Assembly: GCA_964016885.1 (NCBI GenBank)
Contig: OZ024741.1
Coordinates: forward strand, 158,906,001 to 158,970,000
Length of the DNA stretch: 64,000 bases
Reading direction: 5' to 3'
Source of the DNA: Eledone cirrhosa
Lineage: Eukaryota
Both the position numbers and the translations under genes were made by a program. Of this stretch, positions 1 to 64,000 are shown piece after piece. Within the stretch, counting starts at the first letter, position 1. Every line of letters starts with the position of its first letter. Under the pieces are notes generated by a model. It ran no database searches. It had not been told where the DNA came from and saw only the letters and a list, made by a program, of their open reading frames with translations.

Positions 1-3000
1 TTGAGGTGGTGGTGGAGGTGATGTTGGATATGTTTGAGGTGGGGGTGGAGGTGATGTTGGCTATGTTTGAGGTGGGGGTGGAGGTGATGTTGGCTATGTT
101 TAAGGTGGGGGTGGTGGTGATGTTGGCTATGTTTGATGTGGGTGTGGAGGTGATGTTGGCTATGTTTGAGGTGGTGGTGGTGGTGATGTTGGCTATGTTT
201 GAGGTGGTGGTGGAGGTGATGTTGGCTATGTTTGAGGTGGGGGTGGAGGTGATGTTGGCTATGTTTGAGGTAGTGGTGGAGGTGATGTTGGCTATGTTTG
301 AGGTGGGGGTGTAGGTGATGTTGGCTATGTTTGAGGTAGTGGTGGAGGTGATGTTGGCTATGTTTGAGGTGGGGGTGGAGGTGATGTTGGCTGTGTTTGA
401 GGTGGGGATGGAGGTGATGTTGGCTATGTTTGAGGTGGGGGTGGAGGTGAGGTTGGCTATGTTTGAGGTAGTGGTGGTGGTGATGTTGGCTATGTTTGAG
501 GTGGTTGTGGAGGTGATATTGGCTATGTTTGAGGTGGTGGTGGAGGTGATTTTGGCTATGTTTGAGGTGGGGGTGGAGGTGATATTGGCTATGTTTGAGG
601 TAGTGGTGGAGGTGATGTTGGCTATGTTTGAGGTGGTGGTGGAGGTGATGTTGGCTATGTTTGAGGAGGTGGTGGTGGTGATGTTGGCTATGTTTGAGGT
701 GGTGGTGGAGGTGATGTTGGCTAAGTTTGAGGAGGTGGTGGTGGTGATGTTGGCTATGTTTGAGGTGGTGGTGGAGGTGATGTTGGCTATGTTTGAGGTG
801 GTGGTGGAGGTGATATTGGCTATGTTTGAGGTGGTGGTGGAGGTGATGTTGGCTATGTTTGAGGTGGTGGTGGTGGTGATGTTGGCTATGTTTGAGGTGG
901 TGGTGGAGGTGATGTTGGCTATGTTTGAGGTGGTGGTGGAGGTGATGTTGGCTATGTTTGAGGTGGTGGTGGTGATGTTGGCTATGTTTGAGGTGGGGGT
1001 GGAGGTGATGTTGGCTATGTTTGAGGTAGTGGTGGTGGTGATGTTGGCTATGTTTGAGGTGGTGGTGGAGGTGATGTTGGCTATGTTTGAGGTGGTGGTG
1101 GTGGTGATGTTGGCTATGTTTGAGGTGGTGGTGGAGGTGATGTTGGTTATGTTTGAGTTGGTGGTGGAGGTGATGTTGGCTATGTTTGAGGTGGGGGTGG
1201 AGGTGATGTTGGCTATGTTTGAGGTGATGTTGGCTATGTTTGAGGTGGGGGTGGTGATGTTGGCTATGTTTGAGGTGGGGGTGGTGATGTTGGCTATGTT
1301 TGAGGAGGTGGTGGTGATGTTGGCTATGTTTGAGGTGGAGGTGGAGGTGATGTTGGCTATGTTTGAGGTGGGGGTGGTGATGTTGGCTATGTTTGAGGAG
1401 GTGGTGTTGGTGGTGATGTTGGCTATGTTTGAGGTGGGGGTGGTGGTGATGTTGGCTATGTTTGAGAAGGTGGTGGTGGTGGTGATGTTGGCTATGTTTG
1501 AGGTGGTGGTGGAGGTGATGTTGGCTATGTTTGAGGTAGTGGTGGAGGTGATGTTGGCTATGTTTGAGGTGGTGGTGGAGGTGATGTTGGCTATGTTTGA
1601 GGTGGGCGTGGTGGTGATGTTGGCTATGTTTGAGGAGGTGGTGGAGGTGATGTTGGCTATGTTTGAGGTGGGGGTGGAGGTGATGTTGGCTATGTTTGAG
1701 GTGGTGGTGGAGGTGATGTTGGCTATGTTTGAGGAGGTGGTGGTGATGATGTTGGCTATGTTTGAGGTGGTGGTGGAGGTGATGTTGGCTATGTTTGAGG
1801 TGGTGGTGGAGGTGATATTGGCTATGTTTGAGGTGGTGGTGGAGGTGATGTTGGCTATGTTTGAGGTGGTGGTGGAGGTGATGTTGGCTATGTTTGAGGA
1901 GGTGGTGGTGATGATGTTGGCTATGTTTGAGGTGGTGGTGGAGGTGATGTTGGCTATGTTTGAGGTGGGGGTGGAGGTGATGTTGGCTATGTTTGAGGTG
2001 GTGGTGGTGATGTTGGCTATGTTTGAGGTGGGGGTGGAGGTGATGTTGGCTATGTTTGAGGTGGGGGTGGAGGTGATGTTGGCTATGTTTGAGGTGATGT
2101 TGGCTATGTTTGAGGTGGGGGTGGTGATGTTGGCTATGTTTGAGGTGGGGGTGGTGATGTTGGCTATGTATGAGGAGGTGGTGGTGGTGGTGATGTTGGC
2201 TATGTTTGAGGTGGTGGTGGTGATGTTGGCTATGTTTGAGGTGGAGGTGGAGGTGATGTTGGCTATGTTTGAGGTGGGGGTGGTGATGTTGGCTATGTTT
2301 GAGGAGGTGGTGGTGGTGGTGATGTTGGCTATGTTTGAGGTGGGGGTGGTGGTGATGTTGGCTATGTTTGAGGAGGTGGTGGTGGTGGTGATGTTGGCTA
2401 TGTTTGAGGTGGGGGTGGTGGTGATGTTGGGTATGTTTGAGGTAGTGGTGGAGGTGATGTTGGCTATGTTTGAGGTGGTGGTGGAGGTGATGTTGGCTAT
2501 GTTTGAGGTGGTGGTGGAGGTGATGTTGGCTATGTTTGAGGAGGTGGTGGAGGTGATGTTGGCTATGTTTGAGGTGGGGGTGGAGGTGATGTTGGCTATG
2601 TTTGAGGTGGGGCTGGAGGTGATGTTGGCTATGTTTGAGGTGGGGGTGGAGGTGATGTTGGCTATGTTTGAGGTAGTGGTGGAGGTGATGTTGGCTATGT
2701 TTGAGGTGGGGGTGGAGGTGATGTTGGCTATGTTTGAGGTGGGGGTGGAGGTGGTGTTGGCTATGTTTGAGGAGGTGGTGGAGGTGATGTTGGCTATGTT
2801 TGAGGTGGGGGTGTAGGTGATGTTGGCTATGTTTGAGGAGGTGGTGGTGATGTTGGCTATGTTTGAGGTGGGGGTGGAGGTGATGTTGGCTATGTTTGAG
2901 GTAGTGGTGGAGGTGATGTTGGGTATGTTTGAGGTGAGGGTGGAGGTGATGTTGGCTATGTTTGAGGTGGGGGTGTAGGTGATGTTGGCTATGTTTGAGG

Positions 3001-6000
3001 AGGTGGTGGTGGTGATGTTGGCTATGTTTGAGGTGGGGGTGGAGGTGATGTTGGCTATGTATGAGGTGGGGGTGTAGGTGATGTTGGCTATGTTTGAGGA
3101 GGTGGTGGTGGTGATGTTGGCTATGTTTGAGGTGGGGGTGGAGGTGATGTTGGCTATGTTTGAGGTAGTGGTGGAGGTGATGTTGGCTATGTTTGAGGTG
3201 GGGGTGTAGGTGATGTTGGCTATGTTTGAGGTGGGGGTGGAGGTGATGTTGGCTATGTTTGAGGTGGTGGTGGAGGTGATGTTGGCTATGTTTGAGGTGG
3301 TGGTGGAGGTGATGTTGGCTATGTTTGAGGTGGGGGTGGAGGTGATGTTGGCTATGTTTGAGGTGGGGCTGTAGGTGATGTTGGCTATGTTTGAGGAGGT
3401 GGTGGTGGCGATGTTGGCTATGTTTGAGGTGGGGGTGGAGGTGATGTTGGCTATGTTTGAGGTGGGGGTGGAGGTGATGTTGGCTATGTTTGAGGAGGTG
3501 GTGGTGGTGATGTTGGCTATGTTTGAGGTGGGGGTGGAGGTGATGTTGGCTATGTTTGAGGTGGGGGTGGAGGTGATGTTGGCTATGTTTGAGGTGGGGG
3601 TGTAGGTGATGTTGGCTATGTTTGAGGAGGTGGTGGTGGTATGTTGGCTATGTTTGAGGTGGGGGTGGAGGTGATGTTGGCTATGTTTGAGGTGGGGGTG
3701 TAGGTGATGTTGGCTATGTTTGAGGAGGTGGTGGTGGTGATGTTGGCTATGTTTGAGGTGGGGGTGGAGGTGATGTTGGCTATGTTTGAGGTGGGGGTGG
3801 AGGTGATGTTGGCTATGTTTGAGGTGGGGGTGTAGGTGATGTTGGCTATGTTTGAGGAGGTGGTGGTGGTGATGTTGGCTATGTTTGAGGTGGGGGTGGA
3901 GGTGATGTTGGCTATGTTTGAGGTAGTGGTGGAGGTGATGTTGGCTATGTTGAGGTGGGGGTGTAGGTGATGTTGGCTATGTTTGAGGAGGTGGTGGTGG
4001 TGATGTTGGCTATGTTTGAGGTGGGGGTGGAGGTGATGTTGGCTATGTTTGAGGTGGGGGTGGAGGTGATGTTGGCTATGTTTGAGGTGGGGGTGTAGGT
4101 GATGTTGGCTATGTTTGAGGAGGTGGTGGTGGTGGTGATGTTGGCTATGTTTGAGGTGGGGGTGGAGGTGATGTTGGCTATGTTTGAGGTAGTGGTGGAG
4201 GTGATGTTGGCTATGTTTGAGGTGGGGGTGTAGGTGATGTTGGCTATGTTTGAGGTGGGGGTGGAGGTGATGTTGGCTATGTTTGAGGTAGTGGTGGAGG
4301 TGATGTTGGCTATGTTTGAGGTGGTGGTGGAGGTGATGTTGGCTATGTTTGAGGTGGGGGTGGAGGTGATGTTGGCTATGTTTGAGGTGGGGGTGGTGGT
4401 GATGTTGGCTATGTTTGAGGTGGTGGTGGAGGTGATGTTGGCTATGTTTGAGGTAGTGGTGGTGGAGGTGATGTTTGCTATGTTTGAGGTGGTGGTGGAG
4501 GTGATGTTGGCTATGTTTGAGGTGGTGGTGGAGGTCATGTTGGCTATGTTTGAGGTGGGGGTGGAGGTGATGTTGGCTATGTTTGAGGTGGGGGTGGAGG
4601 TGATGTTGGCTATGTTTGAGGTGGGGGTGGAGGTGAGGTTGGCTATGTTTGAGGTAGTGGTGGTGGTGATGTTGGCTATGTTTGAGGTGGTTGTGGAGGT
4701 GATATTGGCTATGTTTGAGGTGGTGGTGGAGGTGATTTTGGCTATGTTTGAGGTGGGGGTGGAGGTGATGTTGGCTATGTTTGAGGTAGTGGTGGAGGTG
4801 ATGTTGGCTATGTTTGAGGTGGTGGTGGAGGTGATGTTGGCTATGTTTGAGGAGGTGGTGGTGGTGATGTTGGCTATGTTTGAGGTGGTGGTGGAGGTGA
4901 TGTTGGCTATGTTTGAGGAGGTGGTGGTGGTGATGTTGGCTATGTTTGAGGTGGTGGTGGAGGTGATGTTGGCTATATTTGAGGTGGTGGTGGAGGTGAT
5001 ATTGGCTATGTTTGAGGTGGTGGTGGAGGTGATGTTGGCTATGTTTGAGGTGGTGGTGATGTTGGCTATGTTTGAGGTGGTGGTGGAGGTGATGTTGGCT
5101 ATGTTTGAGGTGGGGGTGGAGGTGATGTTGGCTATGTTTGAGGTGGTGGTGGTGATGTTGGCTATGTTTGAGGTGGGGGTGGAGGTGATGTTGGCTATGT
5201 TTGAGGTAGTGGTGGTGGTGATGTTGGCTATGTTTGAGGTGGTGGTGGAGGTGATGTTGGCTATGTTTGAGGTGGTGGTGATGTTGGCTATGTTTGAGGT
5301 GGTGGTGGAGGTGATGTTGGCTATGTTTGAGTTGGTGGTGGAGGTGATGTTGGCTATGTTTGAGGTGGGGGTGGAGGTGATGTTGGCTATGTTTGAGGTG
5401 ATGTTGGCTATGTTTAAGGTGGGGGTGGTGATGTTGGCTATGTTTGAGGTGGGGGTGGTGATGTTGGCTATGTTTGAGGAGGTGGTGGTGATGTTGGCTA
5501 TGTTTGAGGTGGAGGTGGAGGTGATGTTGGCTATGTTTGAGGTGGGGGTGGTGATGTTGGCTATGCTTGAGGAGGTGGTGTTGGTGGTGATGTTGGCTAT
5601 GTTTGAGGTGGGGGTGGTGGTGATGTTGGCTATGTTTGAGAAGGTGGTGGTGGTGGTGATGTTGGCTATGTTTGAGGTGGGGGTGGTGGTGATGTTGGCT
5701 ATGTTTGAGGTAGTGGTGGAGGTGATGTTGGCTATGTTTGAGGTGGTGGTGGAGGTGATGTTGGCTATGTTTGAGGTGGTGGTGGAGGTGATATTGGCTA
5801 TGTTTGAGGTGGTGGTGGAGGTGATGTTGGCTATGTTTGAGGTGGTGGTGATGTTGGCTATGTTTGAGGTGGTGGTGGAGGTGATGTTGGCTATGTTTGA
5901 GGTGGGGGTGGAGGTGATGTTGGCTATGTTTGAGGTGGTGGTGGTGATGTTGGCTATGTTTGAGGTGGGGGTGGAGGTGATGTTGGCTATGTTTGAGGTG

Positions 6001-9000
6001 GGGGTGGAGGTGATGTTGGCTATGTTTGAGGTGATGTTGGCTATGTTTGAGGTGGGGGTGGTGATGTTGGCTATGTTTGAGTTGGTGGTGGAGGTGATGT
6101 TGGCTATGTTTGAGGAGGTGGTGGTGGTGGTGATGTTGGCTATGTTTGAGGTGGTGGTGGTGATGTTGGCTATGTTTGAGGTGGAGGTGGAGGTGATGTT
6201 GGCTATGTTTGAGGTGGGGGTGGTGATGTTGGCTATGTTTGAGGAGGTGGTGGTGGTGGTGATGTTGGCTATGTTTGAGGTGGGGGTGGTGGTGATGTTG
6301 GCTATGTTTGAGGAGGTGGTGGTGGTGGTGATGTTGGCTATGTTTGAGGTGGGGGTGGTGGTGATGTTGGCTATGTTTGAGGTAGTGGTGGAGGTGATGT
6401 TGGCTATGTTTGAGGTGGTGGTGGAGGTGATGTTGGCTATGTTTGAGGTGGGCGTGGTGGTGATGTTGGCTATGTTTGAGGTAGTGGTGGAGGTGATGTT
6501 GGCTATGTTTGAGGTGGGGGTGGAGGTGGTGTTGGCTATGTTTGAGGTGGGGATGGAGGTGGTGTTGGCTATGTTTGAGGAGGTGGTGGAGGTGATGTTG
6601 GCTATGTTTGAGGTGGGGGTGTAGGTGATGTTGGCTATGTTTGAGGAGGTGGTGGTGATGTTGGCTATGTTTGAGGTGGGGGTGGAGGTGATGTTGGCTA
6701 TGTTTGAGGTAGTGGTGGAGGTGATGTTGGCTATGTTTGAGGTGAGGGTGGAGGTGATGTTGGCTATGTTTGAGGTGGGGGTGTAGGTGATGTTGGCTAT
6801 GTTTGAGGAGGTGGTGGTGGTGATGTTGGCTATGTTTGAGGTGGGGGTGGAGGTCATGTTGGCTATGTTTGAGGTGGTGGTGGAGGTCATGTTGGCTATG
6901 TTTGAGGTGGTGGTGGTGGTGATGTTGGCTATGTTTGAGGTAGTGGTGGAGGTGATGTTGGCTATGTTTGAGGTGGGGGTGGAGGTGATGTTGGCTATGT
7001 TTGAGGTGGTGGTGGAGGTCATGTTGGCTATGTTTGAGGTGGTGGTGGTGGTGATGTTGGCTATGTTTGAGGTAGTGGTGGAGGTGATGTTGGCTGTTTG
7101 AGGTGGTGGTGGAGGTCATGTTGGCTATGTTTGAGGTGGTGGTGGAGGTGATGTTGGCTATGTTTGAGGTGCTGGTGGAGGTGATGTTGGCTATGTTTGA
7201 GGTGGTGGTGATGTTGGCTATGTTTGAGGTGGGTGTGGAGGTGATGTTGGCTATGTTTGAGGTGGTGGTGGAGGTGATGTTGGCTATGTTTGAGGTGGTG
7301 GTGATGTTGGCTATGTTTGAGGTGGGGGTGGAGGTGATGTTGGCTATGTTTGAGGTGGTGGTGGAGGTGATGTTGGCTATGTTTGAGGTGGGGGTGGAGG
7401 TGATGTTGGCTATGTTTGAGGTGGTGGTGGAGGTGATGTTGGCTATGTTTGAGGTGGTGGTGGAGGTGATGTTGGCTAAGTTTGAGGTGGTGGTGATGTT
7501 GGCTATGTTTGAGGTGGGGGTGGAGGTGATGTTGGCTATGTTTGAGGTGGTGGTGGAGGTGATGTTGGCTATGTTTGAGGTGGTGGTGATGTTGGCTATG
7601 TTTGAGGTGGGGGTGGAGGTGATGTTGGCTATGTTTGAGGTGGTGGTGGAGGTGATATTGGCTATGTTTGAGGTGGTGGTGGAGGTGATGTTGGCTATGT
7701 TTGAGGTGGTGGTGATGTTGGCTATGTTTGAGGTGGTGGTGGAGGTGATGTTGGCTATGTTTGAGGTGGGGGTGGAGGTGATGTTGGCTATGTTTGAGGT
7801 GGTGGTGGTGATGTTGGCTATGTTTGAGGTGGGGGTGGAGGTGATGTTGGCTATGTTTGAGGTGGGGGTGGAGGTGATGTTGGCTATGTTTGAGGTGATG
7901 TTGGCTATGTTTGAGGTGGGGGTGGTGATGTTGGCTATGTTTGAGTTGGTGGTGGAGGTGATGTTGGCTATGTTTGAGGAGGTGGTGGTGGTGGTGATGT
8001 TGGCTATGTTTGAGGTGGTGGTGGTGATGTTGGCTATGTTTGAGGTGGAGGTGGAGGTGATGTTGGCTATGTTTGAGGTGGGGGTGGTGATGTTGGCTAT
8101 GTTTGAGGAGGTGGTGGTGGTGGTGATGTTGGCTATGTTTGAGGTGGGGGTGGTGGTGATGTTGGCTATGTTTGAGGAGGTGGTGGTGGTGGTGATGTTG
8201 GCTATGTTTGAGGTGGGGGTGGTGGTGATGTTGGCTATGTTTGAGGTAGTGGTGGAGGTGATGTTGGCTATGTTTGAGGTGGTGGTGGAGGTGATGTTGG
8301 CTATGTTTGAGGTGGGCGTGGTGGTGATGTTGGCTATGTTTGAGGTAGTGGTGGAGGTGATGTTGGCTATGTTTGAGGTGGGGGTGGAGGTGGTGTTGGC
8401 TATGTTTGAGGTGGGGATGGAGGTGGTGTTGGCTATGTTTGAGGAGGTGGTGGAGGTGATGTTGGCTATGTTTGAGGTGGGGGTGTAGGTGATGTTGGCT
8501 ATGTTTGAGGAGGTGGTGGTGATGTTGGCTATGTTTGAGGTGGGGGTGGAGGTGATGTTGGCTATGTTTGAGGTAGTGGTGGAGGTGATGTTGGCTATGT
8601 TTGAGGTGAGGGTGGAGGTGATGTTGGCTATGTTTGAGGTGGGGGTGTAGGTGATGTTGGCTATGTTTGAGGAGGTGGTGGTGGTGATGTTGGCTATGTT
8701 TGAGGTGGGGGTGGAGGTCATGTTGGCTATGTTTGAGGTGGTGGTGGAGGTCATGTTGGCTATGTTTGAGGTGGTGGTGGTGGTGATGTTGGCTATGTTT
8801 GAGGTAGTGGTGGAGGTGATGTTGGCTATGTTTGAGGTGGGGGTGGAGGTGATGTTGGCTATGTTTGAGGTGGTGGTGGAGGTCATGTTGGCTATGTTTG
8901 AGGTGGTGGTGGTGGTGATGTTGGCTATGTTTGAGGTAGTGGTGGAGGTGATGTTGGCTGTTTGAGGTGGTGGTGGAGGTCATGTTGGCTATGTTTGAGG

Positions 9001-12000
9001 TGGTGGTGGAGGTGATGTTGGCTATGTTTGAGGTGCTGGTGGAGGTGATGTTGGCTATGTTTGAGGTGGTGGTGATGTTGGCTATGTTTGAGGTGGGTGT
9101 GGAGGTGATGTTGGCTATGTTTGAGGTGGTGGTGGAGGTGATGTTGGCTATGTTTGAGGTGGTGGTGATGTTGGCTATGTTTGAGGTGGGGGTGGAGGTG
9201 ATGTTGGCTATGTTTGAGGTGGTGGTGGAGGTGATGTTGGCTATGTTTGAGGTGGGGGTGGAGGTGATGTTGGCTATGTTTGAGGTGGTGGTGGAGGTGA
9301 TGTTGGCTATGTTTGAGGTGGTGGTGGAGGTGATGTTGGCTAAGTTTGAGGTGGTGGTGATGTTGGCTATGTTTGAGGTGGGGGTGGAGGTGATGTTGGC
9401 TATGTTTGAGGTGGTGGTGGAGGTCATGTTGGCTATGTTTGAGGTGGTGGTGGAGGTGATGTTGGCTATGTTTGAGGTGGTGGTGGAGGTGATGTTGGCT
9501 ATGTTTGAGGTGGTGGTGGAGGTCATGTTGGCTATGTTTGAGGTGGTGGTGGTGGTGATGTTGGCTATGTTTGAGGTGGTGGTGATGTTGGCTATGTTTG
9601 AGGTGGGGGTGGAGGTGATGTTGGCTATGTTTGAGGTGGGGGTGGAGGTGATGTTGGCTATGTTTGAGGTGGGGGTGATGTTGGCTATGTTTGAGGTGGG
9701 GGTGGAGGTGATGTTGGCTATGTTTGAGGTGGGGGTGGAGGTGATGTTGGCTATGTTTGAGGTGGTGGTGGAGGTGATGTTGGCTATGTTTGAGGTGGTG
9801 GTGGAGGTCATGTTGGCTATGTCTGAGGTGGTGGTGGTGGTGATGTTGGCTATGTTTGAGGTGGTGGTGATGTTGGCTATGTTTGAGGTGGGGGTGGAGG
9901 TGATGTTGGCTATGTTTGAGGTGGGGGTGGAGGTGATGTTGGCTATGTTTGAGGTAGTGGTGGTGATGTTGGCTATGTTTGAGGTGGTGGTGGAGGTGAT
10001 GTTGGCTATGTTTGAGGAGGTGGTGGTGGTGATGTTGGCTATGTTTGAGGTGGTGGTGGAGGTGATGTTGGCTATGTTTGAGGAGGTGGTGGTGGTGATG
10101 TTGGCTATGTTTGAGGTGGTGGTGGAGGTGATGTTGGCTATATTTGAGGTGGTGGTGGAGGTGATATTGGCTATGTTTGAGGTGGTGGTGGAGGTGATGT
10201 TGGCTATGTTTGAGGTGGTGGTGGTGGTGATGTTGGCTATGTTTGAGGTGGTGGTGGAGGTGATGTTGGCTATGTTTGAGGTGGGGGTGGAGGTGGTGTT
10301 GGCTATGTTTGAGGTGGTGGTGGTGATGTTGGCTATGTTTGAGGTGGGGGTGGAGGTGATGTTGGCTATGTTTGAGGTAGTGGTGGTGGTGATGTTGGCT
10401 ATGTTTGAGGTGGTGGTGGAGGTGATGTTGGCTATGTTTGAGGTGGTGGTGATGTTGGCTATGTTTGAGGTGGTGGTGGAGGTGATGTTGGCTATGTTTG
10501 AGTTGGTGGTGGAGGTGATGTTGGCTATGTTTGAGGTGGGGGTGGAGGTGATGTTGGCTATGTTTGAGGTGATGTTGGCTATGTTTAAGGTGGGGGTGGT
10601 GATGTTGGCTATGTTTGAGGTGGGGGTGGTGATGTTGGCTATGTTTGAGGAGGTGGTGGTGATGTTGGCTATGTTTGAGGTGGAGGTGGAGGTGATGTTG
10701 GCTATGTTTGAGGTGGGGGTGGTGATGTTGGCTATGTTTGAGGAGGTGGTGTTGGTGGTGATGTTGGCTATGTTTGAGGTGGGGGTGGTGGTGATGTTGG
10801 CTATGTTTGAGAAGGTGGTGGTGGTGGTGATGTTGGCTATGTTTGAGGTGGGGGTGGTGGTGATGTTGGCTATGTTTGAGGTAGTGGTGGAGGTGATGTT
10901 GGCTATGTTTGAGGTGGTGGTGGAGGTGATGTTGGCTATGTTTGAGGTGGTGGTGGAGGTGATATTGGCTATGTTTGAGGTGGTGGTGGAGGTGATGTTG
11001 GCTATGTTTGAGGTGGTGGTGGTGGTGGCTATGTTTGAGGTGGTGGTGGAGGTGATGTTGGCTATGTTTGAGGTGGGGGTGGAGGTGATGTTGGCTATGT
11101 TTGAGGTGGTGGTGGTGATGTTGGCTATGTTTGAGGTGGGGGTGGAGGTGATGTTGGCTATGTTTGAGGTGGGGGTGGAGGTGATGTTGGCTATGTTTGA
11201 GGTGATGTTGGCTATGTTTGAGGTGGGGGTGGTGATGTTGGCTATGTTTGAGGTGGGGGTGGTGATGTTGGCTATGTTTGAGGAGGTGGTGGTGGTGGTG
11301 ATGTTGGCTATGTTTGAGGTGGTGGTGGTGATGTTGGCTATGTTTGAGGTGGAGGTGGAGGTGATGCTGGCTATGTTTGAGGTGGGGGTGGTGATGTTGG
11401 CTATGTTTGAGGAGGTGGTGGTGGTGGTGATGTTGGCTATGTTTGAGGTGGGGGTGGTGGTGATGTTGGCTATGTTTGAGGAGGTGGTGGTGGTGGTGAT
11501 GTTGGCTATGTTTGAGGTGGGGGTGGTGGTGATGTTGGCTATGTTTGAGGTAGTGGTGGAGGTGATGTTGGCTATGTTTGAGGTGGTGGTGGAGGTGATG
11601 TTGGCTATGTTTGAGGTGGGCGTGGTGGTGATGTTGGCTATGTTTGAGGTAGTGGTGGAGGTGATGTTGGCTATGTTTGAGGTGGGGGTGGAGGTGGTGT
11701 TGGCTATGTTTGAGGTGGGGGTGGTGATGTTGGCTATGTTTGAGGAGGTGGTGGTGATGTTGGCTATGTTTGAGGTGGAGGTGGAGGTGATGTTGGCTAT
11801 GTTTGAGGTGGGGGTGGTGATGTTGGCTATGTTTGAGGAGGTGGTGTTGGTGGTGATGTTGGCTATGTTTGAGGTGGGGGTGGTGGTGATGTTGGCTATG
11901 TTTGAGAAGGTGGTGGTGGTGGTGATGTTGGCTATGTTTGAGGTGGGGGTGGTGGTGATGTTGGCTATGTTTGAGGTAGTGGTGGAGGTGATGTTGGCTA

Positions 12001-15000
12001 TGTTTGAGGTGGTGGTGGAGGTGATGTTGGCTATGTTTGAGGTGGTGGTGGAGGTGATATTGGCTATGTTTGAGGTGGTGGTGGAGGTGATGTTGGCTAT
12101 GTTTGAGGTGGTGGTGGTGGTGGCTATGTTTGAGGTGGTGGTGGAGGTGATGTTGGCTATGTTTGAGGTGGGGGTGGAGGTGATGTTGGCTATGTTTGAG
12201 GTGGTGGTGGTGATGTTGGCTATGTTTGAGGTGGGGGTGGAGGTGATGTTGGCTATGTTTGAGGTGGGGGTGGAGGTGATGTTGGCTATGTTTGAGGTGA
12301 TGTTGGCTATGTTTGAGGTGGGGGTGGTGATGTTGGCTATGTTTGAGGTGGGGGTGGTGATGTTGGCTATGTTTGAGGAGGTGGTGGTGGTGGTGATGTT
12401 GGCTATGTTTGAGGTGGTGGTGGTGATGTTGGCTATGTTTGAGGTGGAGGTGGAGGTGATGCTGGCTATGTTTGAGGTGGGGGTGGTGATGTTGGCTATG
12501 TTTGAGGAGGTGGTGGTGGTGGTGATGTTGGCTATGTTTGAGGTGGGGGTGGAGGTGGTGTTGGCTATGTTTGAGGAGGTGGTGGAGGTGATGTTGGCTA
12601 TGTTTGAGGTGGGGGTGTAGGTGATGTTGGCTATGTTTGAGGAGGTGGTGGTGATGTTGGCTATGTTTGAGGTGGGGGTGGAGGTGATGTTGGCTATGTT
12701 TGAGGTAGTGGTGGAGGTGATGTTGGCTATGTTTGAGGTGAGGGTGGAGGTGATGTTGGCTATGTTTGAGGTGGGGGTGTAGGTGATGTTGGCTATGTTT
12801 GAGGAGGTGGTGGTGGTGATGTTGGCTATGTTTGAGGTGGGGGTGGAGGTCATGTTGGCTATGTTTGAGGTGGTGGTGGAGGTCATGTTGGCTATGTTTG
12901 AGGTGGTGGTGGTGGTGATGTTGGCTATGTTTGAGGTAGTGGTGGAGGTGATGTTGGCTATGTTTGAGGTGGGGGTGGAGGTGATGTTGGCTATGTTTGA
13001 GGTGGTGGTGGAGGTCATGTTGGCTATGTTTGAGGTGGTGGTGGTGGTGATGTTGGCTATGTTTGAGGTAGTGGTGGAGGTGATGTTGGCTGTTTGAGGT
13101 GGTGGTGGAGGTCATGTTGGCTATGTTTGAGGTGGTGGTGGAGGTGATGTTGGCTATGTTTGAGGTGGTGGTGGAGGTGATGTTGGCTATGTTTGAGGTG
13201 GTGGTGATGTTGGCTATGTTTGAGGTGGGGGTGGAGGTGATGTTGGCTATGTTTGAGGTGGTGGTGGAGGTGATGTTGGCTATGTTTGAGGTGGTGGTGA
13301 TGTTGGCTATGTTTGAGGTGGGGGTGGAGGTGATGTTGGCTATGTTTGAGGTGGTGGTGGAGGTGATGTTGGCTATGTTTGAGGTGGGGGTGGAGGTGAT
13401 GTTGGCTATGTTTGAGGTGGTGGTGGAGGTGATGTTGGCTATGTTTGAGGTGGTGGTGGAGGTGATGTTGGCTATGTTTGAGGTGGTGGTGATGTTGGCT
13501 ATGTTTGAGGTGGGGGTGGAGGTGATGTTGGCTATGTTTGAGGTGGTGGTGGAGGTCATGTTGGCTATGTTTGAGGTGGTGGTGGAGGTGATGTTGGCTA
13601 TGTTTGAGGTGGTGGTGGAGGTCATGTTGGCTATGTTTGAGGTGGTGGTGGAGGTGATGTTGGCTATGTTTGAGGTGGTGGTGATGTTGGCTATGTTTGA
13701 GGTGGGGGTGGAGGTGATGTTGGCTATGTTTGAGGTGGTGGTGGAGGTGATGTTGGCTATGTTTGAGGTGGTGGTGATGTTGGCTATGTTTGAGGTGGGG
13801 GTGGAGGTGATGTTGGCTATGTTTGAGGTGGTGGTGATGTTGGCTATGTTTGAGGTGGGGGTGGAGGTGATGTTGGCTATGTTTGAGGTGGTGGTGGAGG
13901 TGATGTTGGCTATGTTTGAGGTGGGGGTGGAGGTGATGTTGGCTATGTTTGAGGTGGGGGTGGAGGTGATGTTGGCTATGTTTGAGGTGGTGGTGGAGGT
14001 GATGTTGGCTATGTTTGAGGTGGAGGTGGAGGTGATGTTGGCTATGTTTGAGGAGATGGTGGTGGTGATGTTGGCTATGTTTGAGGTGGTGGTGGAGGTG
14101 ATGTTGGCTATGTTTGAGGTGGTGGTGGTGGTGATGTTGGCTATGTTTGAGGTGGGGGTGGAGGTGATGTTGGCTATGTTTGAGGTAGTGGTGGAGGTGA
14201 TGTTGGCTATGTTTGAGGTAGTGGTGGAGGTGATGTTGGCTATGTTTGAGGTGGGGTGGAGGTGATGTTGGCTATGTTTGAGGTGGGGGTGGAGGTGATG
14301 TTGGCTATGTTTGAGGTGGTGGTGGAGGTGGTGATGTTGGCTATGTTTGAGGTGGTGGTGGAGGTGATGTTGGCTATGTTTGAGGTGGGGGTGGAGGTGA
14401 TGTTGGCTATGTTTGAGGTAGTGGTGATGTTGGCTATGTTTGAGGTGGGGGTGGAGGTGATGTTGGCTATGTTTGAGGTGGGGGTGGAGGTGATGTTGGC
14501 TATGTTTGAGGTGGGGGTGGAGGTGATGTTGGCTATGTTTGAGGTGGTGGTGGAGGTGATGTTGGCTATGTTTGAGGAGGTGGTGGTGGTGATGTTGGCT
14601 ATGTTTGAGATAGTGGTGGAGGTGATGTTGGCTATGTTTGAGGTGGGGGTGGAGGTGATGTTGGCTATGTTTGAGGTGGGGGTGGAGGTGATGTTGGCTA
14701 TGTTTGAGGTAGTGGTGGAGGTGATGTTGGCTGTGTTTGAGGTGGGGTGGAGGTGATGTTGGCTATGTTTGAGGTAGTGGTGGAGGTGGTGTTGGCTATG
14801 TTTGAGGTGGTGGTGGAGGTGGAGGTGATGTTGGCTATGTTTGAGGTAGTGGTGGAGGTGATGTTGGCTATGTTTGAGGTGGGGGTGGAGGTGATGTCGG
14901 CTATGTTTGAGGTGGGGGTGGAGGTGATGTTGGCTATGTTTGAGGTGGGGGTGGAGGTGATGTTGGCTATGTTTGAGGTAGTGGTGGTGGTGATGTTGGC

Positions 15001-16126
15001 TATGTTTGAGGTGGGGGTGGAGGTGATGTTGGCTATGTTTGAGGTAGTGGTGGAGGTGATGTTGGCTATGTTTGAGGTGGGGGTGGAGGTGATGTTGGCT
15101 ATGTTTGAGGTAGTGGTGGAGGTGATGTTGGCTATGTCTGAGGTGGGGGTGGAGGTCATGTTGGCTATGTTTGAGGTGGGGGTGGAGGTGATGTTGGCTA
15201 TGTTTGAGGTGGGGGTGGAGGTGATGTTGGCTATGTTTGAGGTGGGGGTGGAGGTGATGTTGGCTATGTTTGAGGTAGTGGTGGAGGTGATGTTGGCTAT
15301 GTTTGAGGTGGGGGTGGAGGTGATGTTGGCTATGTTTGAGGTGGGGGTGGAGGTGATGTTGGCTATGTTTGAGGTGGGGGTGGAGGTGATGTTGGCTATG
15401 TTTGAGGTAGTGGTGGAGGTGATGTTGGCTATGTTTGAGGTGGTGGTGGAGGTGATGTTGGCTATGTTTGAGGTGGGGGTGGAGGTGATGTTGGCTATGT
15501 TTGAGGTGGGGGTGTAGGTGATGTTGGCTATGTTTGAGGTGGTGGTGGAGGTGATGTTGGCTATGTTTGAGGTGGTGGTGGAGGTGATGTTGGCTATGTT
15601 TGAAGTAGTGGTGGAGGTGATGTTGGCTATGTTTGAGGTGGTGGTGGTGGTGGAGGTGATGTTGGCTATGTTTGAGGTAGTGGTGGAGGTGATGTTGGCT
15701 ATGTTTGAGGTGGGGGTGGAGGTGATGTTGGCTATGTTTGAGGTGGGGGTGGAGGTGATGTTGGCTATGTTTGAGGTGGTGGTGGAGGTGATGTTGGCTA
15801 TGGTTGAGGTGGTGGTGGAGGTGATGTTGGCTATGTTTGAGGTGGGGGTGGAGGTGATGTCGGCTATGTTTGAGGTGGTGGTGGAGGTGATGTTGGCTAT
15901 GTTTGAGGAGGTGGGGGTGGAGGTGATGTTGGCTATGTTTGAGGTAGTGGTGGTGGTGATGTTGGCTATGTTTGAGGTGGTGGTGGAGGTGATGTTGGCT
16001 ATGTTTGAGGTGGTGGTGGAGGTGATGTTGGCTATGTTTGAGGTGGTGGTGGTGGTGATGTTGGCTATGTTTGAGGTGGTGGTGGAGGTGATGTTGGCTA
16101 TGTTTGAGGTGGTGGTGGAGGTGGTG
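1..16126. repeat. Giant G-rich tandem satellite: near-invariant 21-bp core GTGATGTTGGCTATGTTTGAG plus variable (GTG/GGG/GAG)n linker; main unit 33 bp (range about 21-39 bp), roughly 500 units, open at the left window edge
   Basis: Seen directly. Unit lengths differ almost always by multiples of 3. The long VEVMLAMF / SNIANITSTTT / HLKHSQHH ORFs are translations of this repeat. Confidence 0.98.
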
Positions 16127-16174
16127 AAGATGATTATTATAAAATCATATGTATTTTTTGTTCAGCAATCTTAC

Positions 16175-16179
16175 CAGCT
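16175..16179 (-). CDS. Candidate 5-nt micro-exon (AGCTG) of the RhoGEF gene; alternatively the start of a short terminal exon RAGKIAEQKIHMIL* ending at 16137
   Basis: Minus strand reads ttttatttcag|AGCTG|gtaagat, a good acceptor and donor 5 nt apart. It accepts the phase-2 end of exon 24949-24862, and 88+5=93 nt restores phase 1. No transcript evidence. Confidence 0.35.
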
Positions 16180-16271
16180 CTGAAATAAAAGACCTACTTA
16201 AAACAACCGATAGACAAAGGAATATTGATAACTATATATATATATATAAATAATATTCATTACACATTCAC

Positions 16272-16302
<31 letters not shown>

Positions 16303-16318
16303 ATATACATTACACATT

Positions 16319-16350
<32 letters not shown>

Positions 16351-16426
16351 AACATACTGCATACATACATACATATATATAAGCATACATTACATATATA
16401 AATACATTATGTGTGTGTGCATATAA

Positions 16427-16478
<52 letters not shown>

Positions 16479-16589
16479 TGTACATACACACTAACATACA
16501 AAATAGAATTAATAAAACTGATAATATTAATCAAAAGCAATAACAGGAAAGAAAGACAAGACTTGCCAAAATCCAGTGTTTTTTGTTAC

Positions 16590-17097
16590 ACTCCGTATTT
16601 AATTGTGTGTCAGTATATGTATATATGAATGTGTGTGTGTGTGTATATTTAGTTGTGTGTCACGGCATGTATATATGTGTGTGCATATTTAATTGTGTCA
16701 GTACATGTATATATGTATGTGTGTATATTTAATTGTGTCAGTACATGTATATATGTATGTGTGCATATTTAGTTGTGTGTCAGTATATGTATGTATATAT
16801 ATATGTGTGTGTGTGTGTGTATGTGTGTGTGTGCATATTTAGTTGTGTGGTAGTATATGTATATATGTATGTATATGTGTAGATATTTAATTGAGCTCAT
16901 ATATGTACATATGTATGTGTGTACATGTTTAATTGACTGCTAGTACATGTGTGTATATATATGTTCTATGTGTGTACTTATATAATTATGTGCTAGTATA
17001 TATATATATATGTTCTATGTGTGTACTTATATAATTATGTGCTAGTATATATATATATATATATGTTCTATGTGTGTACTTATATAATTATGTGCTA

Positions 17098-17133
<36 letters not shown>

Positions 17134-17207
17134 TGTGTGTACTTATATAATTATGTGCTAGTGTATATATATATGTTCTATGTATCTACTTATATACTTA
17201 TGTGCTA

Positions 17208-17243
<36 letters not shown>

Positions 17244-17330
17244 TATGTGTGTACTTATATATAATTATGTGCTAGTGTATATATATATATATCTATGTTC
17301 TATGTGTGTACTTATATACTTATGTGCTAG

Positions 17331-17345
<15 letters not shown>
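16590..17345. repeat. Two adjacent minisatellites (tatttaattgtgtgtcagtacatg... and ttctatgtgtgtacttatataattatgtgctag) with variable (TA)n/(TG)n linkers
   Basis: Repeated cores visible many times, separated by dinucleotide runs of different length. Confidence 0.9.
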
Positions 17346-17363
<18 letters not shown>

Positions 17364-17694
17364 ATGTGCGTATGTCTGTGTGTGTGTATGAATGTTAGAA
17401 TATGTATTTTTCTATGTGTATGTATTAGTGTATATATATGTCAGAGTGTATTTTTGCATGCAGTGTATTCCAAGTATGAGTGCATGTCTATATGTGTTAG
17501 TGAGTGATTTTATAGGTTTATTTACCTCTGTCGGTGTGTCTATTTGACTGTGTGTGTGTGTGGCTGTATTTAAATTTGTTTATGTGGTGTGTATGTTTGT
17601 GTTGTATCTATGCATGCCTGCCTCTCTCTGTGCGTGTATGTATGCTTGTATGTAAGTATGTTTGGTGTGCTATGTAAGTATGCCTCTGCATGCA

Positions 17695-17759
<65 letters not shown>

Positions 17760-17804
17760 TGTACTATGTAAGCATTCTTCTCCCTCCCTTTCTGTTTCTC
17801 TAGC

Positions 17805-17852
<48 letters not shown>

Positions 17853-18139
17853 TACATTTATATGTATATATGTGCGTGTGTGTGTGTAAGACTGATAAAA
17901 TCAGTATTGAATTTCCTTAATTTTTTTTCTTTTTTTTTGTTATGTTTTATTTGTTTAATTATTGTTGTTATTGTTGTTATTATCACTAGCAAAAATAATT
18001 CCCCCTCCTCCCTCATCAACTAAAATTAGAGAAAGAGAGAGGAGTGTGGCAGGTTGTATAGTTTGATTAAAGACCCAATAACAGGTCGAGTGGCAAGACA
18101 CTTTAATAATGATACTACTACTACAACTGCTACTACAAT

Positions 18140-18320
18140 AATAATAATTGTTTCTACTTTAGGCACAAGGCCAGAAATAATCCAGTGTATTACTGGTACT
18201 TTATTTTATCGACCCCGTAAGCATGAAAGGCAAAGTTAACCTCAGCGGGATTTGAACTCAGATTGTAAAGGGACGTCACTACGCTGGAAAGCATGTCTGA
18301 CCCTCTACCAATACTGCCAA
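18140..18320 (-). mobile_element. SINE copy (family ggcacaaggccag...tactggtactttattttatcgacccc...aaaggcaaagttaacctc...ggatttgaactcag) with (TTA)n tail
   Basis: Near-identical copies at about 23930-24100 and 50615-50810; related pieces at about 18475-18620, 55160-55380 and 63480-63600. The minus strand contains a B-box-like GAGTTCAAATCC. Confidence 0.8.
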
Positions 18321-18636
18321 AATAATGATATCATTTATTAGCCACAAGGGCTGACATGTAGGGGACAATACAAAGACAGGGACAGTGGGGGTTTACAATA
18401 AGGTCGAGTAAAAGTACACAATGGCAAGACTAATTTAACAATGAAGATATAAAAATATAAAATAAACTATGCATAATTCTGATTTAGGCACAAGGCCAGT
18501 AATTTGGGGGGAGGGGAAAGATGATCAAATCGACCCCAGTGCTAAACTGGTGCTTTATTATATCGATCCCCGTAAGGATGAAAGGTAAAGTTGACATAGG
18601 TGGGATATGAACTCAGAATGAAACACAACATCAATG

Positions 18637-18685
<49 letters not shown>

Positions 18686-19129
18686 TAAAAACAATAACAA
18701 CAACAATGATAATAGCAATAACAAACAAAACAACCACAACTACAGTAAATAGTAGTAGTAGTAGTAGTAGTTGCAGTACATAAGAATAATAAATAACAAT
18801 ATAACAAAAGATTTCAATAAAAAGAGAAAAAACAAACAAACAATATACATAAATAGATAAATAAAAATAAGCAAAAAATGCAACAACAAAAAACCCCCCC
18901 AAAAATAAAATAAAAAAGAAGAGTGAAGAAAGAAGTAGGCAGGATTATATGTGTGTTGCAAGAAGCAGGAGTGCACACGATGTGACTGGTGCTTATTGTT
19001 AACTAATGTCTGATTGGGTAGCTGATATTGTTACTAGATTCCAAAGTTATTAACTGGTGAGGATAGACAAGAATGTATTATTGTATAAGATCAATTAAAG
19101 GATTAATTTTGGATTAAAATAAAATAATT

Positions 19130-19303
19130 ATGTGTATATATACACACACATACAGATATACACACACACACACACATATATACATACACATACACATATA
19201 TACATACACATACACATATATACATACACACACACATATATACATTCACACATATATATATATATATACACACACACAGATACACTCACACATACACACA
19301 CAC

Positions 19304-19354
<51 letters not shown>

Positions 19355-19377
19355 TAGATACACTCACACATACACCC

Positions 19378-19408
<31 letters not shown>

Positions 19409-19429
19409 TAGATATACTCACACATACAC

Positions 19430-19488
<59 letters not shown>

Positions 19489-19575
19489 TACAGATACACT
19501 CACACACACACATATATATACATATATATATATATATATACATATATATATACATACACTCTCACATATATATAT
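19130..19575. repeat. Compound (TA)n/(CA)n microsatellite with a repeated core acagatacactcacacatacaccc
   Basis: Seen directly. Confidence 0.9.
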
Positions 19576-19652
19576 AATTGGTGTTGGATGCTTAAAGCAC
19601 CCGTATGCGGTAGGCCGTATGAGCACTCAATGCCCTCGTAGAGCAGAGTATG

Positions 19653-19951
19653 ATATCACAGAAAAAAGAGAATCAGTGTTGCGACGAAAGGAATTTATTG
19701 GACATATTACAATTGTTTCTCGGGTGACCAGCTCGAGGCATGATCGATGTGGTGATCAAACCTGACTCTGAAATCGCGCGGCCCTTGGATACATCTCGGA
19801 TCTACGAATAGGAAAATCTGCTTTGTAGAAGCGATTTCAGAGACAGGTTTGATCACCACATCGATCGTGCCTCGAGCTGGTCACCCGAGAAACAATTGTA
19901 ATATGTCCAATAAATTCCTTTCGTCGCAACACCGATTCTCTTTTTTCTGTG

Positions 19952-19955
<4 letters not shown>
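19653..19955. mobile_element. Fold-back element: 125-bp inverted arms (19653-19777 / 19831-19955), 53-bp spacer, right end abutting (TA)n; probable Penelope-like/retrozyme-type terminus
   Basis: Arms are reverse complements with 3 mismatches by eye. The right arm contains GAAA-CAATTG-TA (19889-19900), a hammerhead-type 3' half with a palindromic loop. No intact CUGANGA found. Confidence 0.7.
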
Positions 19956-19984
<29 letters not shown>

Positions 19985-20146
19985 CGCTCACATATATATA
20001 CATATATATATATGTATATGGTGATTTTTTACGAATGAAACAGTTCTAGTCTTGTAGAAGCCATTTCTATATTAAATTCTATATATACTCTATTAATTTA
20101 TTGAGTACTTCACTTACTGTGGTTTCCCCCAATTGAACCTGGGATT

Positions 20147-20183
<37 letters not shown>

Positions 20184-20354
20184 GTTGGTATTTTTGTTGT
20201 TACTCAGAGTTTTGTGATTGTCCACTAAAATGTGTCATCACTGAGCAATCTCAAAACTCCGAGTAGCAGCAGAGAGTTATCTGAATGATATAATAGATAT
20301 ATATTATGCTCAACTTTGGTATTGAGTACGTTTTCTTCATGCTTGCAAATCCAA

Positions 20355-20422
<68 letters not shown>

Positions 20423-20803
20423 ATTAAAAGAACTTGGGTCATTTCAGGCTTTAGAAGTTCTCTCCTCTGCTTATTTCAAATGATTCCCCCATCCATGTAT
20501 ATTTATGGAAGTTTTAGTCTTGACGTTTTTCCAACACACACACACACATATATGACTAAACACATATATGCTTTCTTCCTGTGAAAAAATGATTTTTCCC
20601 CCATTCTTTCTCTTCTTTCTCTATTTTTCTATTTCTTCTTCTATTTCCCAAGCAGTCCCTCTTCCATCTCTTTCATTTTATCTTCTGATAAAAGACTAAC
20701 GTCCAAAACATAAAGTCACTTTTCCTACTATAACAAGCATTAAATTAATATATATCATTATTGTCATGTATTTTTTCTCCAGTGTTGTTTTTCTGCATTA
20801 ACT

Positions 20804-20868
<65 letters not shown>

Positions 20869-21014
20869 TCTACAAAATGAACAAAACAACAAGCCACAAA
20901 TCACTGCCATTCTCTCCACCACTTTTCACTGAGAAGAACCAATAATGGAACAACCCACAATCAATAAAAATATGATTCCAAATGCAAGAACAAAGTAGTT
21001 TCCTTTGGGCAAGG

Positions 21015-21860
21015 AGATGATGATGGTGATGATAGTGGTGATGGTGATGGTGGTGATGGTGATGGTGATGGTGATGATGGTGATGATGATGGTGATGGTG
21101 ATGAGAGTGATGGTGATGATGGTGATGGTGATGATGATAGTGATGGTGATGATGATGGTGATGGTGATGGTGATGAGAGTGATGGTGATGGTGATGATGA
21201 TGGTGATGATAGTGATGGTGATGGTGATGATGATGGTGATGGTGATGATGATGATAGTGATGGTGATGGTGATGATGATGGTGATGATAGTGATGATGAT
21301 GACAGTGATGATGATGGTGATGATGATAGTGATAGCAAAATGATGATGATTGCGATATTGATAATGATAGTGATGGTGGCAATGATGATGACGATGATGA
21401 TGACAGTGATGATGATGATGACGATGTCGATGATGACAGTGATGATGATGACAGTGATGATGATGATGATGGTGATGACAGTGATGATGAAGACGATGAT
21501 GATGAAGATGTGATGATGATGATGACAGTGATGATGATGATGATGGTGATGACAGTGATGATGAAGACGATGATGATGAAGATGTGATGATGATGATGAC
21601 AGTGATGATGATGATGATGACGATGATAATCATAGTGATGGCGGTGATGACAATGATGGTGATGACGATGGTGATTATGATGATGATGACAATGATGACA
21701 TCGATGATGGCGATGATGATTATCATGATGGTGATGGTGATGATTATGTTGACGAAGACAACAATGATGATCATTGTGATAATGATGATAGTGAACGATG
21801 GTGATGATGGTGATGATGGTGATGATGGTTATGATGTTTATGATGGTTATGATGGTGATT
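21015..21860 (+). repeat. Degenerate (GAT/GGT)n trinucleotide array
   Basis: Seen directly; source of the poly-His/poly-Met ORFs. Confidence 0.95.
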
Positions 21861-21949
21861 GTTGTACATTATGAATTACACATGATTTGTTTTTATTCAG
21901 AGCATGAAGAAACAAAAGACAATACATACTGACCATCACAAAAAAGACA

Positions 21950-23372
21950 ACAGCAGAGGTGACCACAGCAGAACTGATCACAGCAGAGGTGACCACAGCA
22001 GAGGTGACCACAGCAGAGGGGATCACAATAGAAGCGACCACAGCAGAGACGACCACAGCAGAACTGACCACAACAGAGAAGACAACAACTGAGGTGACCA
22101 CAGCAGAACTGATCACAGCAGAGGGGATCACAATAGAAGCGACCACAGCAGAGACGACCACAGCAGAACTGACCACAACAGAGAAGACAACAACTGAGGT
22201 GACCACAGCAGAACTGATCACAGCAGAGAAGACAATAACAGAGGTGACCACAGCAGAACTGACCACAGCAGAGAAGACAATAACAGAGGTGACCACAGCA
22301 GAACTGACCACAGCAGAGAAGACAATAACAGAGGTGACCACAGCAGAACTGACCACAGCAGAGAAGACAATAACAGAGGTGACCACAGCAGAACTGACCA
22401 CAGCAGAGAAGACAATAACAGAGGTGACCACAGCAGAGAAGACAATAACAGAGGTGACCACAGCAGAACTGACCACAGCAGAGAAGACAATAACAGAGGT
22501 GACCACAGCAGAACTGACCACAGCAGAGAAGACAATAACAGAGGTGACCACAGCAGAGAAGACAATAACAGAGGTGACCACAGCAGAACTGACCACAGCA
22601 GAGAAGACAATAACAGAGGTGACCACAGCAGAACTGACCACAGCAGAGAAGACAATAACAGAGGTGACCACAGCAGAACTGACCACTGCAGAAGTGACAA
22701 CAGAGGTGACCACAGCAGAACTGACCACTGCAGAAGTGACAACAGAGGCGACCACCTCAGAAGTGACAACAGAGGCGACCACAGCAGAAGTGACAACAGA
22801 TGCGACCACAGCAGAGGTGACCACAAAATAACTGACCACAGCAGAGGTGATCACAACAGAATTGACTACAACAAAATTGGCCACAACAGAACTGACCACA
22901 ACAGAACTGACTACAAAGAGGTGACCACTACAAAATTGGCCACAACAGAACTGACCACAACAGAACTGACTACAAAAGAGGTGACCACTACAAAATTGGC
23001 CACAACAGAACTGACCACAACAGAATTGACTACAAAAGAGGTGACCACTACAAAATTGGCCACAACAGAACTGACCACAACAGAACTGACTACAAAAGAG
23101 GTGACCACTACAAAATTGGCCACAACAGAACTGACCACAACAGAATTGACTACAAAAGAGGTGACCACTACAAAATTGGCCACAACAGAACTGACCACAA
23201 CAGAACTGACTACAAAAGAGGTGACCACTACAAAATTGGCCACAACAGAACTGACTACAAAAGAGGTGACCACTACAAAATTGGCCACAACAGAACTGAC
23301 CACAACAGAACTGACTACAAAAGAGGTGACCACTACAAAATTGGCCACAACAGAACTGACCACAACACTGAC
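21950..23372 (+). repeat. 15-bp-unit minisatellite with two higher-order subarrays (45-bp unit, then 60-bp unit); reads as Thr-rich TTAEV/TTTEL/TTKEV pentapeptides
   Basis: 45-mer gaggtgaccacagcagaactgaccacagcagagaagacaataaca, then 60-mer gaggtgaccactacaaaattggccacaacagaactgaccacaacagaactgactacaaaa. A stop at 22829-22831 and a 1-nt deletion near 22915 break the frame. Confidence 0.95.
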
Positions 23373-23929
23373 TAAAGGGACAATATTATATCTCCCCCTA
23401 AATGTGCTTATAGGCAGCAAATTGACAGTCATTAGAATGCCTTCTAGTATTTGTTCTGGTTCCCTGCACTCTGAGATCAAATCCTGCCTTTCATAATTTC
23501 TATAATCTCTTTTTTACCTCCTTTCTATCACTCTCTCTCCTTCTACAGAAGAAATTGATTGTGATCAGACCTGGAGAGGGGATGGGCTCTACCAGATGAA
23601 AATGCCTAAGACACACTGTATGTCATATTATACATACAGTGCCATATACATACAAATATGCCTGTGCTGAAAACATTTTATATTATTCAGCTGTCCAAAT
23701 TAGAGCAAACAGAGTTATGTACCTTGCTTGGGATTGGTCGGGAGGCATTACTACAGCACTGTTTGCTGTTGAAGTAAGGTTTTGAACTTATAACCATGTT
23801 ATCAGTAATCTTGAACCAAACCAGCTCTGATTCTATGAAACAAAACCACTTATTTTAAAGGGTTTCTATTTAAATTAAAATCTTTCAACATAATTTTATA
23901 TAAGCACCATATGTTAAGTTACTGTCTTA

Positions 23930-24100
23930 ATAATTGTTTCTACTTTTGGCACAAGGCCAGTGCATTACTGGTACTTTATTTTATCGACCCCGTAAGGATG
24001 AAAGGCAAAGTTAACCTCGGCGGGATTTGAACTCAGAATGGCAAGGGCCGTAACTCTATGCTTCAAAGCATGGCGTACGATCCTCTACCGATACTGCCAA
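23930..24100 (-). mobile_element. SINE copy (same family as 18140-18320 and 50615-50810)
   Basis: Almost identical to 50615-50810 over most of its length. Confidence 0.8.
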
Positions 24101-24381
24101 TTTTAATAGTGAAATAATAATGAGTAAATCCTTCAAAATTCTTCATTAGTTAACTGAAATAGTGTGTATTTCATTAGAAATATGTTCATGAAAGGATTAA
24201 TATCATGGCCACTGACCTTAATGTCACTGTTACTGGCCTTACATTAGTCATTGACCTTAATGGCATAGCAACTGATGTTAACATTAAAGTCACTACCTTA
24301 GTGTTAGAGTCAGTGACATAAACAACAAAGTTGCTTATCTCAACATCAGAGACATTGACCTTAACATTAGAGACACTAACC

Positions 24382-24616
24382 TTAACCCCTTTAGCATTTA
24401 AATCGGCTGTATCCGGCAAGAATTCTCTCACCTTTTTCTGTTCAAACCTAGCTGTAACTGGCCACTCATACCAATGTTAAGGTATTGTTCTCAATATAAA
24501 TAACATCAAAATCTCATAGATTCGATATTATGTGAGATACTTATGTGAGGTCAAGACTTTACAGTGAAAATACAATAGTAAATATAGAGTAATGTTAATA
24601 AATGCTAAAGGGTTAA
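24382..24616. mobile_element. piggyBac-type MITE (TTAA-CCCTTTAGCATT...AATGCTAAAGGG-TTAA), inserted into a decayed ~24-bp tandem repeat
   Basis: TTAA on both sides and terminal inverted repeats. Related copies in opposite orientation at 32720-32935 and 52464-52679. The actgaccttaa repeat continues on both flanks. Confidence 0.85.
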
Positions 24617-24861
24617 TGGCATAGCTTCTGACTTTAGTGTCAGAGTCACTGAGATTAACATCAGAGCTACTGTGTCCCTAAGGGGGTGGGGAAAAATGAT
24701 AAATAAAAAAGAAGACAAAGGAATAAAAGAGAATGGTGAAAACTAAAAACAAAACAAAAATAAAATGGAAAGAAAGAAAAGAATAAGACATGAAAAGAAA
24801 GTTTGTTCCAAAATTATTTCTGACCAAGACATAATCCAAATCTGAAAACCAAAATTCTTAC

Positions 24862-24949
24862 CTTCCCTCCATAGATTCTGAGAATCTCCCCATTCTGGTC
24901 AGATCTTCTTGTGATCTACTTCCATATCGAGAATGACTCAATCGGTGAA
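24862..24949 (-). CDS. MCF2L: RhoGEF exon C-terminal to the PH domain: (V)HRLSHSRYGSRSQEDLTRMGRFSESMEG
   Basis: ctatacag| acceptor and |gtaaga donor; 88 nt, open in the phase-1 frame left by exon 28227-28149. Not in the ORF track; no conserved motif to confirm it. Confidence 0.75.
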
Positions 24950-25254
24950 CTGTATAGTGAGGAAAATATTATCAGTGCAACACTTCAACACCTCACTTCT
25001 GGCAGCCACAGTCATTTTTTTTTTCTTTCATTTAGGTGGGAGTGGAGCAGGGACTGGATTGGGGACAGGGAAGTAGATGAGGGTATTGGATGGGGGCTGC
25101 AGATATTTCCTTTCTTTCTTATCCCCTTTTCTATATATGGACTGGAAAATGCCACCAAGTTTATTGACAGTGTAAGCAGAACACTCTCCGTAGGTGCTGT
25201 ACCAAGCCTCACTGAAATTCCTGAAGGTATGTTCTATTGTAGGATGCACTCATT

Positions 25255-25830
25255 CAATAATATTGATGATGATGGTGATGATAATGTCGAAAAATGATGT
25301 TAAAATTAATTATTCCTCATAAGTCTTCAGATTTTTTTCTTCTAAGTTGAGTGCTACTACTTCATCATCAATATCATCGTCATCATTTTTATGATTGTTA
25401 TTATCATCATCACCATCATTCTCACTGTTTTTATCAGCAATGTCATCATCATTATCCCAATTTCTGTCAATGTCATCATATACATCATTGTTATCATCAT
25501 CATCACATACATCATTGTTACCATCATCATTGTCATCATCTTCGTTATCTTCATCAGTGTCATCATCATTATCATCATTATTGTCATCATCATCATTATC
25601 ATCATTATTGTCATCATCATCATTATCATCATTGAGATCATCATCGCTGTCATTATCATCAACATTGTCATCATTGTTTTCATTATCATTGTCATCACCA
25701 TTGTTATCATCACTGTTGTCATCTTCATCCTTATTGTCATCATCATCAACATTATCATTGTTATCACCATTATTGTCATCATCATCATCATCATCATTAT
25801 CACCATTGTTATCATCATCATCATTATTTG
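25255..25830 (+). repeat. Degenerate (CAT/TAT)n trinucleotide array
   Basis: Seen directly; source of the poly-Asp/Ile/Ser ORFs. Confidence 0.95.
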
Positions 25831-26809
25831 TCCCTCTCTCTCTCCTCCTCAACTTCAACCTACCCATCTGCCCCTTATATAGTCAACTCACCCTCTGGCT
25901 GTATTAGACAATCCATCTTTGATATCCTGCAGGAGTAGGATGTACCAGTAGAGTGTCCAGAAATGTTTCACCCTCCTACCCATGGCCTGTATGTTGAGGT
26001 GTTAGGGGTCAACAACATCCTGTGTCATTCTTTCAGGGAAATCCTGGGAGTCCGTTCTGTTGAATCAATAAATCCTTATGTGTTTGTGTTGAATCTGTTA
26101 TTTCTGATGATCAGTTCTCCAGTTGATTCAATCTATGGTGCTGTTTGCTTGTGAAATTAATGTGTAAGTGGCTGAGCGTTCCACAAATGTGCAACCTTAG
26201 TGAAATTCAGCGTGATACAATGTGCAACAAGCCTGGTCCCTTGAATTTCAAGTATAATGGACTGGAGCAACATGAAATAAAGAGTCTTGCTCAAGGAAAC
26301 AATGTGTCACGTGGTCTAGGAATAAAGCTCACAACCTTATGATCATAAGCTGAACACCCTAACCACTAAGCTACATGCCTTTGCACAAATCCCTATATAA
26401 TGAATCAGGTAAATAAATAGAGGATGCTTTGAGGCTAAATAGAAATAGCAGTGTACATTAGCAGGGTACATCAGCAGGATACATCAAATGGGTACATCAA
26501 AAGGGTACATAAACAGGGAAAATATAAGTGCCAGGTATAAAATAAAATTACAGTGAAATTAATATTTAAGGTGTAAAACTCTTTGGACATTGAAGATAAT
26601 ATTTTCACTTCTAGTTGATATTTGGTATTGTTTTCTATTGTTATCATGATTATTTATTACATTTACTGTTACTGTTATTCCTACTGTTTTCCTTTTGCTG
26701 ATGTCCCCTTTCCTTCACTCAATATAAACCCCAGTAAACCCCAACCTATGTTGTTTTTGTCATTGTATTATCCCCGATGCCTTGGGCTGTTGTGGCCAAT
26801 AAAAGAATC

Positions 26810-27870
26810 TTACTCTTCTCTTCTTCTTTGTCCACTTATTCCTGAGAGTGTCACGGGGCAGAGTCTTCAGACACACTTTCCAGAGGGTCTTATCAAAAGC
26901 AACAGTCTCGAAATGATCTGGTCAGATCCTTAAGCAAAATAAACCGAGTTTATAGATGTTATCCAATTATCATGTTTGTGGTCTACCCCTAGATCTCCTG
27001 CAGGTTGGATTTGCCCATAGAATTTATCCAGTGATTCTATTCTTAGACATTCTAAACACATGCCCATAGTATAAGAACTGATATCTCTTTATACAGAGAA
27101 GTGGTGGTTCTATATTAAGTGACTCTCTGATGTCCATACTATGCACCCAATTGGCTGTGCATATCGATCCTGTTCATGAAATTATGAACAGGAGAGGTGA
27201 TAATATACACCCTCAGTGGAGTCTGACACCCACATTACATGATTACAACTTAGCATCATTTATCCAAACACAAATACTAGGAGATTCATATAGGAACTTC
27301 AAGGCAACAAAAAGTTGGCCATCATTCCTATATTCCTGCGGAATCTAATCTTTCACAAGAAATTCTATGGAATATCGTCATATGCCTTTTCAAGGTCCAT
27401 GAAACAAGCATACATCTCTTGGCAATACTCCCATGGTTTCTCGAAACCTCACACATTGACAGTCAGCTATACTATGTCTGAGGCGAAAATTACACTGTTC
27501 AACAGTTAGCTTGGAATCTACTAAATCCAGTCAAAATATCTTCTGATGTACATGAGGCACATCTTAGGGTGAAAAACTAACCTCCCCAAGACTGAAGTCA
27601 CCAGAGCAATTAAAGTGCTCAAATGTAGTAAGGCTTCTGGAAAGGATGAAATTCAGCCATAGATATTAAATATATTAAATAGAGAAGGTATGTTCTGGCT
27701 GATTCATATGTGCTGGGTGACCTGGATCTCTGAAAAGGCACCAAGGCAAAGGTAATTGAGAGTGATAATCCCAATTTTCGAACAAGGAGACAAGAGCAAT
27801 TGCTCTAATTATAAAGGAATATCCTTGTTAACCCTCTCTGATAAAGTCTATGCTAAGTGTCTGGCAAAGA
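26810..27870. mobile_element. Decayed RTE-type LINE with inverted 5' segment (3' part on minus about 27530-26810; upstream RT part on plus about 27560-27870)
   Basis: Plus: VIIPIFEQGDKSNCSNYKGISLLTLSDKVYAKCLAKR (LINE RT domain start). Minus: VDSKL..EQC.FR, DLEKAYD and GCILSPLLF remnants, plus the 3' end ctctcaggaataagtgg shared with about 48950-49215. Confidence 0.75.
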
Positions 27871-28148
27871 GATACACTCTATATTGTTATTCAAATGTCA
27901 ACTGCTTTACAGAGTGTAGCAAGCTTTTTATTTCCATCTGTCCATTCATCTATCTATCAAACTATATATATATATGTGTGTGTGTGTGTGTACTTATATA
28001 TCTAACTATCAAACTATTCTTGTCTTTACAAGTAGAAAAACATTATTCATTATCTTCAATGTTTATATTTTGTGTTTTGAGAAGCTGCAAGAAAATCCCA
28101 AAGTGACAACTACCACTGAATATCTTGCTGAAGGTGAATACTGCTTAC

Positions 28149-28227
28149 CTCTTAGCTGGTCAAACTGATTGAGGAGAACAGTTTTTATTTCTTTAACCCA
28201 TATATCTTTAACTTCTATACTTGGAGC
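28149..28227 (-). CDS. MCF2L: RhoGEF exon, PH domain C-terminal helix: APSIEVKDIWVKEIKTVLLNQFDQLR
   Basis: tttatttacag| and |gtaagc; 79 nt, phase 0 to 1; invariant PH-domain Trp. Confidence 0.95.
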
Positions 28228-28289
28228 CTGTAAATAAACACAAACAGAATATATATGTGTGTGTGTATATATATATATATATAAATCTT

Positions 28290-28600
28290 GGGTAGACAAG
28301 AGATGTAGTGGAGTGGGATGATGGGTAGACTAACAGGAAAGGAAGACTTTGTATGTAGAAGATGTACAGGAGTAACCAAAGGGACGAGCAGCAGTGATAT
28401 AAACCTCTTCAAGTCACAAGAAGGATTCATAGAAATGGTTGGTAGCTTCTACTATCTAAGTGACTTAATTAGCAGTGGAGGAATGTGCTCTGAGAGCATA
28501 GTAGCTAAAATAAGGATGGCAGAAGTTTAGAGTACTCCCACTGTCAACCACAAAAGGTTTATCCCTACATACAAAAGAGTGACTGTATGACGCCTGTGTA
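28290..28600 (+). mobile_element. RTE-type LINE fragment (Cys-rich insert and FYYLSDLISSGG region)
   Basis: Homologous to 37900-38190 and 56990-57290. Confidence 0.75.
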
Positions 28601-28733
28601 CGACAGAAGAAGAAGTATGAGGAGTAGGAGGAGGTGGAGGAGAAGAAGGAGGAGAAGAAGGAGAAGGAGAAGAGGGAGAATGTTGAATTCCTGTTTGATC
28701 AGACAATAGTAGAGTAATGTATGATTGACTCAC

Positions 28734-28826
28734 CTGGATGATATAAACCTCTTCCCTGCCTCGTAACCACAGTTCAAATTTCTTTTTATCCCCTTTTACA
28801 CTTTCTGTTAATCCCACAAGAGACAT
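28734..28826 (-). CDS. MCF2L: RhoGEF exon, PH domain: MSLVGLTESVKGDKKKFELWLRGREEVYIIQ
   Basis: ttttatctatag| and |gtgagt; 93 nt, phase 0-0; resembles vertebrate DBS VGITENVKGDAKKFEIW..REEVYIVQ (from recall). Confidence 0.96.
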
Positions 28827-30373
28827 CTATAGATAAAATAGTAATAATGGTAATAATAATTGATTCTTTATTATTGCCACAAGGGCTATGTTTAAGGAGA
28901 CATTATACACACATACGCATGTACATACATACATGTATGTATGTGTCTGTGTCTGTGTGTATGTATGTTTGTATGTATCTGTGTATGTATGTCAGGTCAC
29001 CAGTTGGTGCTACTGGTAACATGTATCCCAGTACAACCTGTCTCATGGTCAGGTTGTTGGCGACTAAACTGGCAACCCCACCAAGGTTTCTTGGTGAGGA
29101 GGGTGACTCTGGACATCCTGCAGGACTAAAAACAAAACCTGTCAAAAGGCAAAGGAGCTCTTAAGAGTCAATGGCCATCCAAAATCACTGGGAGAGATGA
29201 CCCCTTAGCCTTTGTCAATGCAGAATTCTAGAAGGAAAACTCTGATATAACACCTGCAGCCCTGATGGTATCCAATGATGTTGACTTGTTCTTCTTTTTG
29301 GTAAATATCATCTTGGTTAAGAGAGTGGGACTGGCTTTGTGCAGAGCCTTTGCTCACTGTAAAAGCTTCACGGCACAGGCATTGCTTTATATCTGGAGAT
29401 CTCTCTGCACTTGTCGTCACATGGTACCATGGGCCCAGCACTATGTGTCAATAATTGTCACAAGTGTAGTGTTTGTACCAGAGTTTTTAAGTCGCTGGCT
29501 GGACTAAAAAGTCTCACTCGTTCAGCGTATCGGTAGGGGTTCTCCTACATGGATATAAAGTAGTGGCCGTACTCGAAAACGAGTTGGCAGCCACCATGTA
29601 TGTATGTATGTATGTTTTTATAGTTTTATAAATTTTTACCAATAGAGAAAGAGTCGGTTTCTAACATAGACACAAAACTCTTTCATTGGAATTTAAACAA
29701 CATCAACTAGATATGATTCCATGTCTACATGCATGCATGTGTAGATATGGATGTTATTGTATGTGTGGATGTGGATGTTTTGAATTATATGTGTGCATGT
29801 GCAAATGTTTTGTATCTGTACATGTGTACATGCAGTTATTAGATGCAGAATTTTTGGAATGTTTTACATATTTTTACTCTTCCATTAATGGATTGTACTT
29901 GTAATTTTCTAACTAGTTATGTTCTTTCTGTGAAGCCCAGTTTCAGGTAGTTACTAACATATCCCAGTGCCCCAATAATCACAGGTATAAATCTGAAAGT
30001 ATAGTCAGGGTGGAGTATCTGCAGATTCCTCATTAGTTCTGCATAGATATTCTCCTTTTCGCTAATCTATAGATAATAGCTTAAAAACTTGCGTAAATAC
30101 CCCTGGAGATGGAAAAAAGTGGCCACTAGCACTTATGTATGTATGAATGAATGCATGTGAAATATCAAAGAAAAAACAGCACAGGAGAACAATTTAGTAC
30201 AATGATAATATATATTAGTTTAAAACTTGATATAGTTGGGAAAGAAGTCTTAATAATAACAATAAAAATAACAACAACCAACGTCAAAGAGGGGAGATAA
30301 TACATATGTATCGTAATTGCAATGTATGAGTGTGTATGTGTGTGTGGCGAAGGTTGCTAGACAGAATACTCAC

Positions 30374-30577
30374 CTTTAGCATGTTCTTGAAAATATATAC
30401 AGCATTTGAAGAACTTTGGTTATCATCCTTCCTTTTACACAGAAGCACTGCCTTTTCATATAGGAATATGTGTCGTGCCATTGGTTTGAACCGGAAATCT
30501 CGAATTTTGTTCTTATGTTCCGTCCAGACCTGGAAACTACCCTGCATCAGTAGTTTACCAAGGTCTCCAATATTTCC
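30374..30577 (-). CDS. MCF2L: RhoGEF exon, PH domain start: GNIGDLGKLLMQGSFQVWTEHKNKIRDFRFKPMARHIFLYEKAVLLCKRKDDNQSSSNAVYIFKNMLK
   Basis: ttgattcag| and |gtgagt; 204 nt, phase 0-0. GDLGKLLMQGSF.VWT and RFKPM.RH.FL.EKAVL are DBS/MCF2-type motifs. Confidence 0.97.
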
Positions 30578-30714
30578 CTGAATCAAGTATAAATAAACAT
30601 ATATCTAAATTAATGTTAGGTGGTAGTATGGGTGACATGAATAAAAATAATCACTAAGTCTACCCTGTATGGTGGTGGTGCTGATGCACTATAAAAAAAA
30701 ATATATATGTTCAA

Positions 30715-30858
30715 GGCACATGGCTTAGTGGTTAGAGCATTGGGCTTACAATCCTGAGGTTGTGAGTATGATTCTTGGACTAGGCTTTACGTTGTGTTCT
30801 TGAGCAAAAACATTTATTTCACGTTGCTCCTGTTCACTCAGCTGCAGAAATGAGTTTA
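30715..30858 (+). mobile_element. tRNA-derived SINE 5' part
   Basis: A box TGGCTTAGTGG (30721-30731) and degenerate B box; same family as 59670-59815 (-), about 26270-26385 (-) and about 39010-39300 (+). Confidence 0.8.
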
Positions 30859-32046
30859 CCCAGCAATGGGTTAAATAGCCTCACCAACTGCAATTGGCCA
30901 AGGGTGGTGAGTACGGCTACACCCAGGACATAACCAAAATCAAAACAGAAAAAGGTGGAGGTCAATTAGGGAGGGGTTCCTCCGGTAGGAGTGAAAAGGG
31001 ATTGGATTGATTAGATTGAATATATATAAATAATCAATACATATAAAATATATATCGATAATGTTTCTTATTCCAAAGCTCAATAAACTTCTGTTCAGAG
31101 TATCTATAAATTGTATAACGATGTATAATAGGTTGTACCAAATGAGAAACAGCTACTATTTTGTACATATATATAGAACAAATATGTAAATTTAAATATA
31201 TATTTAAATACATACTCCTAGGTGTTAAAGTGTGCTATATTTTCGTAGACAGATCTGTTTCTGGAAATCAAAAAATGGGATGCTAACCTTCAATCACAGA
31301 AATTAGTATCAATTACCAATTATCGATTTTGGTAAACATCTTAAGACCATCATTTCCTTCATCAGTATGCTATATATATCTTCATCAGTCTTTGCTATAT
31401 ATATCTCATGTGGCCTTAAAATAGTCATCTACCTTGGAAGAAATTTTTTAAATAATCTCCACATTACTCGTAATTTGTCTAAATTAGTTTCAGTTGTCTA
31501 AAATGGATTCGCCGAGAGCTCTTTCTAGCACTCCTTAAAGCCTGTCTTGTTTTATTTACCCTTCCATAAAACATTATTGTTACACCATGTGCATGATTTC
31601 AATATGATTAAAAAGCTCAAACAATGCATAAAAAGAAACCTTTCGTTACCATATTTCTAATGATAGACACTACCGATGATTTTCAATCAATTTTGAAAAA
31701 TAATCAAGAATTTAGTGGGATTTATTAATATAATCAACTTTCTCTGGTGGTTGAAACATACCTTAACAAAGGTTCCTACATAAAATCAGAATGGAAGATT
31801 TTCATATAAATATATCCCAAGAATAGGCACACCTGTACCATATGTGTCATAAGAAGTGACTAAAAGTGTTGGTGCCAGGATTGGCATCTGACTGTAAAAC
31901 ACTGCTTCAAAATGTCCCATGCAACCCATGCCTCCATGGAAAACTCAATGTAAAAACAAAGATGATGATGATGATAAACAGTTTAGGATTGTAGAACCAA
32001 GGGTGGTTTCAGGAAATTTGGTTGAAAAGGGTTCAGTAATACTCAC

Positions 32047-32175
32047 ATCAAAATTAACAATTGAAACTTGATGCATAATATCATTGACATATTTTAAAAC
32101 TCCTAATATTGTGTCCAAAGCATCTTGAAGCAATCCATTGCATGATGGATCATTCTCTGTATATTTCAACATTTC
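32047..32175 (-). CDS. MCF2L: RhoGEF exon, DH domain C-terminal helix: EMLKYTENDPSCNGLLQDALDTILGVLKYVNDIMHQVSIVNFD
   Basis: ctatttttcag| and |gtgagt; 129 nt, phase 0-0; conserved VND motif. Confidence 0.96.
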
Positions 32176-32416
32176 CTGAAAAATAGATGTATAAAGAACT
32201 AGTTAAATATATAAATGTATTGATAACTGAACAAACAGTAGAATAAAAATCTTCAGTTTATGAAACTATTTTTGTTTTAGCAATTTAAAACTTAAATTAT
32301 AAAAATAAATAAAAGAATAAACAACAAATATCAAGAAAAACAATAAAAACATAAAAAAGGGAGGTGGGGAAAGATGGGTTAATTGGTTAAAATGAAGAAA
32401 AATATGTAGAACTGAC

Positions 32417-32509
32417 CTTCAGAAGCAGATGGTATTTTGTAATACGTTGGACTGGCTTTAACAAGTAGGCACCCAGTGGTAGTTTATGGCCAAGACGTCT
32501 TTGACATTC
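32417..32509 (-). CDS. MCF2L: RhoGEF exon, DH conserved region 3: [31 protein letters not shown]
   Basis: ttaacttgcag| and |gtcagt; 93 nt; hallmark [15 protein letters not shown] Dbl-homology motif. Confidence 0.98.
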
Positions 32510-32719
32510 CTGCAAGTTAAAGAATGCTTCATTACTTAAAGACTGATTATAACTAAGGGCTAGATTAAGTTCTTTTGAAGCCCTAAGCAGATTATGGTGC
32601 ACCCCATTCCCACCCTTATATGAAGTTTGCAAATTTTTGTGGGGGAATGACAAATACATTTAATTTAGATGAAAGGATGCCCCTCTTCATTGATGCCTCC
32701 AAGTATGTGATTATGTTGC

Positions 32720-32935
32720 TTAACCCTTTAGCATTTACATTACTCTATATTTACTATTATATTTTCACAGTAAAGGCTTTACCTCACATAATATGGAATC
32801 TACGAGATTTTGATACTATTTATTTTGAGAAAAATACCTTAACATCAGTATGAGTGGCCGATTACAGCCGGTTTGAACCGAAAGAAGTGAGAGCTGTCTG
32901 GCTGGATACAGCCAGTTTAAATGCTAAAGGGTTAA
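32720..32935. mobile_element. piggyBac-type MITE with TTAA target duplication
   Basis: ttaaCCCTTTAGCATTTA...TAAATGCTAAAGGGttaa; body matches 52464-52679. Confidence 0.9.
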
Positions 32936-33729
32936 TGGTTAATCCAGTCCTAAACATAATCTATGGATCAGTTTTACATTTCATCCAATCAGTGTTGATA
33001 AATAAAGCATCAACTCTAGGCAGGAATTGTTAGAGCATATATAAAACGAGAAAATAACAAGAAAGTGTTGAGAGGACCTTTTAGTCATGTTGAAAATGTG
33101 ACAGCCTCTCTACAGCTGGTCAATGATAATGTTCCTCCAGTATATTCTGTAAAATACTTGGTGTTAAGAAGTGCATCCAGCTAAAGAAACTGTGCCAAAA
33201 TGGAACATATCTGAATGAGATGGGATCCCATGTCATGTCTATAAGAACAGTAGCTCTAATTAAGGATTGATCTGCTTTGTAATAAATCATCCAACCCATG
33301 CCAGCATGGAAAAACAGACATAAGATGATGATGATGATGATGATTAATTATATATATATATATATATAATTAGTGTTGGTTGATCAAGCAATTCCTTTGA
33401 TTCTCTCCTCTGACCGTTCTGACTATTCTTCCATTCATAAGAGGTTATATTTTAACCTGACCCCTAGCTATTCACAATAACAGCTAACTGTTTTACAGCT
33501 ATTTCCACATTTGAGATTCCTACAATTTTATGAAAATTTGCATCACTCCAATTCTTTTTATATTATGTTTTCATAAATCATGACTCAGTAGTTCTTTGAA
33601 ACTCAACAACAGCATAAGAAACCATGCTTCCACAAAAACAGATTTCACATTGTTTTGATGAGATATACATATCCACACTACATTAAGTTCTAACAGCACT
33701 ACAAGTCATACCTTAATTAGGTAGAATAT

Positions 33730-34215
33730 AAATTCCGACCTTACACATTTGCACTTGTCTAAGACAATGTCACTGGACTGAGATCTTTAGCGCTACGCAG
33801 TAATACAGAAGACCCGCCTTGCCTATGTACAAAGCAAAACCTACAGTCAGTAGGCACCTCTTAACCAAAAATACACCCCCATCCCACTACCCCTAGCCCC
33901 ACCCCACCACCACTTTCTCTGTAAAGTTATGTTGGTGCCACAACATCCAGTCCAAAATAAAAGAGGTTGTGTAGGTGTCACGACAAAAAAAAAACACACT
34001 GTAATGTGACTGTGTAGGTAGCACGATAAAAACCTCCCAGCCCACACTGTAAACGTGGTTGGTGTTAGGAAGGGCATCCAGCTGTAGAAAACCTGACAGA
34101 CAGTCCTATACGAGCGAGACACGGTCACCCGACCAATCTTGCCTCAAGTGGGACAATTCCCGTCTAACCCATGCTAGCGTGGAAAATAGATGTTAAACGA
34201 TGATGATGATGATGA
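33730..34215 (+). mobile_element. RTE-type LINE 3' end (subfamily A 3' UTR) with (GAT)n tail
   Basis: Near-identical to 38480-38978. Confidence 0.85.
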
Positions 34216-34343
34216 TTAGTGTGTGCATATATGTGTCTGTGTGTGTGTAATCTGTAAAAAAATAGGTTATGTACTGGTTATAATAATAACCAGTACTTAA
34301 CCTATATATCATGTACTAATTATAACAATATAAGGATTAGTAC

Positions 34344-34439
34344 CTTGAAATATGGATGGTGGTCTCCAATTTCATCAATTAGATTCTCTGATCTTGGTTT
34401 GTTTTGGCAGTAGATGCTATACATTTGAAATTCTTCACT
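34344..34439 (-). CDS. MCF2L: RhoGEF exon, DH domain: SEEFQMYSIYCQNKPRSENLIDEIGDHHPYFK
   Basis: cttattccag| and |gtacta; 96 nt, phase 0-0; YCQNKPRSE is the DBS/MCF2 motif. Translated by hand; not in the ORF track. Confidence 0.97.
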
Positions 34440-34774
34440 CTGGAATAAGCAATAAAGGAAAAAAAACAAATGAAGTAATGGCTTTCAAGGGTTAATAGTA
34501 GATTGGTGTATGGTACAAGTGTATAGTACAGGTGTATGGTACAGGTGTATGGTACAGGTGTGTAACCATGGACATTTATGCATTTTATTATTTGTGTAAA
34601 TGTATATATGTGTGTGTGTATTTATACATATAAATGTATGTGTATGTAAGCATATATATGTGAGTGCATATGTATGTGTATGTATGCATGCATAAGCATG
34701 TGTGTATGTGTCTGTGTTGCATGCAAATGTGGCTTTTGAAGATATATATATATAAAGATACACCCACATATGCA

Positions 34775-35930
34775 ACCAACCAGCCAAACTAGTCAATCAC
34801 CCCACCAACCCAATCAAACACCTACCCAACAGCCAACCAATTTACCAACCAGCCAATGAACCAACTTACTAACCAGCCAACCAACCGACTTACCAACCAG
34901 CCAACATACCTACCAATCAGCCAGCCAAGGCACCCTTCTCACCATCCAACCAACCAACTTACTAACCAGCCAACATACCTACCAATCAGCCAGCCAAGCA
35001 CCCTTCTCACCATCCAACCAACCAACTTACTAACCAGCCAACATACCTACCAATCAGCCAGCCAAGCACCCTTCTCACCATCCAACCAACCAACCAATCA
35101 ACCAGCCAACATACCTACCAATCAGCCAGCCAAGGCACCCTGCTCACCATCCAACCAACCAACTAATCAACCAGCCAACATACCTACCAATCAGCCAGCC
35201 AAGCACCGTTCTCACCATCCAACCAACCAACCAATCAACCAGCCAACATACCTACCAATCAGCCAGCCAAGGCACCCTGCTCACCAGCCAACCAACCGAC
35301 TTACCAACCAGCCAACATACCTACCAATCAGCCAGCCAAGCACCATTCTCACCATCCAACCAACCAACCAATCAACCAGCCAACATACCTACCAATCAGC
35401 CAGCCAAGGCACCCTGCTCACCATCCAACCAACCAACTTACTAACCAGCCAACATACCTACCAATCAGCCAGCCAAGCACCGTTCTCACCATCCAACCAA
35501 CCAACCAATCAGCCAGCCAACATACCTACCAATCAGCCAGCCAAGGCACCCTGCTCACCAGCCAACCAACCAACCAATCAACCAGCCAACATACCTACCA
35601 ATCAGCCAGCCAAGGCACCCTGCTCACCATCCAACCAACCAACTTACTAACCAGCCAACATACCTACCGATCAGCCAGCCAAGCACCGTTCTCACCAACC
35701 AACCAATCAACCAGCCAACATACCTACCAATCAGCCAGCCAAGGCACCCTGCTCACCATCCAACCAACCAACTTACTAACCAGCCAACATACCTACCAAT
35801 CCGCCAGCCAAGCACCCTTCTCACCATCCAACCAACCAACTAATCAACCAGCCAAGGCACCCTTCTCACCATCCAACCAAACAATAAACTAAACAATCCA
35901 CTCACCAACCAACCAGCCCAGCTAACTAGC
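34775..35930 (+). repeat. ~59/60-bp minisatellite built on CCAN tetramers (accagccaacatacctaccaatcagccagccaa(g)gcacc...ctcaccatccaaccaacc)
   Basis: Seen directly; two unit variants largely alternate. Confidence 0.95.
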
Positions 35931-36062
35931 TTTTAAAATCATTCGTTGACACAGACACACAGACACATATACAGATAGATATACACACATATACACAGAT
36001 AGACAAACAGACACACACAAATTCAGTTAATCGATCACTGAAAAGTCAATCAATCAGCTTAC

Positions 36063-36132
36063 CCTGTTTACAAAGCAAAGACCTACTTTAGCTGGTGTGT
36101 CTCTACAACTCTGTAGATCATCAAGAAATACA
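36063..36132 (-). CDS. MCF2L: RhoGEF exon, DH domain: (N)VFLDDLQSCRDTPAKVGLCFVNR
   Basis: tttgtttcag| and |gtaagc; 70 nt, phase 2 to 0; joins both neighbours in frame; FL..L..C...P..VG.CF pattern. Not in the ORF track. Confidence 0.95.
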
Positions 36133-36473
36133 CTGAAACAAATGAACAAAATAATTGAATAATAAAATTAAAAAAATACATGTTATTGATACTTCATATA
36201 TACATAAATACATGTCATGAAAATTACTGTATCTAGTCACTTGACTGTCATTAACCAACAAAATTACATTTTAAACAAATAGCAATCTGAGCCACTTTTT
36301 TTGTATGAAACAGAATGAATTTTCGGACTCCAGTCAGATGCAAGGCACACCACAACAGAAACACAAACCCTCCATCTCAATTTTACTTTTGATAATCATA
36401 AGAACTGTGAAACCGGTAAAGTAAATAAATATTCTGAAAAGACTCCAATTATATTTTCAATTTCTTTTCCTTC

Positions 36474-36840
36474 CATGACCTCTGGCGTCACGTAGTAATA
36501 CAGAAGACCCGACTTCCCACGGGAACAAGCCGAAGCCGAAGCATATAGACAATATTCCCCCATCCCCTCCCACTGCAAAGTGGTCGTGGAGGTGTCACAA
36601 CAAAAAAGCATCCAGACCACAGTGTAAAGTGGATGTGTAGGCACCATGGAAAAAAAGCACCCAGCACTCACTGTAAATGAGGTTGGTGTTAGGAAGGGCA
36701 TCCAGCTGTAGAAATCATGCCAGAATCAGTTCCCGTATGAGCAAGACAAGGTCAGCCGACCTAACATCAGCCACAACAGGACAACCTGTCTAACCCATGC
36801 TAGCATGGAAGAATCAACGTAAAACAGTGATGATGATGAT
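36474..36840 (+). mobile_element. RTE-type LINE 3' UTR (subfamily B) with (GAT)n tail
   Basis: Matches 39760-40130 and the reverse complement of 56301-56620. Confidence 0.85.
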
Positions 36841-37517
36841 AGATATATATATAGTCAAGGGTTGTGAAAAATCACTGAGGATGAGATGTTGATGTTCAAT
36901 ATTTCATTTATAATAATTATTAGTAATTCTAACATGTGTCTCGATGCAATATAATATCTTGGGCCCATAAAATCTGAATTGTTACACAATCGGTTACTTC
37001 ATACTGCCAGGGAATATCGTAATCACATCACTTCAGAGAAAATATAATTAGGAATATATGTGTGAGTAAGAGAATAGGTATCTATACAAATTGACAAATC
37101 AAGGTTTTAGGATTGATAGAATGGCAGTACATTTATACTTCACACACACGCAATGGTTTAGGAAGACCCTTTAGTTGTGTCAAGGACATGATAACCTTCC
37201 TAGTGTTGGTAATCTACACGATAAAAGCACCCAGTAAATGCTGTAAAGTGGTAGCCATTTGAAGGGCAACAAGCTTGCCAAATAAAGAGTTGGGAGGACC
37301 TTCCAGTTGTGTGGGAGATATAGCAACTTCTCTGGAGCTGATGCCACAATTAGATGCACTTGTTGGAATGCAGAACCATATGTAAGCGAGAAGAGGCATA
37401 CCTCCTACCTGTCTGGGAGGTCAGTCTCCCCGCTTCAGTACAGACTTAATCTGTGAAGATCCATCCAATTCTTGCTAGCAGGGAAAGTGGACAATAAATT
37501 ATGATTAAATTATGATA

Positions 37518-38978
37518 TACAAGCCATGTATAAAGAAACAGTCAGCAAGGTTAGAATTAACAACGAATATAGTGAAGAATTTAGTATAAAAGTAGGTGTT
37601 CATCAAGACTCTGTCCTTAGCCCTCTCCTATTTATTATTGCCCTTCAGGCTATAACAGAGGAGTTTAAGACCGGCTGCCCAATGATCTAACTCTCATAGC
37701 TGAATCTATGGCTGAACTAAAGAAAAAATTCCAAACATGGCAGCATGGCCTAGAATCAAAAGGCCTTAACTTGTTCTAGTATGTAGAAAGAAAAATAGGG
37801 CACAGGTGCCCTCTGGGAAATGGCCATGCTGAGTGTGTAGGAAAGGAATAGGTAAAAATTTCATTTTATGTCCCAAATGCAAACTATGGGTACATAAAAG
37901 ATGTAGTGGGATCACAGGTAAGCTATCTCAGAACGTAGATTTTATATATGGCCGATGCTCAGGTGCAATAAGTAGCAAGTGCCCACAGGATACTAGCTCC
38001 TTCTATTGCCCAGATGGTTCTATAGAAATAGTGGACACTTGCCATTACATGACTGACAAAATCAGCAGTGGTGGAGGGTGCTCTGAAAGTACAGTAGCCA
38101 GAGTCAGAACGGGATGGAAAAAGTTCAGAGAGCTTATACCGCTGTTGGCCACAAGAGGTTTCTCTGTAAAAATGAAAGGCAGATTGTATGATGCAGTGAG
38201 ACATGGGCATTGTGTGCAGAGGACCTGCGCAGACTGGAAAGGAACGAAGCATGCATGCTCTGCTGGATGTGTAATAGTAATATACGTGAACGGCAAAACA
38301 TAAATGAACTAAGTGAGAAATTAGGAATAAGAGGGATCAGATGCTGTTTACTTGAGAGAAGACTACGTTGGTATGGTCACGTGATGCGCATGAAAGATGA
38401 GAGTTGTATAAAAAGTGCAGGGCGATCAAAATTGATGGAAGTTATGGAGTAGGTAGACCCAGAAAAACCTGGGACGATTTGATAAATTCCGACCTTACAC
38501 ACTTGCACCTCTCTAAGACAATGTCACTGGACCGAGATCTTTGGCACTACGCAGTAATACAGAAGACCCGCCTTGCCTATGTACAAAGCAAAACCTACAG
38601 TCAGTAGGCACCTCTTAACCAAAAATACACCCCAACCCACTGCCCCTACTCCATCCTCCCAGTCCCACCAACACCACCCTTTCTCTGTAAAGTTATGTTG
38701 GTACTGCAACATCCAGTCCAAACTAATGAGGTCGTGTAGGTGTCATGACAAAAAAAACACACAGTCCACGCTGTAATGTGGCCGTGTAGGTAACATGGTA
38801 AAAAGCTCCCAGTCCACACTGTAAATGTGGTTGGTGTTAGGAAGGGCATCCAGCCGTAGAAAACCTGCCAGACAGTCCTATACGAGCGAGATGACCAATC
38901 TTGCTTCAAGTGGGACAATTCCCGTCTAACCCATGCTAGCGTGGAAGATAGACGTTAAATGATGATGATGATGATGAT
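37518..38978 (+). mobile_element. 5'-truncated RTE-type LINE (RT C-terminal part, PHD-like Cys/His insert, RRLRWYGHV, GRPRKTW), frameshifted
   Basis: VGVHQ.SVLSPLLF, CRKGIGKNFILCPKCKLWVHKRCSGI and RRLRWYGHVMRM translations; (GAT)n tail. Confidence 0.92.
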
Positions 38979-39480
38979 ATTCACACACACACAAATATAT
39001 ATGTCTGTGGTTAATGGTGTTCACCTCATGATCTTAAGATCTTGAGTTTGATTCCTGCTGGCATGTTGTGTCCTTGGGCAAGACATTTCATTTTATGCTG
39101 CTCCAGTCCATTCTGCTGGAAAGAATGAGTTGTACCTGAAATTCAAAATGCCAGCAATATCAGAATCTGTGTCCTGCTGAATCTCCCTGAGAATTATATA
39201 AATGGTGCACATATCCGAGGAATGCTCAGCCACTTGCATATTAATTTAATGAGCTAGCTGATCCATTGTTCAAACAACTGAAACATTCATCATAACCTAC
39301 AGAGTTCCATCCATAACAGACACATGTATATCTATATATATATCATTATCATCTTGTTACATCTACTTCCCATGCTGGTATGGGTCGGATGCTTTTCCTA
39401 ATACTAATCACATGATAGAATGTGCTGAGTGCATTTTTTGTGGCCACCAGTACTATCACTTTACAGAATGAACTGGTCTT

Positions 39481-40130
39481 TATGCTCCGATGGATGTGTA
39501 ATAGTAATATACGTGAACGGCAAAGCATAAACAAATTGAGAGAGAGACTGAGCATAAGAGGAATCAAATGCTGTGTGCAGGAGAGGAGGTTACGTTGGTT
39601 TGGACATGTGATGCGTATGAAGGATGACAGCTGCATAAAAAGGTGCAAAACACTAGAAGTCGATGGAAGCCGCAAAGTGGGGAGACCCAAAAAGATCTGG
39701 GATGAGGTAAAAAAAGCCGACCTTACCCAAATACACCTCTCAAAGGCGATGACACATGACCATGACCTCTGGTGTCACGCAGTAATACAGAAGACCCGAC
39801 CCCTTATGAGTACAAGCCGAAGCTGAAAGATATAGACAATATGCCCCTACCCCCTCCCACTGCAAAGTGGTCGTGGAGGTGTCACGGCAAAAAAATGACC
39901 CAGCCCACACTGTAAAGTGGACGTGTAGGCGCCATGGAAAAAAGCACCCAGCACTCACTGTAAATGTGGTTGGTGTTAGGAAGGGCATCCAGCTGTAGAA
40001 ATCAAACCAGAATCAGTTCCCGTATGAGCAAAAGATGATCAGCCGACTGGCTACTGCCCACAACAGGACAACCCGTCTAACCCATGCTAAAGAGGAAGAA
40101 CGGACGTAAAACGGTGATGATGATGATGAT
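39481..40130 (+). mobile_element. RTE-type LINE 3' fragment (subfamily B)
   Basis: MLRWMC..RRLRWFGHVMRM..GRPKKIW; (GAT)n tail. Confidence 0.9.
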
Positions 40131-40199
40131 TATGTTTATAACCAGTCTGCTCTGTCCTATATCATCTTCCTGAGGTTCAGTTTCTTGAGTTCAATCATC

Positions 40200-40650
40200 G
40201 CAACTTTCTTCCATATTTTCCTTTGTTTCCGTCTTTCGCAGATTCCATTGACTTTAAGTTCTCAGCACAGTTTTTTTATTCAAATCTTGCTCTCCTCTTG
40301 CAACATGTGACCACACCATGGTTCGGTTGGATCCCCGAGCAAAATTATACAAACTCATGGATGTTATCCCACCATCTTTCTCATGATCTAGCTCTGGGTC
40401 TCCTGCCAATTGGCTTTACCTGTAAAATCTGTCCTGTGATCTTTTTCCAATATGTCTGTAGTACTGGAACTGAGATCTCTCAATGCGGAGATGTAGTCAC
40501 TCTACCTGGAATAACTTCCTGACACCAAACTACACACCCTATTGAGTAACATACTCCAAAGATCCTTTGGAGGAACCCCATTTAAGGTGCTTGTGTTTGT
40601 GATCATATTCTTTTCACCATTACCCAAGATTCATAACCACAGGGAAGAGT
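40200..40650 (-). mobile_element. Decayed RTE-type LINE 3' fragments
   Basis: Reverse complement matches 48990-49110 (gattttacagg.aaa.caa.tggcaggagacc...atggt.ggataacatccatgagttt) and 26890-27130. Confidence 0.65.
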
Positions 40651-40708
40651 AAGCATAAGCACCAAATTAAAGAAGTTGAAATGTTAAAAAGTAGAAATGC
40701 CAACTTAC

Positions 40709-40824
40709 TTATGATGGAAGGCATATATTTCTCTGAGGTTACCAAACAGTGTATCTCGGTTATTTCTTAGTACTGGAGGGAGGAGGTGTTGTAGGGATTT
40801 GTTATCCATTTCATAGTAATAACC
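40709..40824 (-). CDS. MCF2L: RhoGEF exon, DH domain: GYYYEMDNKSLQHLLPPVLRNNRDTLFGNLREIYAFHH
   Basis: ttttcttccag| and |gtaagt; 116 nt, phase 0 to 2; LFGN..EIY.FH motif. Confidence 0.97.
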
Positions 40825-42447
40825 CTGGAAGAAAAAGAAAATAAATATAAAAAGATCCAAAAAGGAATGAAACGAATTAGAAAAGATGAAACTAAAAGTA
40901 AAAGAAAAAAATTGGAAAATCAAAACGATTCTAGCATTTTATATGCAGAAAGTATGGGAGAAAACTCTCATACTTATTGGGGGATCATCAGTGGAGGGAT
41001 AACTACTGTCGTAACTACCAAATTATTGGTGATCTCGGAGCTGTTGAATTTCAAGTTGTCTCTGATCAAACAGAGTAATGCAGTAATACTACATTCAAGA
41101 CGTTAGACATCCTGTCTTTTTTCTCAGGAAAATACCCCCTATATTGTCTAATATTGTACCACATACTATATTGTCTAATATACACACTACTAAAAAATTC
41201 AAGACAATTTTGAAATTAGGCATGCTATTCAGGAAGCCAAACAGGCTGCATGCAGCTTGCAGACCTCAGTTTTCCCATAACTGCTGTAGAGGATCCTTCG
41301 CTAGCTTAAAGGTTTGATAATGAATCACTAAATAAATATATACAGAAATTTATCTAAAATCTTGGCACATTACAGAGGTGATTTGTCATTGCTTTCCCCT
41401 GATTTTCCATCTACCCACCAGGAGTATTTGACTTTGGTCCAGTCAATGGGCTTCTACAAAGTTTCCATCTACTTTGTTTTGTTCAAGAAATGTTGGCCAA
41501 CCGGAGGTAAATATAGGGGTCTGTTCAGTGGAATTGAACCCAACAAATTTCTCAACCATACACTGAGGTGGTCTTAAAACTAACCCAGATATCCTTTATC
41601 TATCAGGTTGGCCAACCCCTGCTTCATTAACTATTAACATTCTGTAATGATTTAGCAGAAAATATCTAAAGACAGAATCGATAATTCAAATGTTTATAGT
41701 GTCTTTACTAGAGAAAAGATTGTTGTGAAAATTTGCAGTGAAATAAAAACAAAAGAGTCTAATTTTCAATGTTATGCAGTCATGGTGATGTTTTGTACTT
41801 TTCAAGAAAGTTTGACTGATGTGGTTTTATGTGGTACAGAATGTTAAGAATTAATACGCTTTTCAGCTGTTTTCTTTTTTATTATCTCAGCTTCACAACC
41901 TACTTAGCATTGCTCAAATATCCATATGGCCAGTCTCTCTATGACCACATGGCCAAATCTGCATCAATATATCTAGCACATTTTTTCTTAAAATGTGACG
42001 AAACATTGGGGTAATGATGATAAAACATTGATGCCATATACAAAATGTGAGAGTGATATTAAAATAGAGTTTGGAATGGAATGATCCTAAATTGGTTTCA
42101 ATGATGAGTGGTCCAGTTGTTTGATTAATGGAATAGCCTGCTCATTAAATAAAAGTGTAAGTGGCTGAGTATTCCATAGGCATGCATACCTTTAATGTAA
42201 TTCCCAAACTGAAGCAGTGTGACAGAGTATGTGACAAGATTTGTCCTTTGAATTAGAGGTACAATCCATCCAACATGATTCCAAACAGTTTTCATCTACC
42301 CAATATCACTCACAAGGCATAGGTCGACCTAAGGATATGGTAAATGATGCTAAAAATGCCATGCAGTGAGACTGAACTCTGCACCTACTGATTGCAAAGT
42401 GAACTTCTTAACTATTCAGGCATGCTGCAAAGATAGAGTTTACTTAC

Positions 42448-42514
42448 CCACAATATATCATATAACTCAGTAACATAGGTTTTCTCTGTTTCAACCAATT
42501 CCCTGTAGACATGC
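42448..42514 (-). CDS. MCF2L: RhoGEF exon, DH conserved region 1: HVYRELVETEKTYVTELYDILW
   Basis: tgcttcag| and |gtaagt; 67 nt, phase 2 to 0; EL..TE..YV..L motif. Confidence 0.97.
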
Positions 42515-42612
42515 CTGAAGCATAGAATATATATTGAATACAGTATAGTTATGTAGACATATCTGATATATATATATGTTGAATTATACATACATACACA
42601 CACACACACACA

Positions 42613-42646
<34 letters not shown>

Positions 42647-42654
42647 CATATATA

Positions 42655-42754
42655 CAGGATATTCCAAAAATGTATACACACTTCAACAGCATTCTAATAA
42701 ATATTACCTGTAAATGTAATCAAAGTGTGTATAGATTTTTGGGGGGACACCCTG
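42655..42754. mobile_element. 100-bp Tc1/mariner-type MITE, TA target
   Basis: ta-CAGGATATTCCAAAAATGTATACACACTT...AAGTGTGTATAGATTTTTGGGGGGACACCCTG-ta imperfect terminal inverted repeats. Confidence 0.8.
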
Positions 42755-42778
42755 TATATATGTTATATGTATGATATA

Positions 42779-42994
42779 CAAGTGGGTGCTGAAAGGTTCT
42801 AGGCTGATCACTGCTACAGAGGCCTGGTTGGAGACCCAACCTTCTGAGTTCATTTTATAGGGCTTTTTAAAACTGAAAGACCTTTGCAATAAGTGTGTAA
42901 ATCAGAGAGGGGAATATGTTGAATAAAATCATGATTAACTGATCCTCCTGTATTTTCATTTACCCAAAGCCAGGAACTTTTCAGCACACCCTTG
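42779..42994. mobile_element. mariner-type MITE, TA target
   Basis: ta-CAAGTGGGTGCTGAAAAGGTTCTAGGCT...AGCCAGGAACTTTTCAGCACACCCTTG-ta imperfect terminal inverted repeats. Confidence 0.8.
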
Positions 42995-43006
42995 TATATG
43001 TTTATG

Positions 43007-43062
<56 letters not shown>

Positions 43063-43249
43063 ATACTTGGGGAGGGTCATATTTGTATAATATTGCCAGA
43101 ATTAATAACAGAACACACTCACTGTTTGGTTGGTTTTCGCTTCTGTGTCTTTTATATCGGTAATCTAATTTATTCAGTCCTCAATGTTGCCATTGACTGA
43201 CCAACGGTCAAAAATAATACAGATTCAATATAGACACACACACATATAT

Positions 43250-43303
43250 ATAGTTTATCAAAGTTCTTTCGTTGCACATCTGCAACATCGTCAGTGGTGC
43301 TAT
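43250..43303 (-). ncRNA. Degenerate minimal type I hammerhead ribozyme motif (sense to the GEF pre-mRNA)
   Basis: atagcacca-CTGACGA-T-gttgca(gatg)tgcaac-GAAA-gaac-TT-tgataaactat. Perfect 6-bp stem II; stem I has one mismatch and an internal loop. Confidence 0.55.
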
Positions 43304-43780
43304 TGTTTCCTCCCGTTACATTGTATGTCTACGCCATCTTTATTTAGTCTGTTTATTTTATTTTGCCTTCTTTGCGCATGCGTTTGCGTGTGTGTATAGT
43401 GTTTTGTTTGATGTGTGTTCGTGATTGAGTGAAATAGAACTTAGAAGGCCAAGACTAAACAGAAAGAATGAATGGAATAACAACAACACCCAAACAAAGA
43501 GAAGTATAAATAAATAAATAAATAGATAAATAAATAAATAAATACATACACAAGCACAATAACAACAAACACATATAAACACACACTAGTAAAGATAGAA
43601 TACATTAACCGATACACAGTCACCCAATCACGAACACACATCAAACAAAACACTATACACACACGCAAACGCATGCGCAAAGAAGACAAAATAAAATAAA
43701 CAAACAAATAAATAAATAAATAAATATATAAACAGACTAAATAAAGATGGCGTAGACATACAATGTAATGGGAGGAAACA

Positions 43781-43834
43781 ATAGCACCACTGACGATGTT
43801 GCAGATGTGCAATGAAAGAACTTTGATAAACTAT
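43781..43834 (+). ncRNA. Mirror copy of the degenerate hammerhead motif
   Basis: CTGACGA at 43790-43796, GAAA at 43814-43817; the closing C of stem II is changed to T (G:U pair). Confidence 0.5.
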
Positions 43835-44299
43835 ATATATGTGTTTGTGTTTATATTGTATCTGTATTATTTTTGACCGTTGGTCAGTCAATGGCAACAT
43901 TGAGGACCGAATAAATTAGATTACCGATATAAAAGACACAGAAGCGAAAAGCGAAAACCAACCAAACAGTGAGTGTGTTCTGTTATTAATTCTGGCAATA
44001 TTACACAAATATGACCTCCCCAAGTATAACAATATTTGTTTCGACACACGATTTCATATAAAAAACCTCGCAAAACTATATATAAATATATATATATAAA
44101 GAAAAGCTTCTACAGGACTAGAACTGTTTCATTCATGAGAAATCATATATATATAAATATATATATATATGCAAAAGTTCTATTTAAATTGTTGGGATAC
44201 AACAACAAATATTTTTATAACTGATATAAAGCACTCAACAAATAATTGGAGTAAAAATACGATATTGACAAATGGAAACTATATTTATAAAACCATATT

Positions 44300-44364
44300 T
44301 ATTTCATTATACATATTTCAAGGACACCAAGTTAAATTATGGTGTGCTTTCATCAGATAAAATA
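44300..44364 (-). ncRNA. Minimal type I hammerhead ribozyme (sense to the GEF pre-mRNA)
   Basis: Exact reverse complement of 45074-45138. Confidence 0.75.
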
Positions 44365-45073
44365 TAATATAGAGCAGTTTTATAAATAAATATTGACATA
44401 CCCTTAAAGAATGCAACCATTACTGTTGGAAGCTCCCGGATAGTGGAGTTATATTTATACTTATAGTATTAGGTAAGTTAGTATTGGATATTTTAAAATA
44501 AGCCGTTGGGTTACGGAGAAAGAGAAAGAGAGAGAGCAGAATAAAAGAGAGAAAAAAGAGAGAGAAAAGAGAGAGAGAGAGAGAGAGCATAACAACAGAG
44601 AGAGAATAGAAATAGAAAAAATAGAAATAGAAAACGTATTGATCTCAATATTATAACTGATTAACTAAACATCTAATCATATTTAAACAATGGTTAAATT
44701 TCTCATATTATATATGTATATTCCATTCATGATTATTAACATTTCTAATTTTATTTATTCATTTCATCTCAAATGTTAAGATAAATCAACAAGATATGAC
44801 TTGGAGTTTTTACTCTCTCTCTCTCTCTTTTTCCTATTTCTATTTATTTTCTCTCTCTGTTGTTATGCTCTCTCTCTCTCACTTTTCTCTCTGTTATTCT
44901 GCTCTCTCTCTTTCTCTTTCTCCGTAACCCAATGGCTTATTTTAAAATATCCAATACTAACTTACCTAATACTATAAGTATAAATATAACTTCACTATCT
45001 GGGAGCTTCCAACAGTAATGGTTGCATTCTTTAAGGGTATGTCAATATTTATTTATAAAACTGCTCTATATTA

Positions 45074-45138
45074 TATTTTATCTGATGAAAGCACACCATA
45101 ATTTAACTTGGTGTCCTTGAAATATGTATAATGAAATA
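45074..45138 (+). ncRNA. Minimal type I hammerhead ribozyme
   Basis: Stem I TATTTTAT (45074-81) / ATGAAATA (45131-38), 8 bp with one G:U. Core CTGATGA 45082-88. Stem II AAGCACACCA / TGGTGTCCTT, 9 of 10 paired. GAAA 45119-22, then TATGTA-TA, with predicted cleavage after A45130 (AUA triplet). Confidence 0.75.
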
Positions 45139-45178
45139 AATATGGTTTTATAAATATAGTTTCCATTTGTCAATATCG

Positions 45179-45211
<33 letters not shown>

Positions 45212-45244
45212 AGAGAGAGAGAATGAGGGGGGGGGGGGAATATG

Positions 45245-45285
<41 letters not shown>

Positions 45286-45599
45286 GTGTGTGTATGTGTA
45301 TCCAGTTCAGAATAGGTACACTCGATCCTTGCATATTATAACAAGCAACTAACTGGGTTGGTGCTAGGAAGGGCGGAAGGGCATCCAACTGTAACATATT
45401 GCCTCTCATAAGGCTTGCAATCCTAACCTCTGCTTTAGCAAGGGAAATGGTTTTAAAATGCTTGATAGTTCTCTTTATATATACAAAGAGTTGGTATATT
45501 GATTGCTGATACTATCTGTCTGTCACAATTGCTGGCAGGAGGAGGAATGAGAAATGAAGGATTTTACTCTAGAACTCAATGTACCAGAAAGTCCAGAAA

Positions 45600-46735
45600 T
45601 CAAATTCATGATCTCAGTCAAAGACAGGTAGTCACTGTTTAGGACAGCATTCTTCCTTCACCCTATGAGATATCATCTGGTGTACTGCAGAGATCTGTTC
45701 TTGGCCCCCTTTTGTTTGTTGCATATATTAATGACATAGATGCCAACTTAAAGAATGCCACAGTACTGAAATATGCAGATGACATCAAGCTGTACCTTGA
45801 GATAAAAAAGACAGATCCTGAACACTATAGATCTTTCCTGCAATCTGACCCGGACACAATGCAACAATGGATCATGGACTGGCAACTCAAGCTGGCTGTG
45901 GACAAGTGTACCTCCATGTATTTTGGGAGGAAAAACCCAGCGTCCACTTACTCCCTCCACAACACTGATATCAAGGAGTCTTCTTGTGAATGTGACCTGG
46001 ACATTACTGTCAGCAGCAATTTACGTTCGACGAAGCACATCTCTAAAATTGTCAAGAAGGCCGAGGGTGTCTTAGCATTACTCAGCAAGACCTTTGTCAG
46101 CCGCTCTCCAGCTATCTATTTAAAGCTGTATGTAGCTATGGTGTGGCCACACTTAGAATTTGCATTCCCAGACTGGAACCCCTATCCTGCTCAGACCTCC
46201 TGGAAACTGTTCAGAAACGTGCAACCAAGCGAATACCCTCCATCAGACATCTACCATACTCTGAACGCCCTGCTTCCCTGGACATGGATACATTGAAGCT
46301 CCGACGTCTGGCAACTGACTTGGTAAACACCCACAAAATTGTTAACCATCTTACCAACAACAACCCTGAGTACCTTTTTGATTTCCATGTGTCTAACACA
46401 TGTGGACATGCCTACAAAGTCAGAAAACGGCACAGTTCCCATGACTTTCGGAAACATTTTTTCATGCTCAGAATTGCTGAAGCATGGAACAAACTACCTG
46501 CATCAGTTGTTAGCTGTCGAGACACTGCATCCTTTAAAACCTCCATGCTTCCTGAGATTCGCCAACACTGCACCTAATATTCCCCCTCCATACACATGCA
46601 CACATTTATATCATGACTCATACACTATTCACTTCCCTGACATTTGTATATTATTCTATGTACTATACATGCACCTTTGATGAGTTGTAGTGCACCTGAG
46701 CACTGTACACAATAATTTCATTATTATTATTATTA
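45600..46735 (+). mobile_element. 5'-truncated CR1/L2-type LINE (RT domain to 3' UTR, (TTA)n tail), frameshifted
   Basis: SGVLQRSVLGPLLFVAYIND, YADDIKL, W...WQLKLAVDKC, PHLEFA..WNP, LETVQKRATK, FF..RIAEAWNKLPASVV. Confidence 0.92.
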
Positions 46736-47083
46736 ATCAGCAGTGCAATACTCATTACAATTAGGTTACACACAAAAACATATTACTTCTGTCATTTTAT
46801 TGGGTGCAGAAGTTCATAATTTTCTGACAAAAATAACTAATTTTAGAGAATATCCTGGGTATATTGCGATACCAGCACCACTACTTTACAGACTTGAAGA
46901 GGTATATTCTATGAACTAAATTTTCAACAGTTTTTTTTTTGGTGAAGGTGCAGGTGCACCTCCACACACACACACACACACGTATATATATGTATATATA
47001 TATATATATATAGTGTGTGGGTAATACAGTGAATTACTGGTGTTGGTACCAAATCAAGCACTCTATGCACAGGCAGAGTAGTG

Positions 47084-47242
47084 TATAAAATAGAAAAAAA
47101 TTAGGAAGTTTCGTTTACATATAAAGAAGGAAATATACTGGAGTCGGGTCCATAACTCCTATGGGTTACCTTGAGTCAATCCTCTGCGAAATGCGCGTAA
47201 CAGGTCGACACACAATGTAAATGAAACTTCCTCGCTTTTTTC

Positions 47243-47250
<8 letters not shown>
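47084..47250. mobile_element. Small fold-back element with ~36-bp inverted arms, right end abutting (TA)n
   Basis: aatagaaaaaaattaggaagtttcgtttacat / atgtaaatgaaacttcctcgcttttttctatt. Internal GAAA-TGCGCG-TA (47188-47199) resembles a hammerhead 3' half. Confidence 0.6.
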
Positions 47251-47283
<33 letters not shown>

Positions 47284-47669
47284 GCAGGTGGGTACAAATA
47301 AAAACAATAGCAATCGACATATAACATGAAAGTTGAGAGTATTTATATTAGTAGTTTGACTTAACTCTGCTTTATCAGCAGTTTCAAGATGAAAACATAT
47401 TTATAACATCAGATACATATGTGAAATGTAAAGTGCATGCACACATATATTCACATGCTTGCTTATTAAATTTCATGCATTTGAGAATCCACAAAGTTCA
47501 AGGCCAATGGATTCTCTTTCTAATTAAGCCAGAATAAAAGAAGATTTCACAATTGAGCAGACACAGAGAAACAGAGACAAGACAGAACATGAAGAGAAAC
47601 ACTGAGGTGAAGTGAGAAATGAAGTTATGAAAAAATTAGTGATTGAGGTGATGGCAGATATAGCTTGAA

Positions 47670-47715
<46 letters not shown>

Positions 47716-47844
47716 CGAAGGAAATGTGGCAAGGAACCAGATGGACCATAATGCACCAGAAATAGCCGTCAGAACGGCTTGAGCTCTGCCGTCGGGGTCA
47801 TACCTTTTCCTATATATATGTGTATATATATATATATATATGTG

Positions 47845-47878
<34 letters not shown>

Positions 47879-47978
47879 TACACACATACACACATATATT
47901 AATAAGAATGTTAACGAAAAGTGGATGGGAAAATAACCACGTGTTAGTAGAAAATAAGCATATTTATTAAATATAGAT

Positions 47979-48056
47979 ATGACTTCTACATAACTAGAAC
48001 TGTTTCATTTGTATGATTTCATACGAATGAAACAGTTCTATTTCTGTAGAAGTCAT
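47979..48056. repeat. Near-perfect hairpin of a motif also present singly at 20023-20070 (+) and 44107-44145 (-)
   Basis: atgacttctacataactagaactgtttcatttgtatga-tt-tcatacgaatgaaacagttctatttctgtagaagtcat. Confidence 0.85.
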
Positions 48057-48082
48057 TTCGTATATTATATTATATATAGATT

Positions 48083-48690
48083 CAAGGCAGACCTGTTTGA
48101 TTTTTATCACATCTGGGCAGAGGATGTAGAAACATATAATGTAGAGGAAAAGTGGGAGCTTCTGCAAAACAATTTGCTGAAGGATTGTGTCTGATGCAAG
48201 GCCCCAGAAAGATTGAGAGTAACATGATAGTAGAGCAGTTGAAGCAATTTAAGTTAAGAAACAGGTATGGAGGACTGGAAGAATGGGGCAAGCAGGGAGT
48301 TATACAAAGATACAAGGGAAAAAGCTAGGCACCAGGTTCACCTAGCCAAAAGTGAAGTAGAAAGTAAGAACTTCACATGGGGCTTAGGGCCATGATGACC
48401 AAAGGTGTGTGTTTTAGATTGCAAGGCAGTGTGCCAGGGACAATCAAAATATTGTTGGGGAGAAGTGTATCTGTAAAGACAGTGGTACACTTGCCTTTAC
48501 CAATGCTAAAAAGAAAGAAGTGTGGAAGTGCCACTATGAGAGACAGTTGAATGAAGAGAATGCATGGGAGAAGGAGGAGCTACCCAAGAGGATCCAACTG
48601 AAGGGCTGCCCATTCAGGTTAGCAACAGTATGGTAATTAAAACAATCAAGGATATGAAAATGGTCAAGGCAGATTTGTCACATAGGTAGT
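48083..48690 (+). mobile_element. Decayed RTE-type LINE internal fragment (between endonuclease and RT)
   Basis: VFRIARQC.RDNQNIVGEKCI, KKEVWKCHYERQLNEENAWE and V.KTIKDMKMVKA resemble the RTE linker region. Confidence 0.65.
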
Positions 48691-49829
48691 AAATCAGGTT
48701 ACAGGATGGAGTCATACCCAATTGCAGGAAATAGGTTGGCAAAGGAAGGATTACTAAAGAAGAGGAAACAAGAAGAAACAAATCCCCAGGAGCTTTTATG
48801 TGATTGATTGATTTACTAGAAATAGCAGTCAAATCTGCCACAGATCTCATCCTACTGCTTTGAAAAAAGGGCCTACTGGATAATGTAGCCCAAGATAAAG
48901 CATATGTTTATGATCAGAGTTGGCTTGGGAATCAACAATAGCAACTAATGAGAAATTTGAAGCGAAAATTATTTAGAAAGAAAGATGAAAGTATCACTAA
49001 ACAGATTTTACAGGCAAAACCAACTGGCAGGAGACCGAGGAATAGACCCTGAGTAAGATGGTTGGATAACATCCATGAGTTTGGCTAGTCTCACTTAGGG
49101 ATCCAGTTGGATCAGTTGGAGATGCTTGCTTCTGACAGAATCCACCGGAAGGAGTGTTTGAGGATTCTTCCCCCCACGACCCTCTCAGGAATAAGTGGGT
49201 GAAGAAGATGAAGATGAAAGTAGAGTTGGAAAGAAGTTTAAAAATAAAAGGTTAGTGTTTGGTGGTTGGGAGTTGGTGGTTGGGAGTTGGTGGTTGATAG
49301 TTAGTGGTAGAAAGAATAAAATGTAAAATAGGAAAATATAAAGAAAGAAGAGAAAAAAAATTGAAAAGTGAGGAGTGGCAGGAGTTGGAGGCTGTTAATT
49401 GGGGGTTGGGAGCTGGAGGCTGTTCGTTGGTGGCTGGAAGTTGGAGGCTGTTGGTTGGGAGTTGGAGGCTGTTTGTTGGTAGCTGGGAGTTGGAGGCTCT
49501 TAGATGGTGATTGGATGTTGAAGGTTGGTAGTTAGTGGTTGGAAGTTGAAGGCTGGTAGTTGGTGGTTGGTGGTCACTAGTGTGTGGTTAGTAGCTGGTA
49601 GTCACTAGTGTGTGGTTGGGAGTTGGGGGTTGGTGGTTAATGGCTACTAGATGGTGGTTAATTATTGGTTACTAATTAGTGATTGGTGGTTAGTGATAGT
49701 GATTGGTGATTAGTGATAGTTATTGGTTGCTAATTAGTAGTTTGTGATTAGTGGTAGTTAGTTTTTGGTTGCTAATTAGTGGTTACACAGGTGTTAGTGT
49801 TTAATAATAGGGAGAAAACTGTGACCTAC

Positions 49830-49922
49830 ATGTAATCTGCCATGAAACAGCATTTGGATTTATGAGAAAGAAGATGCTCTTGTAGCAGACTGGCTTGACA
49901 AGGCTCTATAGCAGAATGTCTT
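49830..49922 (-). CDS. Candidate alternative symmetric phase-2 exon: RHSAIEPCQASLLQEHLLSHKSKCCFMADY
   Basis: Long pyrimidine tract ending ctacaccag|, donor AT|gtaggt; 93 nt, open in the required frame. No conserved motif. Confidence 0.35.
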
Positions 49923-50614
49923 CTGGTGTAGGGAAACAATGGAGAGGAAAATATATATGGGAAAGGAAAGAAAGAAAAAAAAAATCAAATAAAAAAAGAA
50001 ATAACAATAATGATGATAAGAACAACAGCAACAATGTGTATGTATGAATCTATAACTTCTGATGGATGGCGTCATAGAGATGCTATAGTGACATACGACA
50101 TGTCCTGAGCACTTTAAACTTGGCAGAGCACTTCCTCTCTCTAGGTCAGCTGATTTCTTCCAGAGAGCATGATAGAGAGGAAGTAATCATAGGCACATGG
50201 CTGGATAGTTCAAGAGAGAGGCTAGTTGGTTAAATCGACCCCAGTGCTTGACTGGTACTTTATTTTATTAAATCCAGAAGGTAAAGTTGACAATAATGAT
50301 TTCTTTATCAAACACGTGAGTTTACAAAAATATCAAGAATAGTATAGGATAATAAAATGTGGGTTTACATGAGAAATAATAATGGTTTCTTTCTTAACAA
50401 TAATAAAACAAAACAAAACTGATGCAGTAGACTTCCAGAAGGAGTCTGTACTCCCTCCACTCCCACAACACACACACAGTGTTGCACACACCTCAAGAAC
50501 ATGAACGAGCATCTGGCAATGCAGTAGGAACTTGCATGAAACGATTAAAGAAATGATGATGGTGATGATGATCATGATGATGACGACAACGACAACAACA
50601 ACAACAACAACAAC

Positions 50615-50810
50615 AATAATTGTTTCTACTATTGGCACAAGGCCAGCAATTAGCCAGCGCATTACTGGTACTTTATTTTATCGACCCCGTAAGGATGAAA
50701 GGCAAAGTTAACCTCGGCGGGATTTGAACTCAGAATGGCAAGGGCCGTAACTCTATGCGTCAAAGCATGGCGTCCGACACTCTACCGATACTGCCAATCC
50801 ACTGCCCTAC
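50615..50810 (-). mobile_element. SINE copy
   Basis: Nearly identical to 23930-24100. Confidence 0.8.
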
Positions 50811-51614
50811 AACAATAATAATATTTTTGGTTCAAAGTTGTTCTTTCCCTTTTTTAATTCTTCCAGGAGAGTAAGGTGTTTTCTCCATTCAATGATGTTT
50901 TGCTCAATAAATGTTTTTTTTTAGTAACCGCACAGGACTCACATCACAAAAACATTAAGGACGGCAAACCTGCTCAGTTGTTTCCAACTGTAAGACAGTT
51001 GGAAACATCTGAGCGTATTTGCAAGGCTTTTACACCATCCTCCTCTATCTGTTCCAGCATGTGTCTAATATACCATTCTAGTCATCCACTTACACAAGAT
51101 GTTTGTAGTGGAACTACGTCATACCTCACAATAGCAACATTTCATATGCAATTCGGTTAAACAGACCAATGGTACCTCGCGTATGAATACATTGTCACCT
51201 TCTCATGAAAACCACTGCACACGAAAACACAGAGATGAAACAGACAGGGAAGATGTAAAGACTTATTACAGGTTAACTCCTGCTATATTCCTTACATAAT
51301 CCTGTTAGAAGGAATAGAACAGTTATCGACAAACCATGTTCTACATTGCAACAATTGTTCTTCTAAGGCCTATCTGCTATTTGAGATATTCTGTTGTCTG
51401 TATGGAAAATCAACTTTCGACAATAAATTTATATTTATAGAGGATTGAGCGTTAAAGAGACATTTATTTATATCCTGGAAGTCAGAAGCAACAAACTCAT
51501 CGACTAAGGTATTTTTCTTATAATCGTTTGTAAAAACAAGATCCTTGGAAGATTTCAACTTGTAGTTGTAAAAAGATATAAGTAATATTTAACTCCTCAT
51601 TCTTCCTATATGTT

Positions 51615-52820
51615 CTTAGAATGGTCTTCAGGCACCTGAAGAAATCAGGCTGTCCTGCATCTATTGGGGCATAGATGGCCACTGGCCTGAAGGCATGTCT
51701 TTCACTGCTGATCGTGTCCAGCACCATCAACTTACCTTTTAGGTCCAGGAAGATGATCTGTATCGTGAGATCCAAACCTTTCTGAAACAACACAGCAATT
51801 CTGCCTCAAGATCCCAGATCTTGGAGATGCATACACTTCATACCAGCTGAGAATGGGTGTGAAGGCCTTGGAAATTCTGGTCTCACTGATGGTAACCACA
51901 TAGATGTTCAGTAACCTGAGCTCATTGAGTATATGGCTCTGCTTCCAAGATGACCCTAGGCCATGTGCATTTATACTGCCTACCATGTTCAACAAAGAGG
52001 AATAAAATGTGAGAAGGGCTACTTCAATTGTATGGAGGAAGGATGGTTGATCCATCCCTCAGGCCAATTGTAGGCACCTCCACAAGAATATCCCTGTATG
52101 TTTGTTTGGACATCATCCCTAGGAAATCTCCAATTGCATCAGGGAATTTTTGTTTCATTTCAGTGTACGTGTGTTGTGTGATTTGTGTTATCTGTATGTA
52201 TGTGGGTAGTGCGATCTTTTTTGGTGGGTTATGTAGTCGTTTTCTGTAATTGTGGTGTTGTGCTTTATGTGATACATTAGCTTTCTGTTGTTAGTGTTTA
52301 CGGCTGTGTGATTCATGTGGTTTGCTTATTTTTGTTGGATTTGGATTAGTTGTTGTGGATGTGAATTTGATTCTGTTTGGGATATTGTTGATTGTGTTGA
52401 GGGTTGTGATAGTTGTGATGGTGGTGACAGTGAGGTTGGTGTTGGTGCTAGATGACTTACAGATTAACTCTTTAGCATTTGCATCACTCTATATTTACTA
52501 TTATATTTTCACAGTAAAGGCTTTATCAACATAATTATCTCACATAATATTGAATCTGAGATTTTGATATTATTTATTTTGAGAACAATACCTTAACATT
52601 GGTATGAGTGGCCGGTTTGAAGAGAAAGAGGTGAGAGAATTCTGGCCGGATACAGCCAGTTTAAATGCTAAAGAGTTAAGCTTTTTTTTTTTATTCACCT
52701 TTTTTTTTCAAGGGTGAAGACGGGGAGTTTCTCTTTCTTTTTGTGGTAGATGACTTACACCCTCATCACAATCCATGTGTGACATTGGGGAGTGGTGAGC
52801 ATTTCTCCCATGGGCGTTGG

Positions 52821-52851
<31 letters not shown>

Positions 52852-54050
52852 AGTCGTGCTTCTGTTGCTAATGTTGTTGTTGGTGTTCCTGCTGTCACTG
52901 ATGATGTTGATGATGCTGCAGGTATAGCATACTGTCATTGTTGTTGATTTTGTTGAGGCTGTGTTGTAAGTAGTAGCAGTTGCTTCTTATCTAATATATT
53001 TTTAGGAACAGAAGACTCTTAGGTGACTTATGGCCCTACACAAATGGCACTTTTGTTTTTTTTGCCTTCAATAATTATTCTCAGCTCCATCCCTTTGGGC
53101 AGCTGCATTAGGTTAGGGATTTCTTTTCTATCTGTTTTGGCTTCATCTGAAGCAGAATCTCTAGGTCTATCCCAGATGTTTAGGTTTCATGAAACTCCCA
53201 GTATCCTCAGCCTGACGGTTCTCTTTGAGAGGTTCCTCAAATATAGGACAAACTCTTCACTTCAATGGGGACCACTGAATGTTTTTTGTGTGAGGTCTTC
53301 ACTTTTGAAGAAGAACTTGACACTGGAAAACTGTCTTGCTCTTTGTATGTGGGCCACATCTGCCATTATGTTTTTTGGAGCCTTCTCCACTTGAATAACT
53401 GTGGCGGGTTTGGCTCGCAAGGTTCATAGAAAACCATTTTGTTTTACTCTTCTGCCACTATTTCATGTGGCATCATTATTGCTTCAAATTTTATGATCTT
53501 TTTGGCTTGAGCCAAGTCAGTCTTTGTTTTTCAGTATTAACGGAAGCATGTCTTTTCTATATGTACTTGCGATGTCCAAAAACGTTTTTTCTTGTTGTGT
53601 TATTGTTGGTATTATTAAATTTTTCATTTGTTTGCTGTTGTTGTTGTTGCTTTTGTCACTGCTGTCATTGTTGTTGGAGTTCATGTTGTTGCTTGTGTTG
53701 TTTTTGATGTTTATGGTGTTGCTATTCTTTGCATCAATGTTTTTGTTGTTTTGGTAGTGGTGTCGTTGTTGTCGTTGTTGGTGGTGAGGATGTTAGTAGT
53801 AGTGTTTTTTTTGTGTTAATTTTATATTGTTGTTCTAGTGAATGCGATGGCAGTGTCAACATTTTTAAAAGTGGAAGTTGACTTCATACTTTTCTTTTGC
53901 AAAGTTGTTGTTGCTGCTACAACTGTTTTTTTCTGAACCTTGGCTGTTCCATCTTTTCTCCTCTGCCATGTTTATTATTATTTTTTTTTTAATGACAGCG
54001 TTTTGTGAAAAGAAATACAAATTTAGCCCTTAAGGGCTCCAGATAAGGAG
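51615..54050 (-). mobile_element. Decayed L1/Tx1-type LINE 5' part (ORF1 remnants and APE endonuclease N-terminus), interrupted by a MITE
   Basis: MVGSINAHGL...ILNELRLLNIYVVTISETR and D.KGKLMVLD....AFR.VAIYAP match the APE endonuclease start. The upstream extent is approximate. Confidence 0.65.
52464..52679. mobile_element. piggyBac-type MITE with TTAA target duplication
   Basis: ttaaCTCTTTAGCATTT...AAATGCTAAAGAGttaa; body matches 32720-32935. Confidence 0.9.
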
Positions 54051-54214
54051 AAACCAGCCAGCTCCCTGGTTTAACCACAAAACAATATATAATATTCAGA
54101 CAAAAATGTTTTAAAAATACGTAAATGAACAATGAACTTACTCCAACAATATCTACTACGTCTCAAGAAACTCAACAACAACAACAATAACAATAACAAT
54201 AACAATAATAATAA

Positions 54215-55148
54215 TGATAATAATAATAATAATGCTTTCTTTATTAACCACAAGGGTTGACATAAAGTAGACATTAAGGACAGTACAGGACAATACAGGA
54301 CGGTACAAATGGGCATTTCTGATGTAAAAAAACCCAAAAAACAGAGGATGTAATAAAAAGAACAATGAAGAATTCCCCAATAGGGGGGAGACTTCTAAGG
54401 GCCATCGTGGAGAAAGCCCATTAAAAAAAGCAACGGTAACCCTGACCACCAGGACAAGTGTCCTCTCCCAGTTTTCCACCTTCAGTTTACAGGCATATAC
54501 TCAGAGTAGGCCCATTCACTCGGGCCATTCTTGCCTCTCTCACCCATCTGTCAACAAAATGCTGGAAAGAGAGCACTTCCCTCTTTACCCTGATTTTCCT
54601 TTTCGAATGAAATTTGAAAAAGTTAATCAGGGCATCACCGAAGAGGTAAGTGCTCGTCTTCAGCCCTTTCAGATGCATCCACCATACTATCTCTTTCGCC
54701 ATGGCCACCAGACAGATAAAAACTGCATGCCCTTCCTGGCTAAAGGAAGAGGGCGGGGAAATCCTCACGATGGACTCAGCTGATAGCCGGATCAGTTCTA
54801 CACGCGACAGCAGGTGTTCGACATAAACCCACAAGTCAACAATGCTCGGACACTGAACGAATGCATGCAGGACGGTTTCGTCGCCCAGCATGCATCTCGG
54901 ACATGCCCGGCTGATGGCACTTCCGTGCCTGTAGAGTTTATCCCGAACTGGCAAAGCTCCTCGGTATAACTGCCAGGCCAGGGATTTCTGGAAATTGTCC
55001 ATAGGCCCCGGCCCGAAAGTTCTTCCAAAGAGATTGGCTAGTTGATTTTCGTTGACGCCTAGAGTTTCCCCAAGCACATCGTCGCTCTTCCCCTCCACTA
55101 ATCCTCTATAGAACGCCAAGGTGAAGTTTCCACCGATCACATTGCCCG
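54215..55148 (-). mobile_element. L1/Tx1-type LINE 3' fragment (zf-RVT C-terminus, 3' UTR, (TTA)n tail)
   Basis: LAWQLYRGALPVRDKL...CPRC...ETVLHAFVQC is a zf-RVT-type CCHC motif. A second 3'-end copy lies at about 55445-55560. Confidence 0.88.
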
Positions 55149-55691
55149 ATAATAATGATAATAATAATAATGGTTTCTGATTGAGGTACAAGGCTAGCAA
55201 TTTTGGGGGAAGGGGGAAAGTTGATTAAATCAACCCTAGTGCATGACTTGTACTTTATTTTCATCCCCACGGGGTCAATAAAGTAAAGCACCAGTAATAT
55301 ACTGGGGTTGATTTAATCGACTTCCCTCTCCCCTAAAAATTGTTTGCCTGGTGCCTAAATCAGAAACTATTATTATTATTATTTTATCTTTACCAATTTA
55401 GTATAACAAAAACAACATTAATAAATTGATAATGATAAAATAATAATAATAATAATAATGATTTCTTTATTAACCACAAGCGTTTACATAAAGTAGACAT
55501 TAAGGACAGTACAGGACAATACAGGGCGGTACAAATGGGCATTTCTGCGTGTAAAAAAATAATAACAACAATAATGAGAATATTGAAAAGTAACAGCCAC
55601 ACAGATAGGCACAGGTCCTGAACTATATATACAGTAAATAACAACAGCAAATATATTGGTAAGATCAATGAATAAAAGTTGGGGTATTTAC

Positions 55692-55724
55692 CTGGCATTC
55701 AGTCGTAGTGCTGAGCTGCTGTGT
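55692..55724 (-). CDS. MCF2L: Probable RhoGEF exon upstream of the DH domain: HSSSALRLNA(R)
   Basis: ttgttatttgtag| and CAG|gtaaat; 33 nt, symmetric phase 2. Its terminal AG plus the first G of exon 42514 gives the expected Arg of R-H-V. Confidence 0.6.
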
Positions 55725-56300
55725 CTACAAATAACAATAGAAAAATGGAAGAACAACAAGTTAACAGACAATCCAAAGTACCCATCATAACCACAGGGTT
55801 AAGGAATTGGGGTGGATGAGATGGGATGATACTAGACTTAGTTTCTGGGGTAACCTTCTATATTAGTTGTTGTAGTACTTGTTGTAATAGTAGTGGTTGT
55901 ACTACTGCTGCTAGCTGCTTTTTTTTCTTTTCTTTTCTTTTCTTTTCTTTTCTTTAATTTTAAAATATATTTTGTATTATTTCTTTACAATGAAATACAC
56001 TTTGTAAAACCAATGCTTGTCTGTCACATATTGCCTTTGTTGTACTAATACATCTCGTAGCAGTAATACTACAGTAGTAGTAGTAGTAGTAGTAGTAGTA
56101 CTACTACTGGTGCTGCTACTATGACTACAAATGGTAGTTACTAATTAACAACATGCCAGTTGTAGTAGTAGTAGTTGTTGGGATGGTAGTGGTAGTAGTT
56201 GTTAACAATGTACTAGTGATGTTATTAATACTACTACTACTACTGATAGTTACTTAGTAGCAGTATGGAAGTATACTGGTAGTGTTAAGAAATATATATA

Positions 56301-57874
56301 TCATCATCATCACCGTTTTACGTCCGTTCTTCCACGCTAGCATGGGTTAGACGGGTTGTCTTGTTGTGAGCAGTGTCCGGTCGGCTGACCTTGTCTTGCT
56401 CATACAGGAACTGATTCTGGCTTGATTTCTACAGCTGGATGCCCTTCCTAACGCCAACCTCATTTACAGTGAGTGCTGGGTGCTTTTTTCCATGGCGCCT
56501 ACACGTCCACTTTGCAGTGGAAGGGGGTGGGGGCATATTGTCTATATGCTTCAGCTTCGGCTTGTTCCTGCGGGGGGTCGGGTCTTCTGTATTACTGCGT
56601 GACGCCAGAGGTCACGGTCATGTGTCATCACCCTTGAGAGGTGCAATTGGGTAAGGTTGGCCTTTATCACCTCATCCCAGGTCTTCTTGGCTCTCCCCAC
56701 TCTGCAGCTTCCATCTACTTCTAGTGTTCTGCACCTTTTTATGCAGCTGTCATCCTTCATACGCATCACATGTCCATACCAACGCAACCGCCTCTGCTGC
56801 ACACAGCATTTGATTCCTCTGATGCTCAGTCTCTCTCTCAATTCGTTTATACTTTGCCGTTCGCGTATATTACTATTACACAACCATCAGAGCTGGCAAG
56901 CTTCGTTTCTTTCTAATCTGTGCAAGTCTTCTACAGACAGCGCCCAGGTTTCACTTCCATGTAACATTGGTGTTCGTATATACGCATCATACAGTCTGTC
57001 TTTCATTTTTAGGGAAAAGCCTTTTGCAGCTAGTAGTGGCAGTAGCTCCCTGAACTTCTTCCATCCCGTTCTTACCCTAGGTATTGTACTTTCCGAACAC
57101 CCACCTCCGCTGCTAATTCGGTCACCTAGGTAGCAGAAGCTGTCTACTGTTTCTACAGAGCCCTCCCAGACTTTGGTGCTGCTTGTTTCCTGTGGCTGTT
57201 TCCTGTGGCTGTTTGCGCAGCTGCTACATATGAAGCCTACATTCTTAGTTAAACTTCCTGAGATCCCACTACATCTCTTGTGTACCCATTGTTTGCATTT
57301 GGGGCAGAGGATGGAGTTCCTACCTACACCTTTCCTACATACTGAGCAAGGCCATTTCCCTGAGGGAATCTGGATTCTGTTTTCTTGTCTACTTACAAGA
57401 ACTTTAGTCTTTGTCAGGTTAACTTAGAGACCCTTTATTTCTAGTCCCTGCTTTCTTCTCTAGTTCCACCATGGATTCAGCTATAAGTGCGAGATCATCC
57501 GCATACAGGAGTTCCCATGGGCATCCAGTCTTAAACTCCTCCATTATTGCCTGCAAAACTATATTGAACAGGAGAGGGCTAAGAACAGAGCCCTGGTGGA
57601 CACCGACCTGTATGCTAAATTCCTTGCTATAGTCATTGCTAACTCTAACTTTGCTGACTGCTCCTCTATACATGGCTTGTATGGCTTTCACAAGCCATTC
57701 ATCTACTCCTAATTTTCTAAGAGCCCACCAGATATTAGCACGGGGGACTCTGTCGAAGGCTTTTTCCAGATCGACGAATGCCAGGTAGAGCGGCTTACTT
57801 TTAGCTAGGTACTTTTCCTGTAACTACCGCACAAGGAAGAGGGCATCAGTGGTGCCTTTTCCTGGTACAAACCC
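56301..57874 (-). mobile_element. 5'-truncated RTE-type LINE (RT with LLYADDL, PHD-like insert, subfamily B 3' UTR)
   Basis: LYLAFVDLEKAFDRVP, VGVHQGSVLSPLLF, WELLYADDL, WPCSVCRKGVGRNSILCPKCKQWVHKRC, RRLRWYGHV; (GAT)n tail. Confidence 0.94.
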
Positions 57875-58096
57875 AAATATATATATATACACACACACAT
57901 ATATGTATATATACACACATACACACACACATATATATATATGCACGCACACGCACATATATGTATATATATATATACGCATGTATATATATATGCATAT
58001 ATATATATATATAAAACCAAGGTTAACAACTTACATTCATTCCTTTATTTCTATGTCCATTTCAGAATGGTTACAACAGTACTCTACTATAATCAT

Positions 58097-58151
<55 letters not shown>

Positions 58152-58154
<3 letters not shown>

Positions 58155-59439
58155 GATGTGGACGATATTTGTTCGCAATTTTTAACTGCTAATTTTATGC
58201 AAATTCTTTTTACTTCCGTTGTCACTCTTGTCTTCATAAAAACAGTGACTGTATTTCCATTATTTATTTTCAGAATAATTGATTATGAATAATTTTGAAC
58301 CTCCAAATTTGTGGAAGAGACACCTGAGTTCTTCTTGGAATCCGTGCCAGGAGGACAAATAAGGAAATTTCAGACTTTCTCAGCGTCAGCAGGAGAATGG
58401 TGGAAAAGGTCAGAAAGGAATTGGAAGATTCAGGATTCGACTACGAAGCAACATCAGAGAGGAAAACACATGATCGACGATCTGACGCCTTCAGAACGCC
58501 CAAGTTCGTCGCTGAAGTTCAGGATATCGTCAACAATGAACCTAGCAAGTCGATGTGTGCCATTGCAAGGGAGAAAGGCATGGATGAATAGCTCATTAGG
58601 CTGGTGGTACATGAAGACATTCGCTACGTTTCATACAAGATGAGGAAAGGACAATTTCTGTCAAAGGCGATGCAAGAAAAACGACTGAAGCACGCAAAGA
58701 AGCTGATCAACAAGTTGAAACACCCACTGGAGCCAGACATGCTGTGGTTTTTCTCCGATGAGAAAAACTTCTGCCAAGACCAGAAGATCAACTCCCAGAA
58801 CAACAGGTGGCTCGCTGTCTCATCCAAAGACGTGCCCAGAGTCATGCAGACAAAGTTTCCAACGACAACATTGGTCTTAGGTGTCGTCAGCAGTCAAGGT
58901 GACGTCATGCCACCTCACTTCTTCCCTGAGGGCCTCAAGCTGAACACCGATGGCTACATCTGCGTTCTGAGCGAGGTAGTAAAGCCCTGGATCGATCAGG
59001 TAGCTGTGGCAGCAAGACTCAGCACCCTGCCATACCAGCTGAAAGACCCAAGTCTGGCTGTCAGAGAACTTTGTCAACCACACTTCACCTGACATCTGGC
59101 TTCCCAGATCGCCTGACTGCAACCCCTTCGACTTCTTTGTGTGGGGTGCAGTGGGACGAGACACCAACAGATCTAGCTGCAATACGAAAGACGATCTGAA
59201 GGCCAGGATCACAAGTGCCTTTCGGAGCCTAAGTCGGGGGACAGTGACGAAGGCCTGTAGCCGGTTCCGAGGCCACCTTGAGGCCGTCATCAAAACCAAT
59301 GGCGGGTTTATTGAGTGAGATCGAAAGAACAAGTCATGATGACAAACTGACCTAAGTTTGATAAATATATCTTAAAAAATAAAACTACTGTGTTATTTTT
59401 TCCTAGGCAATAATTTTGCGAACAGATATCGTCCGCACC

Positions 59440-59442
<3 letters not shown>
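58152..59442 (+). mobile_element. Tc1/mariner superfamily DD37D (maT-type) transposon, 1291 bp, with pseudogenised transposase
   Basis: TIRs CAGGATGTGGACGATATTTGTTCGCAA / TTGCGAACAGATATCGTCCGCACCCTG inside (TA)n. FFSDEKNF, WQQDSAPCH and SPDCNPFD motifs, with 37 codons counted between the 2nd and 3rd Asp. Frameshifts and an internal TGA. Confidence 0.95.
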
Positions 59443-59480
<38 letters not shown>

Positions 59481-59669
59481 CATCATTTCATTTTACGTCC
59501 GCTTTTTCCCTGCTTGCAAGGGTGGGACGGGAACTGATTCTGGCTTGATTTCTACAGCTGGATGCCCTTCCTAACACCAACCTCATTTACAGTGAGTGCT
59601 GGGTGCTTTTTTGCCGTGGCACCTCCATGACCACTTTGCAGTGGAATGATAGGGACCCCAGTCCCTATC

Positions 59670-59815
59670 ATCTCATTTCTACAGCTGAGTAAACTGGAGC
59701 AATGTGAAATAAAGTGCCTTGCTCAAGGAAACAACACATCACCCGGTCTGAGAATTGAACTCGCAACCTTTCGATTGCAAGGCCAATGCTCTAACCACTA
59801 AGCCATATGCCTCCA
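59670..59815 (-). mobile_element. tRNA-derived SINE 5' part
   Basis: Minus strand: A box TGGCTTAGTGG, B box GAGTTCAATTC. Confidence 0.85.
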
Positions 59816-62072
59816 TTATATATATATAATTATGTATTTAGTTCATTATAGAGTATACAGTACCAATTTATCTGGTAGCCACGACTGTACAGAAACCAGA
59901 TATTGAAGACAATTGTGGCCTTATGAAGTTTGTTCTCTTAGTACCTGCATAGTAGTTGGTGGATTTTAATTTTTTATTATATGTAATTGGTTAATTGCAT
60001 TTTGTGATATGTGTTTTTGACTAGTTTATGTTTGTTGCATTTTGTAGTTGGGTAGGGTTTCATAAAGAAAAAGTATGTATATTGATACATACTATATGAA
60101 CTAAGATCCCATTGAAAGGTCTCTGGTACAAAGTGTCTTGGGGGGGGGGGGGTAATTTTAATTTTATTTAACAGGATATTTATATTTTGCATGATGTGTT
60201 TTAGGCTTGTATTTTGTTGGGTAGAATTGTTGGGTAATGAACAGTTGTATATATATATATCATTATCTTCGTCATTTAATGTCTATTTTCCACGCTAGGA
60301 TAGGTTAGATGAGGCAAATTAGATCAGGTCACCATGTCTTGTTCATGCAGAACTGTTTCTGGCTTGATTTCTATGGTTGGACGCCCTTCCTAACACTAAC
60401 CACATTTGCAGTGTGGAATGAGTGAATTTTTGTCATGACACCAACACAACTATTTTACAATGTGGGCTAGGTGCTTTTGGGGGAGTGGGGGATACCAACA
60501 CAACTAGTTTACAGTTTTGACTGGACGCTTTTTGGTGTGGCACTAAAATGACCATTTTACAGTGTTGACTGTCGCTGGGGTGGAGCGGTGTAAAGATGTG
60601 AGAGAAGGGTAAGGTGTTATGACGTGGGTGGAGTGTTAAGGCATAGAAGGTGTATAGGAGAGGAGAATAGGGGTTAAGTGGTGCACACTAGAATGTATGC
60701 TTCGACCCATGCACATGGGAAGGCAAGTCTACTTAGTGACAAAAGTTTATAATAAGACTAAGAATTTTAGCTTTAAGGTAGCTTGGATGCCCTTTGCATC
60801 TAACTGTACATCAATATCTTTAGGATACAGTGTGTTCTCCAGTCCAGTTATATGTTATGGTAGGATAAGTAGCCAGATGAATGTTTTTACAGAAGAAGTG
60901 AAATAACTATAAATCCTATTCAAACATATGGTCAGACAGGGATATGAAGAAAAATTTCTGATACAGCATTTTCATCAGTGCCTTGGTGTTGAAAGCGAGA
61001 TTCTAAGAAAATTCAGGGTTATTTCAAGTTTGCAGATGAAAAGGGTAGGGCTATGAAATCAATTTTATTTACATTGCAGTAATAGAAATTTAGTGTATTT
61101 AAGGGAGATTGTAAGAAAACTCTGCTGCTGACCAATAGAGGAAATTTAGCATTTTTGAAGTAATAAATTTAAAGGGATTCATTCTGCTGATTTTGGCCAA
61201 TGTTTGACCAAAATGACATGAGTGAAGTTAATGATAGAGCTAAGGAGTAGGGAATGACAACGTCATTGTTTTCTTTCTTTCTTGTTTCTTCCTTTTTATT
61301 TATTTCCTTTCTTTGTATTAGTCAAACGGTTAGACACGTTTTTAAGAGTTGGGTGTTATTCTAGTAGTTTTGATTTTGTTAAATAATTGTGCAAATTTCT
61401 GTTTGCATATTTGATCGTATTTGTACATGTATGTTTGTATATATATGATTTAATCTTAATTATGTTTTAAATTTGTGTGTGTATATTTATATTTATAAGT
61501 ATGTAAGTAATGACTTTGAAGTTTATGATTTTTGTGTCACCTTTTGATATTGTATTTATGTGATATTCATCTTTGGCTCATTTTGCTTATTTCTTTCATG
61601 GCTTGGGTGATGTTTATTATTATTTTATGTTGTGTTGTATGAACTAGACTTTCTGATGTATGGTATCATGTCTTCTTGGTGGATAGTTTGGGGGTTTAAA
61701 GTTGAGAGACGGGGGGGGGGAGAAGGTGGTGTATGGCTTGTTGCATAGTCATAGTCACTGCAGATAATAATAGCTTTATTATATAGAAATTATGTAATAT
61801 GACAGCTGTAGCTTGATAACACCTGTCTTCCTCATTTGGTGGCTGTTGTGGTCCTGTTCAGTTTGTGGAGTTTGGGAAGGTGGAATGCCTGTGTTCAATT
61901 TGCTGAATTTGGAAGGTGGGTTGAAGGCTGGTTTAGCAGGAGTCATGAGTGCAGGTTGGCATTCAGTTTAAGATGTTTACTCAGTGTTTAGTATACTGAT
62001 TGGAGCAATAACAGTCTTATTTACGTGCTATTATATATATATGTTTCTGTTATTTTCAATAAATTATCTTTT

Positions 62073-62310
62073 TAACCCTTTTCCTACCATATTTATAATA
62101 ATTTTCAATAAGATTTAGAAATAACCAAGAGTTTGGGTTGATTTAGTAAAATAACTAACTTTATTATTATTTGAAGCATAGCTTAACAAATGTTCTTATA
62201 TAATATTCTGATGGAAGGTTTTTAGACAAATATAAACATTTTAAAATAAACAGTTTTGTATTGAAGAATTAGGGGTAGTTTCAGGTAGTTTGATATAAAA
62301 AGAGACAAAT
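62073..62310. mobile_element. Decayed second TTAA-type MITE family
   Basis: Starts ttaaccctttt.c.taccatattt; similar to about 31657-31815 and to the reverse complement of about 23790-24200. Confidence 0.5.
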
Positions 62311-63281
62311 AAAATTTGACTATTCTCCTGTGACATTCTTTCTAGATTCATCAGTGTATCTCCAATTGTCTAACTCCATTAATACATTTTATTGTCTTCT
62401 GACACCATGTCACCATAATTTGGGAATTTCTATTTTGTTATTTTTGCACGCCCCCCTCCCATCACTGCCAAGAACCAATCAGTCCTTGAGGGTGCCTGAT
62501 TATTCCAGTGCTTTATCCTCACTACCAGCAGCAGCAATGTTGAGAGTGTTGGCTTGCCTAAAAGATTATTAGGGCACAACTCCATCGCACCTTGTGGCAT
62601 GTGTTTGAGTGTATGGGTCTTCTTCCTGTCCTTTTTTTCTTCTTTTATAATTTTTCCTCTATTTTTTCTTTTAGTACACAGCATTTGCTTGTTGAATAAA
62701 AGTCCTATTAAACCAAGTTCTTCATTATTATAAATTGGTTCTAAAGATTTTTAGGGGACAACACCAGCGCACCCTGCTCTAATGTCTAATTCATAGAGTG
62801 TACATGTCTTTCTTTTTCAGAATTAATAACTTATTTATTAAGAATGTAATTTGCAAAAGTAAATAGACAATAACAATTCCAATAAAATTATGTGATATTG
62901 ATGATTTACAAAAGGAATGAATCAATAGCAATAATAAAAAGCCCAGAGAAGACATACACACTCAATTACATGCTATAACAGGACAACCCGTCTAACCCAT
63001 GCTAGCATGGAAAAATGGACGTAAAATGGTGATGATGATGATGATGATGATGAACAGGGATCTGTTTGATGAATTGAAAACATTAAGAAAACACTGTTAG
63101 ACAAACACTAATAAATGCTGAAAAAATATTTCTTGTATCTTCTCAGTCCCATTAGTATCCAATCTTTGTGATGTTAAGACGCTATAGTACTCTCTCAAGG
63201 TTATTGTCCATTCATTAATTCATATATTATTATTATGTTTGTGTGCATGTGTGTAAGTAAGTACAATGACCTCCACCATCC

Positions 63282-63464
63282 CTACCTCAAATATATATGC
63301 CTGGACAATGTCGGAGAAGAGCTCTCTGATGTGCAGAACCCCAGGTGCATACTGCTCCCAGTAGACAGAATAGAGAGAGCATTACCCCGGAGCATAGTGA
63401 GGGAGACGTGTTTAAATAGCCATTCCAAATCATGGGGCTCACTCCAGCAGGTGGCTAACTCCAT
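63282..63464 (-). mobile_element. CRE-like (RLE-type) non-LTR retrotransposon extreme C-terminus
   Basis: EPHDLEWLFKHVSLTMLRGNALSIL resembles the WL.QR.SL...RGNA..IL C-terminal motif of CRE-clade elements (from recall). Confidence 0.55.
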
Positions 63465-63659
63465 CTTACAATATCAATAATGGTTTAGGATTTAGGCATA
63501 AGGCCAGAAATTTAGAGGAAGGGGAAAGTTTATTATTTCAACCCCAGTGTTTGACTTGTACTTTATTTTATCAACCTCGGAAAGATGAAAAACAAAGTTT
63601 CACAATACAAAGTGATGGAAGTTTCCGGTGTTCTTTGTTTCAACCCCATACCACTCCCC

Positions 63660-63850
63660 TACTCCATGTTATCAGAGTGAAGTTGGTCATCCACAGAGGT
63701 GAACCCTCTGAGTTAGAATGGTTAATTCAGTGCATCTCCTTTGTTATGCTCTGGAGCAATGCTTTCTCCATTCTCTCTGCTGAGACCATGAGACAGCTTA
63801 CACCAGAGAGCATTCTCCCACACTACCCAGGCATTGGAACAGAGATGATA
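63660..63850 (+). mobile_element. Second, inverted copy of the CRE-like C-terminal fragment
   Basis: GEPSELEWLIQCISFVMLWSNAFSILSA aligns with the minus-strand peptide at 63464-63282. Confidence 0.5.
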
Positions 63851-64000
63851 GAGTATTCTTTCTCATATTTTTGTTGTGTTCTTACACAATAGGCAAATTG
63901 ATCAAACCGTTTTACACCACCCTGTACATATGTACATATAAACTGATAGCCATGTATAGTAACATGTGCTCCATACACACAAGAAGACAAGAGTAGAGTT

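What the first reader, a model, noticed from the sequence alone, without database searches (positions are those of the whole stretch)
19578..48070. Recurring architecture: five unrelated (TA)n-associated fold-back elements share outward hammerhead polarity
Seen: palindromes at 19653-19955, 43055-44035, 44258-45180, 47084-47250 and 47979-48056 have no sequence similarity to each other. Four have one arm ending directly on a (TA)n run, while the other arm continues as an unpaired extension. Each contains GAAA-(short, usually near-palindromic loop)-UH (CAATTG-TA, GAAC-TT, TATGTA-TA, TGCGCG-TA, CAGTTCTAG-TC) read away from the centre or toward the TA-abutting arm. Known: Penelope-like elements often insert as a 5'-truncated copy plus an inverted pLTR with a short tail. 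Inference: these are ORF-less ribozyme-bearing retroelement termini from several families that target (TA)n. They would be a systematic source of long intronic dsRNA. No Penelope RT/GIY-YIG ORF is visible in this window.
Basis: partly seen in the sequence, partly recalled or inferred. Interest (0 to 1): 0.8.

Follow-up and report, generated by a model that had tools for sequence, protein, structure and literature searches.

The report
Penelope transposon stumps with hairpin signal
These fold-back sequences in an octopus gene are stumps of a known kind of jumping gene (Penelope-like elements), but several carry a small RNA hairpin that comes in two copies in intact relatives and sits right behind the two places where the elements end, so it may be the signal that tells the element's enzyme where to start copying.

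Summary
All five palindromes are real. Four (E1-E4) lie inside (TA)n: one arm ends on TA, the other runs on as a 41-86 nt tail that also ends at TA. Only E2 and E3 hold a complete hammerhead (both arms, outward); E1, E4 and E5 have just its 3' half. They are not all unrelated. The tails of E1, E3, E4 and of a solo E5 sibling start with the same bulged hairpin, RCTC-hairpin-TH-GAGYRCT. In metagenome loci with Hydra-clade Penelope-like ORFs this hairpin covaries and is doubled in 15 of 20 intact leaders, 55-71 nt apart. In 8 of 9 loci the element's own 3' end falls 2-6 nt before one copy. Reads show E2 and E3 are abundant families; E3 is 5'-truncated; E2's tail looks like an ORF start. Verdict: 5'-truncated Penelope-like insertions with inverted pLTR and tail. 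That architecture is published, and this scan noted it before in a shark genome. The paired hairpin, as a signal for the two reverse-transcription start sites that would explain the tail, was not found in my literature searches; its function is inferred. No ORF link, RNA or cleavage is shown for these copies.

The parts
19578..19652 (-). E1 tail (75 nt, unpaired extension), ends on (TA)n at 19577
19622..19649 (-). E1 tail hairpin (ACTC-hairpin-TT-GAGTGCT), starts 3 nt beyond the arm end, 58 nt after GAAA-CAATTG-TA
   Evidence: covariance model score only 3.8 bits
19653..19777 (-). E1 left arm (tailed copy); hammerhead 3' half only, no CUGANGA core
19778..19830 (.). E1 unpaired centre (53 nt)
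19831..19955 (+). E1 right arm (tailless copy), ends on (TA)n
20022..20150 (+). Solo copy of the E5 family: hammerhead 3' half, hairpin motif at 20087-20109, tail running to a (CA)/(TA) repeat at about 20150
   Evidence: (top covariance-model hit, E=0.006)
43009..43058 (.). (TA)25 target run abutting the E2 left arm
43055..43432 (-). E2 left arm (tailless copy) with complete type I hammerhead, core starting at 43294
43433..43619 (.). E2 unpaired centre (187 nt)
43620..44035 (+). E2 right arm (tailed copy) with complete hammerhead, core starting at 43790
44036..44076 (+). E2 tail (41 nt), apparently the start of a protein-coding frame; no hairpin motif
44077..44170 (-). TA-rich stretch holding a second, very short solo copy of the E5 family
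44171..44256 (-). E3 tail (86 nt), ends on (TA)n at 44170
44230..44252 (-). E3 tail hairpin motif, 55 nt after the hammerhead cut site
   Evidence: (E=0.044)
44257..44631 (-). E3 left arm (tailed copy) with complete hammerhead, core starting at 44356
44632..44825 (.). E3 unpaired centre (194 nt)
44826..45181 (+). E3 right arm (tailless copy) with complete hammerhead, core starting at 45082; ends on (TA)n
47013..47083 (-). E4 tail (71 nt) with hairpin motif at 47057-47079; ends on (TA)n at 47012
   Evidence: (6.8 bits)
47084..47120 (-). E4 left arm (37 nt, tailed copy)
47121..47214 (+). E4 centre with hammerhead 3' half GAAA-TGCGCG-TA, about 50 nt from the TA-abutting end; no core
47215..47250 (+). 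E4 right arm (tailless), ends on (TA)n
47960..48077 (.). E5: head-to-head pair of short E5-family copies joined inside the hammerhead; not on a long TA run; no recognisable tail
42448..42519 (-). Host DBS/MCF2L-like exon closing the intron that holds E2-E5
49823..49948 (-). Host DBS/MCF2L-like exon opening the intron that holds E2-E5

Best explanation
The five palindromes are short, 5'-truncated insertions of Penelope-like retroelements (PLEs) in an octopod genome, from at least two lineages. E1, E3, E4 and the E5 family look like Hydra-clade ends. E2 belongs to another PLE type whose tail runs into the ORF start. SHOWN: head-to-head arms with 3' ends outward; E1-E4 bounded by TA at both ends; one tailless and one tailed arm; complete hammerheads in E2 and E3; abundant families for E2 and E3; a bulged hairpin at the tail start that is doubled in Hydra-type leaders, with 3' ends 2-6 nt upstream of either copy. 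INFERRED mechanism: an element-encoded RT/GIY-YIG protein nicks both strands of a (TA)n run, which reads the same either way. It binds the RNA at a hairpin and starts cDNA just 5' of it, probably helped by a short UAU/AUA that pairs with the TA primer. Starting at the first hairpin gives the tailless arm; starting at the second gives the tailed arm, so tail length equals the hairpin spacing. Both cDNAs stop early and join head to head, giving the palindrome in one event from one template. As a by-product the host pre-mRNA gains long hairpins, and any hammerhead is made after its antisense arm and so is probably masked. The confidence given is for the PLE-stump identity; the hairpin-as-start-signal step I put at about 0.5.
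For: Anatomy. Hammerheads in E2, E3; 13,824 contigs of run X1 and 404,419 of 12,467,656 reads of run X21 lay on 43433-44825; E3 summed depth falls from 3.0 million at 44279-44325 to 3,853 at 44467-44513 (5' decay), the tail is covered (574,212), and 43 contigs leave the reference at 44257 into (TA)n, the tailless end. Both E3 arms carry G at 44267/45171, where 12,420 of 12,593 X21 reads have A: one template. Tail motif: 4 places in the window versus a null mean of 0.05, max 1 in 300 shuffles; a model built only from metagenome copies ranks the E5 sibling (not seen before) and the E3 tail first and second. In the metagenome loci: 52 hits on the RT strand, 2 opposite, null 0-2; pair 15-31 is C-G in 30 and U-A in 16 of 46 rows, never unpaired; two copies in 15 of 20 leaders; 8 of 9 same-locus 3' ends at -2 to -6; TAT/ATA at -9..-1 in 35 of 51 versus 17, 7, 9 of 51 further upstream. 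Published Hydra consensi show the same motif (Hydra-2_Amil, Hydra-2_Ajap, twice at the 5' start of Hydra-1_Ajap, read by eye) and list (TA)n as target. Architecture in print; internal initiation at two sites and cleavage of both strands shown for another PLE.
Against: No RT/GIY-YIG ORF is linked to any of these five families. E1, E4, E5 lack the hammerhead core that Craig et al. call universal in the Hydra clade. E1 and E4 motifs score only 3.8 and 6.8 bits, not significant. A sequence-only profile of hammerhead half plus spacer plus motif found none of the window elements above noise. The degenerate positions of the descriptor were chosen after seeing E1, E3, E4, so its null overstates significance. 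Window copies are all ACTC/GAGT, while 51 of 52 metagenome copies are GCTC/GAGC. The motif is weak or absent at the expected place in Hydra-1_Obim, the one octopus Hydra consensus seen, and in 3 of 20 leaders. E1, E4 and E5 were not tested for copy number by reads. E5 is not on a long TA run and shows no tail. Tails of 71-86 nt are longer than the 30-40 bp in print and than the 55-71 nt spacing in the metagenome set. [quoted passage not shown]
Confidence: 0.82

Rival explanations
1. Solo PLE ends inserted first, and the palindromes arose later by host fold-back repair at fragile (TA)n runs, not during retrotransposition.
For: Both arms share a rare variant, which later local duplication would also give; solo copies exist.
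Against: The tailless arm stops at the family's own 3' end (43 contigs end at 44257) and 3-4 nt before the hairpin in E1, E3 and E4; host repair has no reason to respect that point. Inverted 5' copies are a general PLE property.
Confidence: 0.08
2. The elements are PLE stumps, but the paired hairpin works otherwise: as a single-stranded-DNA or cruciform signal for the endonuclease that resolves the intermediate, or as a translation, splicing or promoter element near the start codon, with the ends close to it only by proximity.
For: The second copy lies shortly before the ATG. Craig et al. attribute the tail to endonuclease-mediated resolution. Covariation shows single-strand pairing, not which polymer.
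Against: Ends keep a 2-6 nt register to either copy and a TA-like trinucleotide is enriched exactly there; RT start sites define the tail in the anole PLE.
Confidence: 0.35
3. Non-autonomous DNA transposons (MITEs) with long terminal inverted repeats inserted at TA.
For: Long near-perfect inverted repeats flanked by TA.
Against: Ends are asymmetric: the extension belongs to the family (covered); depth decays toward the centre instead of staying level; hammerheads; motif shared with PLE leaders.
Confidence: 0.03
4. Non-LTR retrozymes (tandem hammerhead repeats that give circular RNAs).
For: ORF-less and hammerhead-bearing; retrozymes are proposed to derive from PLE pLTRs.
Against: No tandem units of these elements in the window; copies are inverted and 5'-truncated.
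Confidence: 0.04
5. Assembly artefact from fold-back reads.
For: Palindromes next to simple repeats are prone to misassembly (own knowledge).
Against: Arms differ by substitutions and indels, and several right-arm differences in E2 depart from the family majority that the left arm keeps.
Confidence: 0.02

Closest known systems
Hydra-clade Penelope-like elements (Craig et al. 2021, PMC8557442), e.g. Penelope-13_HM, Hydra-2_Ajap, Hydra-1_Obim
   Same: (TA)n target; type I hammerhead near the 3' end with palindromic stem III; 5'-truncated inverted copy at the 5' end (Penelope-13_HM); same bulged hairpin about 40-55 nt after the cut site, visible in their published consensi.
   Different: No ORF here; A-U instead of G-C closing pair; tails of 71-86 nt; E1, E4, E5 lack the core; the hairpin and its doubling are not mentioned in the passages of that paper that I saw.
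Adineta vaga Pen2a_Av / D. virilis Penelope inverted pLTR plus tail (Arkhipova et al. 2013, PMC3846280)
   Same: Head-to-head inverted pLTRs with an optional tail on one of them; there pLTR plus tail cover the first 22 codons of the ORF, as E2's arm plus 41-nt tail appear to cover about 22 codons.
   Different: Those copies have measurable target-site duplications and an ORF; E2's ORF and clade could not be identified.
PAc (Poseidon, Anolis carolinensis) internal initiation (Frangieh et al. 2024, PMC11167929)
   Same: Two internal RT start sites whose interval is the tail; both strands cut and extended; AT-rich target; predicted dimer.
   Different: There the starts lie in one AC-rich stem-loop 111-118 nt inside the ORF; here a separate conserved hairpin follows each of two ends in the untranslated leader.
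PLE minimal hammerheads (Cervera and de la Pena 2014, PMC4209133)
   Same: Type I motifs in pLTRs with palindromic helix III; pairs about 100-700 bp apart on opposite strands were already noted.
   Different: E2 and E3 have canonical-type helix III lengths; three elements have only half a motif.
Naiad elements (Craig et al. 2021)
   Same: (TA)n target, inverted copies, tails, no canonical hammerhead, present in Octopus.
   Different: Supplement search for the hairpin's 3' half found it paired with its 5' half mainly in Hydra consensi (read by eye; A-U variant not searched).

Membership tests
Penelope-like elements (EN+) | Linked ORF with telomerase-like RT and GIY-YIG endonuclease | tested here: inconclusive
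   None in the window, as expected for truncated stumps; no genome held to extend the families; E2 tail shows five synonymous differences in another organism but no protein match.
Penelope-like elements (EN+) | 5'-truncated inverted copy joined head to head | tested here: met
   Arms point outward in all five; E3 depth decays 5'-ward.
Penelope-like elements (EN+) | Tail on one end only | tested here: met
   E1 75, E2 41, E3 86, E4 71 nt; E2 and E3 tails are family sequence. Not recognisable in E5.
Penelope-like elements (EN+) | Hammerhead in the pLTR (E2, E3) | tested here: met
   4 descriptor hits versus null mean 0.52.
Penelope-like elements (EN+) | Dispersed multi-copy family | tested here: met
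   E2 and E3; E5 has 3 loci in the window. E1 and E4 not tested.
Penelope-like elements (EN+) | Target-site duplication | not testable with these tools
   Hidden in (TA)n, as Craig et al. note.
Hydra clade | (TA)n target | tested here: met
   E1, E3, E4 both ends; E5 itself not on a long run.
Hydra clade | Canonical hammerhead (E3) | tested here: met
Hydra clade | Canonical hammerhead (E1, E4, E5) | tested here: not met
   No core even with swapped 3-8 pairs. These three are described as working like Hydra-clade ends, not filed as members.
Hydra clade | Placement of the RT in the Hydra clade | not testable with these tools
   No linked RT for these families.
Hydra clade | Leader hairpin (feature defined here, not in print) | tested here: met
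   E3 and E5 sibling significant by covariance model; E1 and E4 in register but weak; absent from E2.
Non-LTR retrozymes | Tandem repeats each with a type I hammerhead | tested here: not met
   No tandem units in the window; genome-wide not testable.
MITE / TIR DNA transposon | Inverted repeats define both ends, uniform length | tested here: not met
   One end extends by family sequence; 5' decay of depth (E2 and E3 only).
Naiad | N-terminal GIY-YIG ORF; no canonical hammerhead | tested here: inconclusive
   No ORF; E1 and E4 lack a core, but their tail motif matches Hydra consensi.

The most novel reading that the evidence does not exclude
Hydra-clade Penelope-like elements carry two copies of a conserved bulged RNA hairpin in their leader. 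Each is a landing pad for the telomerase-like RT, which starts cDNA 2-6 nt upstream on a UA-rich patch paired to nicked (TA)n. Two enzyme units on one RNA, one per hairpin and one per target strand, would make the tailless and tailed arms of the head-to-head palindrome in a single event, explaining tail length and the one-sided tail.
Probability: 0.4. Interest if true: 0.72.

Novelty: new variant of a known kind. Interest (0 to 1): 0.5.

Why it matters
What may matter is the paired hairpin. How PLEs, the closest mobile relatives of telomerase, pick their internal start sites and produce tails and inverted copies is called an open question in the papers read. A 20-30 nt structure with covariation, present twice and in register with both 3' ends across marine metagenome loci, published coral and sea-cucumber consensi and this octopod, gives a direct test (move or delete the hairpin and map cDNA starts) and a marker for classifying ORF-less PLE fragments. 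Such insertions also add long intronic hairpins in a cephalopod, a group known for extensive A-to-I editing (own knowledge; not tested).

Tried and rejected
No whole genome is held, so genome-wide enrichment, orientation and ORF-extension tests were not possible. Rfam: nothing at gathering level; only chance miRNA-type hairpin hits at E<=10 in 42700-48500. Pfam did not recognise the two metagenome PLE ORFs and PDB sequence search gave nothing significant; their Hydra assignment rests on comparison by eye with the supplement alignments and on relatives with PF26215 and one with GIY-YIG. E2 tail peptide: no homologue; 4 hits among representatives were unrelated repeat proteins; two of its 5-residue words are absent from the Craig supplement. 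Variant hammerhead cores for E1, E4, E5: rejected; their isolated folds are no better than shuffles. A tail for E5: alignment to the sibling's tail is at chance level (101 of 300 shuffles as high). Sequence-only profile of hammerhead half to motif: no window element above noise. Palindromic junction hairpins of 6 bp or more in the centres: none in E1, E2, E4. No RNA holder listed for 43059-48070. Earlier scan notes by sequence or place gave nothing relevant. Frangieh supplement text held no match to four terms; its figures, including the predicted RNA fold, were not visible, and bioRxiv supplements were closed, so a similar structure could be drawn there.


Full report
Setting. The window comes from an octopod: a PH-domain exon at 30359-30577 (-) is 96% identical to the guanine nucleotide exchange factor DBS of Octopus sinensis and O. 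bimaculoides. tblastn of that protein maps exons on the minus strand from 49948 down to 24834. E2-E5 lie in one intron between exons at 49823-49948 and 42448-42519, and E1 lies downstream of the last mapped exon, with about 190 residues of the protein still unplaced, so it is probably intronic too. No whole genome is held. I call the five palindromes E1-E5 in coordinate order.

Observation. All five inverted repeats exist: E1 125-nt arms at 98%; E2 368 of 377 aligned columns identical; E3 347 of 355; E4 32 of 37; E5 40 of 45. In E1-E4 one arm ends 0-1 nt from a (TA)>=5 run, against 1.1% of positions (506 of 46,615) lying within 5 nt of one. The other arm continues as an unpaired tail (75, 41, 86 and 71 nt) that also ends at TA, so each unit sits inside a microsatellite. 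E5 and four other palindromes of the window are not next to such runs. A type I hammerhead descriptor finds 4 hits outside the satellite, in both arms of E2 and of E3, all pointing outward (25 shuffles, mean 0.52). E1, E4 and E5 have GAAA-loop-UH but no core; the best candidates have two or more mismatches, and a relaxed descriptor (9 hits, null mean 4.0) adds none in them. Rfam finds no hammerhead. So the hammerhead claim holds for 2 of 5. The elements are also not all unrelated: E5 has two solo siblings in the window, and E1 and E4 align above all 60 shuffles.

Other copies. One call laid four runs on 43433-44825, which holds one arm, the centre and the tail of E2 and of E3. 13,824 contigs of run X1 (which may be the window's own sample) and 404,419 of 12,467,656 reads of run X21 were laid. 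Three repeat stretches were skipped, including most of the E2 centre and the E5 sibling. Summed depth is not copy number, but both families are clearly abundant. E3 depth falls from 3.0 million (44279-44325) to 3,853 (44467-44513), the pattern of 5' truncation. Its tail is well covered, and 43 contigs leave the reference at 44257 into (TA)n, so the tailless end recurs elsewhere. Both E3 arms have G at 44267 and its mirror 45171, where 12,420 of 12,593 X21 reads have A (insertions are also reported at 44266-44267, so the alignment there is not clean). That points to one template for both arms. In E2 the family majority restores the helix II pair that the right arm has lost (323,829 of 336,717 reads at 43813). 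Contigs of another organism (X8) up to 1298 nt long match E2 only over 44008-44063; the consensus loose end after 44056 (26 contigs) differs from the window at five third-codon positions, all synonymous in the frame printed (my reading). E2's tail therefore looks like an ORF start, as in A. vaga Pen2a, where pLTR plus tail cover 22 codons. Protein searches did not identify that ORF. Only 15 of 62 joints were shown, 2 of them strand switches, so junction variability is not established.

The tail hairpin. By eye, the tails of E1, E3 and E4 begin 3-4 nt past the arm end with ACTC-hairpin-TW-GAGTGCT; that pattern has exactly 3 hits in 64 kb. The Hydra-clade consensi in the supplement of Craig et al. 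2021 show a G-C version after the hammerhead in Hydra-2_Amil and Hydra-2_Ajap, a partial one in Hydra-1_Crog, and two copies at the 5' start of Hydra-1_Ajap; Hydra-1_Obim shows none clearly (read by eye). Two ORFs examined are 705 and 712 aa and match the Hydra alignments by eye. Pfam and PDB do not recognise them, but relatives carry PF26215 and one a GIY-YIG domain. Of 14 distinct downstream hammerheads, 2 had under 45 nt of sequence after them; 8 of the other 12 have the motif 41-53 nt after the cut site, and of the 4 without it 3 run into repeats or flank before that point. In the window the distance is 58, 55 and 35 nt. A pairing-aware descriptor gives 52 hits on the RT strand and 2 opposite (null 0-2). 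In an alignment of 46 of the 62 hits (dropped: 5 of the 6 opposite-strand hits, hits inside ORFs or at odd positions, and near-duplicates), the first inner pair, which was not part of the pattern, is C-G in 30 rows and U-A in 16, never unpaired; 0 of 500 shuffles reached the covariation score, though related sequences can inflate this. A covariance model from those rows alone ranks 20077-20119 (+) first (E=0.006), a place I had not noticed, which is the tail of the solo E5 sibling, and the E3 tail second (E=0.044). E1 and E4 align in register but score only 3.8 and 6.8 bits. The descriptor finds the 4 places against a null mean of 0.05, but its degeneracy was chosen after seeing three of them. 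A sequence-only profile from hammerhead half to motif found none of them above noise.

Two hairpins, two ends. Of 20 distinct loci with an intact 5' region, 15 have two copies 55-71 nt apart, 2 have one and 3 none. End mapping gave 19 rows. In the 9 that compare a leader with the 3' end of the same locus, 8 end 2-6 nt before a hairpin; the ninth (L010) ends at -21 under strict scoring and -3 under default scoring. Two end before the first copy (tailless) and seven before the second (tailed). Of the 10 cross-locus rows, one ends at -4, three at -20 to -54 and six inside the ORF start, where copies of 88-99% identity diverge or are interrupted. TAT or ATA lies at -9..-1 in 35 of 51 hairpins, against 17, 7 and 9 of 51 in three windows further upstream.

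How it most likely works. Shown: the anatomy, the two complete hammerheads, the abundance of E2 and E3, the hairpin, its doubling and its register with the ends. Inferred: a PLE protein nicks both strands of (TA)n, binds the RNA at a hairpin and starts cDNA just 5' of it on a UA patch. The first hairpin gives the tailless arm, the second the tailed arm, and the two truncated cDNAs join head to head. Frangieh et al. showed for an anole PLE that both strands are cut and extended, that RT starts internally at two sites, and that the tail is the interval between them. Because the hammerheads point outward, transcription of either strand makes the antisense arm first, so the ribozyme is probably masked in the host pre-mRNA; the whole elements fold to -659 (E2), -597 (E3) and -253 (E1) kcal/mol. 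Expression and editing are untested.

Comparison with what is known. Inverted 5'-truncated copies, one-sided tails of 30-40 bp and (TA)n targeting are described for PLEs (Craig 2021, passages; supplement parts 2, 52, 53 and searches). Head-to-head is the common arrangement (Arkhipova 2013, passages). Opposite-strand hammerhead pairs 100-700 bp apart were noted in 2014 (Cervera and de la Pena, parts 1-2 of 4). Of Frangieh 2024 I read parts 1-2 of 4 and searched the supplement text; of the 2026 retrozyme preprint, part 1 of 5. Other papers were seen only as search listings. I file E2 and E3 as PLE stumps, E3 probably Hydra clade. E1, E4 and E5 work like Hydra-clade ends but fail the canonical-hammerhead test and are not filed as members.

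Novelty and verdict. The recurring architecture is known. The paired hairpin and its register with both ends did not appear in searches, nor in the passages read. The library holds open-licence PubMed Central papers and bioRxiv only; Repbase and Dfam notes and all figures were out of reach, so prior description is not excluded. Novelty: new variant of a known kind. Interest 0.5: low for the finding as stated, raised by a small, testable candidate signal for how Penelope-like elements choose their start sites.

Noticed in passing
window 1-16123: About 498 copies of a 33-bp satellite.
   Followed up: no
window 55158-55382: A 79% palindrome of a different dispersed repeat (relatives near 18453, 50190, 63470), bounded by (AAT)n-type runs at both ends; may be a similar head-to-head insertion into another microsatellite.
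   Followed up: no
window 45643-46720: Frameshifted LINE fragment with an RVT_1 domain ending in a short (ATT)n, between E3 and E4.
   Followed up: partly
window 37517-40140 and 56292-57820: Two LINE fragments (RTE-like by eye) in opposite orientation 16-19 kb apart, 70-90% alike: another possible source of long-range intronic dsRNA.
   Followed up: no
window 58592-59092: Reading frame resembling a Tc1/mariner transposase fragment by eye; no Pfam hit.
   Followed up: no
window 21908-23385: 15/60-bp tandem array with long open frames that read as a Thr-rich mucin-like repeat on the strand opposite to the host gene; probably a satellite.
   Followed up: no
window 24834-49948 (-): Eleven tblastn segments of a DBS/MCF2L-like Rho GEF; the PH exon is 96% identical to Octopus sinensis and O. 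bimaculoides proteins.
   Followed up: yes
L008:2874-2936 and L008:2937-3067: Two different Hydra-type elements meet tail to tail in one TA run; the + strand element has a hammerhead with the 3-8 core pair swapped to G-C (read by eye).
   Followed up: partly
L057:1626-1723 (-): Closely resembles the 3' end of the published Hydra-1_Amil consensus and continues into the hairpin, which places that consensus end about 4 nt before the first hairpin (by eye).
   Followed up: partly
window 42646-42763: Short 70% palindrome with TA-rich ends, unrelated to the five; possibly a small DNA-transposon relic.
   Followed up: no

Follow-up and report, generated by a model that had tools for sequence, protein, structure and literature searches.

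In the 64,000-nt stretch of Eledone cirrhosa DNA analysed here (the window), an intron of a RhoGEF gene harbors a palindrome with two outward-facing hammerhead motifs. We read it, with high confidence, as two 5'-truncated 3' ends of a Penelope-like element (PLE) that lie head to head in intronic (TA)n, likely stem from one insertion event and are likely inert. The insert is real but ordinary, and its outward layout is already in print, in the sections consulted of PMC4209133, PMC8557442 and PMC3846280.

An inverted-repeat search recovered two arms of 365 nt (44252-44616 and 44822-45186) that are 92% complementary without gaps and, once a GA microsatellite is excluded, identical at 256 of 259 positions. 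Together with a descriptor search, it located the palindrome and its two outward-facing motifs exactly where a first-pass annotation, made from the sequence alone, had reported them. The description of two inverted arms holds in part: the arms are present, but they are not symmetric, as the left one is ~86 nt longer and the right one runs on without a break into the apparent spacer, which consists of element sequence. The intronic location given by the same annotation is confirmed by minus-strand exon matches to DBS on both sides of the insert (Table 1); it is the match upstream of the insert that places it within an intron. The exon after the first DH-domain exon matches Dbs structures (E 5.9e-7), and by these exon matches the host is the octopus DBS/MCF2L gene, encoded on the minus strand. 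Both ends of the insert merge into (TA)n, and no target-site duplication is readable. We asked whether the TTT interruption present in each TA flank might be a duplicated target, and discarded the idea since other copies show interruptions of this kind in both orientations.

Table 1. Coordinates in the window of the insert, its two joined copies and the neighbouring host exons
Feature	Coordinates	Strand	Evidence and remarks
Host exon match upstream of the insert	49823..49948	-	tblastn, 66.7% over 42 aa, E 7.6e-11
First DH-domain exon of the DBS/MCF2L-like host RhoGEF, downstream of the insert	42448..42514	-	tblastn with octopus DBS P0046, 87.5% over 24 aa, AG/GT borders
Left (TA)n target tract	44144..44170		Target-site duplication indistinguishable there
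One-sided ~86-nt tail of the inverted copy	44171..44256	-	Outer limit uncertain within TA
Inverted 5'-truncated copy of the element's 3' end (pLTR), 378 bp	44257..44634	-	Matches L035 8897-8528 at 94.7%; junction read
Type I hammerhead motif, 65 nt, sense on the host transcript	44300..44364	-	Predicted cut after 44308
Direct 5'-truncated copy, 3' UTR and pLTR, 546 bp, tail-less, ending in (TA)n	44636..45181	+	Matches L035 8318-8924 at 91.5%
Type I hammerhead motif, 65 nt	45074..45138	+	Core 45082-45088, stem II 45089-45118, GAAA 45119-45122, predicted cut after 45130
Right (TA)n target tract	45182..45212		Sequence reading

The palindrome resolves into two copies of unequal length, with a single C between the end of the left piece at 44634 and the start of the right piece at 44636. 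What appears as a spacer belongs to the right copy: many other copies match from 44633 on, and the 5' break was read. The arms end at the two recurring 3' end points of the family, one with a tail and one without. Judged by sequence matches, the ~86-nt extension on the left is the PLE tail: positions 44165-44431 of the window, comprising tail and adjoining arm, match positions 5005-4738 of the long copy L038 at 98.5%, and the order in this long copy is pLTR, tail sequence and ORF start. Among seven other inverted pairs with both ends listed, the tail is confined to one arm in six, while the seventh is rearranged. Most 3' ends listed for the family merge into TA repeats. The differences between the arms amount to three substitutions, all on the right arm and two of them at CpG; all three are private, occurring in none of the 19-21 other copies scored per site.

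The parent element is abundant. A search with the arm yielded 1,415 candidates, and among the 40 scored, the top other copies are 96-99% identical; exact genomic copies of a 26-mer taken from the ribozyme number 6,562. In many copies, the homology continues far upstream of the arm. We fetched 13 regions of 9.9 kb around copies, most of which contain pieces of one ORF, upstream of the ribozyme and in the same sense; a single uninterrupted full-length ORF was found in none of the 13. In long copies, these pieces carry the motifs RWR, DKT and YRDD, a CxCx5C linker, a degenerate GIY-YIG, CxxC and CxH. The longer copies have the hammerhead in sense within the pLTR, and L038 has a pLTR at both ends (4738-4912 is repeated by 8698-8872 at 99.4%), with a hammerhead in each. 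Homologues of the ORF at 28-41% identity include proteins from Hydra vulgaris and Octopus bimaculoides, a profile of 28 homologues matches retron RT (E 0.004), and a predicted model of the ORF (mean pLDDT 74.6) resembles, though weakly, HIV RT and the I-TevI GIY-YIG domain (TM-target 0.61). Foldseek gave no match at E<=0.001, with all fold matches at E >= 0.048; Pfam scans of the ORF pieces and their homologues gave no family above the cut-off, and a single-sequence PDB search gave no match. On its sequence motifs, we consider the element an EN+ PLE, with RT plus, at the C terminus, a GIY-YIG domain in longer copies.

The features of the Hydra clade, as given in the consulted sections of PMC8557442, are RWK, DKT, a CxCx5C linker, CxxC/CxH in the endonuclease, (TA)n targets and hammerheads. 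We compared the motifs by eye in the ORFs of L031 and L040, where RWR stands in place of RWK; both show CxxC and CxH around E and N, and neither has a CCHH cysteine pair that separates GIY from YIG. Since no Pfam family scored above the cut-off and the fold matches are at best marginal, we place the element in the Hydra clade by visual comparison of these motifs and not by a tree. By the same comparison, the family with its ~86-nt tail and long 3' UTR appears as an additional Hydra-clade family. A literature search over titles and abstract openings, which covered few subscription papers, returned nothing about this family and nothing about a role as a switch.

The two 65-nt motifs are identical to each other, and in both arms the ribozyme is the majority sequence of the family. 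Their anatomy agrees with the original description: an 8-bp stem I (with one U-G), CUGAUGA, a stem II of nine pairs with a C-C mismatch, GAAA, UAUGUA and a UA site. A custom type I descriptor has two matches in the whole window, both in the arms. In 200 approximate dinucleotide shuffles of positions 16501-64000, the mean number of matches was 0.045 with the loose and 0.005 with the strict form, and none of the 200 reached two. The proposed check with Rfam covariance models turned out negative, with no hammerhead match at the gathering score or at E<=10. The folding z-score is only -1.59; stem III comes out unstable (-6.0 when included, -8.9 when left out), the self-pairing of the helix III 8-mer is weak (-2.2 kcal/mol vs -6.5 for a perfect palindrome), and co-folding of two 65-mers did not produce the double-hammerhead form.

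The covariation that the first-pass annotation had called for among copies is present among relatives. In a set of 13 motifs drawn from several families, pairing holds in 95.4% of cells, 12 of 15 pairs show two-sided change and none of 500 shuffles scored as high, in a result tilted toward structure because the rows were picked by a descriptor that requires stems, with sibling families sampled from the fetched loci only. The pair count took the outer five pairs of stem II, the inner part being folded family by family instead. Three of four diverged relatives that had first been found by BLAST also pass the descriptor, with stem II changes from A-U to G-C and from C-G to U-A; sibling families from the fetched loci retain core and helices, with stem sequences that differ. 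Given this covariation across sibling families and the relatives found first by BLAST, the hammerhead fold is likely under selection in the mobile element, with cleavage as a prediction. Its assignment to the type I hammerheads of PLE pLTRs is likewise upheld by the core, helices I and II and the sense location within the pLTR of long copies. The view that TATGTA is a CpG-decayed TACGTA has to be given up: decay of TACGTA after insertion would yield TATGTA and TACATA equally, and the exact counts are 6,562 for TATGTA, 18 for TACGTA and 0 for TACATA. TACGTA occurs in none of 100 flank-anchored copies among the matches listed, and TATGTA is present in a sibling family too.

For the origin of the insert, we build on what the consulted part of PMC11167929 reports, namely cleavage and extension of both strands of the target by a PLE protein, two RT start sites that define the tail, and no need of the protein for ribozyme cleavage in vitro. 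At the DBS locus, the element enzyme would have nicked both strands of a TA target, and reverse transcription would have been primed from each end, with one start at the tail site and the other at the tail-less site. The two short cDNAs would then have been joined at 44634/44636, which leaves both 3' ends, and hence both ribozymes, facing outward. For inverted copies, PMC3846280, in the sections consulted, prefers self-priming on an antisense template. Both this route and the joining of two cDNAs are proposals, which our data do not separate.

In the intronic insert, the ribozyme would be a passenger that serves the parent element. Only the left one is in sense on the host pre-mRNA, which is read from the minus strand; a tandem partner with which it could form a dimer is missing, and it is predicted to pair with the antisense arm, so that it would not cut. 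On the host transcript, it follows its antisense copy by 709 nt, and forcing stems I and II would cost ~86 kcal/mol relative to the hairpin in RNA folding predictions. These predictions support the earlier expectation that the antisense arm, being made first, would sequester the ribozyme. The step from there to a self-silencing design or a conditional switch finds no such support: the outward layout is that of known inverted 5'-truncated PLE insertions and common in the family, and nothing specific to this locus was found. Considering the predicted hairpin, the missing tandem partner, the unstable helix III and the report of a single minimal hammerhead without cleavage in vitro (PMC4209133, consulted in part), we think that the ribozyme is likely silent here, as a by-product of insertion. 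With no more than three changes between the arms, its intact motifs reflect youth rather than selection.

Among the first 100 of the 6,562 matches, all on contig C1, 15 minus-then-plus pairs lie within 1 kb, compared with one plus-then-minus pair; the chance expectation for these 100 matches is 0.13 neighbours of any kind. Thirty of the 100 matches listed sit in outward pairs, and most copies do not. By rough extrapolation from 15 pairs per 100 listed matches, there would be about a thousand such palindromes in the genome. In 12 outward pairs within 400 bp, counted by eye, four carry a non-majority variant common to both arms (in one case within the ribozyme core), six have private variants only and two equal the majority sequence; a pair with TACGTA also carries its variant in both arms. 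Pairs of this kind, with a variant in both arms, lie at 106441347/106441571, 168137844/168138072, 201548409/201548635 and 268033604/268033816 on contig C1 and 268729785/268730040 on contig C2. Variants common to both arms point to copying from one template or to gene conversion from arm to arm. Because rare variants recur in the two arms of some pairs, the family lends itself to studying how PLEs build their inverted halves.

The excess of outward over inward pairs could also be taken to mean that selection favours the outward palindrome, which silences its own ribozyme and would therefore be tolerated in transcribed introns. The 15-to-1 ratio within 1 kb among the first 100 matches listed and the predicted sequestration agree with this, but the bias is expected from the insertion chemistry, with head-to-head as the usual form (PMC3846280, in the part consulted), and most copies are unpaired, so we regard such selection as improbable. 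Even less probable is a host-used conditional switch, in which the hairpin blocks the ribozyme until it is released, by a folding change or by editing, for cleavage of the DBS pre-mRNA. While the insert is intronic, its ribozyme is identical to the family majority in both arms and its sequestration is predicted, such a switch would have to overcome the predicted ~86 kcal/mol with no sense partner for a dimer and an unstable stem III. Moreover, the intact motifs need no selection in a young copy of a mass family, and the same layout recurs at many loci and in a second family next door. ADAR editing is heavy in cephalopods, and we consider it very unlikely, if slightly less so than a switch at this locus taken by itself, that the thousand or so head-to-head stubs are self-muzzling hairpins kept in introns, some of which, such as the one in DBS, release the ribozyme, for instance upon ADAR editing, to cut the pre-mRNA.

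The long inverted arms and the TA context would also suit a DNA transposon of the MITE or foldback kind, in which the terminal inverted repeats are long, or else a retrozyme unit; we give this hardly any credence. A MITE or foldback identity is refuted by arm lengths and junctions that vary between loci, by the asymmetric ends and by the continuity of the arm with the RT ORF in long copies, and a retrozyme by the fact that the locus has an inverted pair and no tandem array of monomers. An assembly fold-back artefact is unlikely in the extreme. No listed contig or read bridges the junction itself, because this stretch was skipped as a repeat, but the right arm has its three private substitutions (compared with 19-21 other copies per site), the tail and the structure of the microsatellite also set the arms apart, and host exons follow in order on both sides. 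In addition, short-read contigs from one sample, which may be the assembly's own, show other head-to-head joints of the family, such as 44438 to 45003 in X1-X3. A search for sequencing runs found no RNA run among the holders listed. We retain the insertion of two joined PLE ends as the reading of this locus.

Our comparison with known systems refers to the sections consulted of each source. The element resembles the clade of Hydra-1_Obim and Penelope-13_HM in its RW(K/R), DKT, CxCx5C and CxxC with CxH motifs, its (TA)n targets and a type I hammerhead near the 3' end (PMC8557442). This source describes an inverted 5'-truncated PLE copy and the tail, and its supplement lists the hammerhead of Penelope-13_HM, with a 5'-truncated inverted copy, on both strands. 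The present family is distinct from Hydra-1_Obim, whose hammerhead differs in sequence from ours; ours is absent from the supplement as far as consulted. Most Hydra-clade elements are below 3 kb, whereas the body is ~4 kb here, with a 3' UTR of ~1.65 kb; the tail measures ~86 nt instead of 30-40, and the hammerhead has an A10.1-U11.1 pair and the C-C mismatch in stem II, unlike those of the clade (PMC8557442). Dual minimal hammerheads on opposite strands, 100-700 bp apart, are reported in PMC4209133. With the minimal and variant hammerheads of PLEs our motif shares type I topology, a long helix II and a tiny, near-palindromic helix III, but its stem I has 8 bp instead of 4-5, there is no extra base between 9 and 10.1 in the present pairing, and the self-pairing of helix III contains U-G pairs (PMC4209133). 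Insertions of Adineta vaga Penelope with inverted pLTRs are also head-to-head and have an optional tail on one inverted pLTR; at the present locus, by contrast, there is no long palindrome at the junction, no readable target-site duplication and no ORF left (PMC3846280). Finally, non-LTR retrozymes share the type I hammerhead and a proposed PLE origin, but are direct tandem repeats, in contrast to the inverted pair described here (bioRxiv 10.64898/2026.07.22.740005). As it stands, the insert is of small importance, adding one Hydra-clade family to a known pattern. With this family, one can test whether copies in introns are filtered according to how their ribozyme is oriented. A genuine switch used by the host would be novel, but nothing here points that way.

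Adjoining the palindrome, a second fold-back insert at 43055-44098 belongs to a different PLE family (2,712 candidates). Two hammerhead-like CTGACGA motifs face outward in it, at 43790 (+) and 43294 (-); they failed the type I descriptor on account of a short stem I. Relatives have an RT ORF with YVDD, a Cx4CxxC-type linker and GIY-YIG-like motifs, and on these motifs it is likely Neptune-type. Further hammerhead families occur near copies of the first element, in L004, L006, L008, L010, L013, L014, L016, L017, L030, L034 and L035; many of them have in common stem I, a mismatched C at position 4 of stem II and a palindromic or near-palindromic helix III, and L017 holds another outward pair, just 74 nt apart. 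ORF pieces of related elements lie beside copies in L034 (654-1871, minus strand), L039 (110-873, minus strand) and L033 (8445-9176, minus strand), those in L034 and L039 with Hydra-type motifs, which suggests shared (TA)n hot spots.

The introns of DBS contain other transposon remains, which we take, from their motifs, to be a Tc1/mariner-like transposase (58328-59318), a CR1-like RT piece (45643-46577), RTE-like LINE pieces in both orientations (37517-40127 and 56300-57823) and a Tx1/L1-like 3' ORF piece (54487-55224). Positions 1-16100 of the window are taken up by a G/T-rich tandem array, 16 kb in length and built on a unit of ~33 nt; it lies within a chromosome-scale contig and stops ~9 kb before the last DBS exon matched. 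Near another copy of the element, L037 contains a repetitive, Thr/Asp-rich and mucin-like open frame of 1,649 codons (3-4950).
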